Shown here: positions 1 to 64,000 of the stretch, piece by piece
Position numbering within the stretch: the stretch's first letter is position 1
Layout of the letters: each line of letters begins with the position of its first letter
IMG/VR virus record: IMGVR_UViG_3300022602_002120
Coordinates: 64,001 to 128,000 of that record
Origin: a virus
Reading direction: 5' to 3' (one strand)
Length of the DNA stretch: 64,000 bases
Program-made: the position numbers and the translations under genes
Notes under the pieces: model-generated
What the model was told of the DNA's origin: nothing
Databases searched by the model: none
The model's input: the letters and a program-made list of their open reading frames with translations, nothing else

Positions 1-2517
1 AGAAACACCAATGCTATAAAATGTAGTTTTGAAATCATAGAACCATATGGTTTTACTATGGTTGAAAGAATTCTTAAAACCACACAAGATCTGGGTGGTA
101 GCAACTATCTTGACATGCCATATCTAGTGCAGATTGATTTCTTCGCAATGGATGATGCAGGCACGATCACAGGAGCATTGCCTGATTTACAAAAACGTCT
201 TCCTGTTAAATTTACCAAGATGGATATCAAGGTAACTGAGCGCGGCGCATCATATACTGTGAATGCTATACCATTTGGCCATGATGGATTTACTGGCTCG
301 GCAATCACAGTACCATCTAACATGGAAGTTACAGCAAAAACCGTAGCAGACTTTTTCCAAAGCGTTGAAGGAACATCAGCAGACTCATTTGCACAAGCTG
401 TAGTAGCTAGCTCAGATTTGTCACAACGTCAAACAACAGATGCTCAAGCAGCGGCTAATCTAAATGCTCCTACTATGTTGTACAATTCTCTACAACAAAA
501 TTCTGTTATTAATGTAGATTCTTTTGGTACAGCAATTAACGCTTATTTTGCTGGTCTTAAAAATGCAGGCAAAATTTCTATAGCAGATATCTATAGATTT
601 GAATTCTTGCCAGACCCCGATACAGGGCAGGATGTTATAGGATCATCTACTTTTGTTGATCCTGCAGCTAATACTCCTAAAGCAACGCCAATGAAGAAGA
701 ATTCAGACGTTAAAGAAACTATTAGTATGAAATTGTCTGATGTAGGTAATAGTCAAAATACATACGATACTACCCGTGGCATTTTTAGTATTAACTATGG
801 TACAGCAATTGATAAACTATTAGAATATGTAATACGTAATAGTTCTTATATACATGATCAATTGGTTATCCCTGATGGTATGTCAGATGCTGACTATCAA
901 GCACGTAAAGATCAAATGAAAGATAAGCCACTTAAATGGTTTAAGATTGTGCCTAAGATTAGACTATTGGGATATGACACAATAAGAAAATTATGGGCTA
1001 AAGAATATACCTATTCAGTACAGCCTTATAAAATGTATAATCTACGTAGTGATATTGCACCACAAGGTATTGTAGTAAATCCAGTCAAGGCCTACAACTA
1101 TATATTCACAGGTAAAAATAGTGATATAATACATTTAGACATTGTTTTTAATACTTTGTTCTATACTCAACAGACAGCTTATAGAAATAATCAAGGTGAA
1201 ACAAGCCCAACAGCTGAAAGTATTAACACTGATTACCAATATCAGAATGCACCTAATTATTCTGGCGGTGATGCTCCATTAGGAGTTAATTACGATGCTG
1301 TGATGCCGTTAGTTATGAAACCTGTGGTGCAGAACTCTAAGGCTGTGGCTACGGGTAATCCGACAGATGCCAAAGCTGTGGGCGCTGCGGATTTAGCAGA
1401 AAGTATTATGAGTAGTAGTTCAGCTGACATGCTGACTATTAAGATGTCAATTATTGGTGATCCTGATTATATCAAACAAGATGACGTATTTTATGGGCCA
1501 TCGGCGGCACTTACTACTGAAATAGCCAACTCATTTGATCCACGACTATTACCAAATGGTGGTAGTTTAACTATGGATCAAAGCGGATTATATGTTCAAG
1601 TATTGTTTAAAGTTCCTAGAGATATTGATGACAGTACAGGATTTATGAAATATGATGCTGGCCAACGAAACAGTGTATTTAGTGGCTTATATCAAGTTCT
1701 TACTGTGACTAGTACTTTTACTAAAGGTGAGTTTACACAAGAACTTACAATGAATCGTATACCACGACAAGTGGCCTTTGATTATGTAAGTGCTACTAAC
1801 AATACAACCTCTAATGCAAGACCAGCATCTAGTAATGTCGCGTCAACTATAGTAAATTCAGTAACAGCAACACCAACCCCTAGTTCAGCGGCCGCAGCAG
1901 ATACCGCGGTTGATCAAACTCCAGGACAAAATCAACAAACAGCGGCAACTAATATCTCAGCTCAAGATGCAGCCGATACGCCTACACCAACAGCAGCACA
2001 ACAAGATTTAGCCAACGTAAGAGCTAGTGGTACTACTACAGATATTAATAGTCAAAATGCTCCACAAGAAACACCACAAGTACAGACACCAACAGTAACA
2101 GATATTAATACACAATTCTTAGGTACCGCAAAAACTACAGCAATAGAAGTTAGAGATTTAGTAATGCACAGAAATAGTGTATATAATTTAGCACGAGCTA
2201 CAGATAGTGGACTAACTAGATTAATTGACCAATATATTGCACAAGACCCTGCTAACGGTGACCTGACAGATAATGAATTGGCAGCTAAATATCCAGACGT
2301 TGCTACACTAGTAGCAAGAAAACAAAACTTATTAGCACAACAAAAACAATTGAATCAACAGATTACAGATACAGCAAATTCAATAGTTCAAAGCGAACCG
2401 CAGAAAGCTACACTCAACGTAGATATTACGTTTAATAGTACAGCTAAAGGCCCGTCGCCAACTATAGTAGTAGGCGGCCAACGACTATTAGAATTTGGAA
2501 CTACACCAGGATCATAA
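1..2517 (+). CDS. Tail/baseplate-associated structural protein, 5'-truncated by the window edge
   Basis: Frame 1 is open from base 1 (RNTNAIKCSFEIIEPYGFT before the Met at 58), so the gene starts upstream. It lies directly before the gp5-like hub and has a T/A/Q-rich linker near its C-terminus. Confidence 0.6.
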   Translation, partial: RNTNAIKCSFEIIEPYGFTMVERILKTTQDLGGSNYLDMPYLVQIDFFAMDDAGTITGALPDLQKRLPVKFTKMDIKVTERGASYTVNAIPFGHDGFTGSAITVPSNMEVTAKTVADFFQSVEGTSADSFAQAVVASSDLSQRQTTDAQAAANLNAPTMLYNSLQQNSVINVDSFGTAINAYFAGLKNAGKISIADIYRFEFLPDPDTGQDVIGSSTFVDPAANTPKATPMKKNSDVKETISMKLSDVGNSQNTYDTTRGIFSINYGTAIDKLLEYVIRNSSYIHDQLVIPDGMSDADYQARKDQMKDKPLKWFKIVPKIRLLGYDTIRKLWAKEYTYSVQPYKMYNLRSDIAPQGIVVNPVKAYNYIFTGKNSDIIHLDIVFNTLFYTQQTAYRNNQGETSPTAESINTDYQYQNAPNYSGGDAPLGVNYDAVMPLVMKPVVQNSKAVATGNPTDAKAVGAADLAESIMSSSSADMLTIKMSIIGDPDYIKQDDVFYGPSAALTTEIANSFDPRLLPNGGSLTMDQSGLYVQVLFKVPRDIDDSTGFMKYDAGQRNSVFSGLYQVLTVTSTFTKGEFTQELTMNRIPRQVAFDYVSATNNTTSNARPASSNVASTIVNSVTATPTPSSAAAADTAVDQTPGQNQQTAATNISAQDAADTPTPTAAQQDLANVRASGTTTDINSQNAPQETPQVQTPTVTDINTQFLGTAKTTAIEVRDLVMHRNSVYNLARATDSGLTRLIDQYIAQDPANGDLTDNELAAKYPDVATLVARKQNLLAQQKQLNQQITDTANSIVQSEPQKATLNVDITFNSTAKGPSPTIVVGGQRLLEFGTTPGS

Positions 2518-2520
2518 CAC

Positions 2521-4593
2521 ATGGCATTAGATCATAGAGTTGGCAATAAGGTTGTTAAAAATGCTCGTCGCGAAGAAGCATCAGGTACTCGCGTTGATCC
2601 TTATCCATATATAGGCATTGTTAAAAATAATTTAGATCCAACACGTAGCGGACGTTTACAAGTTTATATTCCAGATCTAGGTGGTCCACCGGATGATCCT
2701 AAAAACTGGCGCACAGTAAGTTATAGTAGTCCGTTTATGGGATATACTAGTCAGACAGAACTTTCAACAGATCGCCCACCCACTACTAACGCATTTGGCA
2801 CAGTTCATCATACCTATGGTATGTGGATGGTCCCGCCTGATGTGGGTATAGAAGTTATTTGTATTTTTATCGCGGGTGACCCTCTACGTGGATACTGGAT
2901 AAGCTGTGTTAATCCTAACCTTAGCCACTACATGGTTCCTGGTCTAGCTGGAACGCAAAATGTCGATCTTACTAGCCTAACGCCAGGACAACGTAAAACA
3001 GTTCAAGACGGTGATATCTTACCAGTAGTTGAATTTAATGAATATACCAGCGACTTTACTAATGCCGCTTTTTACAATAACAATAAACCAGTACACACAT
3101 ATCAATGGGCAATATATCAAAAGCAAGGTCTAGATAAAGACGTCGTACGTGGCCCACAATCTAGTAGTAGTCAACGTGAAAGTCCTAGTTATGTATTTGG
3201 TATTAGTACACCGGGTCGTCCTGTAAATGATCCAGCAGATGATACTAACTATTTGTCAAACCTCACAACAGGTACAATAGATCCTAAGTACAATACTGTA
3301 AAATCACGTAAAGGTGGCCATGTATTTGTTATGGACGATGGTTCTACCCTAGGTGATGATCAACTTATACGTTTACGTACCGCAGGTGGACATCAGATAT
3401 TAATGCACGATTCGAACGAGTCGTTATATATTTCTCATGCTAATGGCTATAGCTGGGTTGAACTAACTAAGGACGGCAAGATTTTAGCCTACAGTAAGAA
3501 CGGCATGGCTTTGCGTACAGAAGGCGATTTTAATATTGTGGCAGGTGGTGACTTTAACCTTGATGTAACAGGTAAAATTAACATTAAATCAGGTGCTAGC
3601 GTAGCATTAGAAACACCGTTGGCAAACTTTCTTGTAGCTGGTAAGTTAAGTGTAACAGCCACAGGTGGAACAGAATTAAAAACAGGATCATTTAAAGTAG
3701 ATAGTGATGGCAAAATAGGTCTTAATGCAGGTGGTCCTATCGCTGTCCAAGGTGCAAGTTTTAAACAACAAAGTGGAGGTACAGATTCACTTAAAGCACT
3801 GACTCCTATTACACCTAACAAACTACCAGATACAGCATCAACAGGTGCTAGCTGGGTTAGTACTCCTGGTAAGTTAGAAACTATTGCTACAGTGGCACCA
3901 ACACATGAACCATATGCTCGAGGTACTAAGGCCACAGCATTTACTCCATCTAGCCCTGGAATTCAACCGGGCGGCTATAGCGGTAGTGTTGATCAAACTA
4001 AACAAAATGATACATCTGGAGTAAAAAATCCAGCAGGTCTTAAAGATATACGCAATCAGCCTGCGGCAACTAATGCTGTAGCAAATCTAACCAAAGATCA
4101 AACAACAGCATATCTCGCACAGATAGGCAAGAGTGAAAGTGGTGGTAACTATAATACCACTAACCAATTAGGCTATGTGGGCAAATATCAATTTGGTTGG
4201 CCTGCACTCTTTGATGGTGGCTATATTAAGAGCACAGTTAAAAGTAATGCAGGTCTACAAAATCCAAATGCCTGGACTGGCAAGAATGGCATTAGTAGTG
4301 TACAAGACTGGCTAAACAACGGCAACGAACAAGAAGCCGCTATGTTGGTATATACCCAAAGAAACTATACTAGTATGTGTAATATTGGTGCTGTATCAGC
4401 TGACCAAAGTCCGGAAGATGTTGCAGGTATGTTGGCATGCGCACACTTACTAGGCCCAGGCGGTGCTAAACAATGGCGTAATGGGCAAGGTGGATCAGAC
4501 GCTAATGGAACCACAGGTGATACATACTTCCAAAAAGGCAAATATGCTGTAGCTGTGCTAGCCCCACAATTACAGTCAGTAAATAACGGCTAA
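2521..4593 (+). CDS. Baseplate hub/spike (gp5/VgrG-like) with C-terminal lysozyme-like domain
   Basis: N-terminal GIVKNNLDPTRSGRLQVYIP and GMWMVPPDVG resemble the gp5 OB-fold; the middle has beta-repeats. The C-terminal KSESGGNY..GYVGKYQFG..AHLLGPGGA resembles a lysozyme or lytic transglycosylase. Confidence 0.75.
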   Translation: MALDHRVGNKVVKNARREEASGTRVDPYPYIGIVKNNLDPTRSGRLQVYIPDLGGPPDDPKNWRTVSYSSPFMGYTSQTELSTDRPPTTNAFGTVHHTYGMWMVPPDVGIEVICIFIAGDPLRGYWISCVNPNLSHYMVPGLAGTQNVDLTSLTPGQRKTVQDGDILPVVEFNEYTSDFTNAAFYNNNKPVHTYQWAIYQKQGLDKDVVRGPQSSSSQRESPSYVFGISTPGRPVNDPADDTNYLSNLTTGTIDPKYNTVKSRKGGHVFVMDDGSTLGDDQLIRLRTAGGHQILMHDSNESLYISHANGYSWVELTKDGKILAYSKNGMALRTEGDFNIVAGGDFNLDVTGKINIKSGASVALETPLANFLVAGKLSVTATGGTELKTGSFKVDSDGKIGLNAGGPIAVQGASFKQQSGGTDSLKALTPITPNKLPDTASTGASWVSTPGKLETIATVAPTHEPYARGTKATAFTPSSPGIQPGGYSGSVDQTKQNDTSGVKNPAGLKDIRNQPAATNAVANLTKDQTTAYLAQIGKSESGGNYNTTNQLGYVGKYQFGWPALFDGGYIKSTVKSNAGLQNPNAWTGKNGISSVQDWLNNGNEQEAAMLVYTQRNYTSMCNIGAVSADQSPEDVAGMLACAHLLGPGGAKQWRNGQGGSDANGTTGDTYFQKGKYAVAVLAPQLQSVNNG

Positions 4594-4596
4594 ATA
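4591..4596 (+). promoter_or_regulatory. TAAATA late-promoter-like motif
   Basis: TAAATA lies 5 nt before the ATG at 4602 with no Shine-Dalgarno; it resembles the T4 late TATAAATA. Confidence 0.5.
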
Positions 4597-4601
4597 TTAC
4601 T

Positions 4602-4979
4602 ATGGCTACAGTATATAAAGGTTTTAGTACAATAGGTCCAAGTAACAATTTCCGTTTAACGGATTTTGACCTAATCAAACAGGATATTATTAACCACTTT
4701 AACATTCGTAAAGGTGAGAAATTAATGAATCCTAACTTTGGTACGATTATATGGAATGTACTATATGAGCCATTCACTGAAGATCTAAAAAGTGTAATTA
4801 TCACAGATATCACAGCCGTTGCTGGCTATGATCCTCGTGTGAGCTTTGATAACATTATTGTTACAGAATATGATCAGGGCATACAAATAGAACTACAATT
4901 ACGCTACGTTTTAACCAATCAAGTCAACACTATGCTGCTTAATTTTAACGGCACAACACAGAAACTATCCGTGATGTAA
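4602..4979 (+). CDS. Baseplate wedge subunit, gp25-like
   Basis: DLIKQDIINHFNIRKGEKLMNPNFGTIIWNVLYEP fits the gp25/GPW pattern; it lies between the hub and gp6-like genes. Confidence 0.85.
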   Translation: MATVYKGFSTIGPSNNFRLTDFDLIKQDIINHFNIRKGEKLMNPNFGTIIWNVLYEPFTEDLKSVIITDITAVAGYDPRVSFDNIIVTEYDQGIQIELQLRYVLTNQVNTMLLNFNGTTQKLSVM

Positions 4980-5002
4980 TTAACTACGCTGTTTATTTCT
5001 AA

Positions 5003-5010
5003 GATAAATA
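5003..5010 (+). promoter_or_regulatory. GATAAATA late-promoter-like motif
   Basis: Intergenic GATAAATA, followed by an AGGAA Shine-Dalgarno-like site and the ATG at 5031. Confidence 0.5.
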
Positions 5011-5030
5011 CATTATATTAGGAATAAAGT

Positions 5031-8000
5031 ATGGCAACCACAACGAGACAGACTAGTTTATTAGTCGCAGAAGACTGGACTAAACTATATCAAACGTTCC
5101 GCAACGCAGACTTTCAAAGTTACGACTATGAAACGCTACGTGCTTCGATGATCAGTTATCTTCAATTATACTATCCTGAAGATTTTAACGATTACATTGA
5201 AAGTTCTGAATTTATTGCGCTAATTGATATGATTTCCTTCTTAGGACAATCATTAGCCTTCCGCGGCGATTTAAATGCTCGTGAAAACTTTATCGATACA
5301 GCACAACGTCGTGACAGTATCTTAAAATTAGCACGTCTGATCTCATATAATCCTAAACGTAATATTAACAGCAAAGGCTATTTAAAATTTGACAGTGTGT
5401 CAACTACAGAAACAGTATATGATAGCAACGGGATTAATCTAAGCAATCTAATTATCAATTGGGCCGATAGTGCTAACAGTAATTGGTTAGAACAATTTAC
5501 TATCGTATTAAATGCGGCACTACAAAGCAATCAAGTAATTGGTAAACCAGCTAGTAGTCAAATTATTGCTGGAGTAACTACAGAAGAATATAACATAAAT
5601 TATATTCCTAGTAGACTAGCTATCTATCCATTTAAATCTACAGTTGGTGGTACCAGCATGGATTTTGAATTTGTAAGCCCAACCACTACAGGCCAAAATT
5701 ATGTTTATGAGGCAGCACCATTTATAAGTGCACCATTTAATTTCCTATATAAAAATGACGGTCTAGGTAATGGTAGCAACAACACAGGCTATTTCTTATA
5801 CTTTGTACAAGGTACACTACAAAGTCAAGACTTTAATTTTGCAGAAAGTATTCCAAATCGCACCTATAGTATCAACGCTAATAATATCAACAATAGTGAT
5901 ATTTGGCTTTATATGGTAAACAGTGATGGCACATTGGGTGAGATGTGGACACAAACTCCTGCTGTGGCTAACACTAATGTTATCTATAATAATAGTTCAA
6001 CACGTGACATTTATCAAGTTAATACACGTGCTAGTGATCAAATTGATCTAGTATTCGGTGACGGCGCATTTGCGACCATTCCACAAGGTAATTTCCGTTT
6101 ATACTATAGAATATCAAACGGTCTACAATACAAAATTACACCTGACGAAATGCAAGGTGTGGTTATGTCACTTAACTACCTAAGTCAATCAGGTCGTGTA
6201 GAAGTATTAAACATTACAGCTAGTCTACAGTATACAATTGCTAATGCAACTACACGTGAAAGTCTGGACGAGATTAGACAAAAAGCGCCGCAACAATTCT
6301 ATACACAGAATCGTATGATCACAGGTGAAGACTACAACATCTTACCTTATACGCTATTCTCAAACATTTTAAAAGTAAAAGCTGTTAACCGTACTAGTTC
6401 TGGTATTAGTCGTTATCTTGATGTTATTGACGTAACAGGCAAATATTCTAGTACTAATATTTTTGCTGAAGATGGCATATTGTATCGTGATAATTTTACC
6501 AGCACATTCAGCTTTGATTATTATACATCAAATGACATTTATCGTGTTATCTACGATCAAGTTGCTCATATAGCGCAGGCATCAGAAACACTTCAATTGT
6601 TCTATGCTGACTATCCACTGATTACATTAACTAACATCTATTGGCATACATCGACAACTATTGCTAATGGTAGCACAGGTTACTTTGTTGACGTAAACGG
6701 AAATATTTTACAAATCGGCAACTATGTTGCTAACAGTAACAAATATATTCAACAAGGTAGTATTGTTAGACTTAGTGCAGGTCCAGGAAACTACTTTAAC
6801 AGTCAAAATTATGTTCAAACAGGAACACCAAGCAAACCGGGTGACAAATATTATATCTACGCAGCTATCGAATTGGTTGATGCTGATGGTACTAATAGTG
6901 GTCAAGGTAACCTTGCTAGTGGTGCAGGACCTGTAACTATTAACCAAGTTATTCCAGCAACAGGGCTTAACGGATCAGCGCAAACAATCATTGGTGACAA
7001 AGTATTTGCTGTATTTAATAACAACTTTTCTAATACCTTAGTACAATCAATGGTAGGTTACATACAGGCCTATGCTAACTTCGGTCTACGTTATGATACA
7101 TCAACAGGTGCTTGGACTATTATTCTGCCAGGCAATTTAAATTTAAACGGTGAGTTTGACTTAACTTATGCAGGCGATACTAGTGGGCAAGCATTAGACA
7201 GCAGCTGGATTATTGCATTCCAGACAGTAGGTAAAACTTATACAGTACTATATCGTGGGTTAAGCTATATTTTTGAAAGTGTCCAAGAAACTAATTTTTA
7301 TTATGACGGCACAACTAAGATTTACGACTCTAAGACAGGACTAACAGTTCACGACCAAGTTAAAGTATTAAAAGTTAATAGTAATCCAGATGACAATAAT
7401 CCATTGGCTCTGGACTATACTTGGTATATTAATAAGGCCATTACTGAAGTTGATGGTTATGTAGATATTAATAAAATTTCCGTGACATTTAGTGATAATA
7501 ACAATGACGGTATTCCAGATAATCCTGAATTATTTGATCTTATTGTTAATCCAAGTGTAAACACCATTGACAAATATGTGTATTTCCAAGAAACTGTGGG
7601 GTATGATAACTTTACAGTTCAAACTCCTGTAGACAACGCTACAGTTATTTCGATGTACTCTACATTGCGTGCTATTGAACAGGCTAAAACACTATATCAA
7701 AATGGACAATTGTTCTATATTCCGGCAATTGATACATTCTATCAATTAAGTGTAAGTGGTGCTGTTTATACTGTTTCTGAAGTTACTGGTTATACAGCTA
7801 AATTAGGTCGTCAAGACCTGTACTTCCAATATCGTCATAACAGTCCAAATAATAGACGTATCGATCCCAGTCCTAATAATATTATTGACTTATATGTATT
7901 AACACAACAATATACGGCAGATTATCTAGCTTGGATACAAGATACATCGGGTCAAGTTACACAACCAATTGCACCCACTAGCGAAGAATTAGAATCAGAT

Positions 8001-8450
8001 TATAGCACACTAGATAACTATAAGGCCATCAGTGATACTATCATTTACAATCCTGCGGCATTTAAACCCTTGTTCGGTGCCAAAGCAGACCCAACACTAC
8101 AAGCAACATTTAAAGTAGTTAAGAATCCTAATGTAGTTATTAGTGATAATGAAGTTAAAACAAGTTTGATTGCTGCAATCAATAGTTATTTTGATGTAGC
8201 AAATTGGGACTTTGGTGAAACATTCTACTTCAGTGAATTAGCAAGTTATTTGCATGTTCAATTAGCTCCAAACGTTTCAAGTATTATCCTTGTTCCAGCT
8301 AACCAAGCAGAAGTATTTGGCAGTTTGTTACAGGTAAATGCTAATATCAATGAAGTTATTACAAGTGCAGCCACAGTTGATAATGTACAAATTATCACAG
8401 CAATTACAGCAGCACAAATAAATCAAACTGGTACAGTAATAGTAGCTTAA
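5031..8450 (+). CDS. Baseplate wedge protein, T4 gp6-like (extended)
   Basis: N-terminal DFQSYDYETLR..EDFNDYIESSEFIALID..ARENFIDTAQRRDSILKLARLISYNPKR and LDEIRQKAPQQFYTQNRMITGEDY match the gp6/baseplate-J pattern. Confidence 0.8.
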   Translation: MATTTRQTSLLVAEDWTKLYQTFRNADFQSYDYETLRASMISYLQLYYPEDFNDYIESSEFIALIDMISFLGQSLAFRGDLNARENFIDTAQRRDSILKLARLISYNPKRNINSKGYLKFDSVSTTETVYDSNGINLSNLIINWADSANSNWLEQFTIVLNAALQSNQVIGKPASSQIIAGVTTEEYNINYIPSRLAIYPFKSTVGGTSMDFEFVSPTTTGQNYVYEAAPFISAPFNFLYKNDGLGNGSNNTGYFLYFVQGTLQSQDFNFAESIPNRTYSINANNINNSDIWLYMVNSDGTLGEMWTQTPAVANTNVIYNNSSTRDIYQVNTRASDQIDLVFGDGAFATIPQGNFRLYYRISNGLQYKITPDEMQGVVMSLNYLSQSGRVEVLNITASLQYTIANATTRESLDEIRQKAPQQFYTQNRMITGEDYNILPYTLFSNILKVKAVNRTSSGISRYLDVIDVTGKYSSTNIFAEDGILYRDNFTSTFSFDYYTSNDIYRVIYDQVAHIAQASETLQLFYADYPLITLTNIYWHTSTTIANGSTGYFVDVNGNILQIGNYVANSNKYIQQGSIVRLSAGPGNYFNSQNYVQTGTPSKPGDKYYIYAAIELVDADGTNSGQGNLASGAGPVTINQVIPATGLNGSAQTIIGDKVFAVFNNNFSNTLVQSMVGYIQAYANFGLRYDTSTGAWTIILPGNLNLNGEFDLTYAGDTSGQALDSSWIIAFQTVGKTYTVLYRGLSYIFESVQETNFYYDGTTKIYDSKTGLTVHDQVKVLKVNSNPDDNNPLALDYTWYINKAITEVDGYVDINKISVTFSDNNNDGIPDNPELFDLIVNPSVNTIDKYVYFQETVGYDNFTVQTPVDNATVISMYSTLRAIEQAKTLYQNGQLFYIPAIDTFYQLSVSGAVYTVSEVTGYTAKLGRQDLYFQYRHNSPNNRRIDPSPNNIIDLYVLTQQYTADYLAWIQDTSGQVTQPIAPTSEELESDYSTLDNYKAISDTIIYNPAAFKPLFGAKADPTLQATFKVVKNPNVVISDNEVKTSLIAAINSYFDVANWDFGETFYFSELASYLHVQLAPNVSSIILVPANQAEVFGSLLQVNANINEVITSAATVDNVQIITAITAAQINQTGTVIVA

Positions 8451-8468
8451 TAGAAAAACGGAACCATA

Positions 8469-11400
8469 ATGGCAACAAGAAAAACCTATAAATTTTTACC
8501 TACAGTATTTCAAAGCGATACGAATAAGAAATTCCTAGCCGCTACGATGGATCAGTTAGTAACTGAACCTAATTTAGAAACGCTGTATGGATATATTGGT
8601 CGTAAATTTGCTCCTACTTATAGGTCAGGTGATAGTTATGTTATTGAAAATAACACTACTAGACAAGACTATCAATTAGAACCTGCGGTGGTAATTCGCA
8701 ATAATCAAAACGATGTTACCTTTGTTGCAGATTATGTAGACCTACTAGACAAGATTGGTTATTATGGTGGATTAACTAATGATCATAGTCGCTTGTTCCA
8801 ACAAGAATACTATTCATTTGATCCTAAGATTAGTTTTGATAAATTAATCAACTTTAGTCAATACTATTGGATACCTAATGGTCCTGATCCAGTGGGGGTA
8901 AGCACGACTGGAGTTCAATTAACAGAAACATACACTGTAACACGTGATGCAGCAAACGGTCGTTATGTCTATACTACTAACGGTGTAGTTGATAATAGTA
9001 TTACACTTGCACGCGGAGGTTCTTATCAATTTGTTGTAGATCAACCAGGTGTACCATTCTGGATACAAACAGAAACAGGTATAGATGGTGTAATAAGTGC
9101 TACACCGACACTAAGCTCACGTAACATATATGGTGTAACCAACAATGGTACAGACGTAGGCACTATTACATTTAACGTACCACAAATTACAGGGCAAGAT
9201 CGTTGGGTAAACATGCAGACTGTTTTCAATGCAGATTATGCTACTCCTATCCCATACACTCAATTATCAAACAAAACGCTTAGCCAGTTCCTAGCCGCGT
9301 ATCCACAATACGGTGGCATCACAGGACAATTAAATGGCAAATACACAATCTTTGTTGATGTAAGCTCATGGTCTAATGTCGGTGAAGCCGCGTGGACTAA
9401 TCCTACTGTAGTAGATGATGATGGTGATGTAATTCCAGGATATGATGCCGGAATAGTTATCCCTAATGCACAACGATATAATGTATGGCGTGTGGTTTAT
9501 GTTGATCTGGGTCAAAAATTACGTCTAGATACGCCTATTGCGGCCGATGTTGCCGCAGGCTCAAGTCTAACTGTAGGTGGTAATGTAACTGTATTATCAT
9601 ATGATGCTGTAGCTGGACAACAATATGTTTATATTCCTAGCAGTGTAGACGTACCAGCTAATGCCACAGTTAAACGTACTGATGTAGTAACATCATTGTC
9701 AGCAACACAATCAGGAACAAATTATATCACAGTAACATCAACAGTTGGATTAGAAGCTAAAATGCCTGTGGTATTTGTAGGCAATCCTGCTACCGGCGGA
9801 ATTGTATCAGGCACTACTTATTATATTAGTCAGGTAATTGATCAACGAACATTTACTATCAGTGCAACATCTGGAGGTAGTGTATTTGCGTTAACTACTG
9901 ACACTGGTATTATGGCTGTTACAGCATCTTACACTGAAATTTTACCAAGCACTATGGTAGTAAGCATATCTAAAGGTGATCCACTATTAAAATTAGTTCA
10001 CACACAAACTGTAAATGTAAATGAACAAGTATATATTAAGATTGGTCTAGTAAATGCTAATAAAAAATTCTATAAAGACTATGATGGATTCTTTTATGAA
10101 TCACCGTTGATCACAGCACCTATTAGTCAACTATGGATTCAAGATGGTAGTCTTGCTGAAATCTACTCTCCGATTAAACTCGTAGACTATTCCGGTTGGA
10201 CGATTGACGTTGAAAATGACATTATTGGCCAACAAAATTATACAAGTCCTAATGGAGTTGAATTTACCACAGGTCTTAAAGTACAATTTGGTGACGACGT
10301 AACTCCTGCATACTATCAAAATTCTCAGTTCTATGTAGAACAAGTGGGTGATCAAAATGAAGGTATTCAACTAGTAAAAGTGGATGAACTAGTAACACCT
10401 GAATTATACAATGACGAAATAGCTATCAATTACCCAGGTGAATATTTCCCTGACTATATTACAATTAACCGTGCTAGTAAAGATCGTAACGCATGGTCAC
10501 GTAATAATCGTTGGTTCCATATAGATGTAATTACAGCTACAGCGGCCTATAATGGCACTGTACCTACATTTTCAAATGGTATACGCGGTCAACGCCCTAT
10601 TGTACAATTTGAAGTTGATTTGCAATTGTTTAATGCTGGACGTATTGCTAAATTGCCTATTGACATTTTAGATACTACTATCCAGGACGCATTTACACAA
10701 TTACAAGGGCAATCTTATACTAATGTATTTGGTATAGACCTATTTGACAGCAACGGAAATCCATTATATCCAAACGGCTTACGTGTTATTTTTGGTGCAG
10801 ATAACGATCCACTTGTTAAAAATAAAATATATCTATTAACACTAGTACAATATAGTGTTGATCAATTCCAACAACCAACAGGCACATATTACATTCAACT
10901 TACCAAAGCAGATGATGGTGACGTAAGTGCTTATGATACTACCGTAGTTAATCTTGGCATACATAAAGGTAGCCAATGGTGGTATGATGGTATTAATTGG
11001 AATTCGAGTCAACAAAAAACATATCTACAACAACCGCCGTTATTTGATGTATTAGACAGTACTATAGATTTAACCACAGGTAATATAGTTGAGGGTAAGA
11101 GCCTAAGTCAATATACACGTAGCACATTTGTTGGTACACAAATATTTGGATACAATCGTGTAACTACAGGAACAGCAGATATAGTATTAAGTAGAGGTCC
11201 AGTAGCACCTATTCTTGATGCTAATGGTAATTCTATTACTGATTTCTATTTAAGTTATAAAAACTTCGCCACTCAAGGTGATATTAATTTCCAAAACTTC
11301 TTTAATACTGATACCTTCAGTTACTTTAACGATGCTGGAAAAATTATTACAGAGAATGTTAATGTTGGATATATTCAAAAGATTCTAGATAATCAAACAT

Positions 11401-14400
11401 TGGTACCAAAAAATACTTGGTTAACAGTACCTGAGCAAAGTAAACAATATCAATTATTCAGTTATGTGTATAATGGAACCAATAATCCATTTGCAATTGA
11501 TATTGCTCCAGCAAGCGGTGAACAAAGTATTCCGTATGTTAAAGTTTTCCGAAACTTTGCTTATGTGACTCCGTCTAATTGGTCATTGGCAAATAACGCC
11601 GTTACTATATCGTCTACACTGTCTACTAATGATCAAATTGATATTTTAGTATATAGCGATGAAGTTAGTAAAACAGCATTTTACCAAGTACCACAAAATC
11701 TAGACTTAAATGCGCAAAACGTTGACATCGATATGTTGACCCTAGGCCAATTGCGTAATCACCTAGTAGGACTGGCACAGAACAGTACTATCGTTACTGG
11801 TGATGTATTAGCACAAAGTAATCTACGTGATGTTGATATTAAACAGCAAGGAGGTACTATTCTTAAACATAGTGCTCCTACTCCTTATGCTAGTTTATTC
11901 TTAATTGACGACCAAGCTAACTTTATCAACAGTGTTCGCTATGCTCAACAAGAATATACTAAATTTAAAAACAAGTTCTTAGAATTAAGTATAAGTCTTG
12001 AAGGTATCGATCCTACAGATCCAGTGACTAGTGTTGATACAATTTTAACAAAAATAAATCAAGTTAAAAATAAATCATTCCCTTGGTACTATAGTGATAT
12101 GGTACCTTACGGTCCACTAAAAAATATTGTAGGCCAAATTGGCAATGTTGATGGATTTGAAATATTTGATCCATTAAAAACTAATTATGAAATTACAGCT
12201 ATTTTTAACGATACACAATTAAGCAATCAAGCTGTACTAGTTTATCAAAATAATCAACAGTTAGTCAACGGAGTAGATTATAGTTTTAGTACAGATACTC
12301 CGAGTATTAATTTTAATGTAACATTAAATGTTGGCGACATTATTAAGATTGTTGAATATAGCAATACTGATGGTAATTATATACCAGAGACTCCTACTAA
12401 ACTAGGTTTATGGCCAAGCTATATTCCAGAAATATTTTTAGATGACACATATAGAACACCAACTACAGTTATCCGTGGACACGATGGTAGTGTTACACCT
12501 AGCTTCGGTGACTACCGTGATCAATTCTTATTAGAATTGGAACTACGTATCTATAATAATATCAAGTTACCTGCAAATACAACATTCAGCGATATTTTTG
12601 CTGTAATACCGGGTAAATTTAGATCAAGTGATTATACTCTGGCTGAACTAGATCAAATTCTGAGTAAGAGTTTCTTAACTTGGATAGGCAATAACAAACT
12701 TGACTATAGTACAAACAATACATTTAATTCCAATGATCCATTTACATGGAACTATGCGACAAGTCATGATCGTATCAGCAATGAATTACTACCAGGTAGT
12801 TGGCGTGCCTGTTACCAATATTTCTATGACACATATCGTCCACATCTAACACCATGGGAAATGCTGGGCTTTACAAGTATGCCAAATTGGTGGGAAGGTT
12901 TCTATGGTCCGGCACCATACACTGGTGGTAATACTGTTCTATGGGATGACTTAGAAGCAGGAAATATTCGTTATGGTGCTCGTCAAGGAATTGACCTACA
13001 CTATGCTCGCCCCGGACTATCATCAGTAATTCCTGTGGATGCTAACGGCAATTTACTAAGCCCGGCACAAATACTTTGCCAAACATTTAATAGTAAACGT
13101 TCTGGTGCAGCATGGGCGGTAGGACAACAAGGTCCTGTAGAATTTGCTTGGCGTATGAGTAGTGACTTCCCTTATGCTGTTCAGCAGGCATTGGCATTAG
13201 CAAAACCAGCTAAGTATTTTGGTACACTAATCGATGTAACCACATACTCTCCACTAAATGCCTTGTATACATATACAACTAGTTTAGAAGGTATTACCAC
13301 AGAAGTTACACAATATCTAGAAGCTACTACAAATCAACCAATAACACAATCGGCTATTGATTTTAATGGTGATACTACATCAGGTACTACCTATCGTGGT
13401 GCTGGGTATATTAACTGGATTGCCAATTATTTAATCAATCAAGGTGTAACTCCTTCTACATATTTGTTGTCTTTAATACAAGATTTCCAAGTCAATTTAA
13501 CTTACAAAGTAAGTGGTTTTACTGATCAAAATTATCTAGAAGTCCTTGCTGAACAAGTTAGTCCAACAAGTACTAACGATAGCATTCTTATACCTAACGA
13601 AAATTACACAGTATACCTAAATGAGAAACCTGTACCTATAGATGAAATTGTTTACAGTGCGGTGATCATTGAAAAAACAACCAACGGCTACACAGTTCGT
13701 GGCTACGACCTGTTTAATAGTTACTTTACAATTATTCCTAGTGTTGTGAATAACAATGCTAGTCAGATTAAAGTATTAAACAGTACCGCAACAATCTACA
13801 AAGACTATCAAAATGTACTAATGAATGTGCCGTACGGTTACGAATTTACTACACAACAACAAGTAGTTGACTTTATGATCAGCTATGAACGTTATCTAAT
13901 GTCACAGGGTTGGACATTCACTGATGTAGATCCTCAACTAAGTGAAATTAAAGATTGGAGATTGAGCAGTAAAGAATTCTTATACTGGGCACAACAAGGT
14001 TGGAAACCGGGCAGTATTTTGGTAGTAAGTCCTGTTTCAAATAGCCTAAATGCTATTACCAGCGGTAGCATAACAGAAGGTATTGAAGACAGCCAATACG
14101 GTAGTCGTGTTGTTGACCAAAACTTTAACTTAGTTAAAAATAACAAATATACTGTATACAGAACACCTACAGAATTCAATGTACAACTACAGGATCCTGC
14201 TAGTGTTATTGGTTATGTAAAAGTATCATTGGTTCAGTATGAACACTCATTGATATTTGATAATACCACAGTGTTTAATGATGTTATCTATCAACCAGAA
14301 AGCGGTAACCGTCAATTCCGTTTAAAACTAATCGGCCAACGCACAGCTAACTGGAATGGTAGTTTGAGTCCAGAAGGGTTTATATATAACAATGGTCAAG

Positions 14401-17400
14401 TGTCTGATTGGTATCAAGGTAAAGACTACTTACAAGGGGATCTTGTACAATACAAGAGCCAATACTATACAGCCTTGCAAGATGTACCTGCGAATACTAC
14501 ATTCCAGTTCCAATATTGGCAAGTATTGAGCTCAAATGAAATACAAAAAGGCCTATTACCTAATTTTAGCACACTTGCTGTAGAAAGTCAAGGATATTAT
14601 GATAGCTACGCTGCAATACGTAACAAAAGCCAATTGGCTTACAGTCACGCTCTTATTGGCTTTAGAGAACGTCAATATCTTGCTGATCTAGGTCTAACAG
14701 AAACTAGTCAAATTGAATTCTACAAAGGTTATATTGCACAAAAAGGTACTAAAAATGCGGTAGATGCGTTTACTAAAGCAACTATCAATAACATCACAAG
14801 TAATATTGCTCTTTACGAAGAATGGGCGGTGCGTGTTGGCGAGTATGGCGCATTGACTAGTAACCCATTTGTAGAAATTCCGTTAGATGAAAAAGCATTT
14901 GGCGTAAACCCGAGTGTAGCAAGTTTTGTAGATACAGCAGATAATAACCTAGCTGATGGAATTACAACATTCAATGATACACAGTTGTTTAAATCATACG
15001 GTGCATATTCTGCCAACGTAGCATTAAATAGAACCAGTGATAGCGATTATGACAATGACATTCCTACAGCAGGTTATGTAAACATTGACGATATTGATTT
15101 ACAAATCTTTGATCTGACTAACTATGTTGATCTAGACAATAATATTGCTGATATGGGTAGTGGTTATCTTATTTGGGTAGCTAAAGACTTTACACAAAAT
15201 TGGAATGTATACCGTGTAACTGAGACCAATAATCTAATTACCGCTGTAACAAACAGCCTAAATGGATATATCACTTATACTACTGAAAAACCGCATGGAT
15301 TTGTCAAATATGACATATTCTTGGTTAAGAATTTTGATTCATTGTTTGATGGATTCTATCAAGTATTACAAGTAAACGGAGCATCAACAGTATTAGTAAA
15401 ATATGCTGGATCGATTACAGATATTGCAAACCTAACTACTAAAACTGGTAGTGGTTTATTATTCCGCATGGACAGTATGCGTTTCCCATACATGGAAAAT
15501 AGCCGTATCTATGCGCTAACAAGCCCGCCAAATGGTTGGAAAGTAGGCGATAAGATTTGGATCGACAATGATGCTGCAACTACACCTGTGCAAGGTCAGC
15601 CATTTGGCACGCAACCTAGCGGAACATGGAAAGTATATGAAAAACAACATCCGTGGACACTAGAACAAGAAGTTAAAAAAGGCCTAAGCGAATACGCTAA
15701 TACTGATGCATTTGGTTCTAGTGTTAAAATGTCGGCTGATGGATTGATCATTGTTAGTGGTGCGCCAGGACACAATTCAGGTCAAGGCCAAGTAAGTACA
15801 TTCCTACGTGATTATAGCGGTAACTTCAATGAAGCACTAACATTAAATCCTCTAGGATCTAATACATCAGGATTTGGTTATGCTGTAGATATTGCAACAA
15901 CTCCAATTGGTGATTCTTCTATTGCTGTTGGTGCTCCTACTAGTTGGTCTGGAAATGGATTAGTTTATGTATATAATAAACTGTTAAACAGTTACTCGAT
16001 TGATGTTAGTCAAATTATTTCAGGCAACGTAGCAGGTGATCAATTTGGTACAAGCATAGCGTTTAACCAAGACGGTGAATGGATGTATGTAGGTGCACCT
16101 GGTAATAATTCAGTATATGCTTACGGTTTAAAACGTTATGTTCAAACACAACGCCAAATTACCAGTGTTAACAATAAAAATACCATGTACCTAAGTGGTG
16201 CTGTTACAGCCCTGCCGGGCGATGTTATTATTCAATCTAACACAGGTGCAAGAGCAACTGTGGTTAGTGTAACATCTAGCTCAGAAATTGTTGTAAGTAG
16301 TCTTACAAACTTTGTTGCGGCATCTTTGGGTACTAGTGGTAATGTAATACTAGGCAACTTAACTGTACTTGCTAACCTTAGTGTTTTAAGTAGTGGTAAT
16401 TTAACAGCTTATACAGTATATCCATTTAACTTTGCAAGTAATGCCGTGACTAATAGTATTAATATTACAGCATTTACTCCTGATGCTACTGTGGGCGGTG
16501 ATGCTAACAGTTTATCAATTACCAGTGTAAGTAACACTTATATTCCTAATGTAGATTATACATTTGACTATGCTAATTTACGAGTTAACTTTACAGCTAA
16601 TATTTCAGCGTCATCAATTACAATTACTCAACGCCCTTACTATGCTCTAGTACAAAAATTAAACACATCTAATACATGGGCACGATTTGGTTACGCTGTA
16701 GCATCTAGCTTCGATGGCGCACAAGTTGCTGTAGGTGCCCCTGGGGATACAGTAGCAGATGCTAACGGAGTGTTACAATCTGGCGCAGGTTCTGTGTTTG
16801 TATATGATCGTGTGATTGAAGCATTTAATTCAGTTACTGATGCGGTTCCTGGTACAGGCGGCCAAGATTATCAAACAGAAAATCCTATTGCTAATGTACA
16901 CAAAGTTACAGTTGATGATATTGAAACAACCGCCTATACTGTAGTCGGTACTAATAAAATTAGATTTACAAACCCACCAGACGTTGGCCATGTAATATTT
17001 GTTGAAGTTAATACATTTAACGTGCTAGAACAATTAATTGGTGTTAACAGTCTACAAGGTGGTTTGCAAGCTATCCAAGCTAATGCACAATTCGGTACCA
17101 CACTAACTATCTGTTCAAACAACTGTGCGATTTATGTAGGTGCTCCTTACTGGAACAACGGCACTGAATATAACAGTGGTGCTGTATGGAAATTCCATAA
17201 TCGTGGCAGACTATACGGTACTAACACTGGTTATCATTTAAACCCAGTATTTACTAAAGGTGATACAATACGTCTGAACAACTTCGAAATCACAGCCGCT
17301 AATATTAGTACACCAAGTTCTAGTGTAGTGTCATTAAATGACCTAGTTACAAACATTAACAATGCCAAGATCTTAGGTGTTACGGCTGTAAATCAAAATG

Positions 17401-20400
17401 GTTATTTAAGATTAAATTCAGATGTTACTATTGTTAAAGATCAATTGCGCATTTTATCGGGTATACGTCAAACAGGTAGTGCTGGTATCTACTCAGCAGC
17501 TGACTTACGTGTATTTGCATACATGCAGATTATTGTTAACCCATATGGTCAAGCTGGTGAATATTTTGGTAGTAAGATTAAACTGGCTAGCAACGCATAT
17601 ATGCTAGTAATTGGCAGCGGGCGAGGAACTACTAAGGAATTTACAACCTTTGACGTAAACACCACAACGAAGGGAACAATATTTGACACAGCAACTACTC
17701 GTTTACATGACCCTATACCAGGTAGTGGTAGCGTTTATATTTACGAACTATACGATGATCCACGTAATGCTGTAGAGCATCCGGGACGCTATAGTTTCTG
17801 CCAACAACTAGATCCAGGTACACTAGTGCCAGGTGCAGAGTTTGGATATGCCCTAGATATCGAAGGCACATATATTACTATTTCAGCACCGGGTGCAACT
17901 GTTACTGGGGCCGCAAATAACTCAGGCACAGTATATGTATTCCGTAATCCGACACTAGCACGTGGCTGGGGATTGATTAGATACCAACAACCTAAAGTTG
18001 ACTTAGATAGCGTATCACGTGCTTATCTATATAATAGTCAAACTAGCACAATTTTAGACAATTTAGAATTTATTGATCCAGCTAAAGGGCGTATCCTAGG
18101 TCAAGCAGAAGAAAATATTTCATTTAAAACTGAATACGATCCTGCTGTGTACAACAATGGATTTAGCACCACAGCTGATATCAATACTAATGTATTCTGG
18201 GGCGCCGACCAAGTAGGCAAACTATGGTGGGATCTAAGCACTGTTCGCTTTGTTGATTATGAACAAGATACCTTGACATATCGTAGTCTACATTGGGGAG
18301 AATTATTTGCAGGTAGCTCAATTAATGTCTATGAGTGGATTGAAAGTTCAGTACCACCAAGCCAATACATTAACACATATGGCTCTGCCCACGGCACTCC
18401 TAAAAATGCAGATGACAGTGCATACGTGGAAATAATTCGTGTAGATCAAACTACTGGCATCATCAGTAATGTTTACTATTTCTGGATATATGGTGATACA
18501 CACTTAGATGCAACATTATTAAATCGTTCACTACCTGTGCAAGCGGTTGCAGATTATATAGCTAACCCAGGATCACAGGGTATTGCTTATGCGGCAATGA
18601 TCAAGAGTGACGCTATTGCATTCTACAATGTTGCTGATTACCTAAGTGCCGATAATACAATCATGCACTTAGATCATCAGTTAGTAATTAACACTGATAT
18701 GATTCACAGTGAATATGAATTGTTACAAAAAGGTAATCCCAATGATCCTATTCCAACTAAACTGGTTAATAAATTAATTGACAGTCTAGCTGGTATTGAT
18801 CAACAAGGATCTACAGTTCCGGATCCAGCACTAAGTTTAGCTGATCGTTACGGTATTGATATTCGTCCACGTCAAAGTATGTTTGTTGATAGATTGGCCG
18901 CTGTTAATCAGTTAGTAGAATTTGTTAACAGTATATTTGCTGCTAATCCTATAGCTGAGCAATTTAGTCTAGGAGATTTAAATGCTCAAGAAGCAGAACC
19001 TAGCTTTAAACGCGGCGAATATAATCAAGCGGTAGCAACAGAAGTTGAATTGTCATACATTGATACGACAGCACTTGCTCCTGGATATCTAGTGCTGGTC
19101 CACAGCGATACTACACAAGATGGACTATGGGTATTGTATAGTCTAACCGCAGATAAAACATGGTTAATTGAACGAGTACAAAGTTACAAGACTAGTATCT
19201 ACTGGAACTATGCTGATTGGTATGCTAGCGGATATAGTGCAACAACTAGACCAGACTTTAGTGTAGAAACTACAGTTGATGCTCTTGCATTACAAGCGGC
19301 AGCAGGTATTGTAATTTATATTAAAAATGCCACAGGTAACAATACATGGCAATTAGTTGTAGCTAATAGTGACGGTACATTAAGTGTAGTAGGTATCCAA
19401 AATGGTACACTACAACTAGATACTACATTAGGTGATTATGTAGATAACGGCTTAGGATTTGGTAATCAAGACTTTGACAGTAATCGTTATGATCAAAACC
19501 CTAACAATGAACTACGTGCTATTGTAACAGCCTTATATAACGATATCTTTAAAAATACCCTACAAGGTGAATTTAACAATTTATTCTTTGTATTAATCAA
19601 CTACTTATTAACAGAACAAGTGTATGTAGATTGGCTATTTAAATCTAGTTTCATTAGTATTACACATCAATTGCGTACACTAAGTCAATTCCCAAGTTAC
19701 GTTGTTGACAATCAAACATATTATCAAGACTATATTGATGAAGTTAAACCATATCGTACTAAGATTCGTGAATATTTATTGAACTACACAGGCGATGATA
19801 CATTTGGTGGTGATATTACTGACTTTGATTTGCCTGCTTACTATGATACTACAGGTACTACACCAATATTCCGTAGTCCAAGCGGCGAAGCACCTTATAC
19901 TAATGCAGATTCAAACCTATGGACATCATGGCCGTATAACCAATGGTACAATAACCGTGCTCTTGTACTTGATAGCATCAGAATTGAAAATGCTGGCACA
20001 GGATATATTCTACCTCCAGTGGTTACTATTACCAGTATAGATGGCAATGGCAACGGTGCAGCAGCCACGGCAACTATAAATGGTAGCACAGGTAGTATTA
20101 CAGCAATTACAGTTACTAACAGTGGACAAGGATATACAGCAACACCAACAGTGACAATAAATGGTGCTGTAGTCGGAAACATCACAGTTATTGGTGGTAA
20201 TGCTAACTTAACATCATTAACTTATACTGTAAATTCAACTGCTGGTTTGTTCATGGGTATGAGTGCAAATGCTGTGTTTGCATCAGACACTGTAATTATA
20301 GCTGTCGATGCTGCGAATAGTCAAATTACTATGTCGTCGGCTAACATTACCACATTTACAAGCAATGCAATTAGCTTTGGCTACGCAGGTATTAACTCGG

Positions 20401-22172
20401 GTACCCAGGCAAAAGCCTATGCTGTAATGAAGAATCCGGTAGTGCGCTCATTTGATAGTACTCTTAAATTTGACCGTACTACATATACCAGCAATGTTAA
20501 AGTATGGTCAGCTAACACTACCTACACACAAACTAGTTTTGATGCCAACGGTCGTGTAACCAGTGGCGATATTATTACATACGCAATGCAAGATGGTAAT
20601 GTAATGATACGTAAAGCATACTTTGTAAATGCAAACATTACTACTACATCGCAATTTATACCTAGTGATTATACAGTATGTCCAACTAGTTACTTTAGTA
20701 ATGCCAATGATCGTATTGTTGGTTATTATGAACCTGCTAATACTATGCCAGTAGTAGACAGCGTACAAACCGCGGTAACTGTAGCTAATGCAGCTTCAAA
20801 TACTAATACTATCTATGTCTACAATTCTGCTAGTCTTACCAAGAATATGTATATTAGCGAAAGCGGTGTTACATCAGGTTATGTAACAGGCATATTAGGT
20901 AATATTACCTTACAGGTTAATAGTTTAGGTCACTTCTATGGTAATCTACGTAATGGTAGTACAGCAATTGAAAACATCAGTAACATGTCTAATCTACAAG
21001 TTGGTCAATATGTAACTGGTGCTAATATTGGGTTTGATGCTACTATCGTCAGCATCAACTATACTACAAATAGTGTTAATTTAACTGACACAATCAACGG
21101 CAATGTTACATTGGCTAATATTAGCTTTGGTGGCATTCCAATCAAAGTAAGTCAAGTTACTCTAACCACTAATGTAACATTGGCTACTGATACAACAATC
21201 TATGCTCGTTACGACAGCTTAGAGCAACTAATACCAGGTGTAACATATCCAGGTGCATTAACGCAAGGTGCATCATTCAAATTAAGTCCGCTATTTGGTC
21301 GTAACTATGATATTGCAGCATTCGATCCAGTACAATTTAATAAAGATGGCGTTGGTTTACTATCAATCAATACTTATGATCAAGTGTTGACCAGTGACTT
21401 CACTGACCTTGCGCTAGGCACACGACCAGAAGATATTACCACTTCGGGTGGCGAGTTTGTTGATACATATCACAGTCATGCTCCAGAAGAGTTGATCCCT
21501 GGTATTACATTTGACACATTAGACATGCGTGTTTACACTAGAATTAATGGTGGTAATGGCATTATTGCTTATCGTATTTTTGATAATATGATCAATAAAC
21601 CAGCATACTTGAAAATTTCAACAGCTAATACAACATCACTGGCAACTAGTTTAAGTATTACAGATGCTAATATCTATGTTGCTGATGCTACTAGACTAAC
21701 TGATCCTAGCCCACTGTATGCTGTTCCTGGTATAGTGTTTATCAATGGCGAACGTATTACATACTACCAAAAAACAATATACACCCCTGTAGCATGGTCA
21801 GCAAATACAGTTTATGCCAACGGTACAGCAATTAGTCATGCAGGTAATAACTATATTGTTACTGGTAATGTTGATGCTACAACCTGGACAAATGTAAACT
21901 CAGCTAATATTTCATACCTACCAGGCACAAATGTATTAAGTCAACTACGTCGAGGCACACAAGGTACAGGGGCAAATGTATTGTACCCGGTCGGTACTAG
22001 TGTAGTAGATGCTAGTGCTAGTCAAGAATTGCCTAATACAAGTTACGGTACACTAATGAACTACGCTAACGTTCTATATAATCCAGGCATAGGTATAGCC
22101 ACAGATGGTAAAGGATTAGCTGCATCAACAACAGCTGCTGCACAGTTCATGAAAGCATGGCCAATACTGTAG
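8469..22172 (+). CDS. Giant (4567 aa) baseplate/tail structural protein with FG-GAP beta-propeller and CBM5/12-like motifs
   Basis: Uninterrupted ORF after the gp6-like gene. It has seven FG..GAP-type repeats and WYQGKDYLQGDLVQYKSQYY and WSANTVYANG motifs. Confidence 0.7.
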   Translation: MATRKTYKFLPTVFQSDTNKKFLAATMDQLVTEPNLETLYGYIGRKFAPTYRSGDSYVIENNTTRQDYQLEPAVVIRNNQNDVTFVADYVDLLDKIGYYGGLTNDHSRLFQQEYYSFDPKISFDKLINFSQYYWIPNGPDPVGVSTTGVQLTETYTVTRDAANGRYVYTTNGVVDNSITLARGGSYQFVVDQPGVPFWIQTETGIDGVISATPTLSSRNIYGVTNNGTDVGTITFNVPQITGQDRWVNMQTVFNADYATPIPYTQLSNKTLSQFLAAYPQYGGITGQLNGKYTIFVDVSSWSNVGEAAWTNPTVVDDDGDVIPGYDAGIVIPNAQRYNVWRVVYVDLGQKLRLDTPIAADVAAGSSLTVGGNVTVLSYDAVAGQQYVYIPSSVDVPANATVKRTDVVTSLSATQSGTNYITVTSTVGLEAKMPVVFVGNPATGGIVSGTTYYISQVIDQRTFTISATSGGSVFALTTDTGIMAVTASYTEILPSTMVVSISKGDPLLKLVHTQTVNVNEQVYIKIGLVNANKKFYKDYDGFFYESPLITAPISQLWIQDGSLAEIYSPIKLVDYSGWTIDVENDIIGQQNYTSPNGVEFTTGLKVQFGDDVTPAYYQNSQFYVEQVGDQNEGIQLVKVDELVTPELYNDEIAINYPGEYFPDYITINRASKDRNAWSRNNRWFHIDVITATAAYNGTVPTFSNGIRGQRPIVQFEVDLQLFNAGRIAKLPIDILDTTIQDAFTQLQGQSYTNVFGIDLFDSNGNPLYPNGLRVIFGADNDPLVKNKIYLLTLVQYSVDQFQQPTGTYYIQLTKADDGDVSAYDTTVVNLGIHKGSQWWYDGINWNSSQQKTYLQQPPLFDVLDSTIDLTTGNIVEGKSLSQYTRSTFVGTQIFGYNRVTTGTADIVLSRGPVAPILDANGNSITDFYLSYKNFATQGDINFQNFFNTDTFSYFNDAGKIITENVNVGYIQKILDNQTLVPKNTWLTVPEQSKQYQLFSYVYNGTNNPFAIDIAPASGEQSIPYVKVFRNFAYVTPSNWSLANNAVTISSTLSTNDQIDILVYSDEVSKTAFYQVPQNLDLNAQNVDIDMLTLGQLRNHLVGLAQNSTIVTGDVLAQSNLRDVDIKQQGGTILKHSAPTPYASLFLIDDQANFINSVRYAQQEYTKFKNKFLELSISLEGIDPTDPVTSVDTILTKINQVKNKSFPWYYSDMVPYGPLKNIVGQIGNVDGFEIFDPLKTNYEITAIFNDTQLSNQAVLVYQNNQQLVNGVDYSFSTDTPSINFNVTLNVGDIIKIVEYSNTDGNYIPETPTKLGLWPSYIPEIFLDDTYRTPTTVIRGHDGSVTPSFGDYRDQFLLELELRIYNNIKLPANTTFSDIFAVIPGKFRSSDYTLAELDQILSKSFLTWIGNNKLDYSTNNTFNSNDPFTWNYATSHDRISNELLPGSWRACYQYFYDTYRPHLTPWEMLGFTSMPNWWEGFYGPAPYTGGNTVLWDDLEAGNIRYGARQGIDLHYARPGLSSVIPVDANGNLLSPAQILCQTFNSKRSGAAWAVGQQGPVEFAWRMSSDFPYAVQQALALAKPAKYFGTLIDVTTYSPLNALYTYTTSLEGITTEVTQYLEATTNQPITQSAIDFNGDTTSGTTYRGAGYINWIANYLINQGVTPSTYLLSLIQDFQVNLTYKVSGFTDQNYLEVLAEQVSPTSTNDSILIPNENYTVYLNEKPVPIDEIVYSAVIIEKTTNGYTVRGYDLFNSYFTIIPSVVNNNASQIKVLNSTATIYKDYQNVLMNVPYGYEFTTQQQVVDFMISYERYLMSQGWTFTDVDPQLSEIKDWRLSSKEFLYWAQQGWKPGSILVVSPVSNSLNAITSGSITEGIEDSQYGSRVVDQNFNLVKNNKYTVYRTPTEFNVQLQDPASVIGYVKVSLVQYEHSLIFDNTTVFNDVIYQPESGNRQFRLKLIGQRTANWNGSLSPEGFIYNNGQVSDWYQGKDYLQGDLVQYKSQYYTALQDVPANTTFQFQYWQVLSSNEIQKGLLPNFSTLAVESQGYYDSYAAIRNKSQLAYSHALIGFRERQYLADLGLTETSQIEFYKGYIAQKGTKNAVDAFTKATINNITSNIALYEEWAVRVGEYGALTSNPFVEIPLDEKAFGVNPSVASFVDTADNNLADGITTFNDTQLFKSYGAYSANVALNRTSDSDYDNDIPTAGYVNIDDIDLQIFDLTNYVDLDNNIADMGSGYLIWVAKDFTQNWNVYRVTETNNLITAVTNSLNGYITYTTEKPHGFVKYDIFLVKNFDSLFDGFYQVLQVNGASTVLVKYAGSITDIANLTTKTGSGLLFRMDSMRFPYMENSRIYALTSPPNGWKVGDKIWIDNDAATTPVQGQPFGTQPSGTWKVYEKQHPWTLEQEVKKGLSEYANTDAFGSSVKMSADGLIIVSGAPGHNSGQGQVSTFLRDYSGNFNEALTLNPLGSNTSGFGYAVDIATTPIGDSSIAVGAPTSWSGNGLVYVYNKLLNSYSIDVSQIISGNVAGDQFGTSIAFNQDGEWMYVGAPGNNSVYAYGLKRYVQTQRQITSVNNKNTMYLSGAVTALPGDVIIQSNTGARATVVSVTSSSEIVVSSLTNFVAASLGTSGNVILGNLTVLANLSVLSSGNLTAYTVYPFNFASNAVTNSINITAFTPDATVGGDANSLSITSVSNTYIPNVDYTFDYANLRVNFTANISASSITITQRPYYALVQKLNTSNTWARFGYAVASSFDGAQVAVGAPGDTVADANGVLQSGAGSVFVYDRVIEAFNSVTDAVPGTGGQDYQTENPIANVHKVTVDDIETTAYTVVGTNKIRFTNPPDVGHVIFVEVNTFNVLEQLIGVNSLQGGLQAIQANAQFGTTLTICSNNCAIYVGAPYWNNGTEYNSGAVWKFHNRGRLYGTNTGYHLNPVFTKGDTIRLNNFEITAANISTPSSSVVSLNDLVTNINNAKILGVTAVNQNGYLRLNSDVTIVKDQLRILSGIRQTGSAGIYSAADLRVFAYMQIIVNPYGQAGEYFGSKIKLASNAYMLVIGSGRGTTKEFTTFDVNTTTKGTIFDTATTRLHDPIPGSGSVYIYELYDDPRNAVEHPGRYSFCQQLDPGTLVPGAEFGYALDIEGTYITISAPGATVTGAANNSGTVYVFRNPTLARGWGLIRYQQPKVDLDSVSRAYLYNSQTSTILDNLEFIDPAKGRILGQAEENISFKTEYDPAVYNNGFSTTADINTNVFWGADQVGKLWWDLSTVRFVDYEQDTLTYRSLHWGELFAGSSINVYEWIESSVPPSQYINTYGSAHGTPKNADDSAYVEIIRVDQTTGIISNVYYFWIYGDTHLDATLLNRSLPVQAVADYIANPGSQGIAYAAMIKSDAIAFYNVADYLSADNTIMHLDHQLVINTDMIHSEYELLQKGNPNDPIPTKLVNKLIDSLAGIDQQGSTVPDPALSLADRYGIDIRPRQSMFVDRLAAVNQLVEFVNSIFAANPIAEQFSLGDLNAQEAEPSFKRGEYNQAVATEVELSYIDTTALAPGYLVLVHSDTTQDGLWVLYSLTADKTWLIERVQSYKTSIYWNYADWYASGYSATTRPDFSVETTVDALALQAAAGIVIYIKNATGNNTWQLVVANSDGTLSVVGIQNGTLQLDTTLGDYVDNGLGFGNQDFDSNRYDQNPNNELRAIVTALYNDIFKNTLQGEFNNLFFVLINYLLTEQVYVDWLFKSSFISITHQLRTLSQFPSYVVDNQTYYQDYIDEVKPYRTKIREYLLNYTGDDTFGGDITDFDLPAYYDTTGTTPIFRSPSGEAPYTNADSNLWTSWPYNQWYNNRALVLDSIRIENAGTGYILPPVVTITSIDGNGNGAAATATINGSTGSITAITVTNSGQGYTATPTVTINGAVVGNITVIGGNANLTSLTYTVNSTAGLFMGMSANAVFASDTVIIAVDAANSQITMSSANITTFTSNAISFGYAGINSGTQAKAYAVMKNPVVRSFDSTLKFDRTTYTSNVKVWSANTTYTQTSFDANGRVTSGDIITYAMQDGNVMIRKAYFVNANITTTSQFIPSDYTVCPTSYFSNANDRIVGYYEPANTMPVVDSVQTAVTVANAASNTNTIYVYNSASLTKNMYISESGVTSGYVTGILGNITLQVNSLGHFYGNLRNGSTAIENISNMSNLQVGQYVTGANIGFDATIVSINYTTNSVNLTDTINGNVTLANISFGGIPIKVSQVTLTTNVTLATDTTIYARYDSLEQLIPGVTYPGALTQGASFKLSPLFGRNYDIAAFDPVQFNKDGVGLLSINTYDQVLTSDFTDLALGTRPEDITTSGGEFVDTYHSHAPEELIPGITFDTLDMRVYTRINGGNGIIAYRIFDNMINKPAYLKISTANTTSLATSLSITDANIYVADATRLTDPSPLYAVPGIVFINGERITYYQKTIYTPVAWSANTVYANGTAISHAGNNYIVTGNVDATTWTNVNSANISYLPGTNVLSQLRRGTQGTGANVLYPVGTSVVDASASQELPNTSYGTLMNYANVLYNPGIGIATDGKGLAASTTAAAQFMKAWPIL
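15700..17950 (+). repeat. Seven FG-GAP (integrin-alpha-type) protein repeats within the giant protein (coordinates approximate)
   Basis: AFGSSV..SGAPG, GFGYAV..VGAPT, QFGTSI..VGAPG, RFGYAV..VGAPG, QFGTTL..VGAPY, YFGSKI..IGSGR, EFGYAL..ISAPG. Confidence 0.8.
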
Positions 22173-22197
22173 TTTAATAGTTGTAGATTATGGATAA

Positions 22198-22205
22198 GAT
22201 AAATA
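22198..22205 (+). promoter_or_regulatory. GATAAATA late-promoter-like motif
   Basis: GATAAATA followed by 5 nt and the ATG at 22211. Confidence 0.5.
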
Positions 22206-22210
22206 AGAAT

Positions 22211-22351
22211 ATGGATGAAAATAAACAAGAACAACAAGTAAATCCGCAACCTCAAAAGCAACCTGATGAAAGGGGTGGAGTTTATGTTCAAGGATATATC
22301 AAAATATTTGACCCTGAGACTAAAGAAGAATTTGTAAATGGAAGAGCATAA
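22211..22351 (+). CDS. Small 46-aa protein, paralogous to the N-terminus of the next gene (not in the ORF track)
   Basis: Translates as MDENKQEQQVNPQPQKQPDERGGVYVQGYIKIFDPETKEEFVNGRA; an alternative ATG lies at 22190. Confidence 0.65.
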   Translation: MDENKQEQQVNPQPQKQPDERGGVYVQGYIKIFDPETKEEFVNGRA

Positions 22352-22354
22352 GAT

Positions 22355-22969
22355 ATGATGTCGATGACGAATTTAAGCATTAAAGGTTTTTTAAAGATAT
22401 TTGACCCTATCAGCATGGAAGTATATGTTGATAAGTGTAATGCTATCCATTATGAAAATTTTAGTATTGCTCTGGCACAAAATGTCGCTAATAAAGGTAC
22501 TAATTTTATTACAGAAATGCACTTTGGTAACGGCGGCACTACCGTTGACCCTACTGGTGTTATTACATACTTGCCTACAAATACTAACGTAGCTAATGCT
22601 GATCTATATAGTCCAACATATTGGAAAATTGTAGATGACACAAATGCAGCTAACCAAGATCCAGTTAATAATAAGATGGTTGTAAACCATACTCCTGGTT
22701 TAAAATATACTGACATTGTAGTTAGTTGTCTATTAGACTATGGTGAGCCGAGTGGTCAGGCTGTATTTGATAACAGCCAATCATTAAATGGTGATTTTGT
22801 ATTTGATGAACTAGGTTTATTTGGCTATGTGCAAGGTGCAAGCGGTCTAGGAGCTGGCTTGCCACTATTAACACATGTAATTTTTAGTCCAGTGCAAAAG
22901 GCACTGAATAGACTTATTCAAATTGACTACACCGTGAGAGTTCAAACGTTAACAAACTTGACAGCATAA
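22355..22969 (+). CDS. Putative baseplate/tail-fibre attachment (tail-collar-like) protein
   Basis: HFGNGG and FVFDELGL..LLTHVIFSPVQK resemble tail-collar/fibre N-terminal domains; it precedes the fibre genes. Confidence 0.5.
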   Translation: MMSMTNLSIKGFLKIFDPISMEVYVDKCNAIHYENFSIALAQNVANKGTNFITEMHFGNGGTTVDPTGVITYLPTNTNVANADLYSPTYWKIVDDTNAANQDPVNNKMVVNHTPGLKYTDIVVSCLLDYGEPSGQAVFDNSQSLNGDFVFDELGLFGYVQGASGLGAGLPLLTHVIFSPVQKALNRLIQIDYTVRVQTLTNLTA

Positions 22970-22982
22970 TTAGGATAATAAA

Positions 22983-24677
22983 ATGTCGTACATAATTAAT
23001 TTACCAAACGGATCATTACTAACAACAATCTTAGATGGAACTATAGATAACACCGCATCGAGTTTAACGTTAGTTGGTCGTAACTATAGTGGATATGGGC
23101 AGATCATAGCTACTGACTTAGTGGCCTTGCTTGTTAATTTTAGTAACAATGTAAGCCCTGCTAGTCCATTACAAGGACAAATTTGGTACGATAGTGGTAA
23201 TAATGTATGTAAAGTATACACAGGTAGTATCTGGAAAAACATTGGCGCTGCTACAGTAGCACCGCCTACATCAATACCTAGTACAACAATTGCTGGCGAC
23301 TTCTGGTGGGATAGCCAAAACAAACAATTATATTGCTACGATGCTACATTGGGGTGGACTCTAGTAGGTCCAGGTTATAGCTATGTATCAGGTAAGAGTG
23401 GTGCAATTACCGAACAACTTTCAGACGGTACTGTGTGGCATGATGTTGTATCATTGTACTTAGATGGTAATCGTACAGCAATTATCAGCCAAAATCAATT
23501 TACTCCAAATGTCAGCATTACAGGATTCAGCGGCCAACTACAAGTTGGTTATAATATGTCTAGTTCTGGGACACAGGGTTATATCTGGGGTACAGCTAAC
23601 AACTCTAGTTACCTAGGCGGCCAACCAGCGGCTAATTATTTTACAAACTATCAAAACAATATCGGTACAGGTAGTTTAACTTTACAAAGTAATGCAGGTG
23701 TTACTCTCGGTACTCTTGGTACACTAGTGGCTAACGTTACTAGTAGCGGCACTGGTAGATTGTACAATACATATCTAGGCGGTAATGTAAGTTTCCATGT
23801 AAACTCGACATTAAACGGCCAAGAAAAATCATTATGGGTTAACGGTTACGATGGCTATGTATATGTTAACTCAGACCCAATTGGACTAATGGGTGTTACT
23901 ACTAAACAATATGTTGACGGTAACATTGTATTAAAAGCAAATATAGCAAGCCCAACACTAACAGGCACACCAGCAGCACCAACACCTACAGCAGGCGATA
24001 ACAGCACAACTATTGCTACTACAGCATTTGTGCAAGGTGCAAATTTGGCATTAAAAGGTTACGTTGATTTTGCTAACACTATTCAAAGCCAACAGACTTC
24101 ACTGAGAGCAAATATTGCTAGCCCAACCTTTACTGGAACACCACAAGCACCAACGCCATTAGTTGGTGATAATAGTGCCAATGTTGCTACAACAGGATTT
24201 GTATACCAAGCCAATGTCGGTATGCAAGGTTATGTGATAAGCAAATTTAACGACACTATATTATACGGTTCACCTACAGCACCAACAGCGCCAGTAGGTA
24301 CAGCTAACTCTATGGTTGCTACAACGGCATTTGTTGTTAATAATTCAGGTTTATTCCCATACAAAATTTATCAACAAAATAGTTGGATGTGGATCAACGA
24401 TACTGGCGTAGGCAGTGCTAACCTAGTACTTGACGGTACAACTGTATTGACAGCTACCTCAAGTGGTGTAGTATTAGCTAGCGGAGCAACCGCAACAACA
24501 CAAAGCCAAACTTATAATGGTTCTGGTGATAGCACAGTGGCTACTACACAATATGTTAAATCAGCTACAAACTGGTGGGGCGGTAGTGCTAAGTGGGTAA
24601 GTACTGATGCGCCTAACCCAGGTGTAAACGATGTTGGATCTAATGATGGTGACATCTGGTTCCAATATACTAATTAA
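22983..24677 (+). CDS. Tail fibre protein 1
   Basis: Shares an N-terminus (SLTLVGRNYSGYG..PLQGQIWYD) with 24692 and 26541; contains P2 gpH/Mu S-like SPTLTGTPAAPT repeats. Confidence 0.75.
   Translation: MSYIINLPNGSLLTTILDGTIDNTASSLTLVGRNYSGYGQIIATDLVALLVNFSNNVSPASPLQGQIWYDSGNNVCKVYTGSIWKNIGAATVAPPTSIPSTTIAGDFWWDSQNKQLYCYDATLGWTLVGPGYSYVSGKSGAITEQLSDGTVWHDVVSLYLDGNRTAIISQNQFTPNVSITGFSGQLQVGYNMSSSGTQGYIWGTANNSSYLGGQPAANYFTNYQNNIGTGSLTLQSNAGVTLGTLGTLVANVTSSGTGRLYNTYLGGNVSFHVNSTLNGQEKSLWVNGYDGYVYVNSDPIGLMGVTTKQYVDGNIVLKANIASPTLTGTPAAPTPTAGDNSTTIATTAFVQGANLALKGYVDFANTIQSQQTSLRANIASPTFTGTPQAPTPLVGDNSANVATTGFVYQANVGMQGYVISKFNDTILYGSPTAPTAPVGTANSMVATTAFVVNNSGLFPYKIYQQNSWMWINDTGVGSANLVLDGTTVLTATSSGVVLASGATATTQSQTYNGSGDSTVATTQYVKSATNWWGGSAKWVSTDAPNPGVNDVGSNDGDIWFQYTN
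23935..24340 (+). repeat. Three phage tail-fibre repeats (SPT.TGTP.APT...G.N...ATT.FV); coordinates approximate
   Basis: ANIASPTLTGTPAAPTPTAGDNSTTIATTAFV; ANIASPTFTGTPQAPTPLVGDNSANVATTGFV; LYGSPTAPTAPVGTANSMVATTAFV. Confidence 0.8.
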
Positions 24678-24691
24678 AGTAAGGTAAAAGA

Positions 24692-25975
24692 ATGGCATAC
24701 TCAATAACGACTACATCAGGTGCTCAAGTAGCAACTGTACAAGACGCAACAATTAACACTACGTCTACAGCTCTAACACTTATTGGTAGAGACTACGCAG
24801 GATATGGTGCGTTTCTTAATGAAAACTTTGTACATCTATTAGAAAATTTTGCCAATGGTACAGCACCGGGACAAAAACTTACAGGTCAAATTTGGTATGA
24901 CACTAGTGTAAACACATTAAAAGTTTGGAACTCAAATCTAAATGGTGGTGTTTGGAAACCAATTAGCAGTTCACTGGCACAAGATTCACAACCTAGTAAC
25001 TCAACATCAAGCCAAGGTGACCTATGGTTTGATACTATTAACAATCAACTACATGCTTATAATAATGGTTGGCAATTAATTGGTCCACCTAACGCAACCA
25101 CAGGTGGTATTACATCTGGTGCGGTAGTTCAATCAGTTAAAGATAGTAGTGGTAACCCACACGTATGTGTATTCATATACATTCAAAACATTGTAATGGG
25201 TATTTGGAGTGACGTTAGTGCGTTTACTCCACAAACTTCTATCAACGGATTTACTATAATTAATCCTGGCCTTAATTTAGTTAGTTCATCAGCTGTACCT
25301 GGATCACAATTTACAGGCGATGTAAGCAACGCTCTAGCATTAAATGGTGTTACGGCTAGCCAATTTCTACGTGCAGATCAAAATACAAATACCCCATACC
25401 AATTAGGTGTTGGTAATTTAATAGTCGGCTCATCACTGGGTCTATCTCAATTTAGTAGTAATAATGAAGTAAGAGTTACTAGTTTAGTGAATGGATACAA
25501 TTTAAATATCTATTCCAATGTTGGCGTTACTCCTACTAGATCTATAGGTATTAGTGGCTCTGATGGTAGCGTTACTATAGATAATAATCTAACAGCAAGT
25601 GGCTCGTTTAATGTTGCTGGTACTACTACATTAAGTGGTGCAACTACGTTGGTTAATATAACAACATTACAAAATAAGATTGTGCCAAATGCTAATGGAA
25701 CAATTGACATTGGCGCCAGTGCAACGGCATTTAATAATGTCTATGCTACAAACTTTAATGGTACGTTAGTCGGTAATGTGGTTGCTAGTGCGGCTACAAT
25801 AGGCAATGCAACGGTTAACGGATCTATAATAATTGCTGGTAATGTGGTTGCTACGCAAACATACGTGGCAAGTTATACACAAACAGCTGGCCAAAATTCA
25901 CAAGGTGCAAAAATTATCAGTACAAGTGCACCAACTGGCGCAGCTAATCAAGGTGACATTTGGTACCAAGTTTAA
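24692..25975 (+). CDS. Tail fibre protein 2
   Basis: Paralogous N-terminus; ends STSAPTGAANQGDIWYQV, similar to fibre 1 (STDAP..GDIWFQY). Confidence 0.7.
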   Translation: MAYSITTTSGAQVATVQDATINTTSTALTLIGRDYAGYGAFLNENFVHLLENFANGTAPGQKLTGQIWYDTSVNTLKVWNSNLNGGVWKPISSSLAQDSQPSNSTSSQGDLWFDTINNQLHAYNNGWQLIGPPNATTGGITSGAVVQSVKDSSGNPHVCVFIYIQNIVMGIWSDVSAFTPQTSINGFTIINPGLNLVSSSAVPGSQFTGDVSNALALNGVTASQFLRADQNTNTPYQLGVGNLIVGSSLGLSQFSSNNEVRVTSLVNGYNLNIYSNVGVTPTRSIGISGSDGSVTIDNNLTASGSFNVAGTTTLSGATTLVNITTLQNKIVPNANGTIDIGASATAFNNVYATNFNGTLVGNVVASAATIGNATVNGSIIIAGNVVATQTYVASYTQTAGQNSQGAKIISTSAPTGAANQGDIWYQV

Positions 25976-25978
25976 TCT

Positions 25979-26503
25979 ATGACAATCAATGTTTATGATA
26001 ATTACCAATGGAAAACACCAAAAGCAATGTATGTTTGGAATGCCAATGCTTGGACTGAAACAAAGTCAGTAAGCATTTATTCAAATGGCTCTTGGCATAC
26101 TCTGCATAATACCGCTGTAATTTCGTCTAATGTTACTAATGCAAACTTGTATTCGATTATGGGTAGTCCTACTGAACCTATTAACATAAAGGTCACAGTA
26201 GCTGCTGGGGTATGGGTTACTAGTGTTAACGCTAACGTTGCTAGTTTTAGCGTAAGCGGATTTCCAGCAGGTAGTAGAATTTATTTGGTTAACCAAGGCA
26301 CTATTCGGGGTGCTACAGGTAATACAGGATGGCCGGGCGGCAATGCTATATCGACTGTAAATTCATTAACCATTAACAACACTGGCTCTATCATTGGTGG
26401 ATCAGCAAATGCCATCGTAAGTGCAGGACAGGGTTATTATTTAAGTGGTAGCTCACTTACTAATTTTGAGAATAGCGGAACATTGCTAGGACTAGTTAAA
26501 TAA
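25979..26503 (+). CDS. Putative fibre-tip adhesin (gp38-like C-terminal region)
   Basis: Trp-spaced N-terminus, then GFPAGSRIYLVNQGTIRGATG..GGNAI..LTINNTGSIIGG. Confidence 0.5.
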   Translation: MTINVYDNYQWKTPKAMYVWNANAWTETKSVSIYSNGSWHTLHNTAVISSNVTNANLYSIMGSPTEPINIKVTVAAGVWVTSVNANVASFSVSGFPAGSRIYLVNQGTIRGATGNTGWPGGNAISTVNSLTINNTGSIIGGSANAIVSAGQGYYLSGSSLTNFENSGTLLGLVK

Positions 26504-26507
26504 CTAA

Positions 26508-26515
26508 GATAAATA
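26508..26515 (+). promoter_or_regulatory. GATAAATA late-promoter-like motif
   Basis: Intergenic GATAAATA plus a second TAAATA at 26525-26530, before the ATG at 26541. Confidence 0.5.
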
Positions 26516-26540
26516 ATATAATATTAAATAGGTTACAAAT

Positions 26541-28427
26541 ATGTCATATACAGTTACTACAACAGCTGGTAAAACCGTAGCTACAGTAGCAGACGGTACA
26601 GTTAATACCACAGCTACAAGCCTTACCCTTATTGGTAAGAACTATGCTGGTTATGGTATTTTCTTAAACGAAAACTATGTTACTTTACTAGAGAACTTTA
26701 GTAATAGCACACCACCAAGCGCACCATTAACAGGTCAACTATGGTACGATAATGTAAATGATATCTTAAAAGTATATAACTCAGCTTCAAACGTTTGGAA
26801 ACCTATTTCAAGTTCAATTTCCCAAGGTACCGCACCTAGTGCTAGCATTTCAGTTACCGGTGATATCTGGTGGGACACAACTAACGCACAATTAAAAATA
26901 TGGTCAGGTAGTGCTTGGATCACGATTGGTCCTACATACACAGCAACATCTGGTACATCAGGCCCAGTTACACAAAGCATCAACGATACTGGCGGCAACC
27001 CACACGTAGTAACTATGTTCTATGTGTCGAATAGTATTATTGCTATCTTAAGCAAAGATGCTACCTTTACACCACAAACAGCAATACCTGGATTTAGTAC
27101 AATTATTCCGGGTATGAACTTAATCAGTCAAAGTACACTATCAGGTGCACAATTCACAGGTGCTACAACAGGAGCAAGTACATTGGGTGGACTATCAGCT
27201 AGCCAATTCTTGCGTAGTGATATTGCACAAACAACCAATTACGCATTTGGTGCAGCCGGCGGCTTAACTGTAGGTAGTGATCTAAGTATTACTACTAGCT
27301 CGGGTACAGCGGTATTTGCAGAAAGCACAAATAATAAAAATATTGTATTTAATATAAACCAAAGCAATACCCCAACTACAGCATTAACCCTACAAGCATC
27401 TACTAACACAGTAGCAGTAGCTGGCCCATTAACAGTAGGCAGCGGAGCAACAGTTACAGGTGCTATTACAGGTACAAGTTACTTAAACGTAGCAGGCAAT
27501 GTCATGTCTGCTGGTGGTATCTTTAACGGATTAACAGTCAATGGAGCAACAAACCATTCTGGAAATATTACACCAACAGCAAATAATGTATCGTATTTAG
27601 GTAATGCCACAAATAGATACAACACAATTTACGGTGTAAACTTAGATGTGTTGACATTAACTACTGGCGGTGCAACAACATTTACACAGGTTAATAGTAG
27701 CGGTAACGTATTAGCACAAGCTGGTACATTTAACGACATGACCATTAATGGTATTACTAGAGTTACTGGTCTTACAAACTACTTAAATGTAACTGGTAAT
27801 ATTATGGGTGCTACGGCTACGTTTGGCACAGCAAACGTAAACGGTGCGATTAACTCAACTGGCCTTATTAATACAAGCGGCAACGTAAGTGCTAGCCAAG
27901 GTAGCTTTGGATCTATTGTTATCACAGGTAGCATGACACCATCTGCTAACATTTCAGCTAGCCAAAACTTAGGTAGTGCATCTAATTGGTTTGGTACTGT
28001 ATATTCTAATAGATTCCAAGGCGTATCAGTTAACGCATTATACGCTGACTTGGCAGAAAATTATTCAGCTGACGCCGCCTATGAGCCAGGTACAGTTGTA
28101 CAACTCAGTGGCGAACAAGAAATTACTATTTGTGATATAGATCTAAGCGATAATGTATTTGGAGTAGTAAGTACTGATCCGGCATATTTGATGAACAGTG
28201 GATTAACTGGTGAATATGTTGCAGCTGTGGCGTTAATAGGACGTACACCTGTTAGAGTAACAGGACAGGTTACAAAAGGTGATCGTTTAGTATCGGCAGG
28301 TAATGGTCTAGCACGAGCAGCAACTAATGGTGAAGCAACATCATTTAATGTAATTGGCCGTAGTTTAGAAGACAAAACAACGTTGACAGAAGGCATCGTT
28401 GAAGCTATAGTTAAATTAAACAGTTAA
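26541..28427 (+). CDS. Tail fibre protein 3 with C-terminal peptidase-G2-like autoproteolytic chaperone domain
   Basis: Paralogous N-terminus; C-terminal YADLAENY..GVVSTDPAYLMN..VALIGRTPVRVTGQVTKGDRLV. Confidence 0.75.
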   Translation: MSYTVTTTAGKTVATVADGTVNTTATSLTLIGKNYAGYGIFLNENYVTLLENFSNSTPPSAPLTGQLWYDNVNDILKVYNSASNVWKPISSSISQGTAPSASISVTGDIWWDTTNAQLKIWSGSAWITIGPTYTATSGTSGPVTQSINDTGGNPHVVTMFYVSNSIIAILSKDATFTPQTAIPGFSTIIPGMNLISQSTLSGAQFTGATTGASTLGGLSASQFLRSDIAQTTNYAFGAAGGLTVGSDLSITTSSGTAVFAESTNNKNIVFNINQSNTPTTALTLQASTNTVAVAGPLTVGSGATVTGAITGTSYLNVAGNVMSAGGIFNGLTVNGATNHSGNITPTANNVSYLGNATNRYNTIYGVNLDVLTLTTGGATTFTQVNSSGNVLAQAGTFNDMTINGITRVTGLTNYLNVTGNIMGATATFGTANVNGAINSTGLINTSGNVSASQGSFGSIVITGSMTPSANISASQNLGSASNWFGTVYSNRFQGVSVNALYADLAENYSADAAYEPGTVVQLSGEQEITICDIDLSDNVFGVVSTDPAYLMNSGLTGEYVAAVALIGRTPVRVTGQVTKGDRLVSAGNGLARAATNGEATSFNVIGRSLEDKTTLTEGIVEAIVKLNS

Positions 28428-28436
28428 GGAATAGAA

Positions 28437-29375
28437 ATGGCGTACTCATCAGGTGGATTAATAGCAGCAACGGACTATAACACATTTGCGTCCGGTGCAA
28501 CAACTAACGCTTCAAATAATTTAAATTTTGTTTGGAGTACGGGCAATGGATCTTATGGATATGGACAAACCGCTGTTGGGCAAGTAGCATCTACTAACAC
28601 AGTAACAGCTACTCAATGGGCTAGTCTTATTAATACATTAAATAATGCGTTAACACACCAAGCTGGTTCGGGTAGTGGTATTAGTGCGCCAACCGCAGGT
28701 GGTACTATTACTTGGTTAAGTACACTGTCAAGCAGTATTGGTACAGCATATTCTAATAGGTTAAATTATGCTGCCCAAGGTAGTACAACTACAGGTAGCG
28801 GATATGGCTATGAGATTACTGGCACAAATGCTACATTTTCTGGGACATTTACGCGAACAATAACATGGTCAAGTGGAGATGCAGCACGTTATTTCTTTAA
28901 CTGTGGTGGCCAAATTAATTGGGTAATTACAAGTGCAGCAAATAATAACGGAACGCTACGTAGTGCTGACTTAGCTACTCAGTGGGCAACATATCAAGCA
29001 GGCGGTAGCATTAAAAATAACTCAGCTGTGCCTCGTACGGGTTCCGGTGGTACAGTAAATACCAGCGCAACTAGTTTAGGATACTGGAGTTTAACGACAT
29101 CGGCTCAGACTATTAGTCAAATTACATCAGCTAATTATCGTTATGAATATAACAGTGATTATACCTATGTTCAAGCATACACAAGCGCACAGAATGCGTC
29201 AGGCAACGGCGATCACGGTGCTGTAATTTATCTAGTATTTGGTTGGTATATGTATGAAACATACGCTGGTCTAAATGACAACGTCGACGTAACGGTTAAC
29301 CATCGTATTGACATTGTAGCTCCAAGTACTAGCGGTGGTCTTTCAGCATCGTGGGGTCTTCCAACTATCACATAA
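28437..29375 (+). CDS. Putative virion structural protein (S/T/G-rich)
   Basis: Composition and position at the end of the tail module; AAGGA Shine-Dalgarno-like site upstream. Confidence 0.5.
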   Translation: MAYSSGGLIAATDYNTFASGATTNASNNLNFVWSTGNGSYGYGQTAVGQVASTNTVTATQWASLINTLNNALTHQAGSGSGISAPTAGGTITWLSTLSSSIGTAYSNRLNYAAQGSTTTGSGYGYEITGTNATFSGTFTRTITWSSGDAARYFFNCGGQINWVITSAANNNGTLRSADLATQWATYQAGGSIKNNSAVPRTGSGGTVNTSATSLGYWSLTTSAQTISQITSANYRYEYNSDYTYVQAYTSAQNASGNGDHGAVIYLVFGWYMYETYAGLNDNVDVTVNHRIDIVAPSTSGGLSASWGLPTIT

Positions 29376-29379
29376 TTGG

Positions 29380-29417
29380 TTGCTTTTTGCAGCCATTGGT
29401 GCTATACTAGATAATTA
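29380..29417 (+). promoter_or_regulatory. Sigma70-type promoter (TTGCTT-N17-TATACT) plus GATAATTA late-like motif
   Basis: -35 at 29380-29385, -10 at 29403-29408; TAATTA at 29412-29417 lies 5 nt before the ATG at 29423. Confidence 0.65.
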
Positions 29418-29422
29418 CTAGT

Positions 29423-29737
29423 ATGAGCGACTTAGACAAACTTACCCAAGAAATACGTTTAGCCACTGACTATCAAGTCAATAAGCGTATCTTACGAGAA
29501 AAAATTCAAACTGACCTACAGGTAACACATAACAGCGGACTGTTTAAGGTTAACCCAGAGCTGATAGCGTTCCTCAACGCCTGGGACTCTAGTGAATTAT
29601 ACCTAGAAGATACCTATAACAACCCAATCAAAGTAAACAGACTTGAGTTTCTAGAACTGTGTAAACAACATTATCAAATGGTAATGAACACATGGCATAT
29701 TCAACATGATGAAATCAAACGTGCCCGCAAAGTCTAG
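29423..29737 (+). CDS. Hypothetical protein, first gene of the large operon
   Basis: 104-aa ORF after the promoter; overlaps the next gene. Confidence 0.6.
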   Translation: MSDLDKLTQEIRLATDYQVNKRILREKIQTDLQVTHNSGLFKVNPELIAFLNAWDSSELYLEDTYNNPIKVNRLEFLELCKQHYQMVMNTWHIQHDEIKRARKV

Positions 29738-30515
29738 AGGTGTACTACTATTTGCATTTAACACAGAAAAGACCAGCTATGTTACTATAGCTGAACGTTC
29801 TGCACGCATTGTTAAACACACCACAGGGCTTCCTGTTACCTTGGTTACAGAACAAGGAACCACCGCAGAAGGGTTTGACAACATAATATATGTTGGCAAT
29901 GAACTTAAAAATTACAAAGTGGGCGAGCAAGGAAGCTGGCGTAATGGCGACCGTTGGCGTGCATATGAACTAAGTCCCTACGATGAAACTATCCTAATAG
30001 ACAGCGACTATCTAATGTTAGATGATAATTTACTTAAGTTATTAGAACAAGACTTTGACTATCGCATAATGTCATACAATAATAAACCTGCCACAGCCTG
30101 GACTCTAAAGATGGGCTTGTTTAGTCATGATTACCTTTGGGCTACTGTAGTTCTATTCCGCAAAACAGCTCGTACTAAACTGTTATTTGATCTAGTTGGG
30201 CGCATTCAACGCAATTATCTATACTATGTGAAACTCTATCACATGCGTGAAGGTAACTTCCGCAATGACTATGCTTTTACTATTGCTAACAATATCCTAA
30301 ATGGCTACGATCTAAGTTTTGGTCAAGGTATAGTTACACCTATGCTGACATTTGCTGATGTAACTACTAGCATTACAGTTAAAAACTCTATGCTAGTGGT
30401 CAAAGAACGTGAAAAAGCCTATGTAATACCTCGTCAGAACATACATGTTATGGACAAAGGATATTTACTCAGCGATAACTTTGGCAACTTTGTGGATACT
30501 GTATGCGCAGAATAG
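29706..30515 (+). CDS. Glycosyltransferase-like protein (GT-A fold)
   Basis: SRGVLLFAFN..YELSPYDETILIDSDY (DxD motif); paralogous to 30503. The true start may be the GTG near 29719. Confidence 0.6.
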   Translation: MMKSNVPAKSRGVLLFAFNTEKTSYVTIAERSARIVKHTTGLPVTLVTEQGTTAEGFDNIIYVGNELKNYKVGEQGSWRNGDRWRAYELSPYDETILIDSDYLMLDDNLLKLLEQDFDYRIMSYNNKPATAWTLKMGLFSHDYLWATVVLFRKTARTKLLFDLVGRIQRNYLYYVKLYHMREGNFRNDYAFTIANNILNGYDLSFGQGIVTPMLTFADVTTSITVKNSMLVVKEREKAYVIPRQNIHVMDKGYLLSDNFGNFVDTVCAE

Positions 30516-31369
30516 CTCAACATCAAGCACAGCAAGGTTTCTTTACCATTGCGCAGAATACTCCAGATGTAGATTATCTACAGCTAGCATACCTACAGGC
30601 CTTGAGCATTAAGTTAACCATGCCAGATAGCCTATATGCTGTGGCTGTTGATAAACCAACACTAGAATCTGTAACTGACCAGCATCGCCAGGTATTTGAC
30701 TATATTATTACCATAGAGCATGATGAAGCTGTCAATGACGATTGGAAGTTACGCAATGAATGGCAAGTGTTTTTCCTAACTCCGTTTAAAGAAACTATTA
30801 AATTAGAAAGTGATATTGTGTTTACCCGTAGTATTGCTCATTGGTGGCATACCTTTAGATTAAAGAACATTGTACTTAGTCAAGGATGTAAAGATTACTA
30901 TGGTAAGAACAGCATGGATAGAACATATCGCCAACTGTTTGATGATAATCAATTACCTGATGTATATAATGGACTGATGTATTATCGTTATAGCCCGGAA
31001 GCCGCTGAGTTCTTTTGGTACGCACGACACATATTTCAAAACTGGAATATAGTTAAAGACCTATTAATTAAGTGCTACGACGATGAGCCTACTACAGATG
31101 TAGTGTATGCTCTAGCGGCTAAGATAGTAGGGGTAGAAACCTGTACTATTCCTGGTGTAGATTTTATTAACTTTACACATATGAAGCCTGCAATTAACAA
31201 ATTTAGTTCAGCATTACCATGGCATGAATTAGCTGTATACGAACTTGAATTACCTATGGTTAGAATTAACAACATTAACCAATACCACCCTCTACATTAC
31301 CAAGATAAGAGTTGGGCCTCAGATGAACTAATCAAGGAATACGAAGATGGATTGGCAAGAAGAGTTTAA
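30503..31369 (+). CDS. Glycosyltransferase-like protein (GT-A fold)
   Basis: QGFFTIAQN..FFLTPFKETIKLESDIVF aligns with the previous gene. Confidence 0.55.
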   Translation: MRRIAQHQAQQGFFTIAQNTPDVDYLQLAYLQALSIKLTMPDSLYAVAVDKPTLESVTDQHRQVFDYIITIEHDEAVNDDWKLRNEWQVFFLTPFKETIKLESDIVFTRSIAHWWHTFRLKNIVLSQGCKDYYGKNSMDRTYRQLFDDNQLPDVYNGLMYYRYSPEAAEFFWYARHIFQNWNIVKDLLIKCYDDEPTTDVVYALAAKIVGVETCTIPGVDFINFTHMKPAINKFSSALPWHELAVYELELPMVRINNINQYHPLHYQDKSWASDELIKEYEDGLARRV

Positions 31370-31700
31370 TGCGGCTATAGCTGCAATGGCAATCGTGCCA
31401 GAACCTATAGAATATCGCTTGCATTATGATGATGGCGGTAATATTATTATGTGTACGATGCAGCAACACCCAAAAGACACAGAATACTTGGTTGTAGATA
31501 AAGAAATCTACGAAAATTATGCTCGTTATCGTGTAAATGTTGATAAAAAACGTCTAATAAAGATTGACATAAACCCAGGGGTGAGTGTACAATTAAAACG
31601 TAGCAATCAAGGATTTAAAACTGTAAAACATCATGCTGGCTTATTAATAGAGCCAGATGAAACCTATGAAGATATAGAATACTATGACACAACTTATTGA
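31347..31700 (+). CDS. Hypothetical protein
   Basis: 117-aa ORF overlapping both neighbours. Confidence 0.6.
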   Translation: MDWQEEFNAAIAAMAIVPEPIEYRLHYDDGGNIIMCTMQQHPKDTEYLVVDKEIYENYARYRVNVDKKRLIKIDINPGVSVQLKRSNQGFKTVKHHAGLLIEPDETYEDIEYYDTTY

Positions 31701-32577
31701 TATAGCTGACTTGGACGTAATTTACCTAACATATGACGAACCTAATAAAGAACAAAATTGGATTAAAATTCAAAACATGGTACCATGGGCAAAAAGGGTT
31801 GACGGGGTTAAGGGATCTGACGCCGCACACAAAGCGTGCGCTGACATCAGTGATACAGATCGTTTTGTGGTCATTGACGGTGATAATATTCCCGATCCAC
31901 AATTTTTTAACCTTCAGCTTGCTCTCGATGATACTAGTAGCGGATGCGTATTTCGCTGGCGTGCTCGCAACTTTATTAATGGGCTACAGTACGGAAACGG
32001 AGGTCTAAGTTGCTGGACTAAAGAATTTGTCTATGCAATGAAAACGCATGAAGCCACTGACGGTGATAGTAAGAATGATGTAGAGTTTTGTTTTTACCCT
32101 AACTATTGGGCCATGGCAGATTGTTATAGTACAACTTACCCAAATCAAACACCATTTCAAGCATGGAGAGCAGGCTTTAGAGAAGGTGTTAAGATGTGTT
32201 TAGATCGAGGCACTAAGCCTAGCCTACAAGAGTTTGAAAGTAAAGTGCATCATCGCAACTATGATCATTTGTGTATTTGGCAAACAGTAGGAGCAGATGT
32301 GGAGCATGGTTTTTGGGCAATATATGGCGCACGCTTGGGCACATGTTTAACAATGCTAGAAGATTGGGATTATCGTAAGGTGCAAGATTTTGATGAACTG
32401 TCTTTGTTGTGGGAAAAATATAAAGATCCTCAGCCTGGAACGAGTACAGAATACGGCATGCGCTTACGCCAACGTCTAGGCTTGCCTATTGTAGACATGG
32501 ATGTAGAACAGAGTCGTTTCTTCAAACATCATTATAAGAGTAATTTCCGTAATCGTGGAATAATGGAGAGAGAATGA
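31684..32577 (+). CDS. Glycosyltransferase-like protein (GT-A/GT2-like)
   Basis: DVIYLTYDEP..KRVDGVKGSDAAHKACA..FVVIDGDN (DxD); homologous to the C-terminal half of 51189. Confidence 0.55.
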   Translation: MTQLIDIADLDVIYLTYDEPNKEQNWIKIQNMVPWAKRVDGVKGSDAAHKACADISDTDRFVVIDGDNIPDPQFFNLQLALDDTSSGCVFRWRARNFINGLQYGNGGLSCWTKEFVYAMKTHEATDGDSKNDVEFCFYPNYWAMADCYSTTYPNQTPFQAWRAGFREGVKMCLDRGTKPSLQEFESKVHHRNYDHLCIWQTVGADVEHGFWAIYGARLGTCLTMLEDWDYRKVQDFDELSLLWEKYKDPQPGTSTEYGMRLRQRLGLPIVDMDVEQSRFFKHHYKSNFRNRGIMERE

Positions 32578-33428
32578 AATTACTCAATGACTCTTTAACT
32601 AACTATTTTGATTTTAAATTTAACATGGATTCTGCGGGGAATCAGGTAAGTTGGTGCCCTTATAATTTTGTGGACAATAATAAAAAGAACCTTGTAATCA
32701 CCATTGGTGATTCTTGGACCTGGGGCGCTGATATATGTGATGGCGATGCTACAGAACAAAGACTTAAGGATGTATTTGGAGCAATTATAGCAAATGAACT
32801 TTCAGCTGATTTTTTAAATTTAGGGCAAAGCGGATCTTGTAATTTTCATATACTGCGACGACTAGAAGAACTCGACGCTATCATACCACTCCTCGAATAC
32901 GACAAAATTTTAATAATTTGTGTGTACACAGAGGCATGCAGATCTATAGATAGCGAGTATGATAGAAAAATTGATTATATAAAGTGGTTTAAGAATAATA
33001 ATTTTCAAGATATATTAAAATATCACAATGGTCTATTTCAAGAAACTATTGTTGATCTAGAAAAGAAGCACCCGCATGTCAAATTAGTAATTGGCAATAA
33101 CTTTGTAGAACCAATTGGCATGGATACACGTTTAAATATATTGTCTAAAAATTGGGTAGAAGTATATAATGAACAAGCCATTCATGGCGAATATGTCAGA
33201 CCCTGTTATGTAATGAGCCATTGGGTTTTTGACAAAATTAGAGATTTTATTATTTTGATGTACCCTGATATTGACCGTGTTGAATTTAATAATTGGATGA
33301 TAGGGCTGATAGAAACAGCAAAAGACAGAAAAGAATTTACAATAAATCCAACATATTTTAAAGGTATAAGCCATCCTCTTAAGCTAGGACACAAAATATG
33401 GGCAAATTATATTCTTGAGAATTTATAA
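32574..33428 (+). CDS. SGNH/GDSL-like hydrolase or acyltransferase
   Basis: TIGDSWTWG, NLGQSGSCN, C-terminal SHPLKLGH. Confidence 0.65.
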   Translation: MKLLNDSLTNYFDFKFNMDSAGNQVSWCPYNFVDNNKKNLVITIGDSWTWGADICDGDATEQRLKDVFGAIIANELSADFLNLGQSGSCNFHILRRLEELDAIIPLLEYDKILIICVYTEACRSIDSEYDRKIDYIKWFKNNNFQDILKYHNGLFQETIVDLEKKHPHVKLVIGNNFVEPIGMDTRLNILSKNWVEVYNEQAIHGEYVRPCYVMSHWVFDKIRDFIILMYPDIDRVEFNNWMIGLIETAKDRKEFTINPTYFKGISHPLKLGHKIWANYILENL

Positions 33429-34396
33429 TGAAATATACATTAGAACTTGAGAATGATATATTATGGAATATTATTCCATTGGTTGCTTTTTTAAAAAATA
33501 ACGAAGGCAAAGATATTGAATTAACCGTAAATCAAGAATCTCATTGCCTACGGTTTTGTCGAGTGTATGAACTATTAGATATATTTGAGTTTAACTCTGT
33601 GACAATTTTTACCCGTAACGCATTAGAATATCATGACAAGTATAGAATTATGAATAATAATTGTTCTTGTTCTTGGAATTATTGGTTAGATAACGGAGCA
33701 ACCTACTTTAATCAAAAAACAGATTATAGATGGAACGGAAATAAATTATTTGGATGCTTTTATGGAAGACCGACAGCTGCCAGACTAGGCATAGCAAGTC
33801 ATTTATATAAAGAATATGTTAATAAATCTTTATTGTGTATAAAATTTAAAAATATTAACGAAGATGACCGAAAATTATTTGAGTTAGAACGGTTATATTC
33901 TTGGCACCCAGAAATGTTGCATCTATTATCTAATTTAATTGATAATAATATTAATCAATATTACAATTTTCCAGCATATAACTATGCCAGCGGAGATTAT
34001 GATTTTAATCATCCATTAAACGAGTTATATAGTGATATTTTTGTTGATATAGTAGTCGAAGCACATAATTTAGGTAATAGCTTTTATCCGACAGAAAAAA
34101 TAGCTAGAGCTATATTATGTAAGAAACCGTTTATTGTAATGGCTACAAAAAATTATTTGTATTATTTAAAACAAATAGGGTTTAAAACATTTACTGACTT
34201 GTGGGATGAAAATTACGATTTTCTCTATGGAAAAGATAGATACTATGCTATAATACAATTAATTGACAAATTAGCATCGATGAGTCAAAACGAAATACAA
34301 CAATTACATGAAAAAAGTCAGGATATAGTTGAACATAACTATAATTTATTAACTTCACTTTCATTTAGTAAACTTATAGTGAGAAAGCATGACTAA
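33428..34396 (+). CDS. GT-B glycosyltransferase-like protein (GT10-like TEK motif)
   Basis: DIFVDIVVEAH..FYPTEKIARAILCKKPFIV..GFKTF. Confidence 0.5.
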   Translation: MKYTLELENDILWNIIPLVAFLKNNEGKDIELTVNQESHCLRFCRVYELLDIFEFNSVTIFTRNALEYHDKYRIMNNNCSCSWNYWLDNGATYFNQKTDYRWNGNKLFGCFYGRPTAARLGIASHLYKEYVNKSLLCIKFKNINEDDRKLFELERLYSWHPEMLHLLSNLIDNNINQYYNFPAYNYASGDYDFNHPLNELYSDIFVDIVVEAHNLGNSFYPTEKIARAILCKKPFIVMATKNYLYYLKQIGFKTFTDLWDENYDFLYGKDRYYAIIQLIDKLASMSQNEIQQLHEKSQDIVEHNYNLLTSLSFSKLIVRKHD

Positions 34397-35801
34397 ATCA
34401 AAATTTATGAGCGCAGCAGAAGAAATGAAAGACAAACTAGGTCCTAGTCTTTGCTTGGCTAAATGGCAACAGGTAAGCCTACACCTACCAACAGGACTTA
34501 ACAATAGCTGTTACCATCCCCCATTACATGAGATTGATGCGGCACCTTTAGTGTTTCATCCTAGTGCCTTACATAACACAGCATATAAGAAAGAACAGCG
34601 TAAGAAAATGCTAGAGGGCACTCGTCCTAAAGAGTGTAACTACTGCTGGACCATGGAAGATGCTGGACACTTAAGTGATCGTCACTATCGTAGTGGTGAA
34701 CCCTGGGCGGCAGAACATTATGACACAATTAAAGACCTACCCTGGGATGCTGACGTTACTCCTAGTTATGTAGAAGTAAACTTCAGTCACGGCTGTAATC
34801 TAGCTTGCTCTTACTGTAGCCCACAGTTTAGTACAGAATGGCAGAAAGATATTGATCGTTGGGGTGCTTATCCTACAAGCAAACCTCATAATGCGCCTGA
34901 ACACTTCCAAGGTCGACGCAAACCTATTCCAGTTAAAGATGATAATCCTTATGTAGATGCGTTTTGGTCTTGGTGGCCTGAACTGTATCCTAAACTAAAA
35001 CATTTCCGTATGACAGGTGGTGAACCTCTAATGGACAAGAACACGCATCGTGTGTTCGACTATATCCTAGCGGCACCTAAGAGCGACTTACACGTAGATG
35101 TTACAAGTAACTTTAGCGTAGAGCCAGAACTGTTTAACAAGTATATAGACAAAGTTAAGCAGTTATGTGAAGGCACACGCATTGAACACTTCATGCAGTA
35201 TGTAAGCCTTGACACTGGTATTCCAGAACATGCTAGTTATATTCGTCGTGGCTTAAATCCTAGTAGGGTAGTTGACTATACTACTCGTTTCTTAGAAGAA
35301 ATTCCAGGACGCAATAGCCTAACGTTTATTATTACCATGAACAATCTTAGCATTTTAGGCCTAAAACGCTTGTTAGAAGAAATCTTGTTTTTGCGTAAAC
35401 AATATAGTTCAACTTATCAACGTGTTTGGTTCGATACTCCTGTGCTACGTACACCTAGTTGGCAGAGTCTACAAATACTTCCAGAAAGCTACACTGTGAT
35501 ATTAGCTGATGTAGTCAAGTATATGAAACAGAATCGATTAGACGAAAACAGTGATCGTTTTGATGGTTTCAAAGACTATGAAATACAACGCATGGAACGT
35601 GACCTAGATTGGATGAAGAAAGGCAAGAAACTCAGCGACAAGTATCTACATGAACAACGTGCTGACTTTTACCGTTTCTTCAATGAATATGACAAACGTC
35701 GTGGTGCCACTACCAAGGATGCCCGTGATGAAACATTCTTAGATGTGTTTCCAGAAATGAAAGAATTTTGGATGGAGTGCAAATATCATGCCGAAAATTA
35801 A
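34389..35801 (+). CDS. Radical SAM enzyme with N-terminal twitch/SPASM-like domain
   Basis: CNLACSYC and GGEP; N-terminal CLAKW..SCYH..CNYCW. Confidence 0.9.
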   Translation: MTKSKFMSAAEEMKDKLGPSLCLAKWQQVSLHLPTGLNNSCYHPPLHEIDAAPLVFHPSALHNTAYKKEQRKKMLEGTRPKECNYCWTMEDAGHLSDRHYRSGEPWAAEHYDTIKDLPWDADVTPSYVEVNFSHGCNLACSYCSPQFSTEWQKDIDRWGAYPTSKPHNAPEHFQGRRKPIPVKDDNPYVDAFWSWWPELYPKLKHFRMTGGEPLMDKNTHRVFDYILAAPKSDLHVDVTSNFSVEPELFNKYIDKVKQLCEGTRIEHFMQYVSLDTGIPEHASYIRRGLNPSRVVDYTTRFLEEIPGRNSLTFIITMNNLSILGLKRLLEEILFLRKQYSSTYQRVWFDTPVLRTPSWQSLQILPESYTVILADVVKYMKQNRLDENSDRFDGFKDYEIQRMERDLDWMKKGKKLSDKYLHEQRADFYRFFNEYDKRRGATTKDARDETFLDVFPEMKEFWMECKYHAEN

Positions 35802-36861
35802 TCTGCATACCTTTAATAATCTTCAAGATATAAAATTTTTTGATATTTGTTATAATGTCGCAAATATTGTGCCACACGATGAAATTCATGAGGTGCTCAG
35901 ATGTGATAATCTCAATTATCCTATACTTAATAAAGTAAAAATTATGCAAAATCTTACTCCTATTAGACAATACCTACGCCAAAGTACGAGTAATAAATTA
36001 ATTGTAATTGATTACTTAGAGGGGAATAACTCTATTATGTCGTGGCTAGGTCAGGAAAGAATTGCAGAATATGTAAGATCTAATCAATTGATTATTATAT
36101 CATCGGGGGAATTTGAAAATGGTATTTTTTTAAATTTAGATTTTTTTCTAGGACATATACACAGTACTTATAACCAAGCAATTGCATTAAATACATTTGA
36201 CAAAATTTTTAATCAACTTAATAAACCTTATAAATTTTTATGTTTAAATAAAGCAAAAAGACCTCACCGGGTAGAATTATTAGAATTATTAAAAAATTTA
36301 AATCTATTAGACACCGCACTTTGGAGTGCATTATATGATAATCAGACTATTCCGATGGAATACAACGACTATTTTAATGAGCGAAAGAAAGAAACTACCA
36401 TCAATCAAACTAACCACGATAATCCCTGGATAGATGGTCTTTTAGTTCCGGATCTATATATCGATACATATTTTTCTGTTGTCACTGAGACAAATTTTGA
36501 AATTCCAAGGTGCTATCGTACAGAAAAAATATATAAACCACTATTGATAGGACATCCATTTATTGCGGTGTCGGGATATCATTTTTATCAAGGGTTACAT
36601 AAGTTAGGGTTTAAAACTTTTGGTCATCTAATAGACGAGAGCTTTGATGATATTTTAAATAATAATGATCGATTAGTTAGAATAGCAAACACTATTAACA
36701 ATTTATGTAACAGCAATCTAGTAGAATTTTTAAAAGAAGCAAAACCTATATGTGAATATAATAGAAACTTATACTTTGAATTATTGGGGACAGATCCTTT
36801 AAGAAAATACAATTCTTTAATCAATTTTTTCAATGAACTAATAAATGCCGAAAATACATAA
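35788..36861 (+). CDS. GT-B glycosyltransferase-like protein (GT10-like TEK motif)
   Basis: FLCLNKAKRPHR..YFSVVTET..RTEKIYKPLLIGHPFI..GFKTF. Confidence 0.5.
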   Translation: MPKINLHTFNNLQDIKFFDICYNVANIVPHDEIHEVLRCDNLNYPILNKVKIMQNLTPIRQYLRQSTSNKLIVIDYLEGNNSIMSWLGQERIAEYVRSNQLIIISSGEFENGIFLNLDFFLGHIHSTYNQAIALNTFDKIFNQLNKPYKFLCLNKAKRPHRVELLELLKNLNLLDTALWSALYDNQTIPMEYNDYFNERKKETTINQTNHDNPWIDGLLVPDLYIDTYFSVVTETNFEIPRCYRTEKIYKPLLIGHPFIAVSGYHFYQGLHKLGFKTFGHLIDESFDDILNNNDRLVRIANTINNLCNSNLVEFLKEAKPICEYNRNLYFELLGTDPLRKYNSLINFFNELINAENT

Positions 36862-38224
36862 CGAAACAGACGTACAATACAAACGCAGAGTAATTGACAT
36901 CAAGAGTGCTAGTTTCTGTGCGGCTAAATGGTATAATGCCACTATATGGTTAGGTAGCGGACAAACTACTAGTTGTCATCATCCCTTACCACATCAAATT
37001 GATGTTAACGCGGCCTTGATTAATCCTAGTGCTATTCATAATACACCACAAAAGAAAGAACAACGTCGCCAAATGCAGATAGGCGAGCGTCCTGGTGGTT
37101 GCGAATACTGCTGGAAGATAGAAGACATGTATAAAGACTCTGGGTTATTTAATGGAGTTGATGTACCTGTGCCAATCAGTGACCGTGTGTATAAAACAGT
37201 AATATATAGTGATGAGGATTTAGATCTTGCCTATAATACCCCCGCAGAACATGATGTCAACTTACAGACTCTCGAAATTGCTTTTGATCGCACTTGCCAG
37301 TTTGCCTGTAGCTACTGTAATCCTGCTTTCAGCACTAGCTGGGTACGTGACATTAAACAAAACGGACCTTATGTCAATCTTGTCAGTGATGGTAGGAATC
37401 ACTTTACCCACGTTCATGACAGTAGCCAATTATATAAGCCCACAGAAGTAAATCCCTATGTCGAAGCATTTTTTAAGTGGTGGGAATCAGATCTACACAA
37501 GACATTAAAAGAATTACGTATCACAGGTGGCGAGCCCCTGATGTCGGGTCACACTTGGAAATTAATCGATTGGTTCAGAGAGAATCGCGGTAAGAGCTCT
37601 ACCCGATTGGCTATTAACAGTAACCTAGGATTTGAACAAGATAAATTGGAGCGATTATTAGATGCTACAGAAGGTATTGAACTTGATTTGTACACCAGCA
37701 ATGAAAGCATTGGTAGACACGCAATTTATATACGTGATGGCCTGGATTGGAATCAATGGGCTAGCAATGTTAGTTATCTATTGGATAGTAAAAGACTGCG
37801 CGGCCTACACGTCATGTGTACCATCAATGCCCTATGCTTATTAAGCCTAACAGAATTCCTATGGTCAGTTGTTAAACTTAAACAGAAGTATGGCAAGGAT
37901 TCAATTAACTTCAGTCTAAACATCTTACGCTTTCCTAGCTTCCAAAGTCCACTAATCTTACCATTGGCTATGCGTCAAGAGTTTGCTAATGAATTGAGAA
38001 GATTTGGCGATGCAACCAATGAACAGCTTCATGAATATGAGTTCAACCAATTACAACGATTAATTGAATACTTAAACAATGTAGATAGTCCGCACAGTGG
38101 AGCATTGTCACGTGAAGTATTACAACGTGACTTTAAGCACTTTTATCAGCAATACGATGAACGCCGAGGTAAAGACTTTAAATATACATTTCCACAACTA
38201 GCAGAATGGTATGACACACTATGA
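36845..38224 (+). CDS. Radical SAM enzyme with N-terminal twitch/SPASM-like domain
   Basis: CQFACSYC and GGEP; N-terminal CAAKW..SCHH..CEYCW. Confidence 0.9.
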   Translation: MPKIHNETDVQYKRRVIDIKSASFCAAKWYNATIWLGSGQTTSCHHPLPHQIDVNAALINPSAIHNTPQKKEQRRQMQIGERPGGCEYCWKIEDMYKDSGLFNGVDVPVPISDRVYKTVIYSDEDLDLAYNTPAEHDVNLQTLEIAFDRTCQFACSYCNPAFSTSWVRDIKQNGPYVNLVSDGRNHFTHVHDSSQLYKPTEVNPYVEAFFKWWESDLHKTLKELRITGGEPLMSGHTWKLIDWFRENRGKSSTRLAINSNLGFEQDKLERLLDATEGIELDLYTSNESIGRHAIYIRDGLDWNQWASNVSYLLDSKRLRGLHVMCTINALCLLSLTEFLWSVVKLKQKYGKDSINFSLNILRFPSFQSPLILPLAMRQEFANELRRFGDATNEQLHEYEFNQLQRLIEYLNNVDSPHSGALSREVLQRDFKHFYQQYDERRGKDFKYTFPQLAEWYDTL

Positions 38225-38886
38225 CAATATTAGCGTTTGGATGTTCAGTAACACACGGTGCAGAATTAGTGCATCCAAATCAGCACGAAGATAATGTCAA
38301 ATACAGCTATCCTAATTTAGTAGCCGAAACCTTAGGAGTTGAGTGTAAGAACTTAGCCGTATGTGGTGCCAGCAACGAAGATATTTTTCACAAAACACTC
38401 AATGTATTAAAAGTTACCAAACCTGATATAACCGCGGTTATTGTGGGATGGACTAGCGATGTCAGGGAATATTGGCGAGCAGATGGCAGGGAATGGTTTT
38501 TTATACCTAGTTGGTGTGCAACTAAGCAAATTGGCTCAGACCTAGAATACTTTAAAGATTATACTAGTAAAGATATTAACCTACACCCAAGGATATGTGC
38601 TGACAAAGAAGAATATTTAGAACCGTTAGCCGTAATGTACGACTATTTAATACGTTATAAATTTGATCAAGAAGAATACAAGTATAAGAAGTATAATTAT
38701 ATATCAAGCATTAGAGATTATTGTCAACTACACAGTATTAAATTAATTGAAACTTGTTGTTTAAATCCTACACCAGAAATAATGAATTTAGACGATATCG
38801 GCACTTGGCGCCAAGGATTGGGTCATCCTACAAAAACAGACCATGAACAAATAGCACAGCAGATACTATTAAAATATGAGCGATAA
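38221..38886 (+). CDS. SGNH/GDSL-like protein
   Basis: AFGCSVTHG, NLAVCGASN, GHPTKTDH. Confidence 0.65.
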   Translation: MTILAFGCSVTHGAELVHPNQHEDNVKYSYPNLVAETLGVECKNLAVCGASNEDIFHKTLNVLKVTKPDITAVIVGWTSDVREYWRADGREWFFIPSWCATKQIGSDLEYFKDYTSKDINLHPRICADKEEYLEPLAVMYDYLIRYKFDQEEYKYKKYNYISSIRDYCQLHSIKLIETCCLNPTPEIMNLDDIGTWRQGLGHPTKTDHEQIAQQILLKYER

Positions 38887-40192
38887 ACAACAAGACGACT
38901 ACTATAAAAATCATCATTACTATACACGTAAACCTGTATATATCAGTGAAGACGACCTACGCACAGATCAGTTAGATCGGTTGACTAAAAGTGATGTATT
39001 TTGTATGATACCATGGATACATATTCATGCTTTTCCGGATGGCCGCGCTTATCCATGTTGTTTAGGTGACGACCGACATCCTGTTGGCAACTTTAAGCAA
39101 GACAGTATAGAAACTGTTTGGAATCAAGACGCATATAAAACCATGCGTAAGAACATGCTTGAAGAAACTCCCTGTAAAGAATGTAGTAAATGTTACGAAC
39201 AAGAAGACAGCGGATTTATGAGTATGCGTAACAGCACTAACAAAAATTTCGGGCATCATATCAACATTGTTGATCAAACACTAGCAGATGGAACATTCCC
39301 AGAATTTAAACTACGCTATTATGATGTGCGGTTTAGTAACCTATGTAACTTTACCTGCAGAACCTGTGGTGGTTGGTTTAGTTCAAGTTGGTACACTGAG
39401 GAAGAAGACCTATACGGCAAACGTAACTATCCCAAGATCATGTTTGCAGGTCGCACTGAATTAGACATGTGGGAACAGTTAGAACCACATATACCTTACT
39501 TAGAACAGGTATACTTTGCTGGCGGCGAACCCATGATGATGGAAGAGCATTATCGTATACTTAAAGAACTAGTTAAACGTGAAATGTTTGATGTTAAGCT
39601 AATCTATAACACAAACTTTAGTCGCTTAAACTTAAAAGATGATAATGTACTTGACTATTGGAAGCTGTTCAAGAATGTCAGTGTTGGTGCTAGTTTGGAT
39701 GCTATGGGTCCACGTGCTGAATATATTCGTAAAGGTACTAAATGGGATCAAATTGAACGCAATCGTGAACAGATGTTAGAAGTATGCCCAACTACAGACT
39801 TTTATGTAAGTAGTACAGTTAGTCTATACAATGTACATCACTTACCTGACTTTCATCGAGAGTGGGTCGATAAAGGATATATTAAACATCAAGATTGGAA
39901 TATTAATATCCTTCAAGGTCCTGATCGCGATCGTATTGATGTATTACCTAACCTACTAAAAGATCAAATACGCAATAAGATTGTTGACCATATTGAATGG
40001 TTGACTCCACATGATCATTTAAAACGTGCTGTCAGTGGCTACGAAGGCATAATTAACTTTATGTATCAAAACTCTAAAACACATTTACTAAACGAATTCT
40101 TTCGAGTCAACAACGTACATGATGCGTATCGTAAAGAATCATTTGAAGCTACATTCCCAGAATTACAAACATTGAGAACGTATGTTGCCTGA
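38876..40192 (+). CDS. Radical SAM enzyme with N-terminal twitch/SPASM-like domain
   Basis: CNFTCRTC and GGEP; N-terminal CMIPW..PCC..CSKC. Confidence 0.9.
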   Translation: MSDKQQDDYYKNHHYYTRKPVYISEDDLRTDQLDRLTKSDVFCMIPWIHIHAFPDGRAYPCCLGDDRHPVGNFKQDSIETVWNQDAYKTMRKNMLEETPCKECSKCYEQEDSGFMSMRNSTNKNFGHHINIVDQTLADGTFPEFKLRYYDVRFSNLCNFTCRTCGGWFSSSWYTEEEDLYGKRNYPKIMFAGRTELDMWEQLEPHIPYLEQVYFAGGEPMMMEEHYRILKELVKREMFDVKLIYNTNFSRLNLKDDNVLDYWKLFKNVSVGASLDAMGPRAEYIRKGTKWDQIERNREQMLEVCPTTDFYVSSTVSLYNVHHLPDFHREWVDKGYIKHQDWNINILQGPDRDRIDVLPNLLKDQIRNKIVDHIEWLTPHDHLKRAVSGYEGIINFMYQNSKTHLLNEFFRVNNVHDAYRKESFEATFPELQTLRTYVA

Positions 40193-41360
40193 AAAAATTT
40201 GTATGCTACCTTGGATTAGTATTGAGACTAGCCCAATTGGTACTGCTCGCCCTTGCTGTTTGGCTAAAGATGAAATCCCTGGGTATAATCTCAGAGAGCA
40301 TACTCTTGAAGAAATATATCACAGTAACTATATGCAAGATCTACGTCAAGAATTTTTAGATGGTAACAAACCTAGTACCTGTCAACGCTGTTGGGATGAA
40401 GAAGCTGCTGGCCGTACCAGCAAGCGCATGAACAGTCGCATTAGACTAAAGGAATACTATGACAACGTTGATTGGAATAATCTTAACCCTGATCAGTTAT
40501 GGTTTATTGACCTTAAGTTGGGCAATATCTGTAATCTTAAGTGCCGTATTTGTGGAAGTTGGTCAAGTAGTAAGTGGGCTAAAGAAGAGATTGACTACGT
40601 ACCAGGTATTAATCGTAAAGAACACCTTGCTTACAAGTTTCTCGCTGATGGTGCTTGGCCTAGAGAAAATCCTCAATTCTGGGATAACCTAAAAGCTCTA
40701 CTGCCTAACATTAAATACTTTGAATTCACAGGCGGCGAACCTTTCCTTATTCAACAGCATTTTGATCTATTACAATACGCTGTAGACAACGACTATGCTA
40801 AAAATATTGAAATACACTACAACACCAATGGAACGGTGTTTCCTGACAGCTATGAAATATGGAGTCATTTTAAACACGTTGAAGTAGCATTTAGTATTGA
40901 CAATACTGCTGAACGTTTTGAATACGAAAGGTACGGAGCAGACTGGGCAGAAGTAGAGCATAATTTATGTCGATTTTTTGAACTACGTAATAAAAAATTT
41001 AGTACACAATTATGTTTAACAGTTAATATACAAAATGTCTATTATCTGCCAGAGATGTGTAATTGGTTTGCAAACTTACCATTTGACCATGTATACTTTA
41101 ACATGTTGCACGATCCTTGGCACATGTGTATTAGTAAAATGACATTAGATGCACAGGAACTAGTTATAGATAAATTATCTAATAGTGTTATAGATCCTAA
41201 GTATCGTGCAGAAATTTTACGCATTGTTAAGTTTATTCGTAACGGTGAAGGCAGTGACGGTCGAGAGTTTGTAACTAAGATGAAATTAGCGGATGAATAT
41301 CGTAACCAAAGTTTTTTAACTACTCATACAGAAATTGCCAAGGCCATGGGATATGAATAA
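40182..41360 (+). CDS. Radical SAM enzyme with N-terminal twitch/SPASM-like domain
   Basis: CNLKCRIC and GGEP; N-terminal CMLPW..PCC..CQRCW. Confidence 0.9.
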   Translation: MLPEKICMLPWISIETSPIGTARPCCLAKDEIPGYNLREHTLEEIYHSNYMQDLRQEFLDGNKPSTCQRCWDEEAAGRTSKRMNSRIRLKEYYDNVDWNNLNPDQLWFIDLKLGNICNLKCRICGSWSSSKWAKEEIDYVPGINRKEHLAYKFLADGAWPRENPQFWDNLKALLPNIKYFEFTGGEPFLIQQHFDLLQYAVDNDYAKNIEIHYNTNGTVFPDSYEIWSHFKHVEVAFSIDNTAERFEYERYGADWAEVEHNLCRFFELRNKKFSTQLCLTVNIQNVYYLPEMCNWFANLPFDHVYFNMLHDPWHMCISKMTLDAQELVIDKLSNSVIDPKYRAEILRIVKFIRNGEGSDGREFVTKMKLADEYRNQSFLTTHTEIAKAMGYE

Positions 41361-42369
41361 ACGCAAGTTAATACTCATTGGCTGGACTGATTTTAATAGT
41401 AGCTACATCAATTGGTACCTATCTGAATATTTTGATATCGAACCATACAACCTGAATAAAACTTATGCCAACGACTGTATATTTGTCATTTCTCGTAGTG
41501 AATATTGGCATGAACCAATGGTTGAAAAAATTTTAGAAAAAGGACATAAATTAATATTGGCTAATCAGTGGGAAGCTCAACCGTTTTTCCTAGCAGAACA
41601 ATTTACTCCGTATCTTGATAATATTTTGGTAATACTAGGTTGTAAAAACTCATTGGGATTGGGATGGAAAAATATTATAAATGTTCCAAATTGGTTTTGG
41701 TATAATGAAAGTTTATGGTATACATGTGAGTCTAAAATGAGTTATCACAAATACATACCTAATAGGTCTAATGGTAAATTATTTTTTATGCCTATTAATC
41801 GTGTTAAAGATTTTAGAACACGTATAGTTGATCAATTTAATGATGTGCTAGATCGAGCAATTTGGAGCTATGCACAACAGCATAACGGCGGGCAACATTT
41901 ACCTGTCGGGGATGTTAATCCTGTAGCCAGAATAGCATGGGATCGTCAATTTGAGGAATGGTGGTATAATGATTCATATTTTACCGTAACAGTAGAATCT
42001 TCTGTTGACACAGATCTAACAGCACCGTGTGAATTATTTGTCACAGAAAAAACATTTAAACCTATTGCGTTTCAACATCCGTTTTTAGTATGTGGGATGA
42101 AAGGAACCCTGAAATTTTTACATGATAATGGATTTGAGACATTTAATCATATATTTGATGAAAGTTATGATCAACTTGATTTTTTTGAAAACCGTCTAGA
42201 TAGCGTGCATAATAATATTAAAAATTTTGATACTACTAAGTATTTGGATCCGTTAACTAACGAAAAAATAAAACATAATTATGATAGATTTTATAATAGA
42301 GCAATAGTACTTAACGGTCTTAAAATGGATCTATTAGATCCATTATTGGAGTGGATTAATGCAAATTAA
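41335..42369 (+). CDS. GT-B glycosyltransferase-like protein (GT10-like TEK motif)
   Basis: YFTVTVES..FVTEKTFKPIAFQHPFLV..GFETF. The start may be the ATG at 41353. Confidence 0.5.
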   Translation: MPRPWDMNKRKLILIGWTDFNSSYINWYLSEYFDIEPYNLNKTYANDCIFVISRSEYWHEPMVEKILEKGHKLILANQWEAQPFFLAEQFTPYLDNILVILGCKNSLGLGWKNIINVPNWFWYNESLWYTCESKMSYHKYIPNRSNGKLFFMPINRVKDFRTRIVDQFNDVLDRAIWSYAQQHNGGQHLPVGDVNPVARIAWDRQFEEWWYNDSYFTVTVESSVDTDLTAPCELFVTEKTFKPIAFQHPFLVCGMKGTLKFLHDNGFETFNHIFDESYDQLDFFENRLDSVHNNIKNFDTTKYLDPLTNEKIKHNYDRFYNRAIVLNGLKMDLLDPLLEWINAN

Positions 42370-43003
42370 TATACCATCACTGACATCTAATAGAGGCCAA
42401 CATGTTGATGAATTTGGAATTGTTTGGAATTTGAATTCCGATGGGTTTAGAACTATAGAATTTGATCAGATAGATTTTAATAAACCACGTGCGCTTGCAA
42501 TGGGATGTAGTCACACAAAAGGTAGCGGAGTCAAACAACACGAATCATGGCCCGAAGTACTTAAAGAAAAAATTAATATAGATCAGATCATTAATTTGGG
42601 ACAGTGGGGAGCAAGCAGTGATTATGTTATACGAATTTTACCTGATTGTTTAGAACAATTCAAGCCAGATGTTGTTTTTGTATTTTGGCCAGACTATGTC
42701 AGATTTGAGATTCTTAAAGACGGGATATACAGACAAATTATACCAACGGATAAAGATAGAATTTTATACATAGAATCACATAGTGACGAATTACTGAAAG
42801 AAAATTATGCTAATAATCTTAAAATAGCCGCTGAATTATGTAGAGATCGTGCTGTTAAGTTAATTGGTATTTCGTGGGATGATTTAATACCGGTAATGGA
42901 TCGAGCAGATAAATGGAATAAAGGCGCAGATAATTTACACTTTGATAGCGTCTGGCAACATGGAGTAGCTGAAACTTTTAAGAGATTGTATGAATCAACC
43001 TAA
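42359..43003 (+). CDS. SGNH/GDSL-like protein
   Basis: MGCSHTKG, NLGQWGASS, DNLH (DxxH). Confidence 0.65.
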   Translation: MQINIPSLTSNRGQHVDEFGIVWNLNSDGFRTIEFDQIDFNKPRALAMGCSHTKGSGVKQHESWPEVLKEKINIDQIINLGQWGASSDYVIRILPDCLEQFKPDVVFVFWPDYVRFEILKDGIYRQIIPTDKDRILYIESHSDELLKENYANNLKIAAELCRDRAVKLIGISWDDLIPVMDRADKWNKGADNLHFDSVWQHGVAETFKRLYEST

Positions 43004-44306
43004 ACCTAGCACGTTATGTATGGCACCTTGGGTACACACATATCTAAGCCCACAAACAGAAAGACGTATGTGCTGTGCTAGTCGCGAGCCTGCGCAGAAC
43101 TTTGAACAGTATATAGATACTAAGTCGGGTACGGGCAAGTATATTCCCATTACCCTAGAAGAACATTGGAACAGCCCTCACATGAAAGATGTGCGAGTGC
43201 GTATGCTGGCTGGTGAAACACTACCAGAGTGCGAAGTATGTAATGACAAGTTACTGAACACAAGCGTTTACCGTAGTTATTTTGATAGTATGTTTGGACA
43301 TAAGTATTCACAAGTACTAGAGAATACTCAACCAGACGGAACTACTACACTTCGTCCTGTTAGTTGGGACTATCGCTTTAGTAACTTATGTAATTTCAAA
43401 TGCCGTATGTGTGGAGATATGTTATCTAGTGCCTGGGAGTCAGAACAGCGCACTCACAATATGATCAATTGGAGTAATCCAAAGAATAATTGGATGCGCC
43501 CCGAAATCAAAGAACAAATAACCGAGTTTCAAGACAGTCAAATTGAACAAGAGTTTGCAAATGCTGTAGAACAACATCAAGTAGAAGAAGTATATTGGGT
43601 AGGCGGAGAGCCCTTAATGTACGAACAACATTGGCGCTACATGAAGCGCATTGTTGAACTAGGAGATGGCAAAAATGTATACGCAAGGTATAACACTAAC
43701 CTTAGCCGTGTCGACTATCGCGGTGTCAATCTTTACAGGGACATTTTATCTGGGCTACGTGACTGGCAAATCTGCGCGAGTCTCGACGGAACAGGAGCAA
43801 TTGGAGAGTACATTAGAACAGGCCTTGGATACAGTCACTGGCTTACAAACTTCCGTCAAGGAGTTAAAATCGCAAGTCACCGACGCCAAATGCGAATTGA
43901 CTTTACTCTCACGCTCCCAGGAATGTTTGAAGTCATCAACATTAGCCGCCTTGCTCAAGAAATGGGTGTAGACATACTTGCCAAAGTAGTCTTTAGTTTT
44001 AGTCCCGATATTATTATGAGTCCTTTAGCACTACCTAGGGAGTTGTTAGATCCTTGGGTAGATGAACTATTAGTTGGCCTTGACTCTGAGGGTTACCCTC
44101 AAAATAGCCCACTAAAGGACATACTGATTCAGCTTAAAACTCGCCCAACCTTTCAAGAACAGTGGCCCGATACTTGGAAAGAAAGTCTTGCTCAAGGTAA
44201 ACGGCGTGTGTTACAATTAGAGCATATCCGTGGTGACGATTACACTATGGCTGACATATTATCGACGAGAGCAGATGTTTATGAGTGGTACAAATCAATT
44301 AATTGA
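42990..44306 (+). CDS. Radical SAM enzyme with N-terminal twitch/SPASM-like domain
   Basis: CNFKCRMC and GGEP; N-terminal CMAPW..MCC..CEVC. Confidence 0.9.
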   Translation: MNQPKPSTLCMAPWVHTYLSPQTERRMCCASREPAQNFEQYIDTKSGTGKYIPITLEEHWNSPHMKDVRVRMLAGETLPECEVCNDKLLNTSVYRSYFDSMFGHKYSQVLENTQPDGTTTLRPVSWDYRFSNLCNFKCRMCGDMLSSAWESEQRTHNMINWSNPKNNWMRPEIKEQITEFQDSQIEQEFANAVEQHQVEEVYWVGGEPLMYEQHWRYMKRIVELGDGKNVYARYNTNLSRVDYRGVNLYRDILSGLRDWQICASLDGTGAIGEYIRTGLGYSHWLTNFRQGVKIASHRRQMRIDFTLTLPGMFEVINISRLAQEMGVDILAKVVFSFSPDIIMSPLALPRELLDPWVDELLVGLDSEGYPQNSPLKDILIQLKTRPTFQEQWPDTWKESLAQGKRRVLQLEHIRGDDYTMADILSTRADVYEWYKSIN

Positions 44307-45402
44307 TACAATAGAAATTGTCCTACGTGGGCAGGACAGCCTCTTATCTGTTTATATTGATGTATTTGATAACAGTTTGAGTCATAAATGGTTAGTATCT
44401 CTCAACACTCTACTAAAAAATAATTATCATTTAGAAAAGAATTATTGTTTCTTTGGATTTGCTGATGGTCCTCGTGATGGTAAATTAATTGTTGAGCAAA
44501 TTAATTGTAGTATACAAGCAATCAATGAAGCCAATATCGGATACAAGATTGATGATTATTTTACTTTAGAAAATAGTATAGTTTCTGGTAAAATAATTCC
44601 TGAGCACTTATATCCACTAGGACAACGGCCTGCTAATTTACCAGGCGAAGTTAACCATGATCATTTTAACAATCTGCATCGTTATTTTGAGGATCTACAG
44701 GGAGTAAGTGGTCGCATGACTGAATATTATAATCTTGCAGATTCCACTGTACGATGGCATATCAGACAATTAAATCTATTGTGTCACGAATTTGAAAGTT
44801 GGGCATTAAGTAATAGAAAAAAATATACAGCACCAGACTGGGTACGCCCTAGTCAACTTATGTGTTGGTTAACAGCACCGAGATTTATCCTTACTGAAGA
44901 TGATTATGATCTATTTGGAGTCGAAACAATGAATCGTCCTCTTGGCGGAGTATATGTGGGTGTTAACAAAGCTGTAGGCAAACATCATTGGGAAGTCTTT
45001 GTAGACGAAGCAGGATATAATCCCAATATGATAATTGAAAATTTAACCACAACTACTTTGCGTAGTCAACTTGAGGCAGCTGGCGATTTTGATATAGAGT
45101 GGGGAAATAACCCTGGTGAATATGAATGGCAAAAGAAACATCTGGCAGATTTTAGACAATGGCTAATTAATAATAATTTTGATCCAGCAGATAAAACATT
45201 AACCATTGGGCATCCGCAAGTAGGACAAGTTAATCTAATTCGCAGTTTTGGTACTGATAATTATAAAGATATTTGGGCAAAGTTAGAGCAACATTTAGAT
45301 GTATTCAGTATTAGAACCAAAGAAGAATATGCTGAATATGATTATCAATGGAGCGATAATGATTTTGCCGCTAGACAAGTTGCTATTATAGGTAATCAAT
45401 GA
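44230..45402 (+). CDS. Hypothetical protein (start probably nearer 44280-44305)
   Basis: 390-aa ORF with LHRYFE and LCHEFE motifs; no family recognised. Confidence 0.6.
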   Translation: MVTITLWLTYYRREQMFMSGTNQLIDTIEIVLRGQDSLLSVYIDVFDNSLSHKWLVSLNTLLKNNYHLEKNYCFFGFADGPRDGKLIVEQINCSIQAINEANIGYKIDDYFTLENSIVSGKIIPEHLYPLGQRPANLPGEVNHDHFNNLHRYFEDLQGVSGRMTEYYNLADSTVRWHIRQLNLLCHEFESWALSNRKKYTAPDWVRPSQLMCWLTAPRFILTEDDYDLFGVETMNRPLGGVYVGVNKAVGKHHWEVFVDEAGYNPNMIIENLTTTTLRSQLEAAGDFDIEWGNNPGEYEWQKKHLADFRQWLINNNFDPADKTLTIGHPQVGQVNLIRSFGTDNYKDIWAKLEQHLDVFSIRTKEEYAEYDYQWSDNDFAARQVAIIGNQ

Positions 45403-45959
45403 TGATTATTGCTGGCGGGGATAGTATGGTATGGGGTAGTGAGTTAGCTGATAGTCCTCATGGCGGCCACGATGGATACAGTTCTAATACTTTTGCAGCA
45501 TTATTGGCTAAAGATAACTATGTTTGTGCTGCATATCCCGGTATAGGTAATAAAGAAATAGTTCAACGAATAATAGAAGCATTAACGTTAACAGATCCAA
45601 CTGGCGTCCTAGTCTGCTGGACTTGGCCGAGCCGAGATAATAAAATTCACAGCGATGAAGAAATAATACATCTTCAAGAATATTTAGAACATTATAATAT
45701 TCCTTATTTGTTTACCTGTGTAGATAACTGTATAGTTACAGATAATCCTAAAATTAATTGGGATCACTGGTACTTATTTCCGCCAGGCATAGAATTGTAC
45801 GAAACTCTACAACCAAGAGGATTTTATCAATGGGCTGTAGAAAATAAGTACAATATAGGCCCAGAACATCATCCGTTAGAGCAAGCACACGTTGATGCGG
45901 CCAATTTAATGAGGAATAAATTCAATGAACTGGTTAAAAAATCTAATCAATCGAGTTAA
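45399..45959 (+). CDS. SGNH/GDSL-like protein
   Basis: AGGDSMVWG, AYPGIGN, HHPLEQAH. Confidence 0.65.
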   Translation: MMIIAGGDSMVWGSELADSPHGGHDGYSSNTFAALLAKDNYVCAAYPGIGNKEIVQRIIEALTLTDPTGVLVCWTWPSRDNKIHSDEEIIHLQEYLEHYNIPYLFTCVDNCIVTDNPKINWDHWYLFPPGIELYETLQPRGFYQWAVENKYNIGPEHHPLEQAHVDAANLMRNKFNELVKKSNQSS

Positions 45960-46026
45960 ACTAGAAATAGCATACCGCAAGAAGCTTAAAGAGCTTCGCA
46001 AAAGAGATCCTTTTATTTACAAATAA
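45925..46026 (+). CDS. Small basic 33-aa protein (not in the ORF track)
   Basis: MNWLKNLINRVKLEIAYRKKLKELRKRDPFIYK; GAGGAA Shine-Dalgarno upstream; TAATG stop/start overlap with 46026. Confidence 0.75.
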   Translation: MNWLKNLINRVKLEIAYRKKLKELRKRDPFIYK

Positions 46027-46664
46027 TGCGTTTACTAACTGTTGGTGATAGTTTTACCTACGGGGAAGAACTAAGCGACCTGACGCTCGCTTGGCCATTT
46101 CAGTTATCTGCTACATTAGGATACGATGTAACCAATTTGGCAAAACCCGGTAGCGGCAACACACGTATGGTTAGATATGCTGTTGAAAATATAACCAAGT
46201 ATGACATGATTATTGTTGCGTGGACGCATTGGGCTAGGACTGAAATTGCAGACGAGTGCGGCTTTTATGATATTTGGCCAGGTTGTAGTCCAATACCACA
46301 CAAAGAACATACCCAATGGCGTAGTGATCTGATAGAATATTATTCTCGACACTATAATGATGAATATCTATATAGGCAATATCTATTAAACATAATTTTA
46401 TTACAAAATTATTTTAGTAAAAATAATAAGAAATATCTAATGTTAGATGCCTTTGCTAATCACCAATATCGTGGAAGGAAAACAAATGAGGATCTAATAG
46501 GACAAATTGATACTGGATATTTCGTTGGCTGGCCAGATGAATCAATGATGGAATGGACCTATGGATGCAATCAAGGTCCAATTGGACATTTTCTAGAGTT
46601 AGGGCATCAACGTGTAGCGGAAAAGATATATAATCATATGGTGAAATTAAAATGGGCTGTTTAA
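46026..46664 (+). CDS. SGNH/GDSL-like protein
   Basis: VGDSFTYG, NLAKPGSGN, GHFLELGH. Confidence 0.65.
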   Translation: MRLLTVGDSFTYGEELSDLTLAWPFQLSATLGYDVTNLAKPGSGNTRMVRYAVENITKYDMIIVAWTHWARTEIADECGFYDIWPGCSPIPHKEHTQWRSDLIEYYSRHYNDEYLYRQYLLNIILLQNYFSKNNKKYLMLDAFANHQYRGRKTNEDLIGQIDTGYFVGWPDESMMEWTYGCNQGPIGHFLELGHQRVAEKIYNHMVKLKWAV

Positions 46665-47443
46665 TTGCAGGTGGCGATAGTTTTACCTATGGCAGTGAAT
46701 TGTCTGATTGCTTTGTATTGAGTGAATCTTCTACGCCCAAGGAAGTGCATAGTCAAAGTACCTATACAGCGTTAATTGCTAAAGAACTAGATTTAGAATA
46801 TATCTGTGCGGCCCATCCTGGTAATAGCAATAGTGCTATTAGACGAAGTGTAATGAACGCATGTGAAAGTAACACTAACATAGAACAAGTGATAGTTACT
46901 TGGAGCTTCCCTGGCAGGTACGAATTTAATTTCAACAACTCATGGGAACAAATAAATCCATGGAGTGTTGCTGATGATGCAGAAAAAACTATAAAAAAAG
47001 ATTTTCACATAGATAATCCTATAGTGTTTCAACATCATTTGGATAAACTAAAACGTGAACAAGCATTAGGTATAAGTGACTTTGCTAGAATATTTTATAG
47101 CAAGATAGGTGGATTTGAATATTGGGAAGTTTATAACAGTCTACTAGACATTGTATTACTTGAACAATATTTAAAAATAAAAGATATTCCCTACTTGTTC
47201 TTAGGAGTAGATGAGTGTATACTAATAAATGTTAATAAACATGAACATGATGTGAATATAAAGACTCTATACAACCAAATTGATATGACTAAATGGTATT
47301 GGTTTCCGAAACATAAAGGATTTTATACCTGGGCAAGAGATAATAAGTTTCCTTTTGCCACAACACATCCGCGCGAACCAGCACACATTGAAGCGGCAAA
47401 TTTAGTATATGAACATCTGAGATATATTGGTAATATTAGGTGA
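46652..47443 (+). CDS. SGNH/GDSL-like protein
   Basis: AGGDSFTYG, AHPGNSN, THPREPAH. Confidence 0.65.
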   Translation: MGCLIAGGDSFTYGSELSDCFVLSESSTPKEVHSQSTYTALIAKELDLEYICAAHPGNSNSAIRRSVMNACESNTNIEQVIVTWSFPGRYEFNFNNSWEQINPWSVADDAEKTIKKDFHIDNPIVFQHHLDKLKREQALGISDFARIFYSKIGGFEYWEVYNSLLDIVLLEQYLKIKDIPYLFLGVDECILINVNKHEHDVNIKTLYNQIDMTKWYWFPKHKGFYTWARDNKFPFATTHPREPAHIEAANLVYEHLRYIGNIR

Positions 47444-48093
47444 TTAATAATATACTAGCCATTGGCGATAGTTATACCTATGGATCGGAACTTGAAAATC
47501 CAGGGCGTGATTCTTGGCCGATGCAATTGGCAATTAAGTTAAACAGCTATGTAACTAACTTAGGTATGCCTAGTAGTAGTAATGATAGAATCTTCAGATT
47601 GGCAATTGAACACACACTTGAATTACAATATGATTTAGTAATTTGCGCCTGGACTGAAGTGTCTAGACTAGATTTATGGGCTAATGACCGGGAGTTTCAA
47701 GTAACATCAGCTAGTGTTGATTATCATGCTAAACAGTATCCTTGGATTAAAGAATATTATGCTAGACACTATGATGACAGACATAGTACTAAAACTTGGT
47801 TAACCAGAGTGTTAGCACTACAAGAATATTTTAAAAATAAAGGTCAGCGATACATCTTTGCTAACATGCAACCTAACAATGAGTATCGCGAACATTATAC
47901 AAAATTAGGCCTAACTAAATTTATAGACCAAATTGATACTGATAATTATTTAGGTTGGCCGGAAGGCGAAGGTATGCACGCTTGGATAGGTGATGCAGAA
48001 ATTGGGTCATGTGGCCATCCACTTGAGCTTGGACATAAACGTATAGCGGAAAAGTACTATGAACATATTAGGAATATCGGCTGGCTTTCATGA
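47440..48093 (+). CDS. SGNH/GDSL-like protein
   Basis: IGDSYTYG, NLGMPSSSN, GHPLELGH; GTG start overlapping the upstream TGA. Confidence 0.65.
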   Translation: MINNILAIGDSYTYGSELENPGRDSWPMQLAIKLNSYVTNLGMPSSSNDRIFRLAIEHTLELQYDLVICAWTEVSRLDLWANDREFQVTSASVDYHAKQYPWIKEYYARHYDDRHSTKTWLTRVLALQEYFKNKGQRYIFANMQPNNEYREHYTKLGLTKFIDQIDTDNYLGWPEGEGMHAWIGDAEIGSCGHPLELGHKRIAEKYYEHIRNIGWLS

Positions 48094-49555
48094 TGCCGCT
48101 GTTACATTAATCGACGAACAAGGCAAGATCTTGTTCGCAGGACATGCTGAACGTTACAGCAAGATTAAACATGACAGTGTATTAAATGTCCCTTTGATCA
48201 GAGATGCGTTGCGATATGGTAGTATAGATCAGATTGCCTACTATGAACGTCCATGGGTTAAAAAGACTCGTCAACTATATGCAGGTCAATGGAGTGAACT
48301 TAAAACTCCGTGGACTGTTGCAGGTATATTAAAAGCTCAATTACCCAAGTTACATTTACATAAATTACCAATTAAGTCGTATAATCATCACTTATCACAT
48401 GCGGCGGCAGGATTTCAAACAAGCTCATTTACAGATGCCACTGTAGTGGTTATTGATGCTATCGGTGAGTGGGATACTATTAGTATTTGGCATGCGTATT
48501 TTGATGACCACGGCAACGCTAAGTATCAAAAACTTTGGGGACAACAATATCCACATAGTATTGGACTAATGTATTCAGCATTTACCAAGTATGTGGGATT
48601 AAAACCCATGGATGAAGAATACATTTTAATGGGCATGGCTGGTTGGGGTAAACAGATCAGATGGGATGAAATAGAACAGCTTAAAGATAGTATATTAGGT
48701 GATGAAGGTAATTTTACATTCAAACATAACTTCCATCTAGGATTACCTGGTAAGTTACCTGTAGATTGGTCTGATGAAAACATAGCATTTGCAGCACAGT
48801 ATATAGCAGAAGATTTAATTGCCAGCGTAATGATGAAAGCAAGTAAATTAGGCTATAGTGAAAATTTAGTATACTGTGGCGGTGTAGCACTTAATTGTAG
48901 TGCGAATAGAATATTAGGGGAATATTATGATAACATTTGGATTATGCCTAATCCTGGCGATGCTGGGTCTAGCCTTGGCGCGGCTGCAATGGCTTTGGGC
49001 AGAAGGTTGGTTTGGAAAGATGCTTTCCTTGGCTTTAACATTCCTGGTCGTTATCCTGTTAAAGATATCATTTCCGAGTTAACCACAAATAAAATTTGTG
49101 GCGTGGCGAGCGGGCGGGCTGAGTTTGGCCCGCGAGCCCTTGGTAACCGTAGTTTATTAGCGGACCCTAGAGGTCCAGACATTAAGGATCGAGTAAATGA
49201 AATCAAACGTAGACAAAAGTTTAGACCTTTTGCACCTGTTATACTTGAGGAACTGGTACACGAATATTTCGATATGCCTCCTGGTTGGGATCGTAGCCCT
49301 TATATGCAGGTCGTGGCTCGTTGCCTGCATCCTAACCAGTTTCCTGCTATTCTACATGTTGATGGTACATCTCGCGTGCAGACAGTACCAAAAGATGGCA
49401 GTGGAATCAGACAACTCTTAGAACAATGGTATACTTGGACAGGATGTCCTATGCTGCTTAACACCAGCTTAAATGTCAGAGGCGAACCAATGGTTAATAA
49501 TCGTAAAGATGCAGATCGGTTTGAAAGACTATATGGCATAAAGGTTATGTCGTGA
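48059..49555 (+). CDS. O-carbamoyltransferase (NodU/CmcH/TobZ family)
   Basis: GFHDAAV..ERYSKIKHD, HHLSHAA, VIDAIGE, GRAEFGPRALGNRSLLADPR, FRPFAP, HVDGTSRVQTV, LLNTSLNVRGEP. Confidence 0.92.
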   Translation: MNILGISAGFHDAAVTLIDEQGKILFAGHAERYSKIKHDSVLNVPLIRDALRYGSIDQIAYYERPWVKKTRQLYAGQWSELKTPWTVAGILKAQLPKLHLHKLPIKSYNHHLSHAAAGFQTSSFTDATVVVIDAIGEWDTISIWHAYFDDHGNAKYQKLWGQQYPHSIGLMYSAFTKYVGLKPMDEEYILMGMAGWGKQIRWDEIEQLKDSILGDEGNFTFKHNFHLGLPGKLPVDWSDENIAFAAQYIAEDLIASVMMKASKLGYSENLVYCGGVALNCSANRILGEYYDNIWIMPNPGDAGSSLGAAAMALGRRLVWKDAFLGFNIPGRYPVKDIISELTTNKICGVASGRAEFGPRALGNRSLLADPRGPDIKDRVNEIKRRQKFRPFAPVILEELVHEYFDMPPGWDRSPYMQVVARCLHPNQFPAILHVDGTSRVQTVPKDGSGIRQLLEQWYTWTGCPMLLNTSLNVRGEPMVNNRKDADRFERLYGIKVMS

Positions 49556-50337
49556 AAAACTATTGGGAATTAGGAGCAACATTAGATTTAGGAACCTATC
49601 CCCGTAATCAAGAGTTATCGTTTAGCCTAAGTGATCTAGACAATGAAGAACGTTTTAATTCTTTGCCGCCTGGCAATTGGTCTAAGGATAGTTTTACCTA
49701 CAAGTATAATAGCTGCGGATTTCGTAGCTGTGAATTTGATCTCGACGGAATAAATCCTGTAATACTTACATTAGGTTGTAGTCATACAGTAGGTGTGGGT
49801 GTGCCACAGCACAATAATTGGCCTGAACAATTTGGTAGTAGATATTTTCCTGAACATAAGGTATATAATGCTGGTCTGGGGGGTGCGGGGGCAGATACTA
49901 TTGCACGATTAGCAATTAACCTAATTCCTATTATTAAACCTAGTATAGTTGCAGTCTTATGGCCAAGTTTATATCGGTTTGAAACATATGAAAATGGTGC
50001 TGTGTTTAACGGCGCTTGGACTATGGAACAAGACAATCTACAGTACGAGGACAACACAGCATACAATAATCAGACTAAAAATAAAACAATTTTAGAGTTA
50101 CTACAGCAGGTTTATCAATTTAAACTGTTAAGTATAGATTGGGATGACACTGTACAAAAAGTTTACAATACAATTTCTTGGACTAAAGGCCGTGACGGTG
50201 CACACTTTGGTGTAGATTGGCATCAACAGATTGCTTATGATTTTAATTTACAATATTGTAATCCTGATGACTTTGTGTTAAAATATACAAATCCAAAAGT
50301 CTACTGGGACAAATACAAGGATAGGAAAATTAAATGA
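49552..50337 (+). CDS. SGNH/GDSL-like protein
   Basis: LGCSHTVG, NAGLGGAG, DGAH (DxxH). Confidence 0.65.
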   Translation: MKNYWELGATLDLGTYPRNQELSFSLSDLDNEERFNSLPPGNWSKDSFTYKYNSCGFRSCEFDLDGINPVILTLGCSHTVGVGVPQHNNWPEQFGSRYFPEHKVYNAGLGGAGADTIARLAINLIPIIKPSIVAVLWPSLYRFETYENGAVFNGAWTMEQDNLQYEDNTAYNNQTKNKTILELLQQVYQFKLLSIDWDDTVQKVYNTISWTKGRDGAHFGVDWHQQIAYDFNLQYCNPDDFVLKYTNPKVYWDKYKDRKIK

Positions 50338-50759
50338 AAATATTAGTTATGGGCCTACCAGGAAGTGGAAAATCAACCTTGGCCGAACCGTTGGCTAATC
50401 TATTAGGTGCTGTGTGGATCAATGCTGATAAAATTAGAGAACAATACAACGATTGGGATTTTACATCAGAGGGAAGACTGCGCCAAGCTCAACGCATGAA
50501 GTATCTAGCTGACGGGGTTGTATTAGCTGGTAAGATTGCTGTGGCTGATTTTGTCTGCCCAACTGAACAAGCACGTGAATATTTTGCTCCAGACTATACT
50601 GTTTGGATGGATACTATTCGCGAAGGCCGTTACGAAGATACTAACAAAATGTTTGAACCGCCAGCAGAATGTAACTATCATGTTAAAGAATGGTTTAGCG
50701 ACACTGATAAAGAATTAATGAAAGTGGTAATGAACTACATACAAAGAACTAGCAAATGA
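50334..50759 (+). CDS. cysC: Adenylylsulfate (APS) kinase-like P-loop kinase
   Basis: GLPGSGKST P-loop; INADKIR..DFTSEGRLRQAQRM..VADFVCPT. Confidence 0.75.
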   Translation: MKILVMGLPGSGKSTLAEPLANLLGAVWINADKIREQYNDWDFTSEGRLRQAQRMKYLADGVVLAGKIAVADFVCPTEQAREYFAPDYTVWMDTIREGRYEDTNKMFEPPAECNYHVKEWFSDTDKELMKVVMNYIQRTSK

Positions 50760-51196
50760 AACCAAAATATAAACTAGCACACATGAAGGCCGCACATCTC
50801 TACGCTGAACTAAGCACAGCACGTAGATTAAAAGTGGGCGCACTTATTGTCAAAGACGATAGAATTATTAGTATCGGCTACAATGGTATGCCTAGTGGAT
50901 GGGATAACGATTGTGAGTACAAATACTACAGCATAGGTAATCCCAATGACTTTGAATTAAAAACTAAACCGGAGGTCCTACATGCTGAAACCAACGCTAT
51001 TGCGAAACTTGCTAGAAGCACTGACAGTGGTGATAATGCCACTTTATTTGTTACTCATAGTCCCTGCCTGGATTGCGCCAAACTTATTTACCAGTCCGGT
51101 ATCAGACAGGTCTACTACGCTACTGATTATCGCGATGATTCCGGGATACGTTTCCTTCATGATTCGGGTGTCACAGTGGAAAAAATAGATGTTTGA
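50756..51196 (+). CDS. dCMP deaminase (ComEB/T4 cd-like)
   Basis: VGALIVKD..ISIGYNG, HAETNAI, PCLDC zinc ligands. Confidence 0.9.
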   Translation: MKPKYKLAHMKAAHLYAELSTARRLKVGALIVKDDRIISIGYNGMPSGWDNDCEYKYYSIGNPNDFELKTKPEVLHAETNAIAKLARSTDSGDNATLFVTHSPCLDCAKLIYQSGIRQVYYATDYRDDSGIRFLHDSGVTVEKIDV

Positions 51197-52505
51197 TGTT
51201 TTTATAATGGACCTGGGCGGCAATGAAGACAATGTACAGAGTCTTGTACAGCGTTTTCCGCACGCTCGAGTGGTAAGATACTACGATAATCACTTAGCCA
51301 CGTTAAAACGCTGTATTTCACGTTGTAGAACACCTTATGCTTGGGTACTTGCTAGTGTTTGTGACTACAGTAACTTTGATTTTGACTACCGAGCTGTTCC
51401 GTGGGAAGCCTATCAACTACACTGTTGGCATAGTGATCACGAGAAGTTCGGCGACACCTTCCTGGTGAACGTAAGTGAATTTAATAAGCAACAGGATATT
51501 CCTTTACTGGAATGGTATAAGGAAGTTAATTGGCATTATCCGGGTGTACCTAGATTGCCTGTACCTGTTGTTACATACATCAGTGATGACCTAGTTGAGG
51601 TAGTCAAGGCTACTAAATTTGATACTCCATATGTCCTATTCAAACGTGACACGGACTCAACTGTAAACTTTGCGCCTATTTTATGGCGAGATCGAAGTGT
51701 ACATACCTTTAACAAGGCAAACAGTGTATCGTTAGTACCCCGTGAAATTTCCGCACATTTAAAGCATCAAATCTACGATTATCCACATATTTTGAAGCAA
51801 AAAGACTGGTTTTTAGGCGATAATAACCTCGATATTATCTACATCAGCAACGGAGAACCGCAGGCAGAACAGTGGTATGAACACTTATTATCAGTGGTAG
51901 CGGCTAGTGGTGCTACCAATTGGGTACGTAGAGTTAAAGATGTTAATGGACGTAGTGAGGCATATAAAGCTGCAGCTAATGCCAGTCAAACAGATTGGTT
52001 CTTTACTGTGTTTGCTAAATTAGAAGTAGTAGCAGACTTTGATTGGTCTTGGCAACCAGACTATCTACAAGAACCTAAACACTATATCTTTAACAGTCGT
52101 AATCCTGTTAATGGATTGGAATATGGACACATGGGCATTATTGCCTACAACAAGCAACTAGTACTTGATACAGATGAACATGGATTAGACTTTACTCTAA
52201 GCAAGCCACATGCTGTGGTCCCTGTATTAAGTGCTATTGCCCACTATAATACCACACCCGAACTAACATGGCGCACAGCATTCCGTGAAGTGTTAAAACT
52301 TGTAGATGATGTAGAAAAGACTGGAAGTATCGAAAGTCGTTATCGTTTAGATGTTTGGCTCAATGAAGGCGAGCATTGGAGCACGCAAGGTGCAACTGAT
52401 GCTGTTGAATACTACAATAATGTTGCTGGTGATATGGATAAACTCTTACTGAGTTTTGAGTGGGCTTGGTTGAAAGAATACTACTCTAAGAAGTATACTG
52501 TTTAA
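51189..52505 (+). CDS. Two-domain glycosyltransferase-like protein
   Basis: The C-terminal half DIIYISNGEP..RRVKDVNGRSEAYKAAA..NPVNGLEYGHMG..AWRTAFRE-like aligns with 31684. Confidence 0.55.
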   Translation: MFDVFIMDLGGNEDNVQSLVQRFPHARVVRYYDNHLATLKRCISRCRTPYAWVLASVCDYSNFDFDYRAVPWEAYQLHCWHSDHEKFGDTFLVNVSEFNKQQDIPLLEWYKEVNWHYPGVPRLPVPVVTYISDDLVEVVKATKFDTPYVLFKRDTDSTVNFAPILWRDRSVHTFNKANSVSLVPREISAHLKHQIYDYPHILKQKDWFLGDNNLDIIYISNGEPQAEQWYEHLLSVVAASGATNWVRRVKDVNGRSEAYKAAANASQTDWFFTVFAKLEVVADFDWSWQPDYLQEPKHYIFNSRNPVNGLEYGHMGIIAYNKQLVLDTDEHGLDFTLSKPHAVVPVLSAIAHYNTTPELTWRTAFREVLKLVDDVEKTGSIESRYRLDVWLNEGEHWSTQGATDAVEYYNNVAGDMDKLLLSFEWAWLKEYYSKKYTV

Positions 52506-53601
52506 TAGCATCAACTACAGCTTCAACTTCACTGTCTGACAGTTCTGGATAGATAGGCAAACTTAGGCAGGTGCGACTAAACTGTTCAGCACCTTCTAAC
52601 GCTGTGTAGTCAACTTCAAAGCCAAATGCCACATTAGATAAGTGTAAGGGTCTTTTGTAGGTAATCCTAGTTTCGATTCCTGCTTCTCCAAGGAATTGAT
52701 TCATACCATAACGTTCACGATGATGAATAACATACTTACTCCACGCATGTTCTACATTCATGTCTACACTAGGTATAGTTACATGTCCATCTAGTTCTTC
52801 TGTGTAGTATTCGGCGATTTCTTTCCTACGTTTTTGCCAAGCATCGAAGTATTTTAACTTAATCAGCATCTGTGAACAATCAACTTCTGACATCTTGCTG
52901 TTGGTACCTGAGTTGATATTGTCATTACCTTTGCCATTGTCGTGAAAGTCATTGACCTGTTCCCAGATCTCAGGATCGTCAGTGAGTATCATGCCACCCG
53001 ATCCATAGTTGTTTAGATTTTTTGTAGGGTCAAAGCTCAAGCAACTGATAGTGCCTAGCTTGCCACTTGGTACACCTTTCCAGTAGGCACCAAATGATTG
53101 TGCAGCATCTTCTATGATGGGAATATTATTCTCTGCCCACATCTGTCTATACATGGTTAATTTGTCATAGTCGATGATGTTACCAAATAAGTTAACATAC
53201 ATCACAGCGGCAATCTCATCATGATCCACTGGTATCTTATTTAGATCTATTAGACCGGTAATGGGATCTACATCACAGAACACAGGGTCAAAGCCTGATT
53301 CTATTACTACGTTGAGTGTAGCAATAAAACTCTGTGCTGGAATTAGTACTTTGTTACGAGTCTTATCGTGTATACAGGCCGCACGTAGACTAAAGATCAA
53401 GGCCTGTGTACAACTGCCTACTGCGCAGGCATACTTGCGTTCGGTCATTTTTTGAATAGTTTTTTCAAACAGAAAGGTATAGTCACCGTCAAGGACTTTT
53501 CCAGAAGAATATACATGATCTGTTGCATCAAGTATTTCTTCTTTGATACTAACGTATTGTCTATCTACGCCATAGAACGGGATTTTCGTTGTACCAGTCA
53601 T
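52486..53601 (-). CDS. DegT/DnrJ/EryC1/StrS PLP-dependent sugar aminotransferase
   Basis: IIEDAAQSFG, SFDPTKNL (PLP Lys), GGMILTDD, LSLPIYPEL. Confidence 0.92.
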   Translation of the reverse strand: MTGTTKIPFYGVDRQYVSIKEEILDATDHVYSSGKVLDGDYTFLFEKTIQKMTERKYACAVGSCTQALIFSLRAACIHDKTRNKVLIPAQSFIATLNVVIESGFDPVFCDVDPITGLIDLNKIPVDHDEIAAVMYVNLFGNIIDYDKLTMYRQMWAENNIPIIEDAAQSFGAYWKGVPSGKLGTISCLSFDPTKNLNNYGSGGMILTDDPEIWEQVNDFHDNGKGNDNINSGTNSKMSEVDCSQMLIKLKYFDAWQKRRKEIAEYYTEELDGHVTIPSVDMNVEHAWSKYVIHHRERYGMNQFLGEAGIETRITYKRPLHLSNVAFGFEVDYTALEGAEQFSRTCLSLPIYPELSDSEVEAVVDAIKQYTS

Positions 53602-54517
53602 AATACTGTTTTAAGCCTTGTTCAAAGTCAATTTTAGGATCATAGCCTAGATCGTTGCGTGCCCGATCTATATTCAAACGTCCACGTTTAGGAAAACTAA
53701 GATCACGATCTAATAATTCTATAGTGCCCTGTCCTGCTACGCTAACAGCAAGTTCGGCAGCGTCCTTTAAGGTCCAAATGCGATCAGCGGAACGGGTAAT
53801 ATTATATGTATGGCCATTTGCAGCATCTAAGGTTGTAGCTAACACAATACCTTGAGCTGTGTCAGTGACATGTGTAAAGTCTAAGACTTCACTGCCACCT
53901 TTAACACGTAGAGTTTCACCACGCATGGCGGCTGTTAGGAATTTACTTACCACACGATCCTCTACATCACGTTCACCATATACAGCACTAGGGCGAACAA
54001 TAGTATAATTTAAATAACGACCATAGTCTTCTACTAGACGCTCGCCCATGAGTTTCATAATACCATATTGTCCTACTGGGCTAGGATTTTTATATTCGCT
54101 GGTATCTGATCCAAAGTCACCATAGACCATCGAACTTGAAACATAGACAAATTTTTCACAATGCTCACGTGCTATTTCTAATAGATTAGTTAGGCCATTA
54201 CACATAACATCTGTGGCTAGTCTAGGATCTTGTTCAACTACTTTCTGACGCGGAAAACTTGCTAGGTGTACAATAACATCAATTTCGTTATTAAGTACCA
54301 AGCTGTTAATTAGTGTTTGATCACGAATATCAACTTTGTATACTTCGCTAGTAATGCGTTTTTCACGTAGACTGTTTAGATATACTAGTTCACTGGTAGG
54401 AATAAAGCCATAGGTAGTAGCTGTATCAACTACAATACACTCATGTCCTTGTGCTTCTAGTAAGCGGACAACATTGTGCCCAATGAAGCCTAATCCACCA
54501 GTGACAAGATATTTCAT
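53561..54517 (-). CDS. NAD-dependent NDP-sugar epimerase/dehydratase (extended SDR)
   Basis: TGGLGFIG, SSSMVYG, YGIMK (YxxxK), RPSAVYG, DFTHV. Confidence 0.92.
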   Translation of the reverse strand: MKYLVTGGLGFIGHNVVRLLEAQGHECIVVDTATTYGFIPTSELVYLNSLREKRITSEVYKVDIRDQTLINSLVLNNEIDVIVHLASFPRQKVVEQDPRLATDVMCNGLTNLLEIAREHCEKFVYVSSSMVYGDFGSDTSEYKNPSPVGQYGIMKLMGERLVEDYGRYLNYTIVRPSAVYGERDVEDRVVSKFLTAAMRGETLRVKGGSEVLDFTHVTDTAQGIVLATTLDAANGHTYNITRSADRIWTLKDAAELAVSVAGQGTIELLDRDLSFPKRGRLNIDRARNDLGYDPKIDFEQGLKQYYDWYNENPVLWRR

Positions 54518-54675
54518 CTACCACGCCCAGCTGATTTCTTAGCAGGCTTGTTTACTGTTACTTGGGACTTGGGCGCACCCTTACCAGTATCAACTTGGGT
54601 TTTACTATTAGTAGCCTGCTGTTCTTGTTGTTTCTTTACTAATGCTGCTTTTACTGTGTCTTTTAAACTTGCCAT
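54514..54675 (-). CDS. Small basic 53-aa protein (not in the ORF track)
   Basis: MASLKDTVKAALVKKQQEQQATNSKTQVDTGKGAPKSQVTVNKPAKKSAGRGR; ATGA overlap with the epimerase start; fills the gap exactly. Confidence 0.7.
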   Translation of the reverse strand: MASLKDTVKAALVKKQQEQQATNSKTQVDTGKGAPKSQVTVNKPAKKSAGRGR

Positions 54676-54676
54676 T

Positions 54677-54919
54677 TTACTCTCCCCATTTTAATTTATA
54701 GTAGGTTAAATTTTTAGGTTCTAACCACGCATGTATTTTTACAGTATAACCATAACTGCTATAGCCACCTGGTACAATATCAAACATCATCTGCTGATAA
54801 CTATGTTCATGTAGCCATTGCCCTTTTTCAGTCTTTTCCCAATCTATAATAGGACCTGCGGCATAGATCTCAGGATCTTCTACATCACCTAGAGTAATCT
54901 TATGAACTAGTAACTTCAT
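54677..54919 (-). CDS. Hypothetical protein
   Basis: 80-aa ORF in a tightly packed minus-strand run. Confidence 0.6.
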   Translation of the reverse strand: MKLLVHKITLGDVEDPEIYAAGPIIDWEKTEKGQWLHEHSYQQMMFDIVPGGYSSYGYTVKIHAWLEPKNLTYYKLKWGE

Positions 54920-55552
54920 TTAGTCCCAAAGACCACGATAGTATTTGCCAAATAAACGTAGGCCGTTATCGATACGGTCATGATGTGCTTTAAGACCTTT
55001 GCGATCTACTTTAATCTTACTAATTTGTGTGTTGAAATTATCTTTTGGATCATCGGACTCGGAGTGATCAAAGAACTTGCTATCACCGTCATCGTCTATT
55101 AGTTGTTCATGTGCCCAGATCATTTCGTCCATGACCCAATCCCAACGTTTAAAATGATTGTCATCTGTGTCCCAGGAATTCTTTTTTGGAGGTGCGCTGG
55201 TACTGCGTAGTTCTTTAGGCACATCTTTATCTTCTACCCAAGGAGCACCATGCTTATGTTCTTTTAGCTTTTTAAGCATGGGCACAACAATAAGACTAAG
55301 TGTACTGTCCATGCTCCAAACGTCATAGTCGTCAATATGGATTTTAATAGTGCGTTGACGTTTTTCGTAAATCCAGTTACAGAACTTTGAAACCCAAGTA
55401 CTAGCTAACCAAGTGCCTAGACGATCATGTAACTGATAGTCCCAGCGTTTAGCTATGTTATCTTCTGGATATTTCTCATGCCAAAAGAACAGCATGTCTA
55501 CTAGTTGATATGGACCAACCCAGCTTAAATATTTGCCAATTTTAACTTTCAT
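54920..55552 (-). CDS. Hypothetical phage protein
   Basis: 210-aa ORF; packing; WDWVMDEMIWA..GLRLFGKYYRGLWD. Confidence 0.65.
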   Translation of the reverse strand: MKVKIGKYLSWVGPYQLVDMLFFWHEKYPEDNIAKRWDYQLHDRLGTWLASTWVSKFCNWIYEKRQRTIKIHIDDYDVWSMDSTLSLIVVPMLKKLKEHKHGAPWVEDKDVPKELRSTSAPPKKNSWDTDDNHFKRWDWVMDEMIWAHEQLIDDDGDSKFFDHSESDDPKDNFNTQISKIKVDRKGLKAHHDRIDNGLRLFGKYYRGLWD

Positions 55553-55878
55553 TTCCAGCTCTCGTCGTGATGATCAAAAAATCTTAAACAATAGTCTACG
55601 TATTCGCTTTCACTCAGGTCAGCATAGAAGCGTACCTGTTTGAACCAATCTATGGTATTACTATCAAAATCAAAATCAAGTTTAATGCTATTGCGTTCAA
55701 CCCAAGCATATTTGTCTGTTTGACTGAATTCTTTTGCTGCTTGGAAGTATAGAGCATCATTGCCCCAACCATTGTTGTGAATTTCGTTTATATGACTTCT
55801 ATATGCGAATAAGCGCACACGATGGGGTCGTTCAAACCGCCATGTTGGCTTTGATTGGCGGGTGATAGTTGTATCCAT
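55549..55878 (-). CDS. Hypothetical protein
   Basis: 109-aa ORF with an ATGA overlap. Confidence 0.55.
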
Positions 55879-56689
55879 CTAGTCTAAAGTCCTCTATAGT
55901 AAAGTTATTGATATCTTTTACATCAGGGTTAATCCACAATGTGGGAAGAGGTAATGGTTCACGGCTTAACTGTTCTTTTACCTGCTCTACGTGATCAGAA
56001 TATATGTGTGCGTCGCCTAGTGTGTGAACAAACTCGCCTACCCCTAAACCACATACCTGTGCTATCATATGAGTTAATAGTGAGTAGCTTGCGATGTTAA
56101 AAGGTACACCTAAGAACATATCGCAACTACGCTGATACATCTGACACGACAACTTATTATCAGCACTTACGTAGAACTGTGCAAAACAATGACAGGGAGG
56201 TAAGGCCATTTGATCTAACTCACCCGGGTTCCACGCTGTGATAATATGCCTGCGGCCATATGGATCATCTTGGATACCACGTATCAGCGTAGCAATTTGA
56301 TCTACTGCTGATCGTTTACCTGGACCCATATAACTGACCCAATCTCGCCACTGTACACCGTAGACACGACCTAGGTCACCTTGGTATTTGGCTTTAGGAA
56401 TCCAATAAGGAGCAAGAGCATTGGGTGTCCAAATAGTAGTTTTACCTTCAGGGTCGCCGTGGGTAATTTCTGCTAGTCTGCGTTCATCACCCGAACCTTC
56501 AATGAACCATAACAGTTCACCTAAACAGGCCTTGAAAGCCAGTTTCTTAGTAGTCACAGCTGGAAAGCCCTTAGATAGATCGTAGCGTTGTTGCATACCA
56601 AATACCCCAATGGTACCTACACCCGTGCGATCATCACGTACTTCACCGTTCTTAAGAACGAATTCTAATGCGTCAAGATAAGTTTTCAT
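55832..56689 (-). CDS. thyA: Thymidylate synthase
   Basis: DRTGVGT, MALPPCH (catalytic Cys), [18 protein letters not shown] (dUMP-specifying Asn), GDAHIY. Confidence 0.97.
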
Positions 56690-56695
56690 TTTATT

Positions 56696-56724
56696 ATTAT
56701 AACAGAATTAAGGTAGTCTGTCAA
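56696..56724 (-). promoter_or_regulatory. Perfect sigma70 promoter TTGACA-N17-TATAAT upstream of thyA
   Basis: -35 at 56724-56719, -10 at 56701-56696; only 6 nt separate the -10 from the ATG. Confidence 0.85.
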
Positions 56725-57222
56725 CTAGAATAGTACACGATCCCAGATTTCGTAAGTACAATTCGTACCTGGGATTACTGTTTTAATACGGAAACAAGCC
56801 AAATAGCGTTCTAAATTAATACGTGTATCACACCAATAATTACCTTTCATGCGTGTTAGGTACACACGTTCTACTAGGTCATTGGTAGCTTCGTATAATT
56901 TTTGCCCACCAATGATATATACATCTTGGCTAGGGTTAGCTGTTTGTACGTTAGCAATAGCGGTTTCTGGACTACTAGGAATCCAGCGTACTTGATGCTG
57001 ATATTGTTGGTCAACGTGCTTACTGCTGACTACATAATTTGTACGATTAGGTAAAGGTTTGGGCATCTTGGGATCTTCCCAAGTATTACGCCCCATGACT
57101 ACGATATTATTTGTAGTATGGGACGCAAACCAACGCATATCTTCTTTATTATGCGGCCAAGGTAAGGTACCACGATTGCCTATGCCCCCCAAGGAGGTAC
57201 TGGCGAGAATAGAGCAAATCAT
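56725..57222 (-). CDS. folA: Dihydrofolate reductase
   Basis: GIGNRGTLPW..EDMRWF..VVMGRNTW..PLPNRTNYVVS..IIGG. Confidence 0.93.
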   Translation of the reverse strand: MICSILASTSLGGIGNRGTLPWPHNKEDMRWFASHTTNNIVVMGRNTWEDPKMPKPLPNRTNYVVSSKHVDQQYQHQVRWIPSSPETAIANVQTANPSQDVYIIGGQKLYEATNDLVERVYLTRMKGNYWCDTRINLERYLACFRIKTVIPGTNCTYEIWDRVLF

Positions 57223-57566
57223 AGACCTTTAAGCACCTTGTCTGTTTCTGGTTGGACAGTATCCACTACTTTAGCAATATCAATTAAGAAATCAACATTG
57301 GAAATATACGCATCGAGTTCGTTAAACTTAGTGTCTAATAGTTCTTCGATTGCGTCGGGATCCATGCCTTCATCGATTAGTTTTTTAATGTCGATGCTAA
57401 TATTAGTGCCATCTACTAATTTTACTTCAATTTCTTGAAGAATATGTATAGGCACTTCTTTTTTATCGACACCTTCAACTATATCTTTCCAACTTTTGTT
57501 TTTGCTTAACGTAATTTTTTTGCTATTCTTACGCAGTGGCTTTTTTGGTTTTGGTTGCTCTGCCAT
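57219..57566 (-). CDS. Hypothetical protein
   Basis: 115-aa ORF overlapping its neighbours. Confidence 0.6.
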   Translation of the reverse strand: MAEQPKPKKPLRKNSKKITLSKNKSWKDIVEGVDKKEVPIHILQEIEVKLVDGTNISIDIKKLIDEGMDPDAIEELLDTKFNELDAYISNVDFLIDIAKVVDTVQPETDKVLKGL

Positions 57567-58242
57567 TTGTAGCCTTTGCTGGTGTAGGTGTTGCTTTAGC
57601 CTTCGCTGGTGTTGCTTTCTTAACAGGAGCAGGGTTCATTGAAGCTGCTTCTGCTTTTAAACGTTTAGCTTCTGCTAATAATTGTTTAGCCTGAGCTTCC
57701 ATTGATTGTGCTTGGGTTAAATTCATATTAGCTAGATCAGCGTCACTTAATACACCCGTTACAGGAGCCGCTGGCGCGACTTGTGGTCTAGAAGGATCAA
57801 TAGCAGGTTGGCCGAGTTCACGACCTTCAGTGATTTGACTACCTCTGATTCCACGATTCTTATCCATATCTGCTAATTGCTGTGCTGCTTCGCCACCAGC
57901 TTCTAATTTGTCCATGATGTCATTTAATTCATCTAGACGAACTGTTGACTTTGCTGTTGGAGTTACAATAACTTGGTTACATGGAACTTTCTTTAGGTAA
58001 CCAGCTTTATGGATATATGTAAGACAGTTATTACCATCTGGCATAATATGGCGGAATAGTGCATCTGCTAGGTCTTTAGCATTTTGACCTAATTCGCTTT
58101 CTAGGACTTTCATTGACTCATCATGTACCATTGATGGTAGATTGTCTGTATACATAACCAGGGCCATGTGACCTTCATCTGGTACTTTGCGATACACAAT
58201 AGCAACTTTACGTTGATTGTGTCTGCCGACGTGCTTAATCAT
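57529..58242 (-). CDS. Hypothetical protein with K/A/P/T-rich basic C-terminal tail
   Basis: Ends PAPVKKATPAKAKATPTPAKATNGRATKTKKATA. Confidence 0.65.
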   Translation of the reverse strand: MIKHVGRHNQRKVAIVYRKVPDEGHMALVMYTDNLPSMVHDESMKVLESELGQNAKDLADALFRHIMPDGNNCLTYIHKAGYLKKVPCNQVIVTPTAKSTVRLDELNDIMDKLEAGGEAAQQLADMDKNRGIRGSQITEGRELGQPAIDPSRPQVAPAAPVTGVLSDADLANMNLTQAQSMEAQAKQLLAEAKRLKAEAASMNPAPVKKATPAKAKATPTPAKATNGRATKTKKATA

Positions 58243-58243
58243 T

Positions 58244-58498
58244 TTAGTTTTCCTCGGTAGGTGCTGTCGCAGGTGTTAATGCGCCAGTCGCTTGTAAGAA
58301 AGCGATAAGTTTGGTATATAATGTACCAACATCAGCTAGTTCTTCAGCACGGAAAGTACCGCGTTGACTGCCAATTTGAATAATCTGTGCCACTAGCACT
58401 AGATCTTGTAGGGTTAAACTTGGAGCTGCTTGCTCTGGTTGTTGTTCAACTGTTTGTTCAACAACAGGTTCTTCTTGTTTTGTTTTCTTTGTAGCCAT
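58244..58498 (-). CDS. Hypothetical protein
   Basis: 84-aa ORF with a strong AAGGAG Shine-Dalgarno. Confidence 0.7.
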   Translation of the reverse strand: MATKKTKQEEPVVEQTVEQQPEQAAPSLTLQDLVLVAQIIQIGSQRGTFRAEELADVGTLYTKLIAFLQATGALTPATAPTEEN

Positions 58499-58524
58499 TA
58501 ATAAAATCTCCTTAGGGATAACTT

Positions 58525-58530
58525 TATTTA
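58525..58530 (-). promoter_or_regulatory. TAAATA late-promoter-like motif
   Basis: Intergenic TAAATA on the minus strand, upstream of AAGGAG and the ATG at 58498. Confidence 0.4.
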
Positions 58531-58558
58531 ATAGCTCTGCAGGGGATGGAAAAATTTC

Positions 58559-58852
58559 TTAGAAGTAATCTTCGGGATTGATCTGCGGAAGATAAAGACT
58601 AAAGTAAGTAGCTTCGCTGACCAGTTCAAAGGCAACTTTAGTCTGGCGATCAATGATCTTACCGCCCGGAGTACGTGCTAGATCAATATCGCCTAGAAAA
58701 AAACGACCTTCTAGGTTTTCGTAGATCCAATTAGATAGAGTGTTAGGCGTAACATAACTGAGAAAAACTACCTGTTCAAAATGAGGCGGACACCAACTTA
58801 ACTGTCGTAGTCCGTGTACATTTAAGGGATTAACTTCGCCGTGTTTAAGCAT
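58559..58852 (-). CDS. Hypothetical protein
   Basis: 97-aa ORF in the packed run. Confidence 0.6.
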   Translation of the reverse strand: MLKHGEVNPLNVHGLRQLSWCPPHFEQVVFLSYVTPNTLSNWIYENLEGRFFLGDIDLARTPGGKIIDRQTKVAFELVSEATYFSLYLPQINPEDYF

Positions 58853-59471
58853 TAATAGTCTTTCTAATTAGTTCTGCCCACAGTTCATGAGCTCGTTCAT
58901 TGGGATGAAATCCATCTTCTATATACAGTTTATGATCTTGACTTAGTTCAAATAACCCGTTGCGATCAACGTCTGTGAATATCCACTGACTAAAATCAAT
59001 TTGAAGGTCTAAGTATTCAAATCCCAATCCATATACATCTTCCCAAACATTCATATAGCTCATAAACTTATATTTAATGTTCTGAGCTTGTAGATAACTT
59101 TGTAAGCTGATTATACGTATTAAGCTGTTAAACACACGTTCACGTTGCCCAATATCTATGCTGAGGTTTTTATAAGCAGCTTGTTCGTTGTGTAGGTAGT
59201 GTATGCCAAAGTTATTAACAGATTTAAATCCTGTAGATTGAAGATAGACTTTTTCCTCTACAGCATAATCTAGGCGTTCCAATCCAGTCCACATTACCAA
59301 CACTAGGTCATATGAGTTTTCACTTAACTCTGATATAGTGCTGTCGCATATCCATTGGTTGCCTGCGGCATGCTGGGCTAGGTTTTTAACCGCATCAGTG
59401 CCTAGCAGGTATGGCCAAGTTAGATATGGACTAGGGGCTGTAAAACTACAGCCGTTAGTTAATATCTTCAC
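58845..59471 (-). CDS. SGNH/GDSL-like protein (paralog outside the cluster)
   Basis: NGCSFT, NLAQHAAGN, WTGLER, DGFHPNERAH. Confidence 0.65.
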   Translation of the reverse strand: MKILTNGCSFTAPSPYLTWPYLLGTDAVKNLAQHAAGNQWICDSTISELSENSYDLVLVMWTGLERLDYAVEEKVYLQSTGFKSVNNFGIHYLHNEQAAYKNLSIDIGQRERVFNSLIRIISLQSYLQAQNIKYKFMSYMNVWEDVYGLGFEYLDLQIDFSQWIFTDVDRNGLFELSQDHKLYIEDGFHPNERAHELWAELIRKTINA

Positions 59472-59598
59472 CGTGATTAATCATATGCCAGCTGCGTGTT
59501 GCCTCTGCCCAAACTTTACGAGGATGACGTATAACCATATAAAGACAGATAATAGGTACTCCAACAATAACTGCTGGATATAAGATCCACTTACTCAT
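59455..59598 (-). CDS. Small 47-aa single-TM protein (not in the ORF track)
   Basis: MSKWILYPAVIVGVPIICLYMVIRHPRKVWAEATRSWHMINHGEDIN; overlaps both neighbours. Confidence 0.55.
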   Translation of the reverse strand: MSKWILYPAVIVGVPIICLYMVIRHPRKVWAEATRSWHMINHGEDIN

Positions 59599-59950
59599 CA
59601 GATTTATCCTTGCCAAAGTCACCTTCTACTACATTTAGTTCAGGTTTCTTTTTTTCAGTTTTAGGATTGGCATTTCGATAATGATCTGCTACTTCTACAA
59701 TAGGAAACACCCAAATGTTTTCATCTTCCTTCTCACCGAAGAAACGTTCTAATAGTCTGCGACCAAATCCTTTGTGATTAGGGATAGCCATGACAATCAA
59801 ACGATTAGTTAGATCTTCATACTCTTCTCTAGAGATATATTCATGACGCCATAACCAACTGAGTGTATCATGTGTAGCACCTGTTAGTTGCTCTGCCATA
59901 CCAGTCGGTGTATAACTAAAACTTTGATATTGCATTATTAAATCTCCCAA
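59591..59950 (-). CDS. Hypothetical protein
   Basis: 119-aa ORF. Confidence 0.6.
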   Translation of the reverse strand: MGDLIMQYQSFSYTPTGMAEQLTGATHDTLSWLWRHEYISREEYEDLTNRLIVMAIPNHKGFGRRLLERFFGEKEDENIWVFPIVEVADHYRNANPKTEKKKPELNVVEGDFGKDKSDE

Positions 59951-60147
59951 TCTTTAAATTTTGATAGCCAAACAGTCTTTAACTTCCAATCTAAAATACC
60001 CCACCAATTCCAGCGGTAGTAGATAGCCCAACCTCTACGACTACGAATCACAGGTCGCCAACAATCTGGAACTAGGACTAACTTGTCTTTTGATACAGGA
60101 GTACGATATATGCCCGTACCGTCTTTATTTCGATTTTGATAGATCAT
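59938..60147 (-). CDS. Hypothetical Trp/Arg-rich protein
   Basis: 69-aa ORF overlapping its neighbours. Confidence 0.45.
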   Translation of the reverse strand: MIYQNRNKDGTGIYRTPVSKDKLVLVPDCWRPVIRSRRGWAIYYRWNWWGILDWKLKTVWLSKFKDWEI

Positions 60148-60538
60148 TTCTATTATCCTCTGGATAGGGCACAGGACGCCATCCTAAACTAGCTAGATCT
60201 GCGCGAATTTCTTCTGTTACTGTGCTTTCACTAACATAACCATGTCTCTCCATATGACGTATATCATACTCAGTATCGTAATCTATACCGCCACCCATAC
60301 CACTACAGTACCAACTTAGGTAATCACCTTTACCCTGTAGATCTGCCACAACACCACCCGCACTGCGCCAAGTTACTGCCCAAAGCTCATTTGTAAGCAC
60401 AGGCCATACTTCACTTTTCTGCCACTGCATATTACACATAGCCGCATACAAGTTCTGCGCATATGAATCAAGCTTGACCTTTTCAAGTATCATATGGCTC
60501 CGAGACATGTCGTCAGCCATATCATGCTTAATCAACAT
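60125..60538 (-). CDS. Hypothetical protein (ATG at 60538 preferred over the GTG at 60577)
   Basis: The ATG at 60538 overlaps the stop region of the upstream 45-aa ORF. Confidence 0.6.
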   Translation of the reverse strand: MLIKHDMADDMSRSHMILEKVKLDSYAQNLYAAMCNMQWQKSEVWPVLTNELWAVTWRSAGGVVADLQGKGDYLSWYCSGMGGGIDYDTEYDIRHMERHGYVSESTVTEEIRADLASLGWRPVPYPEDNRNDLSKSK

Positions 60539-60665
60539 TCTTGTGTTTGCGCTTTCTTGTATACTTGGTACGATCACGTTCTACCTTAGCTTTAAATGGC
60601 AAATCCTTGTTAAACAATGCCTGATGTCTACGTATATTCATTTTAATTTTCTTGGTATTTTTCAT
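60528..60665 (-). CDS. ArfA-like (alternative ribosome rescue factor-like) 45-aa basic protein (not in the ORF track)
   Basis: MKNTKKIKMNIRRHQALFNKDLPFKAKVERDRTKYTRKRKHKNVD; aligns by eye with the E. coli ArfA core; lies directly after a consensus promoter. Confidence 0.6.
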   Translation of the reverse strand: MKNTKKIKMNIRRHQALFNKDLPFKAKVERDRTKYTRKRKHKNVD

Positions 60666-60672
60666 TGTAGTA

Positions 60673-60701
60673 ATTATACAGTCAATGAATCAAAATGTCA
60701 A
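60673..60701 (-). promoter_or_regulatory. Perfect sigma70 promoter TTGACA-N17-TATAAT
   Basis: -35 at 60701-60696 (contains the TGA stop of the upstream gene), -10 at 60678-60673; 7 nt to the ATG at 60665. Confidence 0.85.
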
Positions 60702-61159
60702 GCGTAAGCGCCAGACCCACCATCGTCGGCATAGCCGTAACTGTGATCCATTTCTTCGTCATCATCGTCATCTTCGATGATTTCGTGCTCGCTGCCTAAC
60801 TTACCCGTGACTAACTTACCAGTTTTAATAGTCTTCATTAGATGCTTCTTACGTTCCGCATCTTCCTTGGCTGTGCGCTTTGTATTATTAGTAAGTTTAA
60901 GTGTCTCGTCATACTTGCGAGCCCACTCAATACCTTGTAGCCAATGATCAATAGCTTCAATAGTACCACTGAAGAAATAAGTGTCACGACTATAGTGCGG
61001 AAAGTGATCGTCCTTGGGCTTTACGTAAATATCACTAGTACTACCAATGCTGATCCATGCGCTGGTATTGTAAGGCGTGTCCGCGAACATAAACCCAAGT
61101 TGGTTAGCTTTGGCTTCTACGCTCTTCATACGCTGCATGTCGTTCCATGTTAATGCCAT
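60698..61159 (-). CDS. Hypothetical protein with acidic C-terminus
   Basis: 153-aa ORF; EDDDDDEEM near the end. Confidence 0.6.
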   Translation of the reverse strand: MALTWNDMQRMKSVEAKANQLGFMFADTPYNTSAWISIGSTSDIYVKPKDDHFPHYSRDTYFFSGTIEAIDHWLQGIEWARKYDETLKLTNNTKRTAKEDAERKKHLMKTIKTGKLVTGKLGSEHEIIEDDDDDEEMDHSYGYADDGGSGAYA

Positions 61160-61389
61160 TATACTACCTTTCCTAATACAGTGCTGATTAATTCATCTAC
61201 TAGATGATCATAAGGTTGCCCACGAACGTGTTTGGCCATGTAGATATCTTGTACTATCTCGTTACCATTTGGACCAGACCACATAGAGCCAGTGGTAGAC
61301 TTACGCTTCTTAAGTTCTTCAACTAGATCCTCAGTTTCAAAGTCATCTAGGTCAACCCAAACTTCTTCTTCAACGGTTACGTATGGCAT
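61159..61389 (-). CDS. Hypothetical protein
   Basis: 76-aa ORF with TAATG overlaps. Confidence 0.65.
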   Translation of the reverse strand: MPYVTVEEEVWVDLDDFETEDLVEELKKRKSTTGSMWSGPNGNEIVQDIYMAKHVRGQPYDHLVDELISTVLGKVV

Positions 61390-61883
61390 TATTTCTTCTC
61401 CAATTCTTTTAAAAAGTCTTCTGCTAAAGCCGTGCTAGCACTTGAACCTTTATAGCCAGAATCATCACCAGCAGACCACTTCTTAATATCACCCCAATCT
61501 GTTGAACTTGACCAACTTGGACCCCACATAGGCGTTGGTTTAGTTGGATCGTTGGGATTGACCCACGGTGTAGTTGGTGGTTGGTATGGCGGAGTAAATG
61601 GCTCAACTTTTTGTTTTTGTTGATTCCACTGTATCTTACGCATATCATCTTCTAAACTACTTAAACGGCGTGCTAGATTGTGATAGTCTTCAAACACACG
61701 TGCTAGCGGACCGTTCTTTAGCATTTGATCAGGATGTTCCGCTGTACACAGCACAGTTATAGTCATTAACGCACGTAAGGCGTCCTTAATGCGTTGATCG
61801 TCTGACTCAAGTGCTTGGTCAATAATGCTTACAATCTGTTCAAGATCGAAGTCTTTTTGGTCTTTCATTCTGCCTGTGCTCAT
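61389..61883 (-). CDS. Hypothetical protein
   Basis: 164-aa ORF with a P/W-rich C-terminal segment. Confidence 0.6.
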   Translation of the reverse strand: MSTGRMKDQKDFDLEQIVSIIDQALESDDQRIKDALRALMTITVLCTAEHPDQMLKNGPLARVFEDYHNLARRLSSLEDDMRKIQWNQQKQKVEPFTPPYQPPTTPWVNPNDPTKPTPMWGPSWSSSTDWGDIKKWSAGDDSGYKGSSASTALAEDFLKELEKK

Positions 61884-61886
61884 AGT

Positions 61887-62126
61887 TTAGTGCCTCGTAT
61901 TGCCTGCTGTTAAAATTGGTAGTAGTTCTAGTACTTCTTCGTCGATGTCTTCGAATTCATCAACTGGTATAGCACGTTCTGCCAATTCACCACTGGCAGC
62001 CATCTCTTGAATTGTAGCCACAAGCTCATCTAACTCTTCTTGTGTGCCTTCAAAATCATCAAAGCAACCTTCAGCAAAGGTAACTTTCATTGGTTTGTTT
62101 TCATCATTGTTATCTTGTTCGCTCAT
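61887..62126 (-). CDS. Hypothetical acidic protein
   Basis: 79-aa D/E-rich ORF. Confidence 0.6.
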   Translation of the reverse strand: MSEQDNNDENKPMKVTFAEGCFDDFEGTQEELDELVATIQEMAASGELAERAIPVDEFEDIDEEVLELLPILTAGNTRH

Positions 62127-62305
62127 TTTGCCTCCATGTCGTTAAGTACACCTTGTAAAAACTGCTCAATCTCTTTAGCTAACGGGTTATTAGCTTTACG
62201 TAGCTCTTGTTCTGCTTGCGCTAGGAACATACAAGCTACTCTAAATTGTAAACTACTACTCCTCGGATCCATCGCTGGCATAATTGTCCTCTTGTAAAAA
62301 TTCAC
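62123..62305 (-). CDS. Hypothetical protein
   Basis: 60-aa ORF with an ATGA overlap. Confidence 0.5.
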   Translation of the reverse strand: MNFYKRTIMPAMDPRSSSLQFRVACMFLAQAEQELRKANNPLAKEIEQFLQGVLNDMEAK

Positions 62306-62474
62306 GTAATGGTGTTACCAGTAACGGCAAACACAACAAACCAATCCAGGCAAACTGCGCTACTGTAAACCATATAGACTTATAATTAACAGTAGCTAAT
62401 AAAACCACAGCTACTTCGAAATAGAATAAAGTAGACCAAAATAACCAAAGTTCAAATGGTTTAAACTTTATCAT
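62256..62474 (-). CDS. Hypothetical membrane protein (two hydrophobic segments)
   Basis: LWLFWSTLFYFEVAVVLLA and IWFTVAQFAWIGLLCLPLLV. Confidence 0.55.
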   Translation of the reverse strand: MIKFKPFELWLFWSTLFYFEVAVVLLATVNYKSIWFTVAQFAWIGLLCLPLLVTPLREFLQEDNYASDGSEE

Positions 62475-62769
62475 ATTGATCCTCTGCTAGCTTATTAAAA
62501 AGGTTAAGGGCAACGGCTGTTTCTTTAACCTTCTCGACACCTGCCAATACTTCTTGTAATTGTTTGATGGTTTGGTTCAAATGTTTCCCATCTAAATTAC
62601 GCACCCAGAGTGAGGCTTTGATAATACGAGCAAGGTCGATTTCTTCCCCAACTTTAATATCGTCGGAGTCGATATCGTACGCATGTTCTAAACCAACCAT
62701 TAGAGCAAGTTCATCGCGACTTAATTCGCAGAAGAACTTGTTCTCGTCTACCTTAGCAATAATTTTCAT
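62461..62769 (-). CDS. Hypothetical protein
   Basis: 102-aa ORF; TAATG overlap with the upstream gene. Confidence 0.55.
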   Translation of the reverse strand: MKIIAKVDENKFFCELSRDELALMVGLEHAYDIDSDDIKVGEEIDLARIIKASLWVRNLDGKHLNQTIKQLQEVLAGVEKVKETAVALNLFNKLAEDQYDKV

Positions 62770-64000
62770 TATGCGTATGCTTTCTTTTTCTCAAATTCAT
62801 AGTAAGCAGTAATACCAAATGTTGCTTCTTCTTTGTTACCACCGTGTACTACAAACAGTGTGTCGCAGTAGTCTGGATCACCCCAACTGTCGCCGTAGTA
62901 ACCATCTGTAAACATCACAAACTTTTTAGGAACAATGTCGTTATCACGCATGTATTCCCAGTTACACATAAACATAGTACCGCCACCGCCACCTGGTTCC
63001 CATTCCATGATGTCATCTAAGTTTTCAGGAGTGAACACTTGTGCGTTATACACACTAGTATCAAATGACCAAAGGTGTAAACGGAAACTTGTGTAAATTT
63101 CCATAATACCTTTAATTTCACTTAGAATATCACGCAACATTTCATCTGTCATAGAACCTGATGCGTCAATTGACACACAGATATCAATTTCTTTGTCAAA
63201 GTCGCTACCTGGCATAACAGCATCCATGTCCCAACCTTTACGTGACGCACGTTGCCATGTGTAGTCTGTACGCATTGTGCTTTGGATTTGTTGCTGTAAC
63301 AAACTACGCCAATCTAGTTGAGGCGCTGTAAGATCTTTAATTAATCTACGTACACCTGCTGGCAATTGACCTGCTTGGCAAGTCTGAGCCGCAGCCATCA
63401 TAGCTTCTTTGATCTCGTCACGGATCTGTTTCTTTTCTTCTTCAGAAAGTTTAGGACGACCTTTGCCATCTTTGTCGCTAGGTGTGCTACCACCATCTTC
63501 ATCACCATCGCCGTCGCTGTCACCTTCACCGTCTAAGTGTTCGTCGATTAGCATTTTTTCTAAGTCATCAATGCTGATTTTCTTAGCATTTTTCATTAGG
63601 TCATCATATACTTCTTCAGCTGACCAACCTTTATATTTGCTATCAAACAATCCAACAGGAATCTTTTCACCAATGCGTTGATCCAACAAGTCTTGATTTA
63701 CACAGTAATCGTCGGCAATATTCCAAATACGTGGGTCACGTTCACCTCTACGTCCCATGTGGTCGTATACACAGTGTAGTACCTCATGCCCCATTAAAAA
63801 TTCTACTTGTTTACTAGGCATTTTGTTAATAAATTCACTGTTATAGTAAAACATACGCCCGTCAGTAGCCGCAGTAGGACACCATTCATCTGCGTTTACT
63901 AATTTTAAACGTGTTGCTAGGTTACCAAAAAATGGCGCCTTAAGTAATAGCGCAATTCTAGCAGTAATAAGTTTTTCACGTACTTTAGCATCAGTTTGTG
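62769..64000 (-). CDS. DUF2201-type metallopeptidase plus VWA-like domain protein, 5'-truncated by the window edge
   Basis: The frame is open to the window end (..APFFGNLATRL..TAATDGRM). It has HEVLH (HExxH), an acidic linker, and a MIDAS-like VSIDASGS plus GGGGT. Confidence 0.8.
   Translation of the reverse strand, partial: QTDAKVREKLITARIALLLKAPFFGNLATRLKLVNADEWCPTAATDGRMFYYNSEFINKMPSKQVEFLMGHEVLHCVYDHMGRRGERDPRIWNIADDYCVNQDLLDQRIGEKIPVGLFDSKYKGWSAEEVYDDLMKNAKKISIDDLEKMLIDEHLDGEGDSDGDGDEDGGSTPSDKDGKGRPKLSEEEKKQIRDEIKEAMMAAAQTCQAGQLPAGVRRLIKDLTAPQLDWRSLLQQQIQSTMRTDYTWQRASRKGWDMDAVMPGSDFDKEIDICVSIDASGSMTDEMLRDILSEIKGIMEIYTSFRLHLWSFDTSVYNAQVFTPENLDDIMEWEPGGGGGTMFMCNWEYMRDNDIVPKKFVMFTDGYYGDSWGDPDYCDTLFVVHGGNKEEATFGITAYYEFEKKKAYA

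Follow-up and report, generated by a model that had tools for sequence, protein, structure and literature searches.

A conserved fibre-linked phage operon combining radical SAM, SGNH, glycosyltransferase-like and carbamoyltransferase proteins with a 33-residue peptide

Overall organization of the locus

The window, a 64,000-nucleotide stretch of a 188-kb contig from an uncultured jumbo phage, contains 26 plus-strand open reading frames (ORFs) of at least 100 residues between positions 29423 and 52505. A junction script applied to the ORF listing shows that 24 of the 25 junctions between them overlap, by 1–77 nt. The lone apparent gap (45960–46025, 66 nt) is filled by a 33-residue ORF at 45925–46026, which begins 35 nt before the end of g18 and has a TAATG in common with g19. 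The operon is thus composed of 27 plus-strand genes (29423–52505) with zero intergenic bases and an overlap at every junction, the gene count and tight coupling given in the original prediction. At its end, g26 meets the convergent gene g27, and their 3' ends share 20 nt.

The baseplate and fibre genes run in the same direction as the operon and adjoin it. Two fibre genes, g30 and g29, are located immediately upstream, in agreement with the predicted placement directly behind the tail fibres. Among 40 related IMG/VR loci, a g30 homologue lies upstream of the operon in 28, and g29 stands before g01 in 34. The small conserved proteins g01 and g04 have no matches in the family searches (Pfam and PHROG for g01, the same searches for g04).

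26541..28427, plus strand: g30, tail-fibre protein with a C-terminal Peptidase_G2/IMC-type autoproteolytic chaperone domain (Pfam PF11962; PHROG tail-fibre families)
28437..29375, plus strand: g29, 312-residue Ser/Thr/Gly/Asn-rich fibre-tip-like protein directly 5' of the operon (from sequence)
29423..29737, plus strand: g01, conserved 104-residue protein (35 of 40 loci and phage RsoM2USA)
31347..31700, plus strand: g04, conserved acidic 117-residue protein (31 of 40 loci)

A clear membrane helix is absent from every phage protein of the operon, and the substrate would therefore be cytoplasmic. Pfam and membrane-helix searches of the 27 genes found no membrane protein, flippase, polymerase, lipid-carrier transferase or exporter. 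The phage appears lytic.

Radical SAM enzymes, g17 and the 33-residue peptide

Five radical SAM (rSAM) genes start at 34389, 36845, 38876, 40182 and 42990. Their Pfam Radical_SAM scores range from 25.2 to 36.4 bits around a cut-off of 29.5, so that two of the five miss it. All five pass the NCBIfam model NF033640 (286–405 bits, cut-off 170), whose family carries a twitch domain at the N terminus; this confirms the predicted number of rSAM enzymes. No characterised member of the family was found. Four N-terminal Cys residues, the CX3CX2C motif and GGEP are all invariant in their alignment. The N-terminal domain resembles the twitch region of the aminocyclitol dehydrogenase BtrN (E 5e-6), and the rSAM core has its best PDB match in TvgB (8VPO), a RiPP enzyme. 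The most conserved of the five is g16, with 69–86% identity over the 40 loci, and the g10 orthologue in the cultured Ralstonia phage RsoM2USA is 51% identical.

34389..35801, plus strand: g08, N-terminal-twitch radical SAM (NF033640, 289 bits; 38 of 40 loci)
36845..38224, plus strand: g10, N-terminal-twitch radical SAM (NF033640, 286 bits)
38876..41360, plus strand: g12 and g13, N-terminal-twitch radical SAMs (NF033640, 405 and 342 bits; 40 of 40 loci)
42990..44306, plus strand: g16, N-terminal-twitch radical SAM (NF033640, 290 bits; 40 of 40 loci)
44230..45402, plus strand: g17, cyclophilin-like beta-barrel with a helical insert, core rSAM partner (39 of 40 loci)
45925..46026, plus strand: 33-residue peptide, the 27th gene (ORF; conservation)

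The true start of g17 is probably downstream of the GTG. Its AF2 model (pLDDT 82) has no Foldseek matches in the PDB; it resembles cyclophilins in VIA (Z 8–9, about 130–146 residues aligned) and PF18050 in the Atlas (TM 0.63 by target). Relatives of g17 form 698 representative clusters, and a natural fusion of g17 with an N-twitch rSAM occurs in P0378.

The 33-residue peptide is basic and amphipathic in its N-terminal part and ends in a near-invariant RKRDPFIYK. It is present in 37 of the 40 loci, the remaining three being incomplete, and the RDPFIYK end recurs in 72 of 80 further loci fetched independently via the carbamoyltransferase. It is also found in RsoM2USA, where it is unannotated, and in L150; the enzymes of these two are 45–60% identical, yet RDPFIY is kept. 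No other element of the system is as conserved as this peptide. It is absent from the bacterial loci with N-twitch rSAM arrays. The original prediction had counted this gene and overlooked its exceptional conservation.

Glycosyltransferase-like and X-family proteins

Four proteins had been proposed as GT-A-like. For g02, g03 and g05 this holds at the level of fold or language-model similarity, and none of the four has a sequence match in Pfam or the PDB. The paralogues g02 and g03 are linked by blastp and share an invariant D101; their nearest Pfam-bearing Atlas clusters are PF03407 and PF01501 (language-model similarity 0.95–0.96). The g05 alignment (A1) has a mean column identity of 70%. Its AF2 model (pLDDT 78) gives top matches in VIA that are all GT-A or nucleotidyltransferase folds (Z 7–8.2, 125–135 residues aligned, rmsd 3.3–3.6), together with weak GT2/8/25 matches in BFVD.

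29706..31369, plus strand: g02 and g03, GT8/Nucleotid_trans-like paralogues of GT-A type, motif h-h-h-D-S-D (36 of 40 loci)
31684..32577, plus strand: g05, GT-A-fold protein with invariant D65-G-D67 (38 of 40 loci)
51189..52505, plus strand: g26, two-domain protein with a g05-like (GT-A-like) C-terminal half (blastp against g05, 1e-14; g05 profile, 2e-17)
33428..34396, plus strand: g07, X-family protein with an E...TEK motif (blastp paralogy and motif)
35788..36861, plus strand: g09, X-family protein (blastp paralogy)
41335..42369, plus strand: g14, X-family protein (blastp paralogy)

The three unannotated X-family proteins had been called GT10-like, a likeness confined to a motif. We reject this assignment: the GT10 hhalign probability is 4.6%, and Pfam, PDB and hhalign searches give no demonstrable relation to any glycosyltransferase family. 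Across the 188-kb contig, Pfam finds no NDP-sugar pyrophosphorylase (PF00483), GT8 or GT10. All glycosyltransferase assignments are accordingly putative, made solely by fold, motif or language-model similarity.

SGNH paralogues, carbamoyltransferase and terminal genes

Eight SGNH-like paralogues (g06, g11, g15, g18–g21 and g23) are tied by blastp, with a G-x-S motif and a His invariant in all eight, which bears out their predicted number. Their Pfam GDSL scores are below the cut-off; the DUF6071 cut-off of 27 is exceeded solely by g19 (32.7 bits) and g21 (47.9 bits).

32574..33428, plus strand: g06, SGNH-like (blastp, invariant Ser/His)
38221..38886, plus strand: g11, SGNH-like (blastp, invariant Ser/His)
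42359..43003, plus strand: g15, SGNH-like (blastp, invariant Ser/His)
45399..45959, plus strand: g18, SGNH-like (blastp, invariant Ser/His)
46026..48093, plus strand: g19, g20 and g21, SGNH/DUF6071 paralogues (DUF6071 for g19 and g21; blastp)
48059..49555, plus strand: g22, carbamoyltransferase of the NodU/CmcH/TobZ family (PF16861, 168 bits; PF02543, 123 bits; 37 of 40 loci)
49552..50337, plus strand: g23, SGNH-like (blastp, invariant Ser/His)
50334..50759, plus strand: g24, 141-residue AAA_33/APS-kinase-like P-loop kinase (PF13671, 35 bits; PF01583, 33.5 bits)
50756..51196, plus strand: g25, dCMP deaminase (PF00383, 81.6 bits)
52486..53601, minus strand: g27, DegT/DnrJ/EryC1-type PLP sugar aminotransferase, convergent (PF01041, 270 bits)
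53561..54517, minus strand: g28, NAD-dependent NDP-sugar epimerase/4,6-dehydratase (extended SDR), convergent (PF01370, 146 bits)

The carbamoyltransferase call is strong, with both family domains recognized; g22 is 45% identical to its RsoM2USA homologue and has at least 572 relatives in IMG/VR. A g24 homologue follows g22 in 11 of the 40 loci. The proposal that g24 is an APS kinase supplying PAPS is weak: its matches span residues 3–83 alone, the N-terminal half of the model, it misses every NCBIfam cut-off, and no sulfotransferase to go with it was found. The dCMP deaminase g25, missing from the original gene list, occurs in one of the 40 loci, and ThyA and DHFR genes are close by; it is probably part of dTMP synthesis (a ThyA/DHFR module) outside the pathway. 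Family searches also verify the two minus-strand sugar enzymes, whose best NCBIfam matches, both under cut-off, are PseC for g27 (167 bits) and an RmlB-like model for g28 (132 bits).

Conservation in phages and bacterial counterparts

The operon is real and widely conserved. The order fibre, g01–g05, five rSAMs, g17, peptide and carbamoyltransferase is kept in the 40 IMG/VR loci, even at identities as low as about 50%, with zero to five copies each of the SGNH and X genes. In 72 of the 80 further loci, too, rSAM genes are found no more than 6 kb from the carbamoyltransferase. The fibre linkage is met in three separate settings, namely the present clade, RsoM2USA and contig L149, in which a g17–rSAM fusion is flanked by Laminin_G_3 proteins. 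In RsoM2USA, a g29 homologue precedes the g01–g05 block; the fibre, g01–g03, g05 and one rSAM come after structural proteins, whose structural role was confirmed by mass spectrometry, and one rSAM/SGNH/carbamoyltransferase block is located about 90 kb away from the fibres. K566 has five N-twitch rSAMs and neither peptide nor carbamoyltransferase within the stretch read.

In bacteria, homologues of the rSAM, SGNH and carbamoyltransferase genes occur within envelope-glycan loci, and the sugar-tailoring reading gains from this context. A Crocinitomicaceae locus contains three rSAMs, a GDSL protein, a UbiA-GT4-GDSL fusion, a carbamoyltransferase, an epimerase, a UDP-sugar dehydrogenase, a GT2 and a PMT_2; a Chitinophagales locus has seven rSAMs, a carbamoyltransferase, UbiA and GDSL; and a Saprospiraceae locus has an epimerase, a GT4, UbiA, two rSAMs and an ABC exporter. 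Moreover, the SGNH subfamily of the phage operon adjoins rSAMs in about 12 bacterial loci. The bacterial loci carry membrane- or export-type genes, whereas the phage operon has none.

The original interpretation is partly supported: it stands in its gene count, coupling, position, most enzyme classes and the co-occurrence of the genes in relatives, apart from the GT10-like call and the doubtful PAPS supply, and its virion attachment is deduced from gene position. Its statement that no characterised phage pathway has a similar composition agrees with the literature searched, in which we found neither such a pathway nor a paper describing the operon.

Putative pathway and alternative functions

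We give roughly even weight, for and against, to the operon being a late, fibre-linked and wholly cytoplasmic pathway that would assemble and chemically edit a carbohydrate, possibly built on the 33-residue peptide or jointly with it. GT-A-type transferases (g02, g03, g05 and g26), possibly with the X family, would transfer sugars from host NDP-sugar pools, which the DegT and SDR enzymes may adjust. The five non-redundant N-terminal-twitch rSAMs, with the g17 barrel protein as helper, could then introduce distinct radical edits, for example oxidation, epimerisation, deoxygenation and C–C or C-methyl changes. SGNH paralogues may add or remove O-acyl groups, and the NodU/TobZ-type enzyme, jointly with the peptide encoded just upstream, would O-carbamoylate the product. 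This substrate and order of steps are inferred. The invariant core (three GT-A-like proteins, five rSAMs, g17, peptide and carbamoyltransferase) would build a common scaffold, diversified from phage to phage by the variable SGNH and X copies. As judged from the encoded proteins, the product is most likely a sugar or sugar-peptide decoration that is heavily edited. Its destination, judged solely from gene position, is most likely part of the virion, in particular the fibre proteins whose genes precede the operon, with g29 as a candidate acceptor.

A pure sugar pathway leaves the near-invariant peptide unexplained, and peptide maturation is the best-known role of SPASM/twitch rSAMs; both points count against the sugar reading. 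The exceptional conservation of the peptide therefore opens a peptide-centred reading that the original prediction did not consider. In such a RiPP-like pathway, the peptide would serve as substrate or scaffold: the twitch rSAMs would act on its invariant C-terminal DPFIYK, after which the Tyr-bearing product would receive glycosyl, acyl and carbamoyl groups. This scheme is akin to mycofactocin synthesis, in which an rSAM-SPASM enzyme forms the compound out of the two C-terminal residues of MftA, Val-Tyr, and a glycosyltransferase then adds sugar. The retention of RDPFIY in 37 of the 40 and 72 of the 80 loci and in RsoM2USA and L150, the SPASM/twitch affiliation of the rSAMs, the RiPP maturase as best PDB match of their core, and the P0378 fusion, as expected if g17 is a substrate-recognition domain, are consistent with it, as are the GT8-like enzymes of the operon, since the GT8 enzyme glycogenin glucosylates Tyr. 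We nevertheless consider it possible but doubtful: bacterial N-twitch rSAM arrays are set among sugar and envelope genes without such a peptide, K566 has five such rSAMs and neither the peptide nor a carbamoyltransferase in the stretch read, and the peptide always adjoins carbamoyltransferase or SGNH genes, never rSAMs. In addition, the match to the MftC model reaches 21 bits where its cut-off is 265, and neither an RRE nor a PqqD-like domain was detected. Direct modification of the fibre proteins by the rSAMs, for instance by cross-links or epimerisation, with the sugar enzymes acting separately, would fit the fibre-gene adjacency in three settings and an enzyme class that frequently acts on proteins, as anSME does. 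However, the bacterial members of this rSAM family accompany sugar enzymes with no obvious protein substrate adjacent, and the RsoM2USA block lies far from the fibres, which makes this very unlikely.

Another candidate function is to remodel the surface of the infected host cell and so exclude superinfecting phages, the role suggested for the glycosyltransferase-rich 'host recognition cluster' found in pelagimyophages and cyanomyophages; the tail-fibre-adjacent islands of pelagimyophages contain glycosyltransferase and radical SAM cassettes, and modification of the host O-chain was favoured (PMC7029224). The envelope-glycan context of the bacterial homologues points the same way. Against this, the 27 genes are devoid of the membrane, lipid-carrier and export functions that the bacterial loci have, the operon is continuous with the baseplate and fibre genes, and the phage looks lytic; we regard this function as unlikely. 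Hypermodification of DNA, with a glycosylated or carbamoylated base, is suggested by the dCMP deaminase and P-loop kinase at the operon end, the adjoining ThyA and DHFR genes and the recorded glycosylation of DNA by phage glycosyltransferases (PMC13326640). It is most improbable, as the deaminase occurs in one of the 40 related loci, ThyA looks canonical (359 bits), the operon is located within the structural block, and the published DNA-glycosylation clusters compared (PMC13326640) are without rSAM, SGNH and carbamoyltransferase genes.

The favoured carbohydrate pathway gains further support from a sixth N-twitch rSAM, which is encoded elsewhere in the phage genome, two genes from a fusion of an RfaE-II-like sugar-phosphate nucleotidyltransferase with a cupin.

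Operon architecture and phage setting

The source contig, of which the window covers bases 64001-128000, is a 188.8 kb IMG/VR viral contig with a CheckV completeness of 53%, and no near-identical DNA was found among INPHARED phages. Its baseplate wedge protein (5031-8450) shares 33-37% identity with the counterparts in Atu_ph07, SCTP-2, PA5oct and RaK2-like jumbo myoviruses. Upstream of the operon, PHROG matches mark genes for the hub and wedge of the baseplate and for tail fibres. A single ORF of 4567 aa (8469-22172, plus strand) has the baseplate wedge on one side and the fibre genes on the other, and RsoM2USA, a cultured Ralstonia phage, encodes a structural protein of 2541 aa at the equivalent position. 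The GC content over the operon region (0.34-0.41) resembles that of the remainder of the window.

The plus strand carries 26 ORFs of at least 100 aa within 29423-52505, and the junction check showed that 24 of their 25 junctions overlap, by 1-77 nt. The sole apparent gap (45960-46025) is filled by an ORF of 33 aa (45925-46026), which overlaps g18 and shares a TAATG with g19. The original prediction of 27 genes with no intergenic bases is therefore exact, counting 26 ORFs and the 33-aa ORF with every junction overlapping. An all-against-all blastp comparison sorted the operon proteins into families, listed here with the genes that converge on the operon from the other strand.

Gene families of the operon and converging genes
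Plus strand: radical SAM (rSAM) enzymes, five genes (g08, g10, g12, g13, g16)
Plus strand: SGNH-like proteins, eight genes (g06, g11, g15, g18-g21, g23)
Plus strand: X family, three unannotated genes (g07, g09, g14)
Plus strand: paired genes g02/g03 and g05/g26 (C-terminal half)
Plus strand: singletons g01, g04, g17, g22, g24, g25
Minus strand: DegT g27 and SDR epimerase/dehydratase g28, converging on the operon; g26 and g27 share 20 nt at their 3' ends
55832-57222 and 58845-59471, minus strand: ThyA, canonical-looking (359 bits), and DHFR, converging on the operon

No clear membrane helix was found in the operon proteins, the hydrophobic maxima of g10 and g23 being borderline. Promoter and terminator scans stayed at chance level. 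The T4 late-promoter word TATAAATA has 0 copies on both strands of the whole window, against 12.5 +/- 3.5 expected from shuffles, which indicates strong avoidance.

Conservation of the operon core in phages

A scan of IMG/VR with g12 retrieved 40 loci with 49-89% identity. Throughout these loci the order g30-g29-g01-g02-g03-g04-g05-...-g08-g10-g12-g13-g16-g17-...-g22 is held, in which g29 and g30 are the fibre-type genes upstream of the operon. The SGNH and X families are each represented by 0 to 5 copies per locus.

Presence of operon genes in the 40 related loci
g12, g13, g16: 40/40
g10, g17: 39/40
g05, g08: 38/40
g22: 37/40
g02, g03: 36/40
g01: 35/40

The system is widespread in metagenomes, with at least 6974 g12 relatives at E 1e-10 or better and at least 572 IMG/VR stretches carrying the carbamoyltransferase. 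Only three cultured phages match g12, namely the Vibrio phages K566 and K567 and the Ralstonia phage RsoM2USA. K566 encodes five N-terminal-twitch rSAMs within the stretch examined. In RsoM2USA the system is split into two pieces, the first at 216-222 kb and the second at 123-129 kb. The first, which directly follows structural proteins confirmed by mass spectrometry, contains the fibre gene, g01, g02, g03, an unrelated gene, g05, an rSAM and a g05-like gene. The second, located about 90 kb away, contains an SGNH gene, an rSAM (51% identity to g10), two further SGNH genes and the carbamoyltransferase. All of these genes are annotated as hypothetical, and they are absent from the discussion in the RsoM2USA paper.

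Radical SAM enzymes and the barrel protein g17

All five rSAMs score above the curated cut-off of 170 bits of the whole-protein model NF033640 (N_Twi_rSAM): g08 289, g10 286, g12 405, g13 342 and g16 290 bits. In their alignment (A4), C157, C161 and C164 of the CX3CX2C motif and the G216-G-E-P motif are invariant, as are four N-terminal cysteines (C43, C62, C103 and C106). The twitch domain is N-terminal, the Pfam SPASM matches being located at residues 43-106, 7-71 and 10-85, ahead of Radical_SAM. In a profile search of PDB sequences, positions 20-91 of the rSAM profile matched residues 184-258 of the BtrN twitch domain (E 5e-6), and the core matched TvgB (8VPO), viperin, Tes and MoaA.

Bacterial members of NF033640 share the N-terminal four-cysteine domain, CX3CX2C and GGEP with the phage enzymes, and those in Reichenbachiella and Crocinitomicaceae score 383-407 bits. 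No member was found in 14 model-organism control genomes, and none with a characterised reaction was found in the literature. NF033640 is a curated sequence model only. The phage possesses five fixed orthologous types within one operon.

The predicted model of g17 is confident (pLDDT 82). Foldseek returned no match to it in the PDB; it aligns with cyclophilin-like barrels at Z 8-9 and with PF18050 at a TM of 0.63 by target. From this model g17 is predicted to be a barrel protein, whose sole fold-level match is cyclophilin-like and which belongs to no sequence family. A tblastn search against phages gave no match to g17, and its profile, run against 1.84 billion representative proteins, retrieved 698 clusters of g17 relatives. 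In one of these (P0378), a g17 domain (residues 19-301) is naturally fused to an N-terminal-twitch rSAM (residues 333-748), and the gene is flanked by Laminin_G_3 fibre-like proteins. In another (P0325), g17 is fused to a domain of unknown kind, and the gene follows two rSAMs and precedes the peptide and the carbamoyltransferase. Because of this fusion and this arrangement, g17 appears to be functionally tied to the rSAMs. Complex prediction of g16 with g17 scored 0.00, which speaks neither for nor against binding.

A near-invariant 33-residue peptide

Of the 40 loci, 37 carry the peptide ORF; the remaining three end short of its position. Its C-terminus, ...YRKKLKELRKRDPFIYK, is nearly invariant across these loci, in which the adjoining enzymes are 50-80% identical; the peptide ends in ...DPFIYK, and the penultimate Tyr is invariant. 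A separate set of 80 IMG/VR loci was fetched with the carbamoyltransferase alone (54-81% identity). A same-strand short ORF ending in [RK][KR]RDPFIY[KR] was found in 72 of them, and N-terminal-twitch rSAMs lie within 6 kb in 72/80.

In clades lacking SGNH genes the peptide follows g17 and is itself followed by the carbamoyltransferase, and in the distant contig L150 the peptide ORF directly precedes the carbamoyltransferase. In RsoM2USA it lies upstream of the carbamoyltransferase gene, with an SGNH gene on either side. This gene (L003:20183-20275, MG752970.1) is unannotated and occupies the "gap" between the CDSs RsoM2USA_201 and RsoM2USA_200. Across about 1.5 Mb of mostly bacterial loci, the DPFIY peptide was seen only in phage-like contigs (L053, L057, L058 and L150) and in RsoM2USA. 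A weak tblastn match in locus L129 was dismissed as noise.

Sugar-type and other enzymes of the operon

Both domains of g22 exceed their Pfam cut-offs (Carbam_trans_N 123 bits against 24, Carbam_trans_C 168 bits against 27), which strongly supports assigning it by sequence to the NodU/CmcH/TobZ carbamoyltransferase family. As a NodU orthologue g22 was rejected, since it scores 145.9 bits against the NF041651 cut-off of 1000, over residues 253-487 only. Similarly, PF01041 matches g27 with 270 bits over residues 18-366, and the sequences strongly support g27 as a DegT-type (DegT/DnrJ/EryC1) aminotransferase and g28 as an extended SDR. None of g22, g27 and g28 reached an equivalog cut-off (g27 PseC 167 against 423 bits).

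In all eight SGNH paralogues G9, S11, G15 and H193 are invariant, which covers the nucleophile motif (G-x-S) of block I and the catalytic His of block V; conservation does not extend to the Asp of the customary DxxH. Their scores on the GDSL models (Lipase_GDSL / Lipase_GDSL_2; 17.9-25.2 bits) lie below the cut-offs of 23.6 and 32.9, and only g19 (32.7) and g21 (47.9) pass the DUF6071 cut-off of 27 bits.

The g05 family shows 70% mean column identity with an invariant D65-G-D67. For the AF2 model of g05 (pLDDT 78), all 50 top VIA rows are GT-A/nucleotidyltransferase folds (best Z 8.2), aligned over 125-135 residues at Z 7-8.2 and an rmsd of 3.3-3.6; matches to viral GT2, GT8 and GT25 proteins are weak. 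These data support a predicted GT-A fold with a DxD motif, the Z range denoting a common fold only, in which nucleotidyltransferase and glycosyltransferase are indistinguishable. The g02/g03 family (41 members) has a conserved D-S-D motif and matches no Pfam family beyond chance, and PF01501 has no match in the contig. Its nearest Pfam-carrying Atlas clusters, as language-model neighbours of g02, are PF03407/PF01501 at 0.95-0.96. As a working label, g02 and g03 are GT-A-like at best.

The X family carries a conserved E...TEK motif. Its 32 members have only chance matches in Pfam and no named or PDB relative, and PF00852 has no match in the contig. When X was compared with six Bacteroidota GT10 proteins by hhalign, the E...TEK motif alone aligned (probability 4.6%, P 0.009), and its Atlas neighbours at 0.80-0.81 are a mere lead. 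Among 5.8 billion proteins 1409 X relatives were found; the 120 listed include no Pfam family and no bridge to GT10. The GT10-like label originally given to this family is treated as unproven. In addition, the alignments of g05, g17, X and g02/g03, used as profiles against PDB sequences, retrieved nothing meaningful.

The short P-loop kinase g24 scores 33.5 bits on APS_kinase (cut-off 21.1), covering model positions 5-91 of 152 only, as well as 35.1 bits on AAA_33 and 17-28 bits on NCBIfam APS-kinase models with cut-offs of 127-244. The dCMP deaminase g25 probably belongs to dTMP synthesis, because ThyA and DHFR are encoded just downstream and g25 occurs in only 1/40 related loci.

Bacterial relatives of the radical SAM enzymes

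Scanning one genome per species with g12 gave 76 loci. True bacterial members show 32-43% identity and occur in Bacteroidota, Bdellovibrionota, Acidobacteriota and others, often in arrays.

Representative bacterial loci
Crocinitomicaceae chromosome: three rSAMs, GDSL, a faint sulfotransferase, a UbiA-GT4-GDSL fusion, SxtJ-like, carbamoyltransferase, epimerase, UDP-sugar dehydrogenase, GT2, PMT_2/TPR
Chitinophagales contig: seven rSAMs, carbamoyltransferase, UbiA, GDSL, methyltransferase, PhyH
Saprospiraceae contig: epimerase, GT4, UbiA, eight PhyH, two rSAMs, WelO5, an ABC exporter pair
Bacteriovoracaceae UBA6144 chromosome (L151, DIVA01000093.1): eight N-terminal-twitch rSAMs adjoining rplU, rpmA and obg, with NTP_transf_3 and a multi-pass membrane protein nearby

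The Bacteriovoracaceae array has best matches to all five phage rSAM types (27-53% identity), and carbamoyltransferase, g17 and peptide are all absent from this locus. Such envelope-glycan loci share with the phage the rSAM family, the SGNH subfamily, carbamoyltransferase, SDR epimerase and sometimes DegT. They additionally contain UbiA, GT4, PMT_2/GT-C, PhyH oxygenases and ABC exporters, but have no counterpart of the phage's g01-g05, g17, X-family and peptide genes. The phage SGNH subfamily recurs beside rSAMs in about 12 bacterial loci, whereas g02/g03, g05, g17 and X do so in none, which suggests that rSAM, SGNH and carbamoyltransferase form a tailoring module that envelope-glycan pathways have in common. 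To this putative module the phage adds g17, the peptide and soluble transferases of its own.

Three loci from MAGs labelled Legionellales and Haliscomenobacter (L053, L057 and L058; 48-52% identity) carry the phage operon in full, with g17 and the peptide among its genes. These are probably contigs of phages that ended up in MAG bins, and they may hint at hosts. In the Elusimicrobia MAG CAIRTQ01 (L066-L088), at least 16 contigs carry arrays of up to seven N-terminal-twitch rSAM paralogues each, representing either an extreme family expansion or a binned giant phage.

Possible pathway and comparison with known systems

A carbohydrate-tailoring pathway fits the operon best, because of its enzyme classes, the bacterial settings of its relatives and its variable accessory content; hypermodification of the phage DNA, which the original prediction listed as an alternative, is unlikely. 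With no membrane component present, the chemistry is assigned to the cytoplasm. This absence also weakens host-surface remodelling, the reading given for the host recognition clusters (HRCs) of pelagimyophages and cyanomyophages, which too contain glycosyltransferases and radical SAM cassettes and for which modification of the host O-chain was proposed (PMC7029224). Like the present operon, the HRC is an island in the structural region by tail-fibre genes of aquatic myophages, there variable and T4-like, but that paper gives no pathway, rSAM family, carbamoyltransferase, SGNH or peptide. Moreover, the operon core is strongly syntenic rather than hypervariable, and the relatives of the present phage are jumbo phages of the Atu_ph07/RaK2 type. 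For the product of carbohydrate tailoring, we infer a virion component as the destination, because adjacency to fibre genes recurs (in the 40-locus clade, RsoM2USA and a further locus, L149) and the operon is co-oriented with the baseplate/fibre block.

Virus-encoded glycosylation of virions is known from the Mimivirus fibril glycan clusters and the PBCV-1 capsid. To our knowledge, neither these nor the mycobacteriophage systems include radical SAM enzymes, a carbamoyltransferase, SGNH arrays or a conserved peptide. Their likeness to the phage operon consists in soluble cytoplasmic virus-encoded glycosyltransferases and sugar-modifying enzymes (DegT-type, 4,6-dehydratase) by structural genes, and the fold matches of g05 include the GT domain of PBCV-1 A64R. 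Virion glycosylation is established in those systems, including the capsid and tail tube of mycobacteriophages (as cited in PMC12619734), whereas for the present phage it is a prediction.

The near-invariant peptide misfits a pure sugar pathway and leaves room for a peptide-centred, mycofactocin-like one, which we consider unlikely. In mycofactocin biosynthesis (MftA-F), an rSAM that carries an auxiliary Fe-S domain processes a short peptide with Tyr in its C-terminal region, and the Tyr-derived phenol is later acted on by a glycosyltransferase. The phage operon likewise combines a short peptide bearing Tyr near its C-terminus, auxiliary-cluster rSAMs and GT-like proteins. However, it has five rSAMs with an N-terminal twitch, and its peptide ends in Tyr-Lys and adjoins a carbamoyltransferase; the phage rSAMs score 21.3 bits on the MftC model (TIGR03962, cut-off 265), and no MftB/RRE, MftD or MftE was seen. 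Likewise unlikely is a RiPP-glycan hybrid of mycofactocin-like logic, in which the N-terminal-twitch rSAMs would edit the C-terminal Tyr region of the peptide, followed by glycosylation, acylation and carbamoylation to give a peptide-derived or peptide-primed glycoconjugate. If so, the product could serve as a cofactor, an effector or a virion-attached adduct, and the N-terminal-twitch rSAMs would represent a new reaction class in thousands of aquatic jumbo phages and in envelope loci of Bacteroidota and Bdellovibrionota.

Fibre-adjacent sugar-gene islands in aquatic myophages have already been described, and "LPS-like" phage islands by tail fibres have been known for years without a mechanism; no description of the composition and conserved core of this operon was found in the literature. 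The present example is large, strongly conserved and found very widely, and its core unites an rSAM family without known reaction, a predicted cyclophilin-like barrel protein and a near-invariant peptide. Should the product decorate the virion, it would represent the first viral glycan tailored by radical SAM enzymes, which would matter for host recognition and for escaping defence or grazing; should the peptide be the substrate, the system would define a new virus-encoded RiPP-glycan class. The question is directly testable because a cultured carrier, Ralstonia phage RsoM2USA, exists.

Related genes elsewhere in the contig

A ninth DUF6071/SGNH paralogue is located further along, beyond the ThyA/DHFR region. 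The genome also encodes a sixth N-terminal-twitch rSAM (226 bits against the NF033640 cut-off of 170) at 5942-7189 of the contig (minus strand; L134), two genes from an RfaE-domain-II-like nucleotidyltransferase-cupin fusion (3863-4603). A weak DUF6492 match lies near, and a UvsX/RecA-like gene is adjacent in this region. At contig positions 141000-148500 (L133), two SGNH genes, an X-family gene and a generic rSAM (not QueE by NCBIfam) are found, together with two adjacent ORFs (7670-8257 and 8248-8901 of L133) that resemble a split DegT.

Follow-up and report, generated by a model that had tools for sequence, protein, structure and literature searches.

Why does a giant myovirus carry, right behind its tail-fibre genes, five genes for radical SAM enzymes whose Cys-rich auxiliary module precedes the catalytic barrel? 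We analyzed these genes, named RS1-RS5, in a 64,000-nucleotide stretch of viral DNA (the window), where they belong to a single tightly packed block on the plus strand (∼29.4-52.5 kb; Table 1). RS1-RS5 are members of the N_Twi_rSAM family that are intact and diverged long ago, and we see an even chance that they act as radical-based tailoring enzymes of a sugar or glycan. At 189 kb, the virus record has an estimated completeness of 53%. A pelagimyophage identity of the genome was rejected, as its baseplate wedge is nearest, at 33-37% identity, to the wedges of such cultured giant phages (288-490 kb) as Atu_ph07, Phosso, SCTP-2 and E. coli jumbo phages. Close homologs of RS3 sit on contigs of 330-340 kb.

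Table 1. Radical SAM genes RS1-RS5 and neighboring genes in the window
Feature	Coordinates	Strand	Evidence and remarks
Three putative GT-A-like proteins, operon head	29706..32577 (29706-30515, 30503-31369, 31684-32577)	+	
TEK-motif protein paralog 1, GT10-like (fucosyltransferase-like) candidate glycosyltransferase	33428..34396	+	Related to 35788-36861, E 4e-12
RS1, N_Twi_rSAM member, 470 aa	34389..35801	+	NF033640 289 bits; subfamily with RS2
TEK-motif protein paralog 2	35788..36861	+	AlphaFold2-modelled
RS2, N_Twi_rSAM member, 459 aa	36845..38224	+	NF033640 286 bits
SGNH/GDSL-like protein	38221..38886	+	Between RS2 and RS3; weak GDSL Pfam matches
RS3, N_Twi_rSAM member, 438 aa	38876..40192	+	NF033640 405 bits; AlphaFold2-modelled
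RS4, N_Twi_rSAM member, 392 aa	40182..41360	+	NF033640 342 bits; start overlaps RS3 end
TEK-motif protein paralog 3	41335..42369	+	Related to 35788-36861, E 1e-13; orthologs in L015, L023
RS5, N_Twi_rSAM member, 438 aa	42990..44306	+	NF033640 290 bits; tail motif mostly lost
RS5 partner without known family	44230..45402	+	Ortholog directly after RS5 ortholog in L015, L023, L005, 218-460 bits
Basic 33-aa peptide gene	45925..46026	+	70-82% identical copies in L015, L023, L005
Further SGNH/GDSL-like paralogs	32574-33428, 42359-43003, 45399-45959, 46026-46664, 46652-47443, 47440-48093		
NodU/CmcH-type carbamoyltransferase	48059..49555	+	Pfam Carbam_trans_N E 2e-35, Carbam_trans_C E 2e-49; PHROG 1601
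DegT/DnrJ/EryC1-type sugar aminotransferase	52486..53601	-	Pfam PF01041 270 bits; PHROG aminotransferase; convergent with operon
NAD-dependent NDP-sugar epimerase/dehydratase	53561..54517	-	Pfam Epimerase 146 bits, GDP_Man_Dehyd 119 bits

All five open reading frames described in an earlier sequence-only reading of this DNA were recovered, with the CxxxCxxC and GGEP motifs invariant in their alignment, and a six-frame search of the genome detected no internal stops in any of them. The claim that a Cys module precedes the barrel is borne out by the alignment, Pfam SPASM and the family HMM, four invariant Cys residues lying ahead of CxxxCxxC in 5/5 proteins. In RS1 numbering, the invariant columns are C22, C41, C83 and C86, followed by C136/C140/C143 and G210-G211-E212-P213. 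The local Cys motifs are also as described: C..KW in RS1 and RS2 or C..PW in RS3-RS5, next a C with Y, H or C after it, and finally CxxC. The tail motif attributed to four of the proteins stood in part: D..R..F is present in RS1-RS4, whereas FP(E/Q) is confined to RS1-RS3, and RS5 retains the Asp alone. Among 86 relatives, this tail (LD..R.E.F...FPEL) has an invariant Asp and at least 90% conservation of Arg, Pro and Glu. Pfam Radical_SAM matches were obtained for the five proteins, some of them slightly below cut-off.

Each protein matches the NCBIfam model NF033640 ("N_Twi_rSAM", twitch domain-containing radical SAM protein) with 286-405 bits, against a curated cut-off of 170 bits, from profile positions 1-2 to 387-398 of 398, and a six-frame genome search with this model returned the same five genes. 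Since each of the five matches one curated full-length HMM (E 1e-85 to 1e-121), the motif pattern is far beyond chance. The twitch-first architecture is already catalogued and is not new to databases. No paper on the function of N_Twi_rSAM was found in the literature, and PDB sequence, Foldseek and VIA-align searches found no solved structure of the family; the supposition that its chemistry is unexplored thus holds for a family that has a database entry and no characterized function that we could find. Neither of the two outcomes that the earlier reading named as refuting it emerged from the tests made here.

The Pfam SPASM profile (PF13186) matches the N-terminus of RS3 (residues 43-106, E 5e-12) and RS4 (residues 7-71, E 5e-8), in both cases over its whole length of 67 positions, and that of RS5 only below cut-off. 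The sole PDB sequence match of RS3 is BtrN, a marginal one (E 0.007; residues 155-252 against RS3 29-120). In this alignment C43, C61, C103 and C106 of RS3 stand one-to-one opposite C169, C187, C232 and C235 of BtrN, which we take to be the ligands of the BtrN twitch cluster. The four RS3 columns are invariant or at least 90% conserved among the 86 relatives. Judged by these alignments, the N-terminal Cys module is homologous to SPASM/twitch, for RS1 and RS2 via the family HMM only. No further conserved Cys after the N-terminal four and the barrel triad, and no second SPASM half-motif, was seen in the alignments of the five proteins and the 86 relatives; the part behind the barrel is a helical region without conserved Cys in both the alignment and the RS3 model. 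In VIA-align/Foldseek comparisons with the PDB, the barrel of this AlphaFold2 model (pLDDT 94, pTM 0.91) reached Z of 11.7-12.4 to BlsE, DesII, CteB and anSME. The fold search gave no functional assignment, as it returned generic radical SAM barrels with tied top rows that make sugar- and peptide-acting enzymes inseparable.

N_Twi_rSAM comprises 1,492 clusters at 50% identity (E<=1e-30). Its distribution in bacteria is patchy (26/121 Bdellovibrionota genomes, with up to 11 copies, often in tandem arrays), all bacterial members found coming from metagenome bins. Five such genes in 10 kb are no peculiarity of this phage: members of the family are habitually grouped in bacteria and phages alike, with 8 genes at one Bacteriovoracaceae locus and ∼5 in Vibrio phage K566. 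When RS3 and RS1 served as protein queries against the phage collection, matches were limited to cultured carriers of the family, namely Ralstonia phage RsoM2USA and Vibrio phages K566/K567. At the nucleotide level, the 10-kb stretch matched no cultured phage.

RS1-RS5 share 19-34% pairwise identity, the highest value being that of RS1 and RS2 (34%). Each of them has its own ortholog in related phages, with the gene order kept, at ∼48-64% identity for those where the tree output gave a figure. Tree support for the ortholog clades is 100 for RS1, 97 for RS2, 98 for RS4 and 100 for RS5, the last jointly with one Bacteriovoracaceae gene. In related phages, conservation is highest for RS5 (733-738 bits). 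The nearest bacterial row of RS1, RS2, RS4 and RS5 is in each case a separate member of one eight-gene Bacteriovoracaceae array. With separate phage orthologs and distinct members of one bacterial array, the five-enzyme set is old and resembles one multi-step pathway. Divergence of this depth, with an own ortholog for each enzyme, is more consistent with five distinct steps than with one step in five copies. The "repeated substrate type" proposed earlier for these enzymes is plausible.

The genes around RS1-RS5 bear on the nature of this substrate. The TEK proteins keep an E...TEK...P...GF.TF...DESYD block in 12 sequences. TEK paralog 1 has no Pfam, NCBIfam or PHROG match; the model of paralog 2 (pLDDT 61.6 overall, 73-97 in the C-terminal half) has the GT10 fucosyltransferases 7yro and 2nzw as its top Foldseek matches, followed by other GT-B proteins, at E ∼0.01 for a low-confidence model. 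The Atlas lead for paralog 2 is likewise GT10, with good confidence. The GT-A-like proteins at the operon head are strongly conserved in related phages, with up to 428 bits, and the third alone gives a faint Pfam GT2 hint. This third protein and the RS5 partner, the true start of which is probably the ATG near 44281, have nothing significant in Pfam, NCBIfam, PHROGs and PDB sequence, and the same applies to 51189-52505 in Pfam, NCBIfam and PHROGs. Among the SGNH-like proteins, in whose translations GDS..G start motifs are visible, DUF6071 is above its cut-off for 46026-46664 and 47440-48093. The operon also holds a P-loop kinase and a dCMP deaminase.

For a sugar substrate we counted the aminotransferase, the epimerase/dehydratase (with homologs near N_Twi_rSAM genes in 6 loci), the carbamoyltransferase (near such genes in 10 loci, phage and bacterial), the fucosyltransferase-like TEK matches, a natural GT2-N_Twi fusion protein (P0194) and the bacterial neighbors of the family. 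The latter include GT1, GT2, epimerase/dehydratase, carbamoyltransferase, GDSL-like arrays, methyltransferases and Wzt-sized ABC ATPases. Across phages, RS1-RS5 are conserved together with three kinds of partner: TEK proteins, GT-A-like proteins and the carbamoyltransferase. Against it we counted the tied rows of the fold search, the weakness of the TEK matches and the fact that most close neighbors belong to no recognizable family in Pfam, NCBIfam or PHROGs. In addition, the commonest bacterial neighbor of the family is a PhyH dioxygenase (9/133), which is not a sugar enzyme, and some arrays (L007) are almost without partner genes.

Each of the five enzymes is predicted to carry a SAM-cleaving [4Fe-4S] cluster at CxxxCxxC and a second, fully Cys-ligated [4Fe-4S] cluster in the BtrN-type twitch that precedes the barrel. 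If RS1-RS5 act on sugars, the 5'-deoxyadenosyl radical would take a different C-H hydrogen in each enzyme, from a nucleotide sugar or from a residue of a growing glycan, and the auxiliary cluster, like that of BtrN, would accept the electron of the substrate radical. This may give keto, epimerized, deoxy or otherwise edited sugars, which could then undergo amination, carbamoylation, acylation or deacylation, and transfer by the neighboring enzymes, with the virion or the host surface as the presumed final target. A bolder proposal, which we consider conceivable but tentative, is that of a fixed ancient multi-step radical pathway, a cassette common to predatory Bdellovibrio-like bacteria and giant phages. 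Its product, either non-sugar or a sugar or glycan with many C-H edits, would arise by reactions new to radical SAM enzymes, and the permuted twitch would have a role unlike that in BtrN.

The main rival to the tailoring of sugars, which we hold to be unlikely, is that RS1-RS5 introduce crosslinks, epimerizations or similar changes into a peptide or protein, namely the basic 33-aa peptide, the tail fibres or a giant 4567-aa protein. Most characterized SPASM/twitch enzymes act on a peptide or protein, many peptide maturases are among the closest HMM domain families (with weak scores), and the operon directly follows the fibre genes. TPR and Sel1 fusions among N_Twi_rSAM relatives, which suggest protein partners and thus count against a sugar substrate, point to protein-protein contacts. 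The 33-aa peptide gene is part of the operon and is conserved in related phages, but there it accompanies the carbamoyltransferase (its copy in L015 and L023 ends exactly where the carbamoyltransferase starts) and not the radical SAM genes, and no copy turned up in the bacterial loci. Moreover, the region upstream of the eight-gene Bacteriovoracaceae array contains ribosomal protein genes and obg and no candidate precursor peptide, searches of Pfam and NCBIfam detected no RRE/PqqD-like domain in RS1-RS5, and the enzymes encoded around them are of types usual in sugar pathways.

It is likewise improbable that RS1-RS5 tailor some other small molecule or polymer (lipid, nucleotide, DNA base or secondary metabolite) while the glycosyltransferase-like genes serve a separate purpose. 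Such a role would agree with the kinase and deaminase in the operon and with the genes that recur beside the family in bacteria, i.e. PhyH and WelO5-type dioxygenases, methyltransferases, B12-radical SAM and canonical SPASM radical SAM; carbamoyltransferases, too, act on non-sugar substrates. It agrees less with the partners conserved in phages, with the GT2 fusion and with the adjacent NDP-sugar enzymes, and the surroundings of the five genes yielded no feature specific to lipid or DNA modification. A reading of these tandem paralogs, among them an RS5 with little left of its C-terminal tail motif, as decaying or redundant copies without separate roles is very improbable and already disfavored by the intact catalytic and auxiliary Cys and GGEP motifs, the uninterrupted reading frames, the lower identity among the copies than to their orthologs and the well-supported clades.

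That giant phages and predatory bacteria retain several diverged members next to one another speaks for an editing pathway of several steps that needs no oxygen, and its target is probably a surface or virion sugar structure near host-recognition genes. N_Twi_rSAM is large and widespread and carries a permuted auxiliary-cluster module; identification of its substrate would bring new radical chemistry and could also account for virion decoration or host-surface remodelling by such phages.

Multiple radical SAM genes have been described in other phages, in exchangeable modules of Campylobacter phages CP220/CPt10 (PMC2853527) and as gene cassettes in the host-recognition clusters of pelagimyophages (PMC7029224). 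The likeness of these phages to the present one is one of gene content.

At the protein level, an auxiliary cluster site ahead of the barrel is also a feature of LipA and MiaB/RimO, which are sulfur-insertion enzymes. Their site is N-terminal as in RS1-RS5, but the motifs differ and they are not SPASM/twitch homologs; LipA and LIAS are among the structural matches of the RS3 model, with an alignment that begins near model residue 39-42. In anSME, CteB, SuiB, MoaA, BlsE and DesII the Cys module is C-terminal, whereas in RS1-RS5 it is N-terminal, so the module position of the SPASM/twitch subgroup (in the sense of SFLD subgroup 17) is not that of RS1-RS5. The Cys module shares Pfam SPASM with the SPASM/twitch enzymes (matched in RS3, RS4 and, below cut-off, RS5) and lacks the second SPASM half. 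BtrN, the 2-deoxy-scyllo-inosamine dehydrogenase (PDB 4M7S/4M7T), is the founding twitch enzyme; its substrate is a sugar-like alcohol and its fully ligated cluster is the electron acceptor. The Cys spacing is nearly equal in BtrN (C-x17-C-x44-C-x2-C) and RS3 (C-x17-C-x41-C-x2-C), but the twitch module follows the barrel in BtrN and precedes it in N_Twi_rSAM proteins, whose C-terminus is further extended by a helical region (∼80 residues) that bears a conserved motif of its own. With NF033640, RS1-RS5 share the module order, the Cys pattern, the tail motif and an end-to-end match, without any difference in architecture.

Judged by sequence, the five radical SAM enzymes of the window (RS1 to RS5) are new members of N_Twi_rSAM, a catalogued but uncharacterised family. 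All five match the NCBIfam profile NF033640 ('N_Twi_rSAM, twitch domain-containing radical SAM protein') across its whole length with 286-405 bits (cut-off 170 bits), and on their N-termini the Pfam SPASM profile scores above its cut-off in RS3 and RS4 and just below it in RS5. Alignment of these enzymes, which are 19-34% identical to one another, confirmed the five ORFs with N-terminal cysteines, CxxxCxxC and GGEP that the sequence-only reading had described, including the short motifs around the N-terminal cysteines; the invariant positions are C22, C41, C83 and C86, C136/C140/C143, and GGEP at 210-213 (RS1 numbering). The permuted architecture is therefore real, but it is not new to databases, curators having catalogued it as NF033640; the proposal of unexplored chemistry stands in part. 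The tail D..R..F...(F)P(E/Q), earlier assigned to four of the enzymes, calls for a minor correction: D..R..F is present in RS1-RS4, FP(E/Q) in RS1-RS3 only, and RS5 has only the Asp. Among 86 relatives the tail consensus is LD..R.E.F...FPEL, in which the Asp never varies and conservation of the Arg, Pro and Glu reaches at least 90%.

Features of the window and of the source virus record (window coordinates unless prefixed G000:C1)
Feature	Position	Strand	Remarks
Baseplate and fibre genes	window start		hub, wedge, 4567-aa ORF, fibre proteins
Baseplate wedge	5031-8450
4567-aa ORF	8469-22172		single ORF between wedge and fibre genes
TEK protein	33428-34396		conserved E...TEK...P...GF.TF...DESYD block in all three paralogs
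RS1	34389-35801	+
TEK protein	35788-36861
RS2	36845-38224	+
RS3	38876-40192	+
RS4	40182-41360	+
TEK protein	41335-42369
RS5	42990-44306	+
390-aa partner	44230-45402		directly after RS5
33-aa peptide gene	45925-46026		strongly basic; inside operon
SGNH-like paralogs	46026-46664, 47440-48093		reach the DUF6071 Pfam cut-off
NodU/CmcH-type carbamoyltransferase			neighbour of the RS genes
P-loop kinase (small, APS kinase-like) and dCMP deaminase	50334-51196		inside same + strand run
DegT/DnrJ/EryC1 sugar aminotransferase			convergent at operon end; 270 bits
NAD-dependent NDP-sugar epimerase/dehydratase			convergent at operon end; 146 bits
Sixth N_Twi_rSAM member and further radical SAM-like genes	G000:C1:5951-7153, 56620-58028, 146684-147394	-	outside window

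The founding twitch enzyme BtrN, a 2-deoxy-scyllo-inosamine dehydrogenase (PDB 4M7S/4M7T), was the sole solved protein matched by sequence, with its C-terminal twitch (155-252) aligned to RS3 29-120 (E 0.007). In this alignment, C43, C61, C103 and C106 of RS3 face one-to-one C169, C187, C232 and C235 of BtrN, the residues that coordinate its auxiliary [4Fe-4S] cluster; this correspondence is established here for the window. The cysteine spacing is nearly equal (C-x17-C-x41-C-x2-C in RS3 versus C-x17-C-x44-C-x2-C in BtrN), and the RS3 module lacks the latter half of the SPASM motif. Given this spacing and the missing half-motif, a single, fully Cys-ligated auxiliary cluster would be the expected cofactor. 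The auxiliary cluster of BtrN serves electron transfer and not substrate binding, a role that, by analogy, may extend to N_Twi_rSAM, and RS1-RS5 probably work like BtrN-type twitch enzymes.

The AlphaFold2 model of RS3, built from an alignment of 86 relatives, is confident (pLDDT 94, pTM 0.91) and consists of the N-terminal module (~40-135), the barrel (~145-355) and a four-helix C-terminal region (~359-436). Foldseek and VIA-align searches with this model matched the barrel alone, the top matches BlsE, DesII, CteB, anSME, SuiB and MoaA being all tied (Z 11.7-12.4); they found no solved N_Twi_rSAM structure in the PDB copy searched.

RS3 matched 10,785 of the 50%-identity representatives at E<=0.001, of which 1,492 also passed E<=1e-30. 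At E<=1e-5 it matched more than 7,000 90%-identity clusters, the best 120 of which are 78-92% identical to RS3, and thus the phage lineage of the window is common in metagenomes. Relatives also turned up in species-representative genomes of Bdellovibrionota, Elusimicrobiota, Bacteroidota, Acidobacteriota, Myxococcota and other groups. Members above the cut-off are present in 26 of 121 sampled genomes of Bdellovibrionota, in up to 11 copies, and in none of 14 control genomes. Vibrio phage K566 carries two members above the cut-off plus three further matches that are strong but sub-threshold; two members are present in Ralstonia phage RsoM2USA. Tandem arrays are common in the family; the Bacteriovoracaceae locus L007 (UBA6144) carries eight copies in 12 kb (6037-18033). 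This array directly adjoins obg and the genes of ribosomal proteins L21 and L27, and it has hardly any recognisable partner genes. Some relatives are naturally fused to TPR or Sel1 repeats or to a GT2 glycosyltransferase. Two N_Twi_rSAM units are joined in one polypeptide in the related proteins P0122 (1106 aa; L009 3450-6770), P0123, P0126 and P0127.

The window spans bases 64001-128000 of a virus record (188.8 kb) rated 53% complete, which would put the full genome at about 350 kb; the identity of the genome is corrected here to part of a giant myovirus of about that size. Its baseplate wedge is nearest, at 33-37% identity, to those of cultured giant phages with 288-490 kb genomes (Agrobacterium Atu_ph07, Sinorhizobium Phosso, Salicola SCTP-2 and E. 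coli jumbo phages). All of RS1-RS5 belong to a block of + strand genes that extends without a break from ~29.4 kb to 52.5 kb, its successive genes overlapping or abutting. Elsewhere the record encodes one more N_Twi_rSAM member (226 bits), its sixth, as well as three other radical SAM-like genes with NF033640 matches below the threshold.

Three related contigs carry the same cassette in a common order, namely GT-A-like genes, TEK (the GT10-like paralogs), RS1, TEK, RS2, RS3, RS4, TEK, RS5, the 390-aa partner, the peptide gene and the carbamoyltransferase; the TEK gene after RS1 is missing from L023 and L005, and RS4 from L005. L015 (NZ_JBBAKG010000001.1, 183 kb) and L023 (NZ_JBBAKG010000003.1, 148 kb) are filed in a 'Haliscomenobacter sp.' metagenome bin; however, they look like related giant phages binned with a bacterium, since they encode a baseplate wedge 47% identical to that of the window. 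L005, filed in a 'Legionellales' bin, is probably also a phage. A quick maximum-likelihood analysis of 56 members (careful search unfinished, long branches flagged) places each of RS1-RS5 in its own clade with its phage orthologs (SH-aLRT 97-100), and two deep groups separate RS1 and RS2 from RS3, RS4 and RS5. The nearest bacterial sequence of RS1, RS2, RS4 and RS5 is in each case a different member of the L007 array, an ortholog-by-ortholog correspondence that is established here for the window. The tree suggests that this set of enzyme types predates the phage-bacterium split of the cassette, and a role of RS1-RS5 in several consecutive, distinct steps would fit.

Taking the neighbors in the window and in bacteria together, radical editing of a sugar or glycan is our best reading of RS1-RS5, held with middling confidence. 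The operon neighbors include the carbamoyltransferase, sugar aminotransferase and epimerase/dehydratase listed in the table, and glycosyltransferases are a plausible identity for the TEK proteins because three weak lines agree: the E...TEK block is conserved, the model of one of them (pLDDT 61.6 overall, 73-97 in the C-terminal half) best matches GT10 fucosyltransferases and other GT-B enzymes (E ~0.01), and the protein-language-model lead is GT10 (0.81). Interspersed among the radical SAM genes are seven SGNH-like paralogs, of which two reach the cut-off of DUF6071, a family of unknown function. Arrays of GDSL-like paralogs also lie beside N_Twi_rSAM in Bacteroidota loci (L053, L042, L011, L055). 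The P-loop kinase and dCMP deaminase are flanked by the carbamoyltransferase on one side and, on the other, by a conserved 438-aa protein without a recognised family.

Large contigs supplied 21 bacterial loci, and among their 133 nearest neighbors the commonest families were PhyH dioxygenases (9) and other radical SAM enzymes (6), followed by GT1, GT2, ABC ATPases and methyltransferases (3 each) and by carbamoyltransferase, epimerase/dehydratase and GDSL (2 each). In Henriciella and Saprospiraceae, N_Twi_rSAM adjoins PhyH and WelO5 dioxygenases, a ~405-aa ABC ATPase and methyltransferases, a layout that to us appears to resemble ABC-transporter-dependent polysaccharide clusters.

Modification of a peptide or protein, which we consider unlikely, would agree with the TPR and Sel1 fusions of relatives, the position of the operon after the fibre genes and the 33-aa peptide gene within it, copies of which are 70-82% identical in related phages (L015 16324-16422, L023 15601-15699, L005 15489-15587) and 45% identical in RsoM2USA. 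However, in L015 and L023 the peptide gene runs exactly up to the start of the carbamoyltransferase gene (four SGNH-like genes separate the two in the window), the bacterial loci yielded no copy of it, and Pfam and NCBIfam profile searches detected no peptide-recognition domain in RS1-RS5. A non-sugar small molecule or a nucleic acid is likewise an improbable target. The intact motifs and conserved orthologs speak against a decay of redundant copies.

Compared with known systems, RS1-RS5 do not fit the SPASM/twitch subgroup by position, since that subgroup is defined by a C-terminal module. LipA and MiaB/RimO do have N-terminal auxiliary clusters, but in modules that bear no relation to the twitch domain. 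Phages CP220/CPt10 (PMC2853527) and pelagimyophages, in their host-recognition clusters (PMC7029224), are reported to carry many radical SAM genes.

Follow-up and report, generated by a model that had tools for sequence, protein, structure and literature searches.

A 45-codon gene on the minus strand of a phage genome, at positions 60528..60665 of the 64,000-nucleotide stretch of DNA analysed here (the window), encodes a peptide that, by profile-level sequence comparison, falls in Pfam DUF7230, a large phage family homologous to the ribosome rescue factor ArfA. Its most likely function, a probable one in our judgment, is that of a constitutive, immediate-early rescue factor that would depend on host release factor 2 (RF2). 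Bacteria cannot do without ribosome rescue. Factors of the ArfA type occur only in some beta- and gammaproteobacteria, where tmRNA keeps them silent (PMC6881298).

A short gene under purifying selection

The open reading frame (ORF) runs from ATG to TAA, stop included, within exactly the limits given in a preliminary description of the window, and contains the core sequence quoted there. It is called as a gene by other annotation pipelines in other assemblies (exact and near-exact copies, identical contigs). Thirty close homologues share 69-98% identity with it, a further 30 homologues represent more distant clusters, and 69 viral loci of IMG/VR carry a family member, all with products of 42-58 aa. 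Comparison with its relatives shows the ORF to be a genuine gene maintained by purifying selection, with a dN/dS of 0.03-0.06 and synonymous sites near saturation.

The next gene downstream (137 aa; 60125..60538, minus strand) has its ATG at 60538 and overlaps the 3' end of the peptide gene by 11 nt; therefore, co-transcription and translational coupling are probable. Pfam and PHROG searches returned no match for this 137-aa product, which is kept only in the closest 8 loci, and gave no functional clue for the neighbours of the peptide gene. No partner gene conserved across the whole family was found, so that the peptide gene is stand-alone.

The source is a giant, uncultured, T4-like phage. 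Its 188.8-kb record, about 53% of the genome, contains no RF-1 domain, Pth, tRNA, tmRNA, or RegB, and Rfam gave no match between 55 and 64 kb of the window. Among named phages, neither megablast with the locus nor tblastn with the ORF gave a match at E<=1e-3; tblastn matches at E<=10 were weak and were accepted only after confirmation with Pfam. A scan of bacterial genomes for the family found a single locus, in a Paceibacterota metagenome-assembled genome (MAG), and no member turned up in 300 further Paceibacterota genomes; the idea of a “CPR rescue factor” was dropped on these counts. A bS21-like or other ribosomal protein was likewise rejected, since the window ORF has no such Pfam match.

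Assignment to DUF7230 and homology to ArfA

The DUF7230 model (PF23876) gives the window ORF 25.9 bits (E 1.1e-5), just below its gathering threshold of 27 bits, over profile positions 15-34 only. A precomputed PF23876 domain is present in 24 of the 30 close homologues, and the model is matched by 23/25 diverse relatives (E<=10). The family corresponds to PHROGs 6310 and 2701, and its core members include gp293 of the Pseudomonas jumbo phage PA5oct (59.7 bits) and, in Acinetobacter phage 133, an ORF that is not annotated (48.8 bits). Their C-terminal half is like that of the window ORF, whereas the N-terminal half reads R-x-H-x-A-L-F-x-x-D-L-P-F in the window subfamily and K-K-R-N-P-I-A ... 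P-A-F in the DUF7230 core. The family has no assigned function; a literature search found no paper mentioning it, and the PA5oct omics paper says nothing on gp293.

Kinship with ArfA had been proposed in the preliminary description from an alignment by eye, using a segment of Escherichia coli ArfA that agrees with the actual sequence in NC_000913. That alignment amounted to a lead, and the ArfA HMM search put forward there as a check went against it. Namely, the window ORF has no match to PF03889 (gathering threshold, 25.5 bits) at E<=10 and none in NCBIfam, and PF03889 finds no match anywhere in the phage record. The model is weakly touched by three of the 25 diverse relatives, with a best E of 0.011.

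At the profile level, the kinship stands. A family profile built from 25 diverse members and run against 177,635 PDB sequences matched six ArfA chains only (E 0.0034-0.0087), through residues 8-44. The diverse alignment was needed for this signal: phmmer with the window ORF alone found nothing in the PDB, and a profile of close homologues only returned nothing except dynactin (E 0.8). An hhalign comparison of 57 DUF7230 sequences with 20 ArfA sequences, the latter enterobacterial and phage, gave a probability of 84%, a P of 7.8e-6, and a score of 28.1. Column-shuffled ArfA profiles averaged 8.0 (sd 2.0; maximum, 17.3), with 0/200 reaching the real score, and reversed ArfA scored 6.7.

In addition, individual phage proteins bridge the two families. 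ATN93434.1 of Pseudoalteromonas phage J2-1 lies above both cut-offs (PF03889, 41.3 bits; PF23876, 28.6 bits) and aligns with the window ORF at E 7e-9 and with E. coli ArfA at E 1e-10; a homologue search with this protein recovered only J2-1 itself. Similarly, g10 of phage RXM (ArfA) matches the Acinetobacter phage 133 ORF (DUF7230) at E 2e-8, and the products of two IMG/VR loci, L085 (ArfA) and L074 (DUF7230), match at E 5e-7. All of these alignments put a 3-residue gap at the identical place. As a lead only, an ESM Atlas neighbour cluster carries PF03889. The aligned similarity spans about 30 residues of a Lys/Arg-rich peptide, which counts against the rescue reading.

Residues corresponding to ArfA contacts

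The peptide can be divided into three segments, all encoded on the minus strand. Residues 1-14 (60624..60665) form a basic N-terminal segment with conserved Arg12 and His14, in which the HMM alignment reaches residue 8. Residues 15-29 (QALFNKDLPFKAKVE; 60579..60623) make up a putative RF2-facing segment, assigned from the alignments, conservation, and the published ArfA contacts (PMC5378476). Residues 30-45 (RDRTKYTRKRKHKNVD; 60531..60578) make up a predicted basic tunnel segment equivalent to ArfA residues 31-48, from which the “KGK” of ArfA is missing (PMC5378476, PMC6881298).

In the middle segment, Ala16, Leu17, Leu22/Pro23, and Phe24 correspond to ArfA Ala18, Leu19, Pro23/Leu24, and Phe25, and the stretch FKAKV corresponds to ArfA residues 25-29. 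ArfA Leu19, Leu24, and Phe25 form a hydrophobic patch that binds RF2 Trp319, strand 25-29 pairs with RF2 residues 213-217, and Pro23 packs on A1492/A1493 in the inactive complex, Structure I (PMC5378476). The counterparts of this patch are conserved in sequence across the family (Leu17 in 53/57, Leu22 in 42/57, and Phe24 in 49/57), and the pattern F-K/R-x-K/R-V is kept. In the C-terminal segment, Tyr35, Arg37, Lys38, and Lys40-His41 correspond to ArfA Tyr39, Arg41, Lys42, and Lys44-His45. ArfA residues 31-48 lie in the mRNA tunnel (PMC5378476), and a Lys-His contact to U534 is common to ArfA and BrfA (PMC6881298). Lys40-His41 is conserved in 55 of 57 family sequences, and 8 of the 14 residues from R30 to N43 are basic. 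Overall, the most conserved positions of the family are Leu17, Phe18, Asp21, Leu22, Pro23, Phe24, K/R27, Val28, Glu29, Tyr35, Arg37, Lys40, and His41; judged by alignment, the family keeps the residues by which ArfA touches RF2 and the mRNA tunnel of the 16S rRNA.

Some features depart from ArfA. Ala16 of the window does fall in the column of ArfA Ala18, as had been proposed. This column is not conserved among the 57 family sequences (Ala 23, Val 17, Met 4, Glu 4), which counts against the rescue reading; the A18T substitution inactivates ArfA, so that binding without activation is possible (PMC5378476). The KGKGS(Y) motif, of which KGKGS is shared by every ArfA sequence in the alignment, is absent from the window ORF, which has R-D-R-T-K-Y instead with a 3-residue deletion in every alignment. 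This loss and the change of DPLF to DLPF could alter the geometry in the A site and the tunnel, which counts against the rescue reading. The first 14 residues are not clearly alignable to ArfA, whose N-terminal minidomain holds RF2 open (PMC5378476), and this also counts against the rescue reading.

The tunnel half is identical at 13/16 positions to a Staphylococcus phage protein, whereas the half facing the release factor differs. This is the pattern expected if the C terminus binds universally conserved rRNA and the N terminus binds a host-specific protein. An AlphaFold2 (AF2) monomer model has no fold (pLDDT, 68; a single 4-residue helix), as expected for a peptide ordered only on the ribosome.

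A consensus promoter and a leaderless layout

The gene lies behind a perfect sigma-70 promoter, in agreement with the preliminary description (12/12 positions, TTGACA-17-TATAAT, 60701-60673, minus strand). The -35 hexamer, TTGACA (60696..60701), overlaps the TGA stop (60698-60700) of an upstream 153-aa ORF, and the -10 hexamer, TATAAT (60673..60678), follows after a 17-nt spacer. Two perfect sites of this kind occur in the 64-kb window versus 0.16 expected, and at least two were found in 0/100 shuffles. In relatives with differing upstream flanks, the -35 box is kept as TTGACA, TTGACT, or TTGACC.

The ATG follows the -10 box after only 7 nt (tactaca), and no Shine-Dalgarno sequence is present; therefore, a leaderless transcript is predicted. 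Judged from spacing, transcription would start at 60665..60666 (minus strand), 7-8 nt past the -10 box, leaving a leader of 0-1 nt. The nearly leaderless arrangement that had been described is thus present in the sequence, and it is a family-wide trait: the promoter lies 6-9 nt from the ATG in 36/52 non-redundant family loci versus about 14 of about 1320 other ORFs of those loci. Several other early genes of the phage are also leaderless. A leaderless layout unique to the peptide gene within the phage was rejected, since 5 of the 13 near-consensus promoters in the record are leaderless; the strong enrichment of the layout for this gene holds across the family. The promoter, the leaderless ATG, and the 45-55 codons that follow make an unusually clean natural case of predicted leaderless immediate-early expression.

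Length and predicted escape from tmRNA/RNase III control

ArfA is active when cut at Asn47 and inactive when shorter (PMC5378476). The last residue of the window protein corresponds to ArfA residue 49, two residues beyond the equivalent of Asn47. Expression under tmRNA control from a non-stop mRNA that RNase III or a terminator hairpin produces, a trait of ArfA, does not apply to this gene, which has a TAA stop overlapped by the next gene. No 3' hairpin was found, and the structure of the 3' region is not significant (z -0.43). The lack of a regulatory tail suggested in the preliminary description is borne out by the true stop, the end point, and the missing hairpin; with a true stop codon and no hairpin, the RNase III/tmRNA route of control would therefore be absent.

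Comparison with known rescue factors

Like E. coli ArfA (YhdL; PF03889), which is RF2-dependent, the window peptide is small and unfolded and has no GGQ motif. Both contain the core A-L-(L/F) ... D-(P,L)-F-(R/K)-x-(R/K)-V-E followed by the basic tail Y-x-R-K-x-K-H, and the length of the window peptide is close to that of minimal active ArfA (1-47). In contrast to E. coli ArfA, it has DLPF for DPLF, different N-terminal 14 residues, no KGKGS, and a 3-residue deletion. It also lacks the C-terminal tail and RNase III hairpin and ends at a real stop, hence the predicted lack of tmRNA feedback. Its gene is phage-borne and leaderless and has a consensus promoter.

Canonical ArfA is also found in phages: J2-1 (ATN93434.1), Citromicrobium phage RXM (g10; PMC8953757), pelagiphage HTVC027P (gp30; PMC12753301), Salmonella phage Arash (gp99c), an unannotated ORF of Pseudomonas phage pf16, and IMG/VR loci L079-L085. 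These genes are putative, their rescue role resting on annotation. Six full ORFs from viral loci encode 36-52 aa, and three annotated coding sequences encode 51, 60, and 74 aa. In the sequences read here, they resemble the window peptide in that they have no regulatory tail and stop shortly after the basic motif; the tail of J2-1 ArfA, VERD(K/R)TKY(R/T)RK.KHKN, is common to the window ORF. Unlike the window ORF, they score above the PF03889 threshold, have ordinary Shine-Dalgarno leaders, and mostly keep KGKGSY. With comparably narrow search patterns, 7 IMG/VR loci carry canonical ArfA versus 69 with the DUF7230-type family.

A resemblance to BrfA had been noted as well. It extends to the Lys-His motif, itself common to ArfA (PMC6881298), and to nothing beyond; the HMM libraries gave no link to BrfA/YqkK, with no Pfam or NCBIfam match other than DUF7230. 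BrfA of Bacillus subtilis and ArfT of Francisella are alike in concept, with a basic C terminus in the tunnel and a short strand that joins the sheet of RF2 domain 2. The N-terminal helices of BrfA contact H69 and H71 of the 23S rRNA and have no counterpart in ArfA (PMC6881298), whereas the AF2 model of the window peptide has just the one short helix.

Proposed function and alternatives

We propose the following scenario for an RF2-dependent rescue factor. Right after infection, host RNA polymerase would read the gene from its consensus sigma-70 promoter, giving a leaderless mRNA. The product, an intrinsically unfolded 45-residue peptide, would bind 70S ribosomes that have reached the 3' end of a cleaved (non-stop) mRNA and stalled there. 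The basic C-terminal half of the peptide (R30-N43, including Tyr35, Arg37, and Lys40-His41) would thread into the empty mRNA tunnel, and the middle, with Leu17, Leu22/Pro23, Phe24, and the FKAKV strand, would sit in the A site and dock host RF2. The GGQ loop of the docked factor would then be driven into the peptidyl-transferase centre, releasing the peptide and freeing the ribosome. Since the window peptide has no GGQ and the 188.8-kb record has no RF-1 domain, the host factor would have to be borrowed. With an end at active-ArfA length, a normal stop, and no 3' hairpin, the peptide would escape shut-off by tmRNA and RNase III and be active once made. The benefit would be that ribosomes stay available for phage translation while mRNAs are cut, whether by phage-induced decay of host mRNA or by RNase-type defence toxins, either of which could be the source of the cutting. 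Rescue factors that depend on a release factor are poorly compatible between species (PMC6881298), which counts against the rescue reading. The family also has members in Staphylococcus phages, which infect hosts beyond the published beta- and gammaproteobacterial range of ArfA, and this counts against it too.

An alternative that we regard as unlikely is that ArfA-derived binding merely plugs vacant or non-stop ribosomes without productive activation of a release factor, excluding tmRNA-SmpB so that phage peptides stay untagged or damping host translation. SmpB, ArfA, and ArfB compete for one empty tunnel, and A18T ArfA binds without activating (PMC5378476); the tunnel segment is the best-conserved and best-aligned part of the peptide, the RF2-activating minidomain shows no clear conservation, and the residue at the Ala18 position varies. 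Yet the RF2-contact residues (Leu17, Leu22, Phe24, and the strand F-K-x-K-V) are conserved like those of the tunnel segment, and a plug needs none of them. Moreover, plugged ribosomes keep their peptidyl-tRNA, which would cost the phage translation capacity, and phages also carry canonical truncated ArfA genes that are presumably active.

Improbable to a greater degree is a rescue factor with another partner or scope, using RF1 or either factor or acting on ribosomes that stall on particular phage or leaderless transcripts. Members are found in phages of both Gram-negative and Gram-positive hosts and diverge in their N-terminal halves, ArfT shows that the choice of release factor can vary (PMC6881298), and the peptide gene is one of several leaderless early genes of its phage. 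However, the RF2-specificity patch of ArfA (Leu19/Leu24/Phe25 against Trp319) has its counterparts in the window peptide, and nothing points to RF1.

We give still less credence to a small basic nucleic-acid-binding protein, such as a DNA/RNA chaperone or an internal virion protein, whose likeness to ArfA would be convergent or compositional. Such a protein would suit a short Lys/Arg-rich peptide that misses PF03889 and whose relatives in Twort-like Staphylococcus phages are encoded among structural genes. However, the score is lost when ArfA is shuffled or reversed, which excludes composition as its source, ArfA chains are the sole matches in the PDB set, three independent bridges have the identical indel, and the conserved positions extend beyond charge to specific hydrophobic and aromatic residues. 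Finally, it is scarcely credible that the promoter belongs to the 137-aa gene downstream, with the short ORF incidental: the ORF has just 45 codons and its end is overlapped by the next gene, but its amino acids are kept at a dN/dS of 0.03-0.06 despite synonymous saturation, its relatives occupy 69 viral loci with differing downstream genes, and the ATG stays at a constant 6-9 nt from the -10 box.

Returning to RF2-dependent rescue, a wider proposal can be made tentatively, as a possibility short of a probable one. DUF7230 as a whole may be a widespread phage class of constitutively active ArfA-derived rescue peptides, carried by proteobacterial T4-like and jumbo phages and also, in a form whose RF-facing half is altered, by Twort-like Staphylococcus phages. 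A consensus promoter and a leaderless mRNA would make the peptide the first product of infection in one large lineage. For the phages, the use would be that ribosomes go on being recycled while mRNA is cut by host or defence RNases. If so, a Pfam family would gain a testable function, RF-dependent rescue would reach beyond the bacterial range of ArfA, and unregulated phage rescue factors would be far commoner than the few “ArfA” annotations imply (69 versus 7 IMG/VR loci). Ribosome rescue would also be tied to the contest between phage and host over mRNA cleavage, a contest that takes in toxin RNases, the decay of host mRNA, and the non-stop products of defence systems, and DUF7230 would be a general counter to RNase-type abortive infection. 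Cultured members of the family give experimental handles, namely, PA5oct gp293, the Acinetobacter phage 133 ORF, and the genes of the Twort-like phages, in which, on Staphylococcus, the family gene sits among structural genes.

A conserved small gene in a T4-like jumbo phage

At the coordinates given in the preliminary description, the minus strand of the window carries a 45-codon ORF (60528-60665) that begins with ATG and ends with TAA. It contains the core sequence quoted there and encodes a very basic peptide. Judged from its sequence, it represents a widespread, truncated, and tail-less phage derivative of the ribosome rescue factor ArfA, often hard-wired for predicted immediate-early leaderless expression. 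The ORF is a real gene. On four further metagenome contigs, gene calling had picked up identical copies, and we found 30 homologues at 69-98% identity plus 30 representatives of more distant clusters. A scan of IMG/VR gave 69 loci of this type (Pfam family DUF7230, PF23876); every ORF is 42-58 aa long, and in all 69 the stop codon falls 3-12 residues past a Lys-His motif. Against relatives with ~91-95% protein identity, pS is ~0.62 and pN is 0.035-0.04 (dN/dS, ~0.03); among more remote relatives, synonymous sites are saturated and the protein is nonetheless conserved. No Rfam family matched the region of the ORF.

The window spans bases 64,001-128,000 of a 188.8-kb IMG/VR virus record (CheckV completeness estimate, 53%; G+C, 38%). 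The record carries a major capsid gene of the T4 gp23 type (E = 2e-95) and has no tRNA or tmRNA. A DUF2201 metallopeptidase and VWA-like protein (62769-63998, minus strand; Pfam E = 2e-40 and 2e-13) has its closest counterparts (45-49%) among jumbo phage proteins, for example those of Sinorhizobium phage Phosso and Pseudomonas phage PA5oct. The source of the record is an uncultured T4-like jumbo phage. In PHROG 1314 and several GenBank records, the DUF2201/VWA-like protein goes by the name “HNH endonuclease” or “homing endonuclease,” apparently a mis-annotation that has been propagated. Sharing a minus-strand early cluster with the ArfA-like gene is a 208-aa SGNH/GDSL-like protein of family DUF6071 (58845-59471; E = 5.7e-8); neither Pfam nor PHROG assigned a function to the remaining neighbours between 58.5 and 62.8 kb. 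The next gene starts with an ATG at 60538, overlapping the last 11 nt of the ArfA-like ORF.

DUF7230 is very probably related to ArfA

The preliminary description had named a direct match to the ArfA HMM as a check, and this match was not obtained: the peptide gave no direct match with Pfam ArfA (PF03889) or with any NCBIfam model. It matches DUF7230 with an E value of 1.1e-5 and 25.9 bits, just under the 27-bit cut-off, over profile positions 15-34 only, as well as PHROGs 6310 and 2701, neither with known function. By these models, it is a borderline DUF7230 member and not a formal member of PF03889. DUF7230 is not mentioned in the literature that we searched, nor did we find there a paper on a tested phage rescue factor.

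DUF7230 and ArfA are nevertheless very probably homologous, as five lines of sequence evidence suggest. First, a profile of 25 diverse family members, searched against all 177,635 distinct PDB sequences, gave six matches at E ≤ 10, all of them ArfA chains of ribosome rescue complexes (E = 0.0034-0.0087, aligned over residues 8-44). Second, hhalign comparison of 57 DUF7230 sequences with 20 ArfA sequences (13 enterobacterial and 7 phage) returned a probability of 84%, a P value of 7.8e-6, and a score of 28.1. A merely compositional resemblance, due to Lys and Arg, is ruled out, since 200 column-shuffled ArfA alignments scored 8.0 ± 2.0 (maximum, 17.3) and the reversed alignment scored 6.7. Third, the annotated ArfA of Pseudoalteromonas phage J2-1, 51 aa in length, exceeds the curated cut-offs of both Pfam models (ArfA, 41.3 bits; DUF7230, 28.6 bits) and aligns with both the window peptide (E = 7e-9) and Escherichia coli ArfA (E = 1e-10). 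Fourth, two further independent pairs bridge the families, namely, g10 (ArfA) of Citromicrobium phage RXM with an unannotated DUF7230 ORF of Acinetobacter phage 133 (E = 2e-8) and the IMG/VR loci L085 (ArfA, 43.3 bits) and L074 (DUF7230, 28.2 bits) with each other (E = 5e-7). Finally, an identical three-residue gap opposite ArfA KGK appears in every alignment, including a simple BLASTP of the window peptide against E. coli ArfA (E = 9e-4). In effect, DUF7230 is an ArfA whose tunnel segment has lost three residues and whose N terminus has been remodelled.

Correspondence with the ArfA mechanism

In ArfA-RF2 cryo-EM structures, ArfA places residues 21-30 in the A site and occupies the mRNA tunnel with residues 31-48; residues 25-29 add their backbone to the RF2 domain 2 sheet at 213-217, and a patch of Leu19, Leu24, and Phe25 binds Trp319 of the RF2 switch loop (PMC5378476). 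In the inactive complex (Structure I), Pro23 and A1913 sandwich A1492/A1493 (PMC5378476). Our alignments place Ala16, Leu17, Phe24, and Glu29 of the window peptide opposite ArfA Ala18, Leu19, Phe25, and Glu30, with FKAKV opposite FRQRV and Leu22/Pro23 opposite Pro23/Leu24 in swapped order. Farther along, Tyr35, Arg37-Lys38, Lys40-His41, and Asn43 correspond to Tyr39, Arg41-Lys42, Lys44-His45, and Asn47. When the 57 family sequences are aligned, conservation is highest at these ArfA-matching residues: Leu17 (53/57), Phe18 (49), Pro23 (53), Phe24 (49, plus 7 with Tyr), Lys/Arg27 (57), Val28 (43), Glu29 (49), Tyr35 (52), Arg37 (57), Lys40 (55), and His41 (55).

ArfA truncated at Asn47 is active and shorter cuts are inactive (PMC5378476); the window peptide ends two residues beyond the Asn47 equivalent. 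Its genuine stop codon and a 3′ region without significant structure (z = -0.43) imply that the gene lacks the non-stop/RNase III/tmRNA feedback known from bacterial arfA, as the preliminary description had proposed from the missing tail. The peptide has no GGQ motif, and no RF-1 domain was found in the 188.8-kb record; therefore, any release activity must need a host factor. An AF2 model of the peptide shows practically no fold (pLDDT, 68), in keeping with a chain that would become ordered only on the ribosome.

The window ORF may well encode a ribosome rescue factor that depends on RF2, a reading that we hold at moderate rather than high confidence because several features fit ArfA poorly. 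The KGKGS motif, invariant among the ArfA sequences aligned, is missing; ArfA DPLF is DLPF; and the 14 N-terminal residues give no clear alignment with the minidomain by which ArfA holds RF2 open. In addition, the column of Ala18, where A18T inactivates ArfA (PMC5378476), is occupied by Val in 17 of the 57 family members, and cross-species function of RF-dependent rescue factors is reported to be poor (PMC6881298). A peptide that binds like ArfA and blocks instead of rescuing is a less likely alternative. From established knowledge of ArfA and T4-type infections, we propose that the benefit of rescue would be a continued turnover of ribosomes at times when mRNAs are being cleaved, whether in a T4-like takeover of the host or through RNase-type defences. 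The nearest known system is ArfA, followed by the phage ArfA annotations and, at the level of functional analogy, by BrfA and ArfT. The likeness to BrfA noted in the preliminary description goes no further than the published Lys-His pair, which contacts U534 and is common to ArfA and BrfA (PMC6881298).

Distribution of phage ArfA and DUF7230 genes

Phage ArfA annotations are mentioned in two papers (PMC8953757; PMC12753301). With E. coli ArfA as the query, tblastn identified canonical ArfA in Salmonella phage Arash, Pseudomonas phage pf16, J2-1, RXM, and others. Arash gp99c (OQ632216.1; L006:1417-1641, in the locus extracted from that phage) is annotated as “ribosomal protein L2” and scores 67.8 bits with PF03889; the Met at codon 28, which has a good Shine-Dalgarno sequence ahead of it, is probably where the gene really starts. 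In pf16 (KU873925.1), an unannotated 47-aa ORF with a GTG start (L007:1495-1638, plus strand; PF03889, 72.2 bits) lies opposite the annotated hypothetical gene pf16_199. The phage ArfA sequences examined end soon past the basic motif, without the ArfA regulatory tail, and six full ArfA ORFs from IMG/VR loci are 36-52 aa long. Comparable scans of IMG/VR gave 7 canonical ArfA loci versus 69 of the DUF7230 type.

Cultured carriers of DUF7230 include PA5oct (gp293, 59.7 bits) and Acinetobacter phage 133 (NC_015250.1), where an unannotated ORF of 36 aa that starts with TTG (L093:1159-1269, plus strand; 48.8 bits) is a core DUF7230 member. It is flanked by Acj133p022 and p021 and is close to srd, within the early region of this cultured T4-like phage. 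Twort-like Staphylococcus phages gave weak matches (17.8-21.4 bits) under the 27-bit cut-off; over the last 16 residues, their protein is identical to the window peptide at 13, and the front halves have little in common. Such a pattern would be expected if the C terminus sat on universally conserved 16S rRNA and the front half on a host-specific protein. No neighbouring gene is conserved family-wide, which fits a factor working with host components. In a narrow scan of bacterial genomes, the only locus was a 58-aa ORF between uvrA and uvrC of a Paceibacterota MAG (OZ244939.1; L003:3896-4072, plus strand; DUF7230, 22.4 bits), which shares the VERDRTKYNRKQKHRN tail; the family was not found in 300 further Paceibacterota genomes. 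This ORF may be a stray gene of phage origin or may have arisen by chance.

A predicted leaderless promoter arrangement

As the preliminary description had claimed, the gene has its own consensus promoter directly upstream, a perfect sigma-70 site with TTGACA at 60701-60696 and, after a 17-nt spacer, TATAAT at 60678-60673 (minus strand). An upstream 153-aa ORF has its TGA stop inside the -35 hexamer. The 64-kb window has only two perfect promoter sites, a count that 100 shuffles never reached; the expected number is 0.16. The -10 box and the ATG are 7 nt apart, with no Shine-Dalgarno sequence in between; therefore, the predicted transcript start is at the ATG or one base earlier. The proposal of an early, nearly leaderless gene is thus borne out by this predicted arrangement, which extends across the family (36 of 52 loci). 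Namely, 42 of the 52 non-redundant loci have a promoter matching at least 10 of 12 positions, and in 36 of those 42 the -10 box ends 6-9 nt before the ATG. The 13 closest viral loci keep it even with unrelated sequence farther upstream, in the form TTGACA/TTGACT, 17 nt, TATAAT, 7 or 9 nt, ATG. The same family loci contain 1372 non-redundant ORFs that are 40 aa or longer; only 50 of these show the promoter-leaderless layout, ~36 of them being the DUF7230 gene. A few DUF7230 members have ordinary Shine-Dalgarno leaders, as do canonical phage ArfA genes.

Within the phage, the layout is not unique to this gene, since the record yielded 13 near-consensus promoters, of which 5 are leaderless. The other predicted ones lie at window positions 56696-56724 (minus strand; with the ORF at 55832-56689, minus strand) and at positions 179516, 135685, and 28508 (minus strand) of the whole record, with near-perfect TTGAC(A/T)-17-TATAAT promoters 6-7 nt ahead of the genes. 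The early-looking genes of the record predicted to be leaderless include DnaJ-like, 5′-3′ exonuclease-like, and thymidylate-synthase-like genes, as named by eye. Leaderless immediate-early expression seems to be a habit of the lineage. A second TTGACT within the spacer of the perfect promoter, kept in the closest relatives, creates two weaker overlapping promoter-like sites (9/12; 60657-60693, minus strand), and the -10 box of one extends into the ORF (60657).
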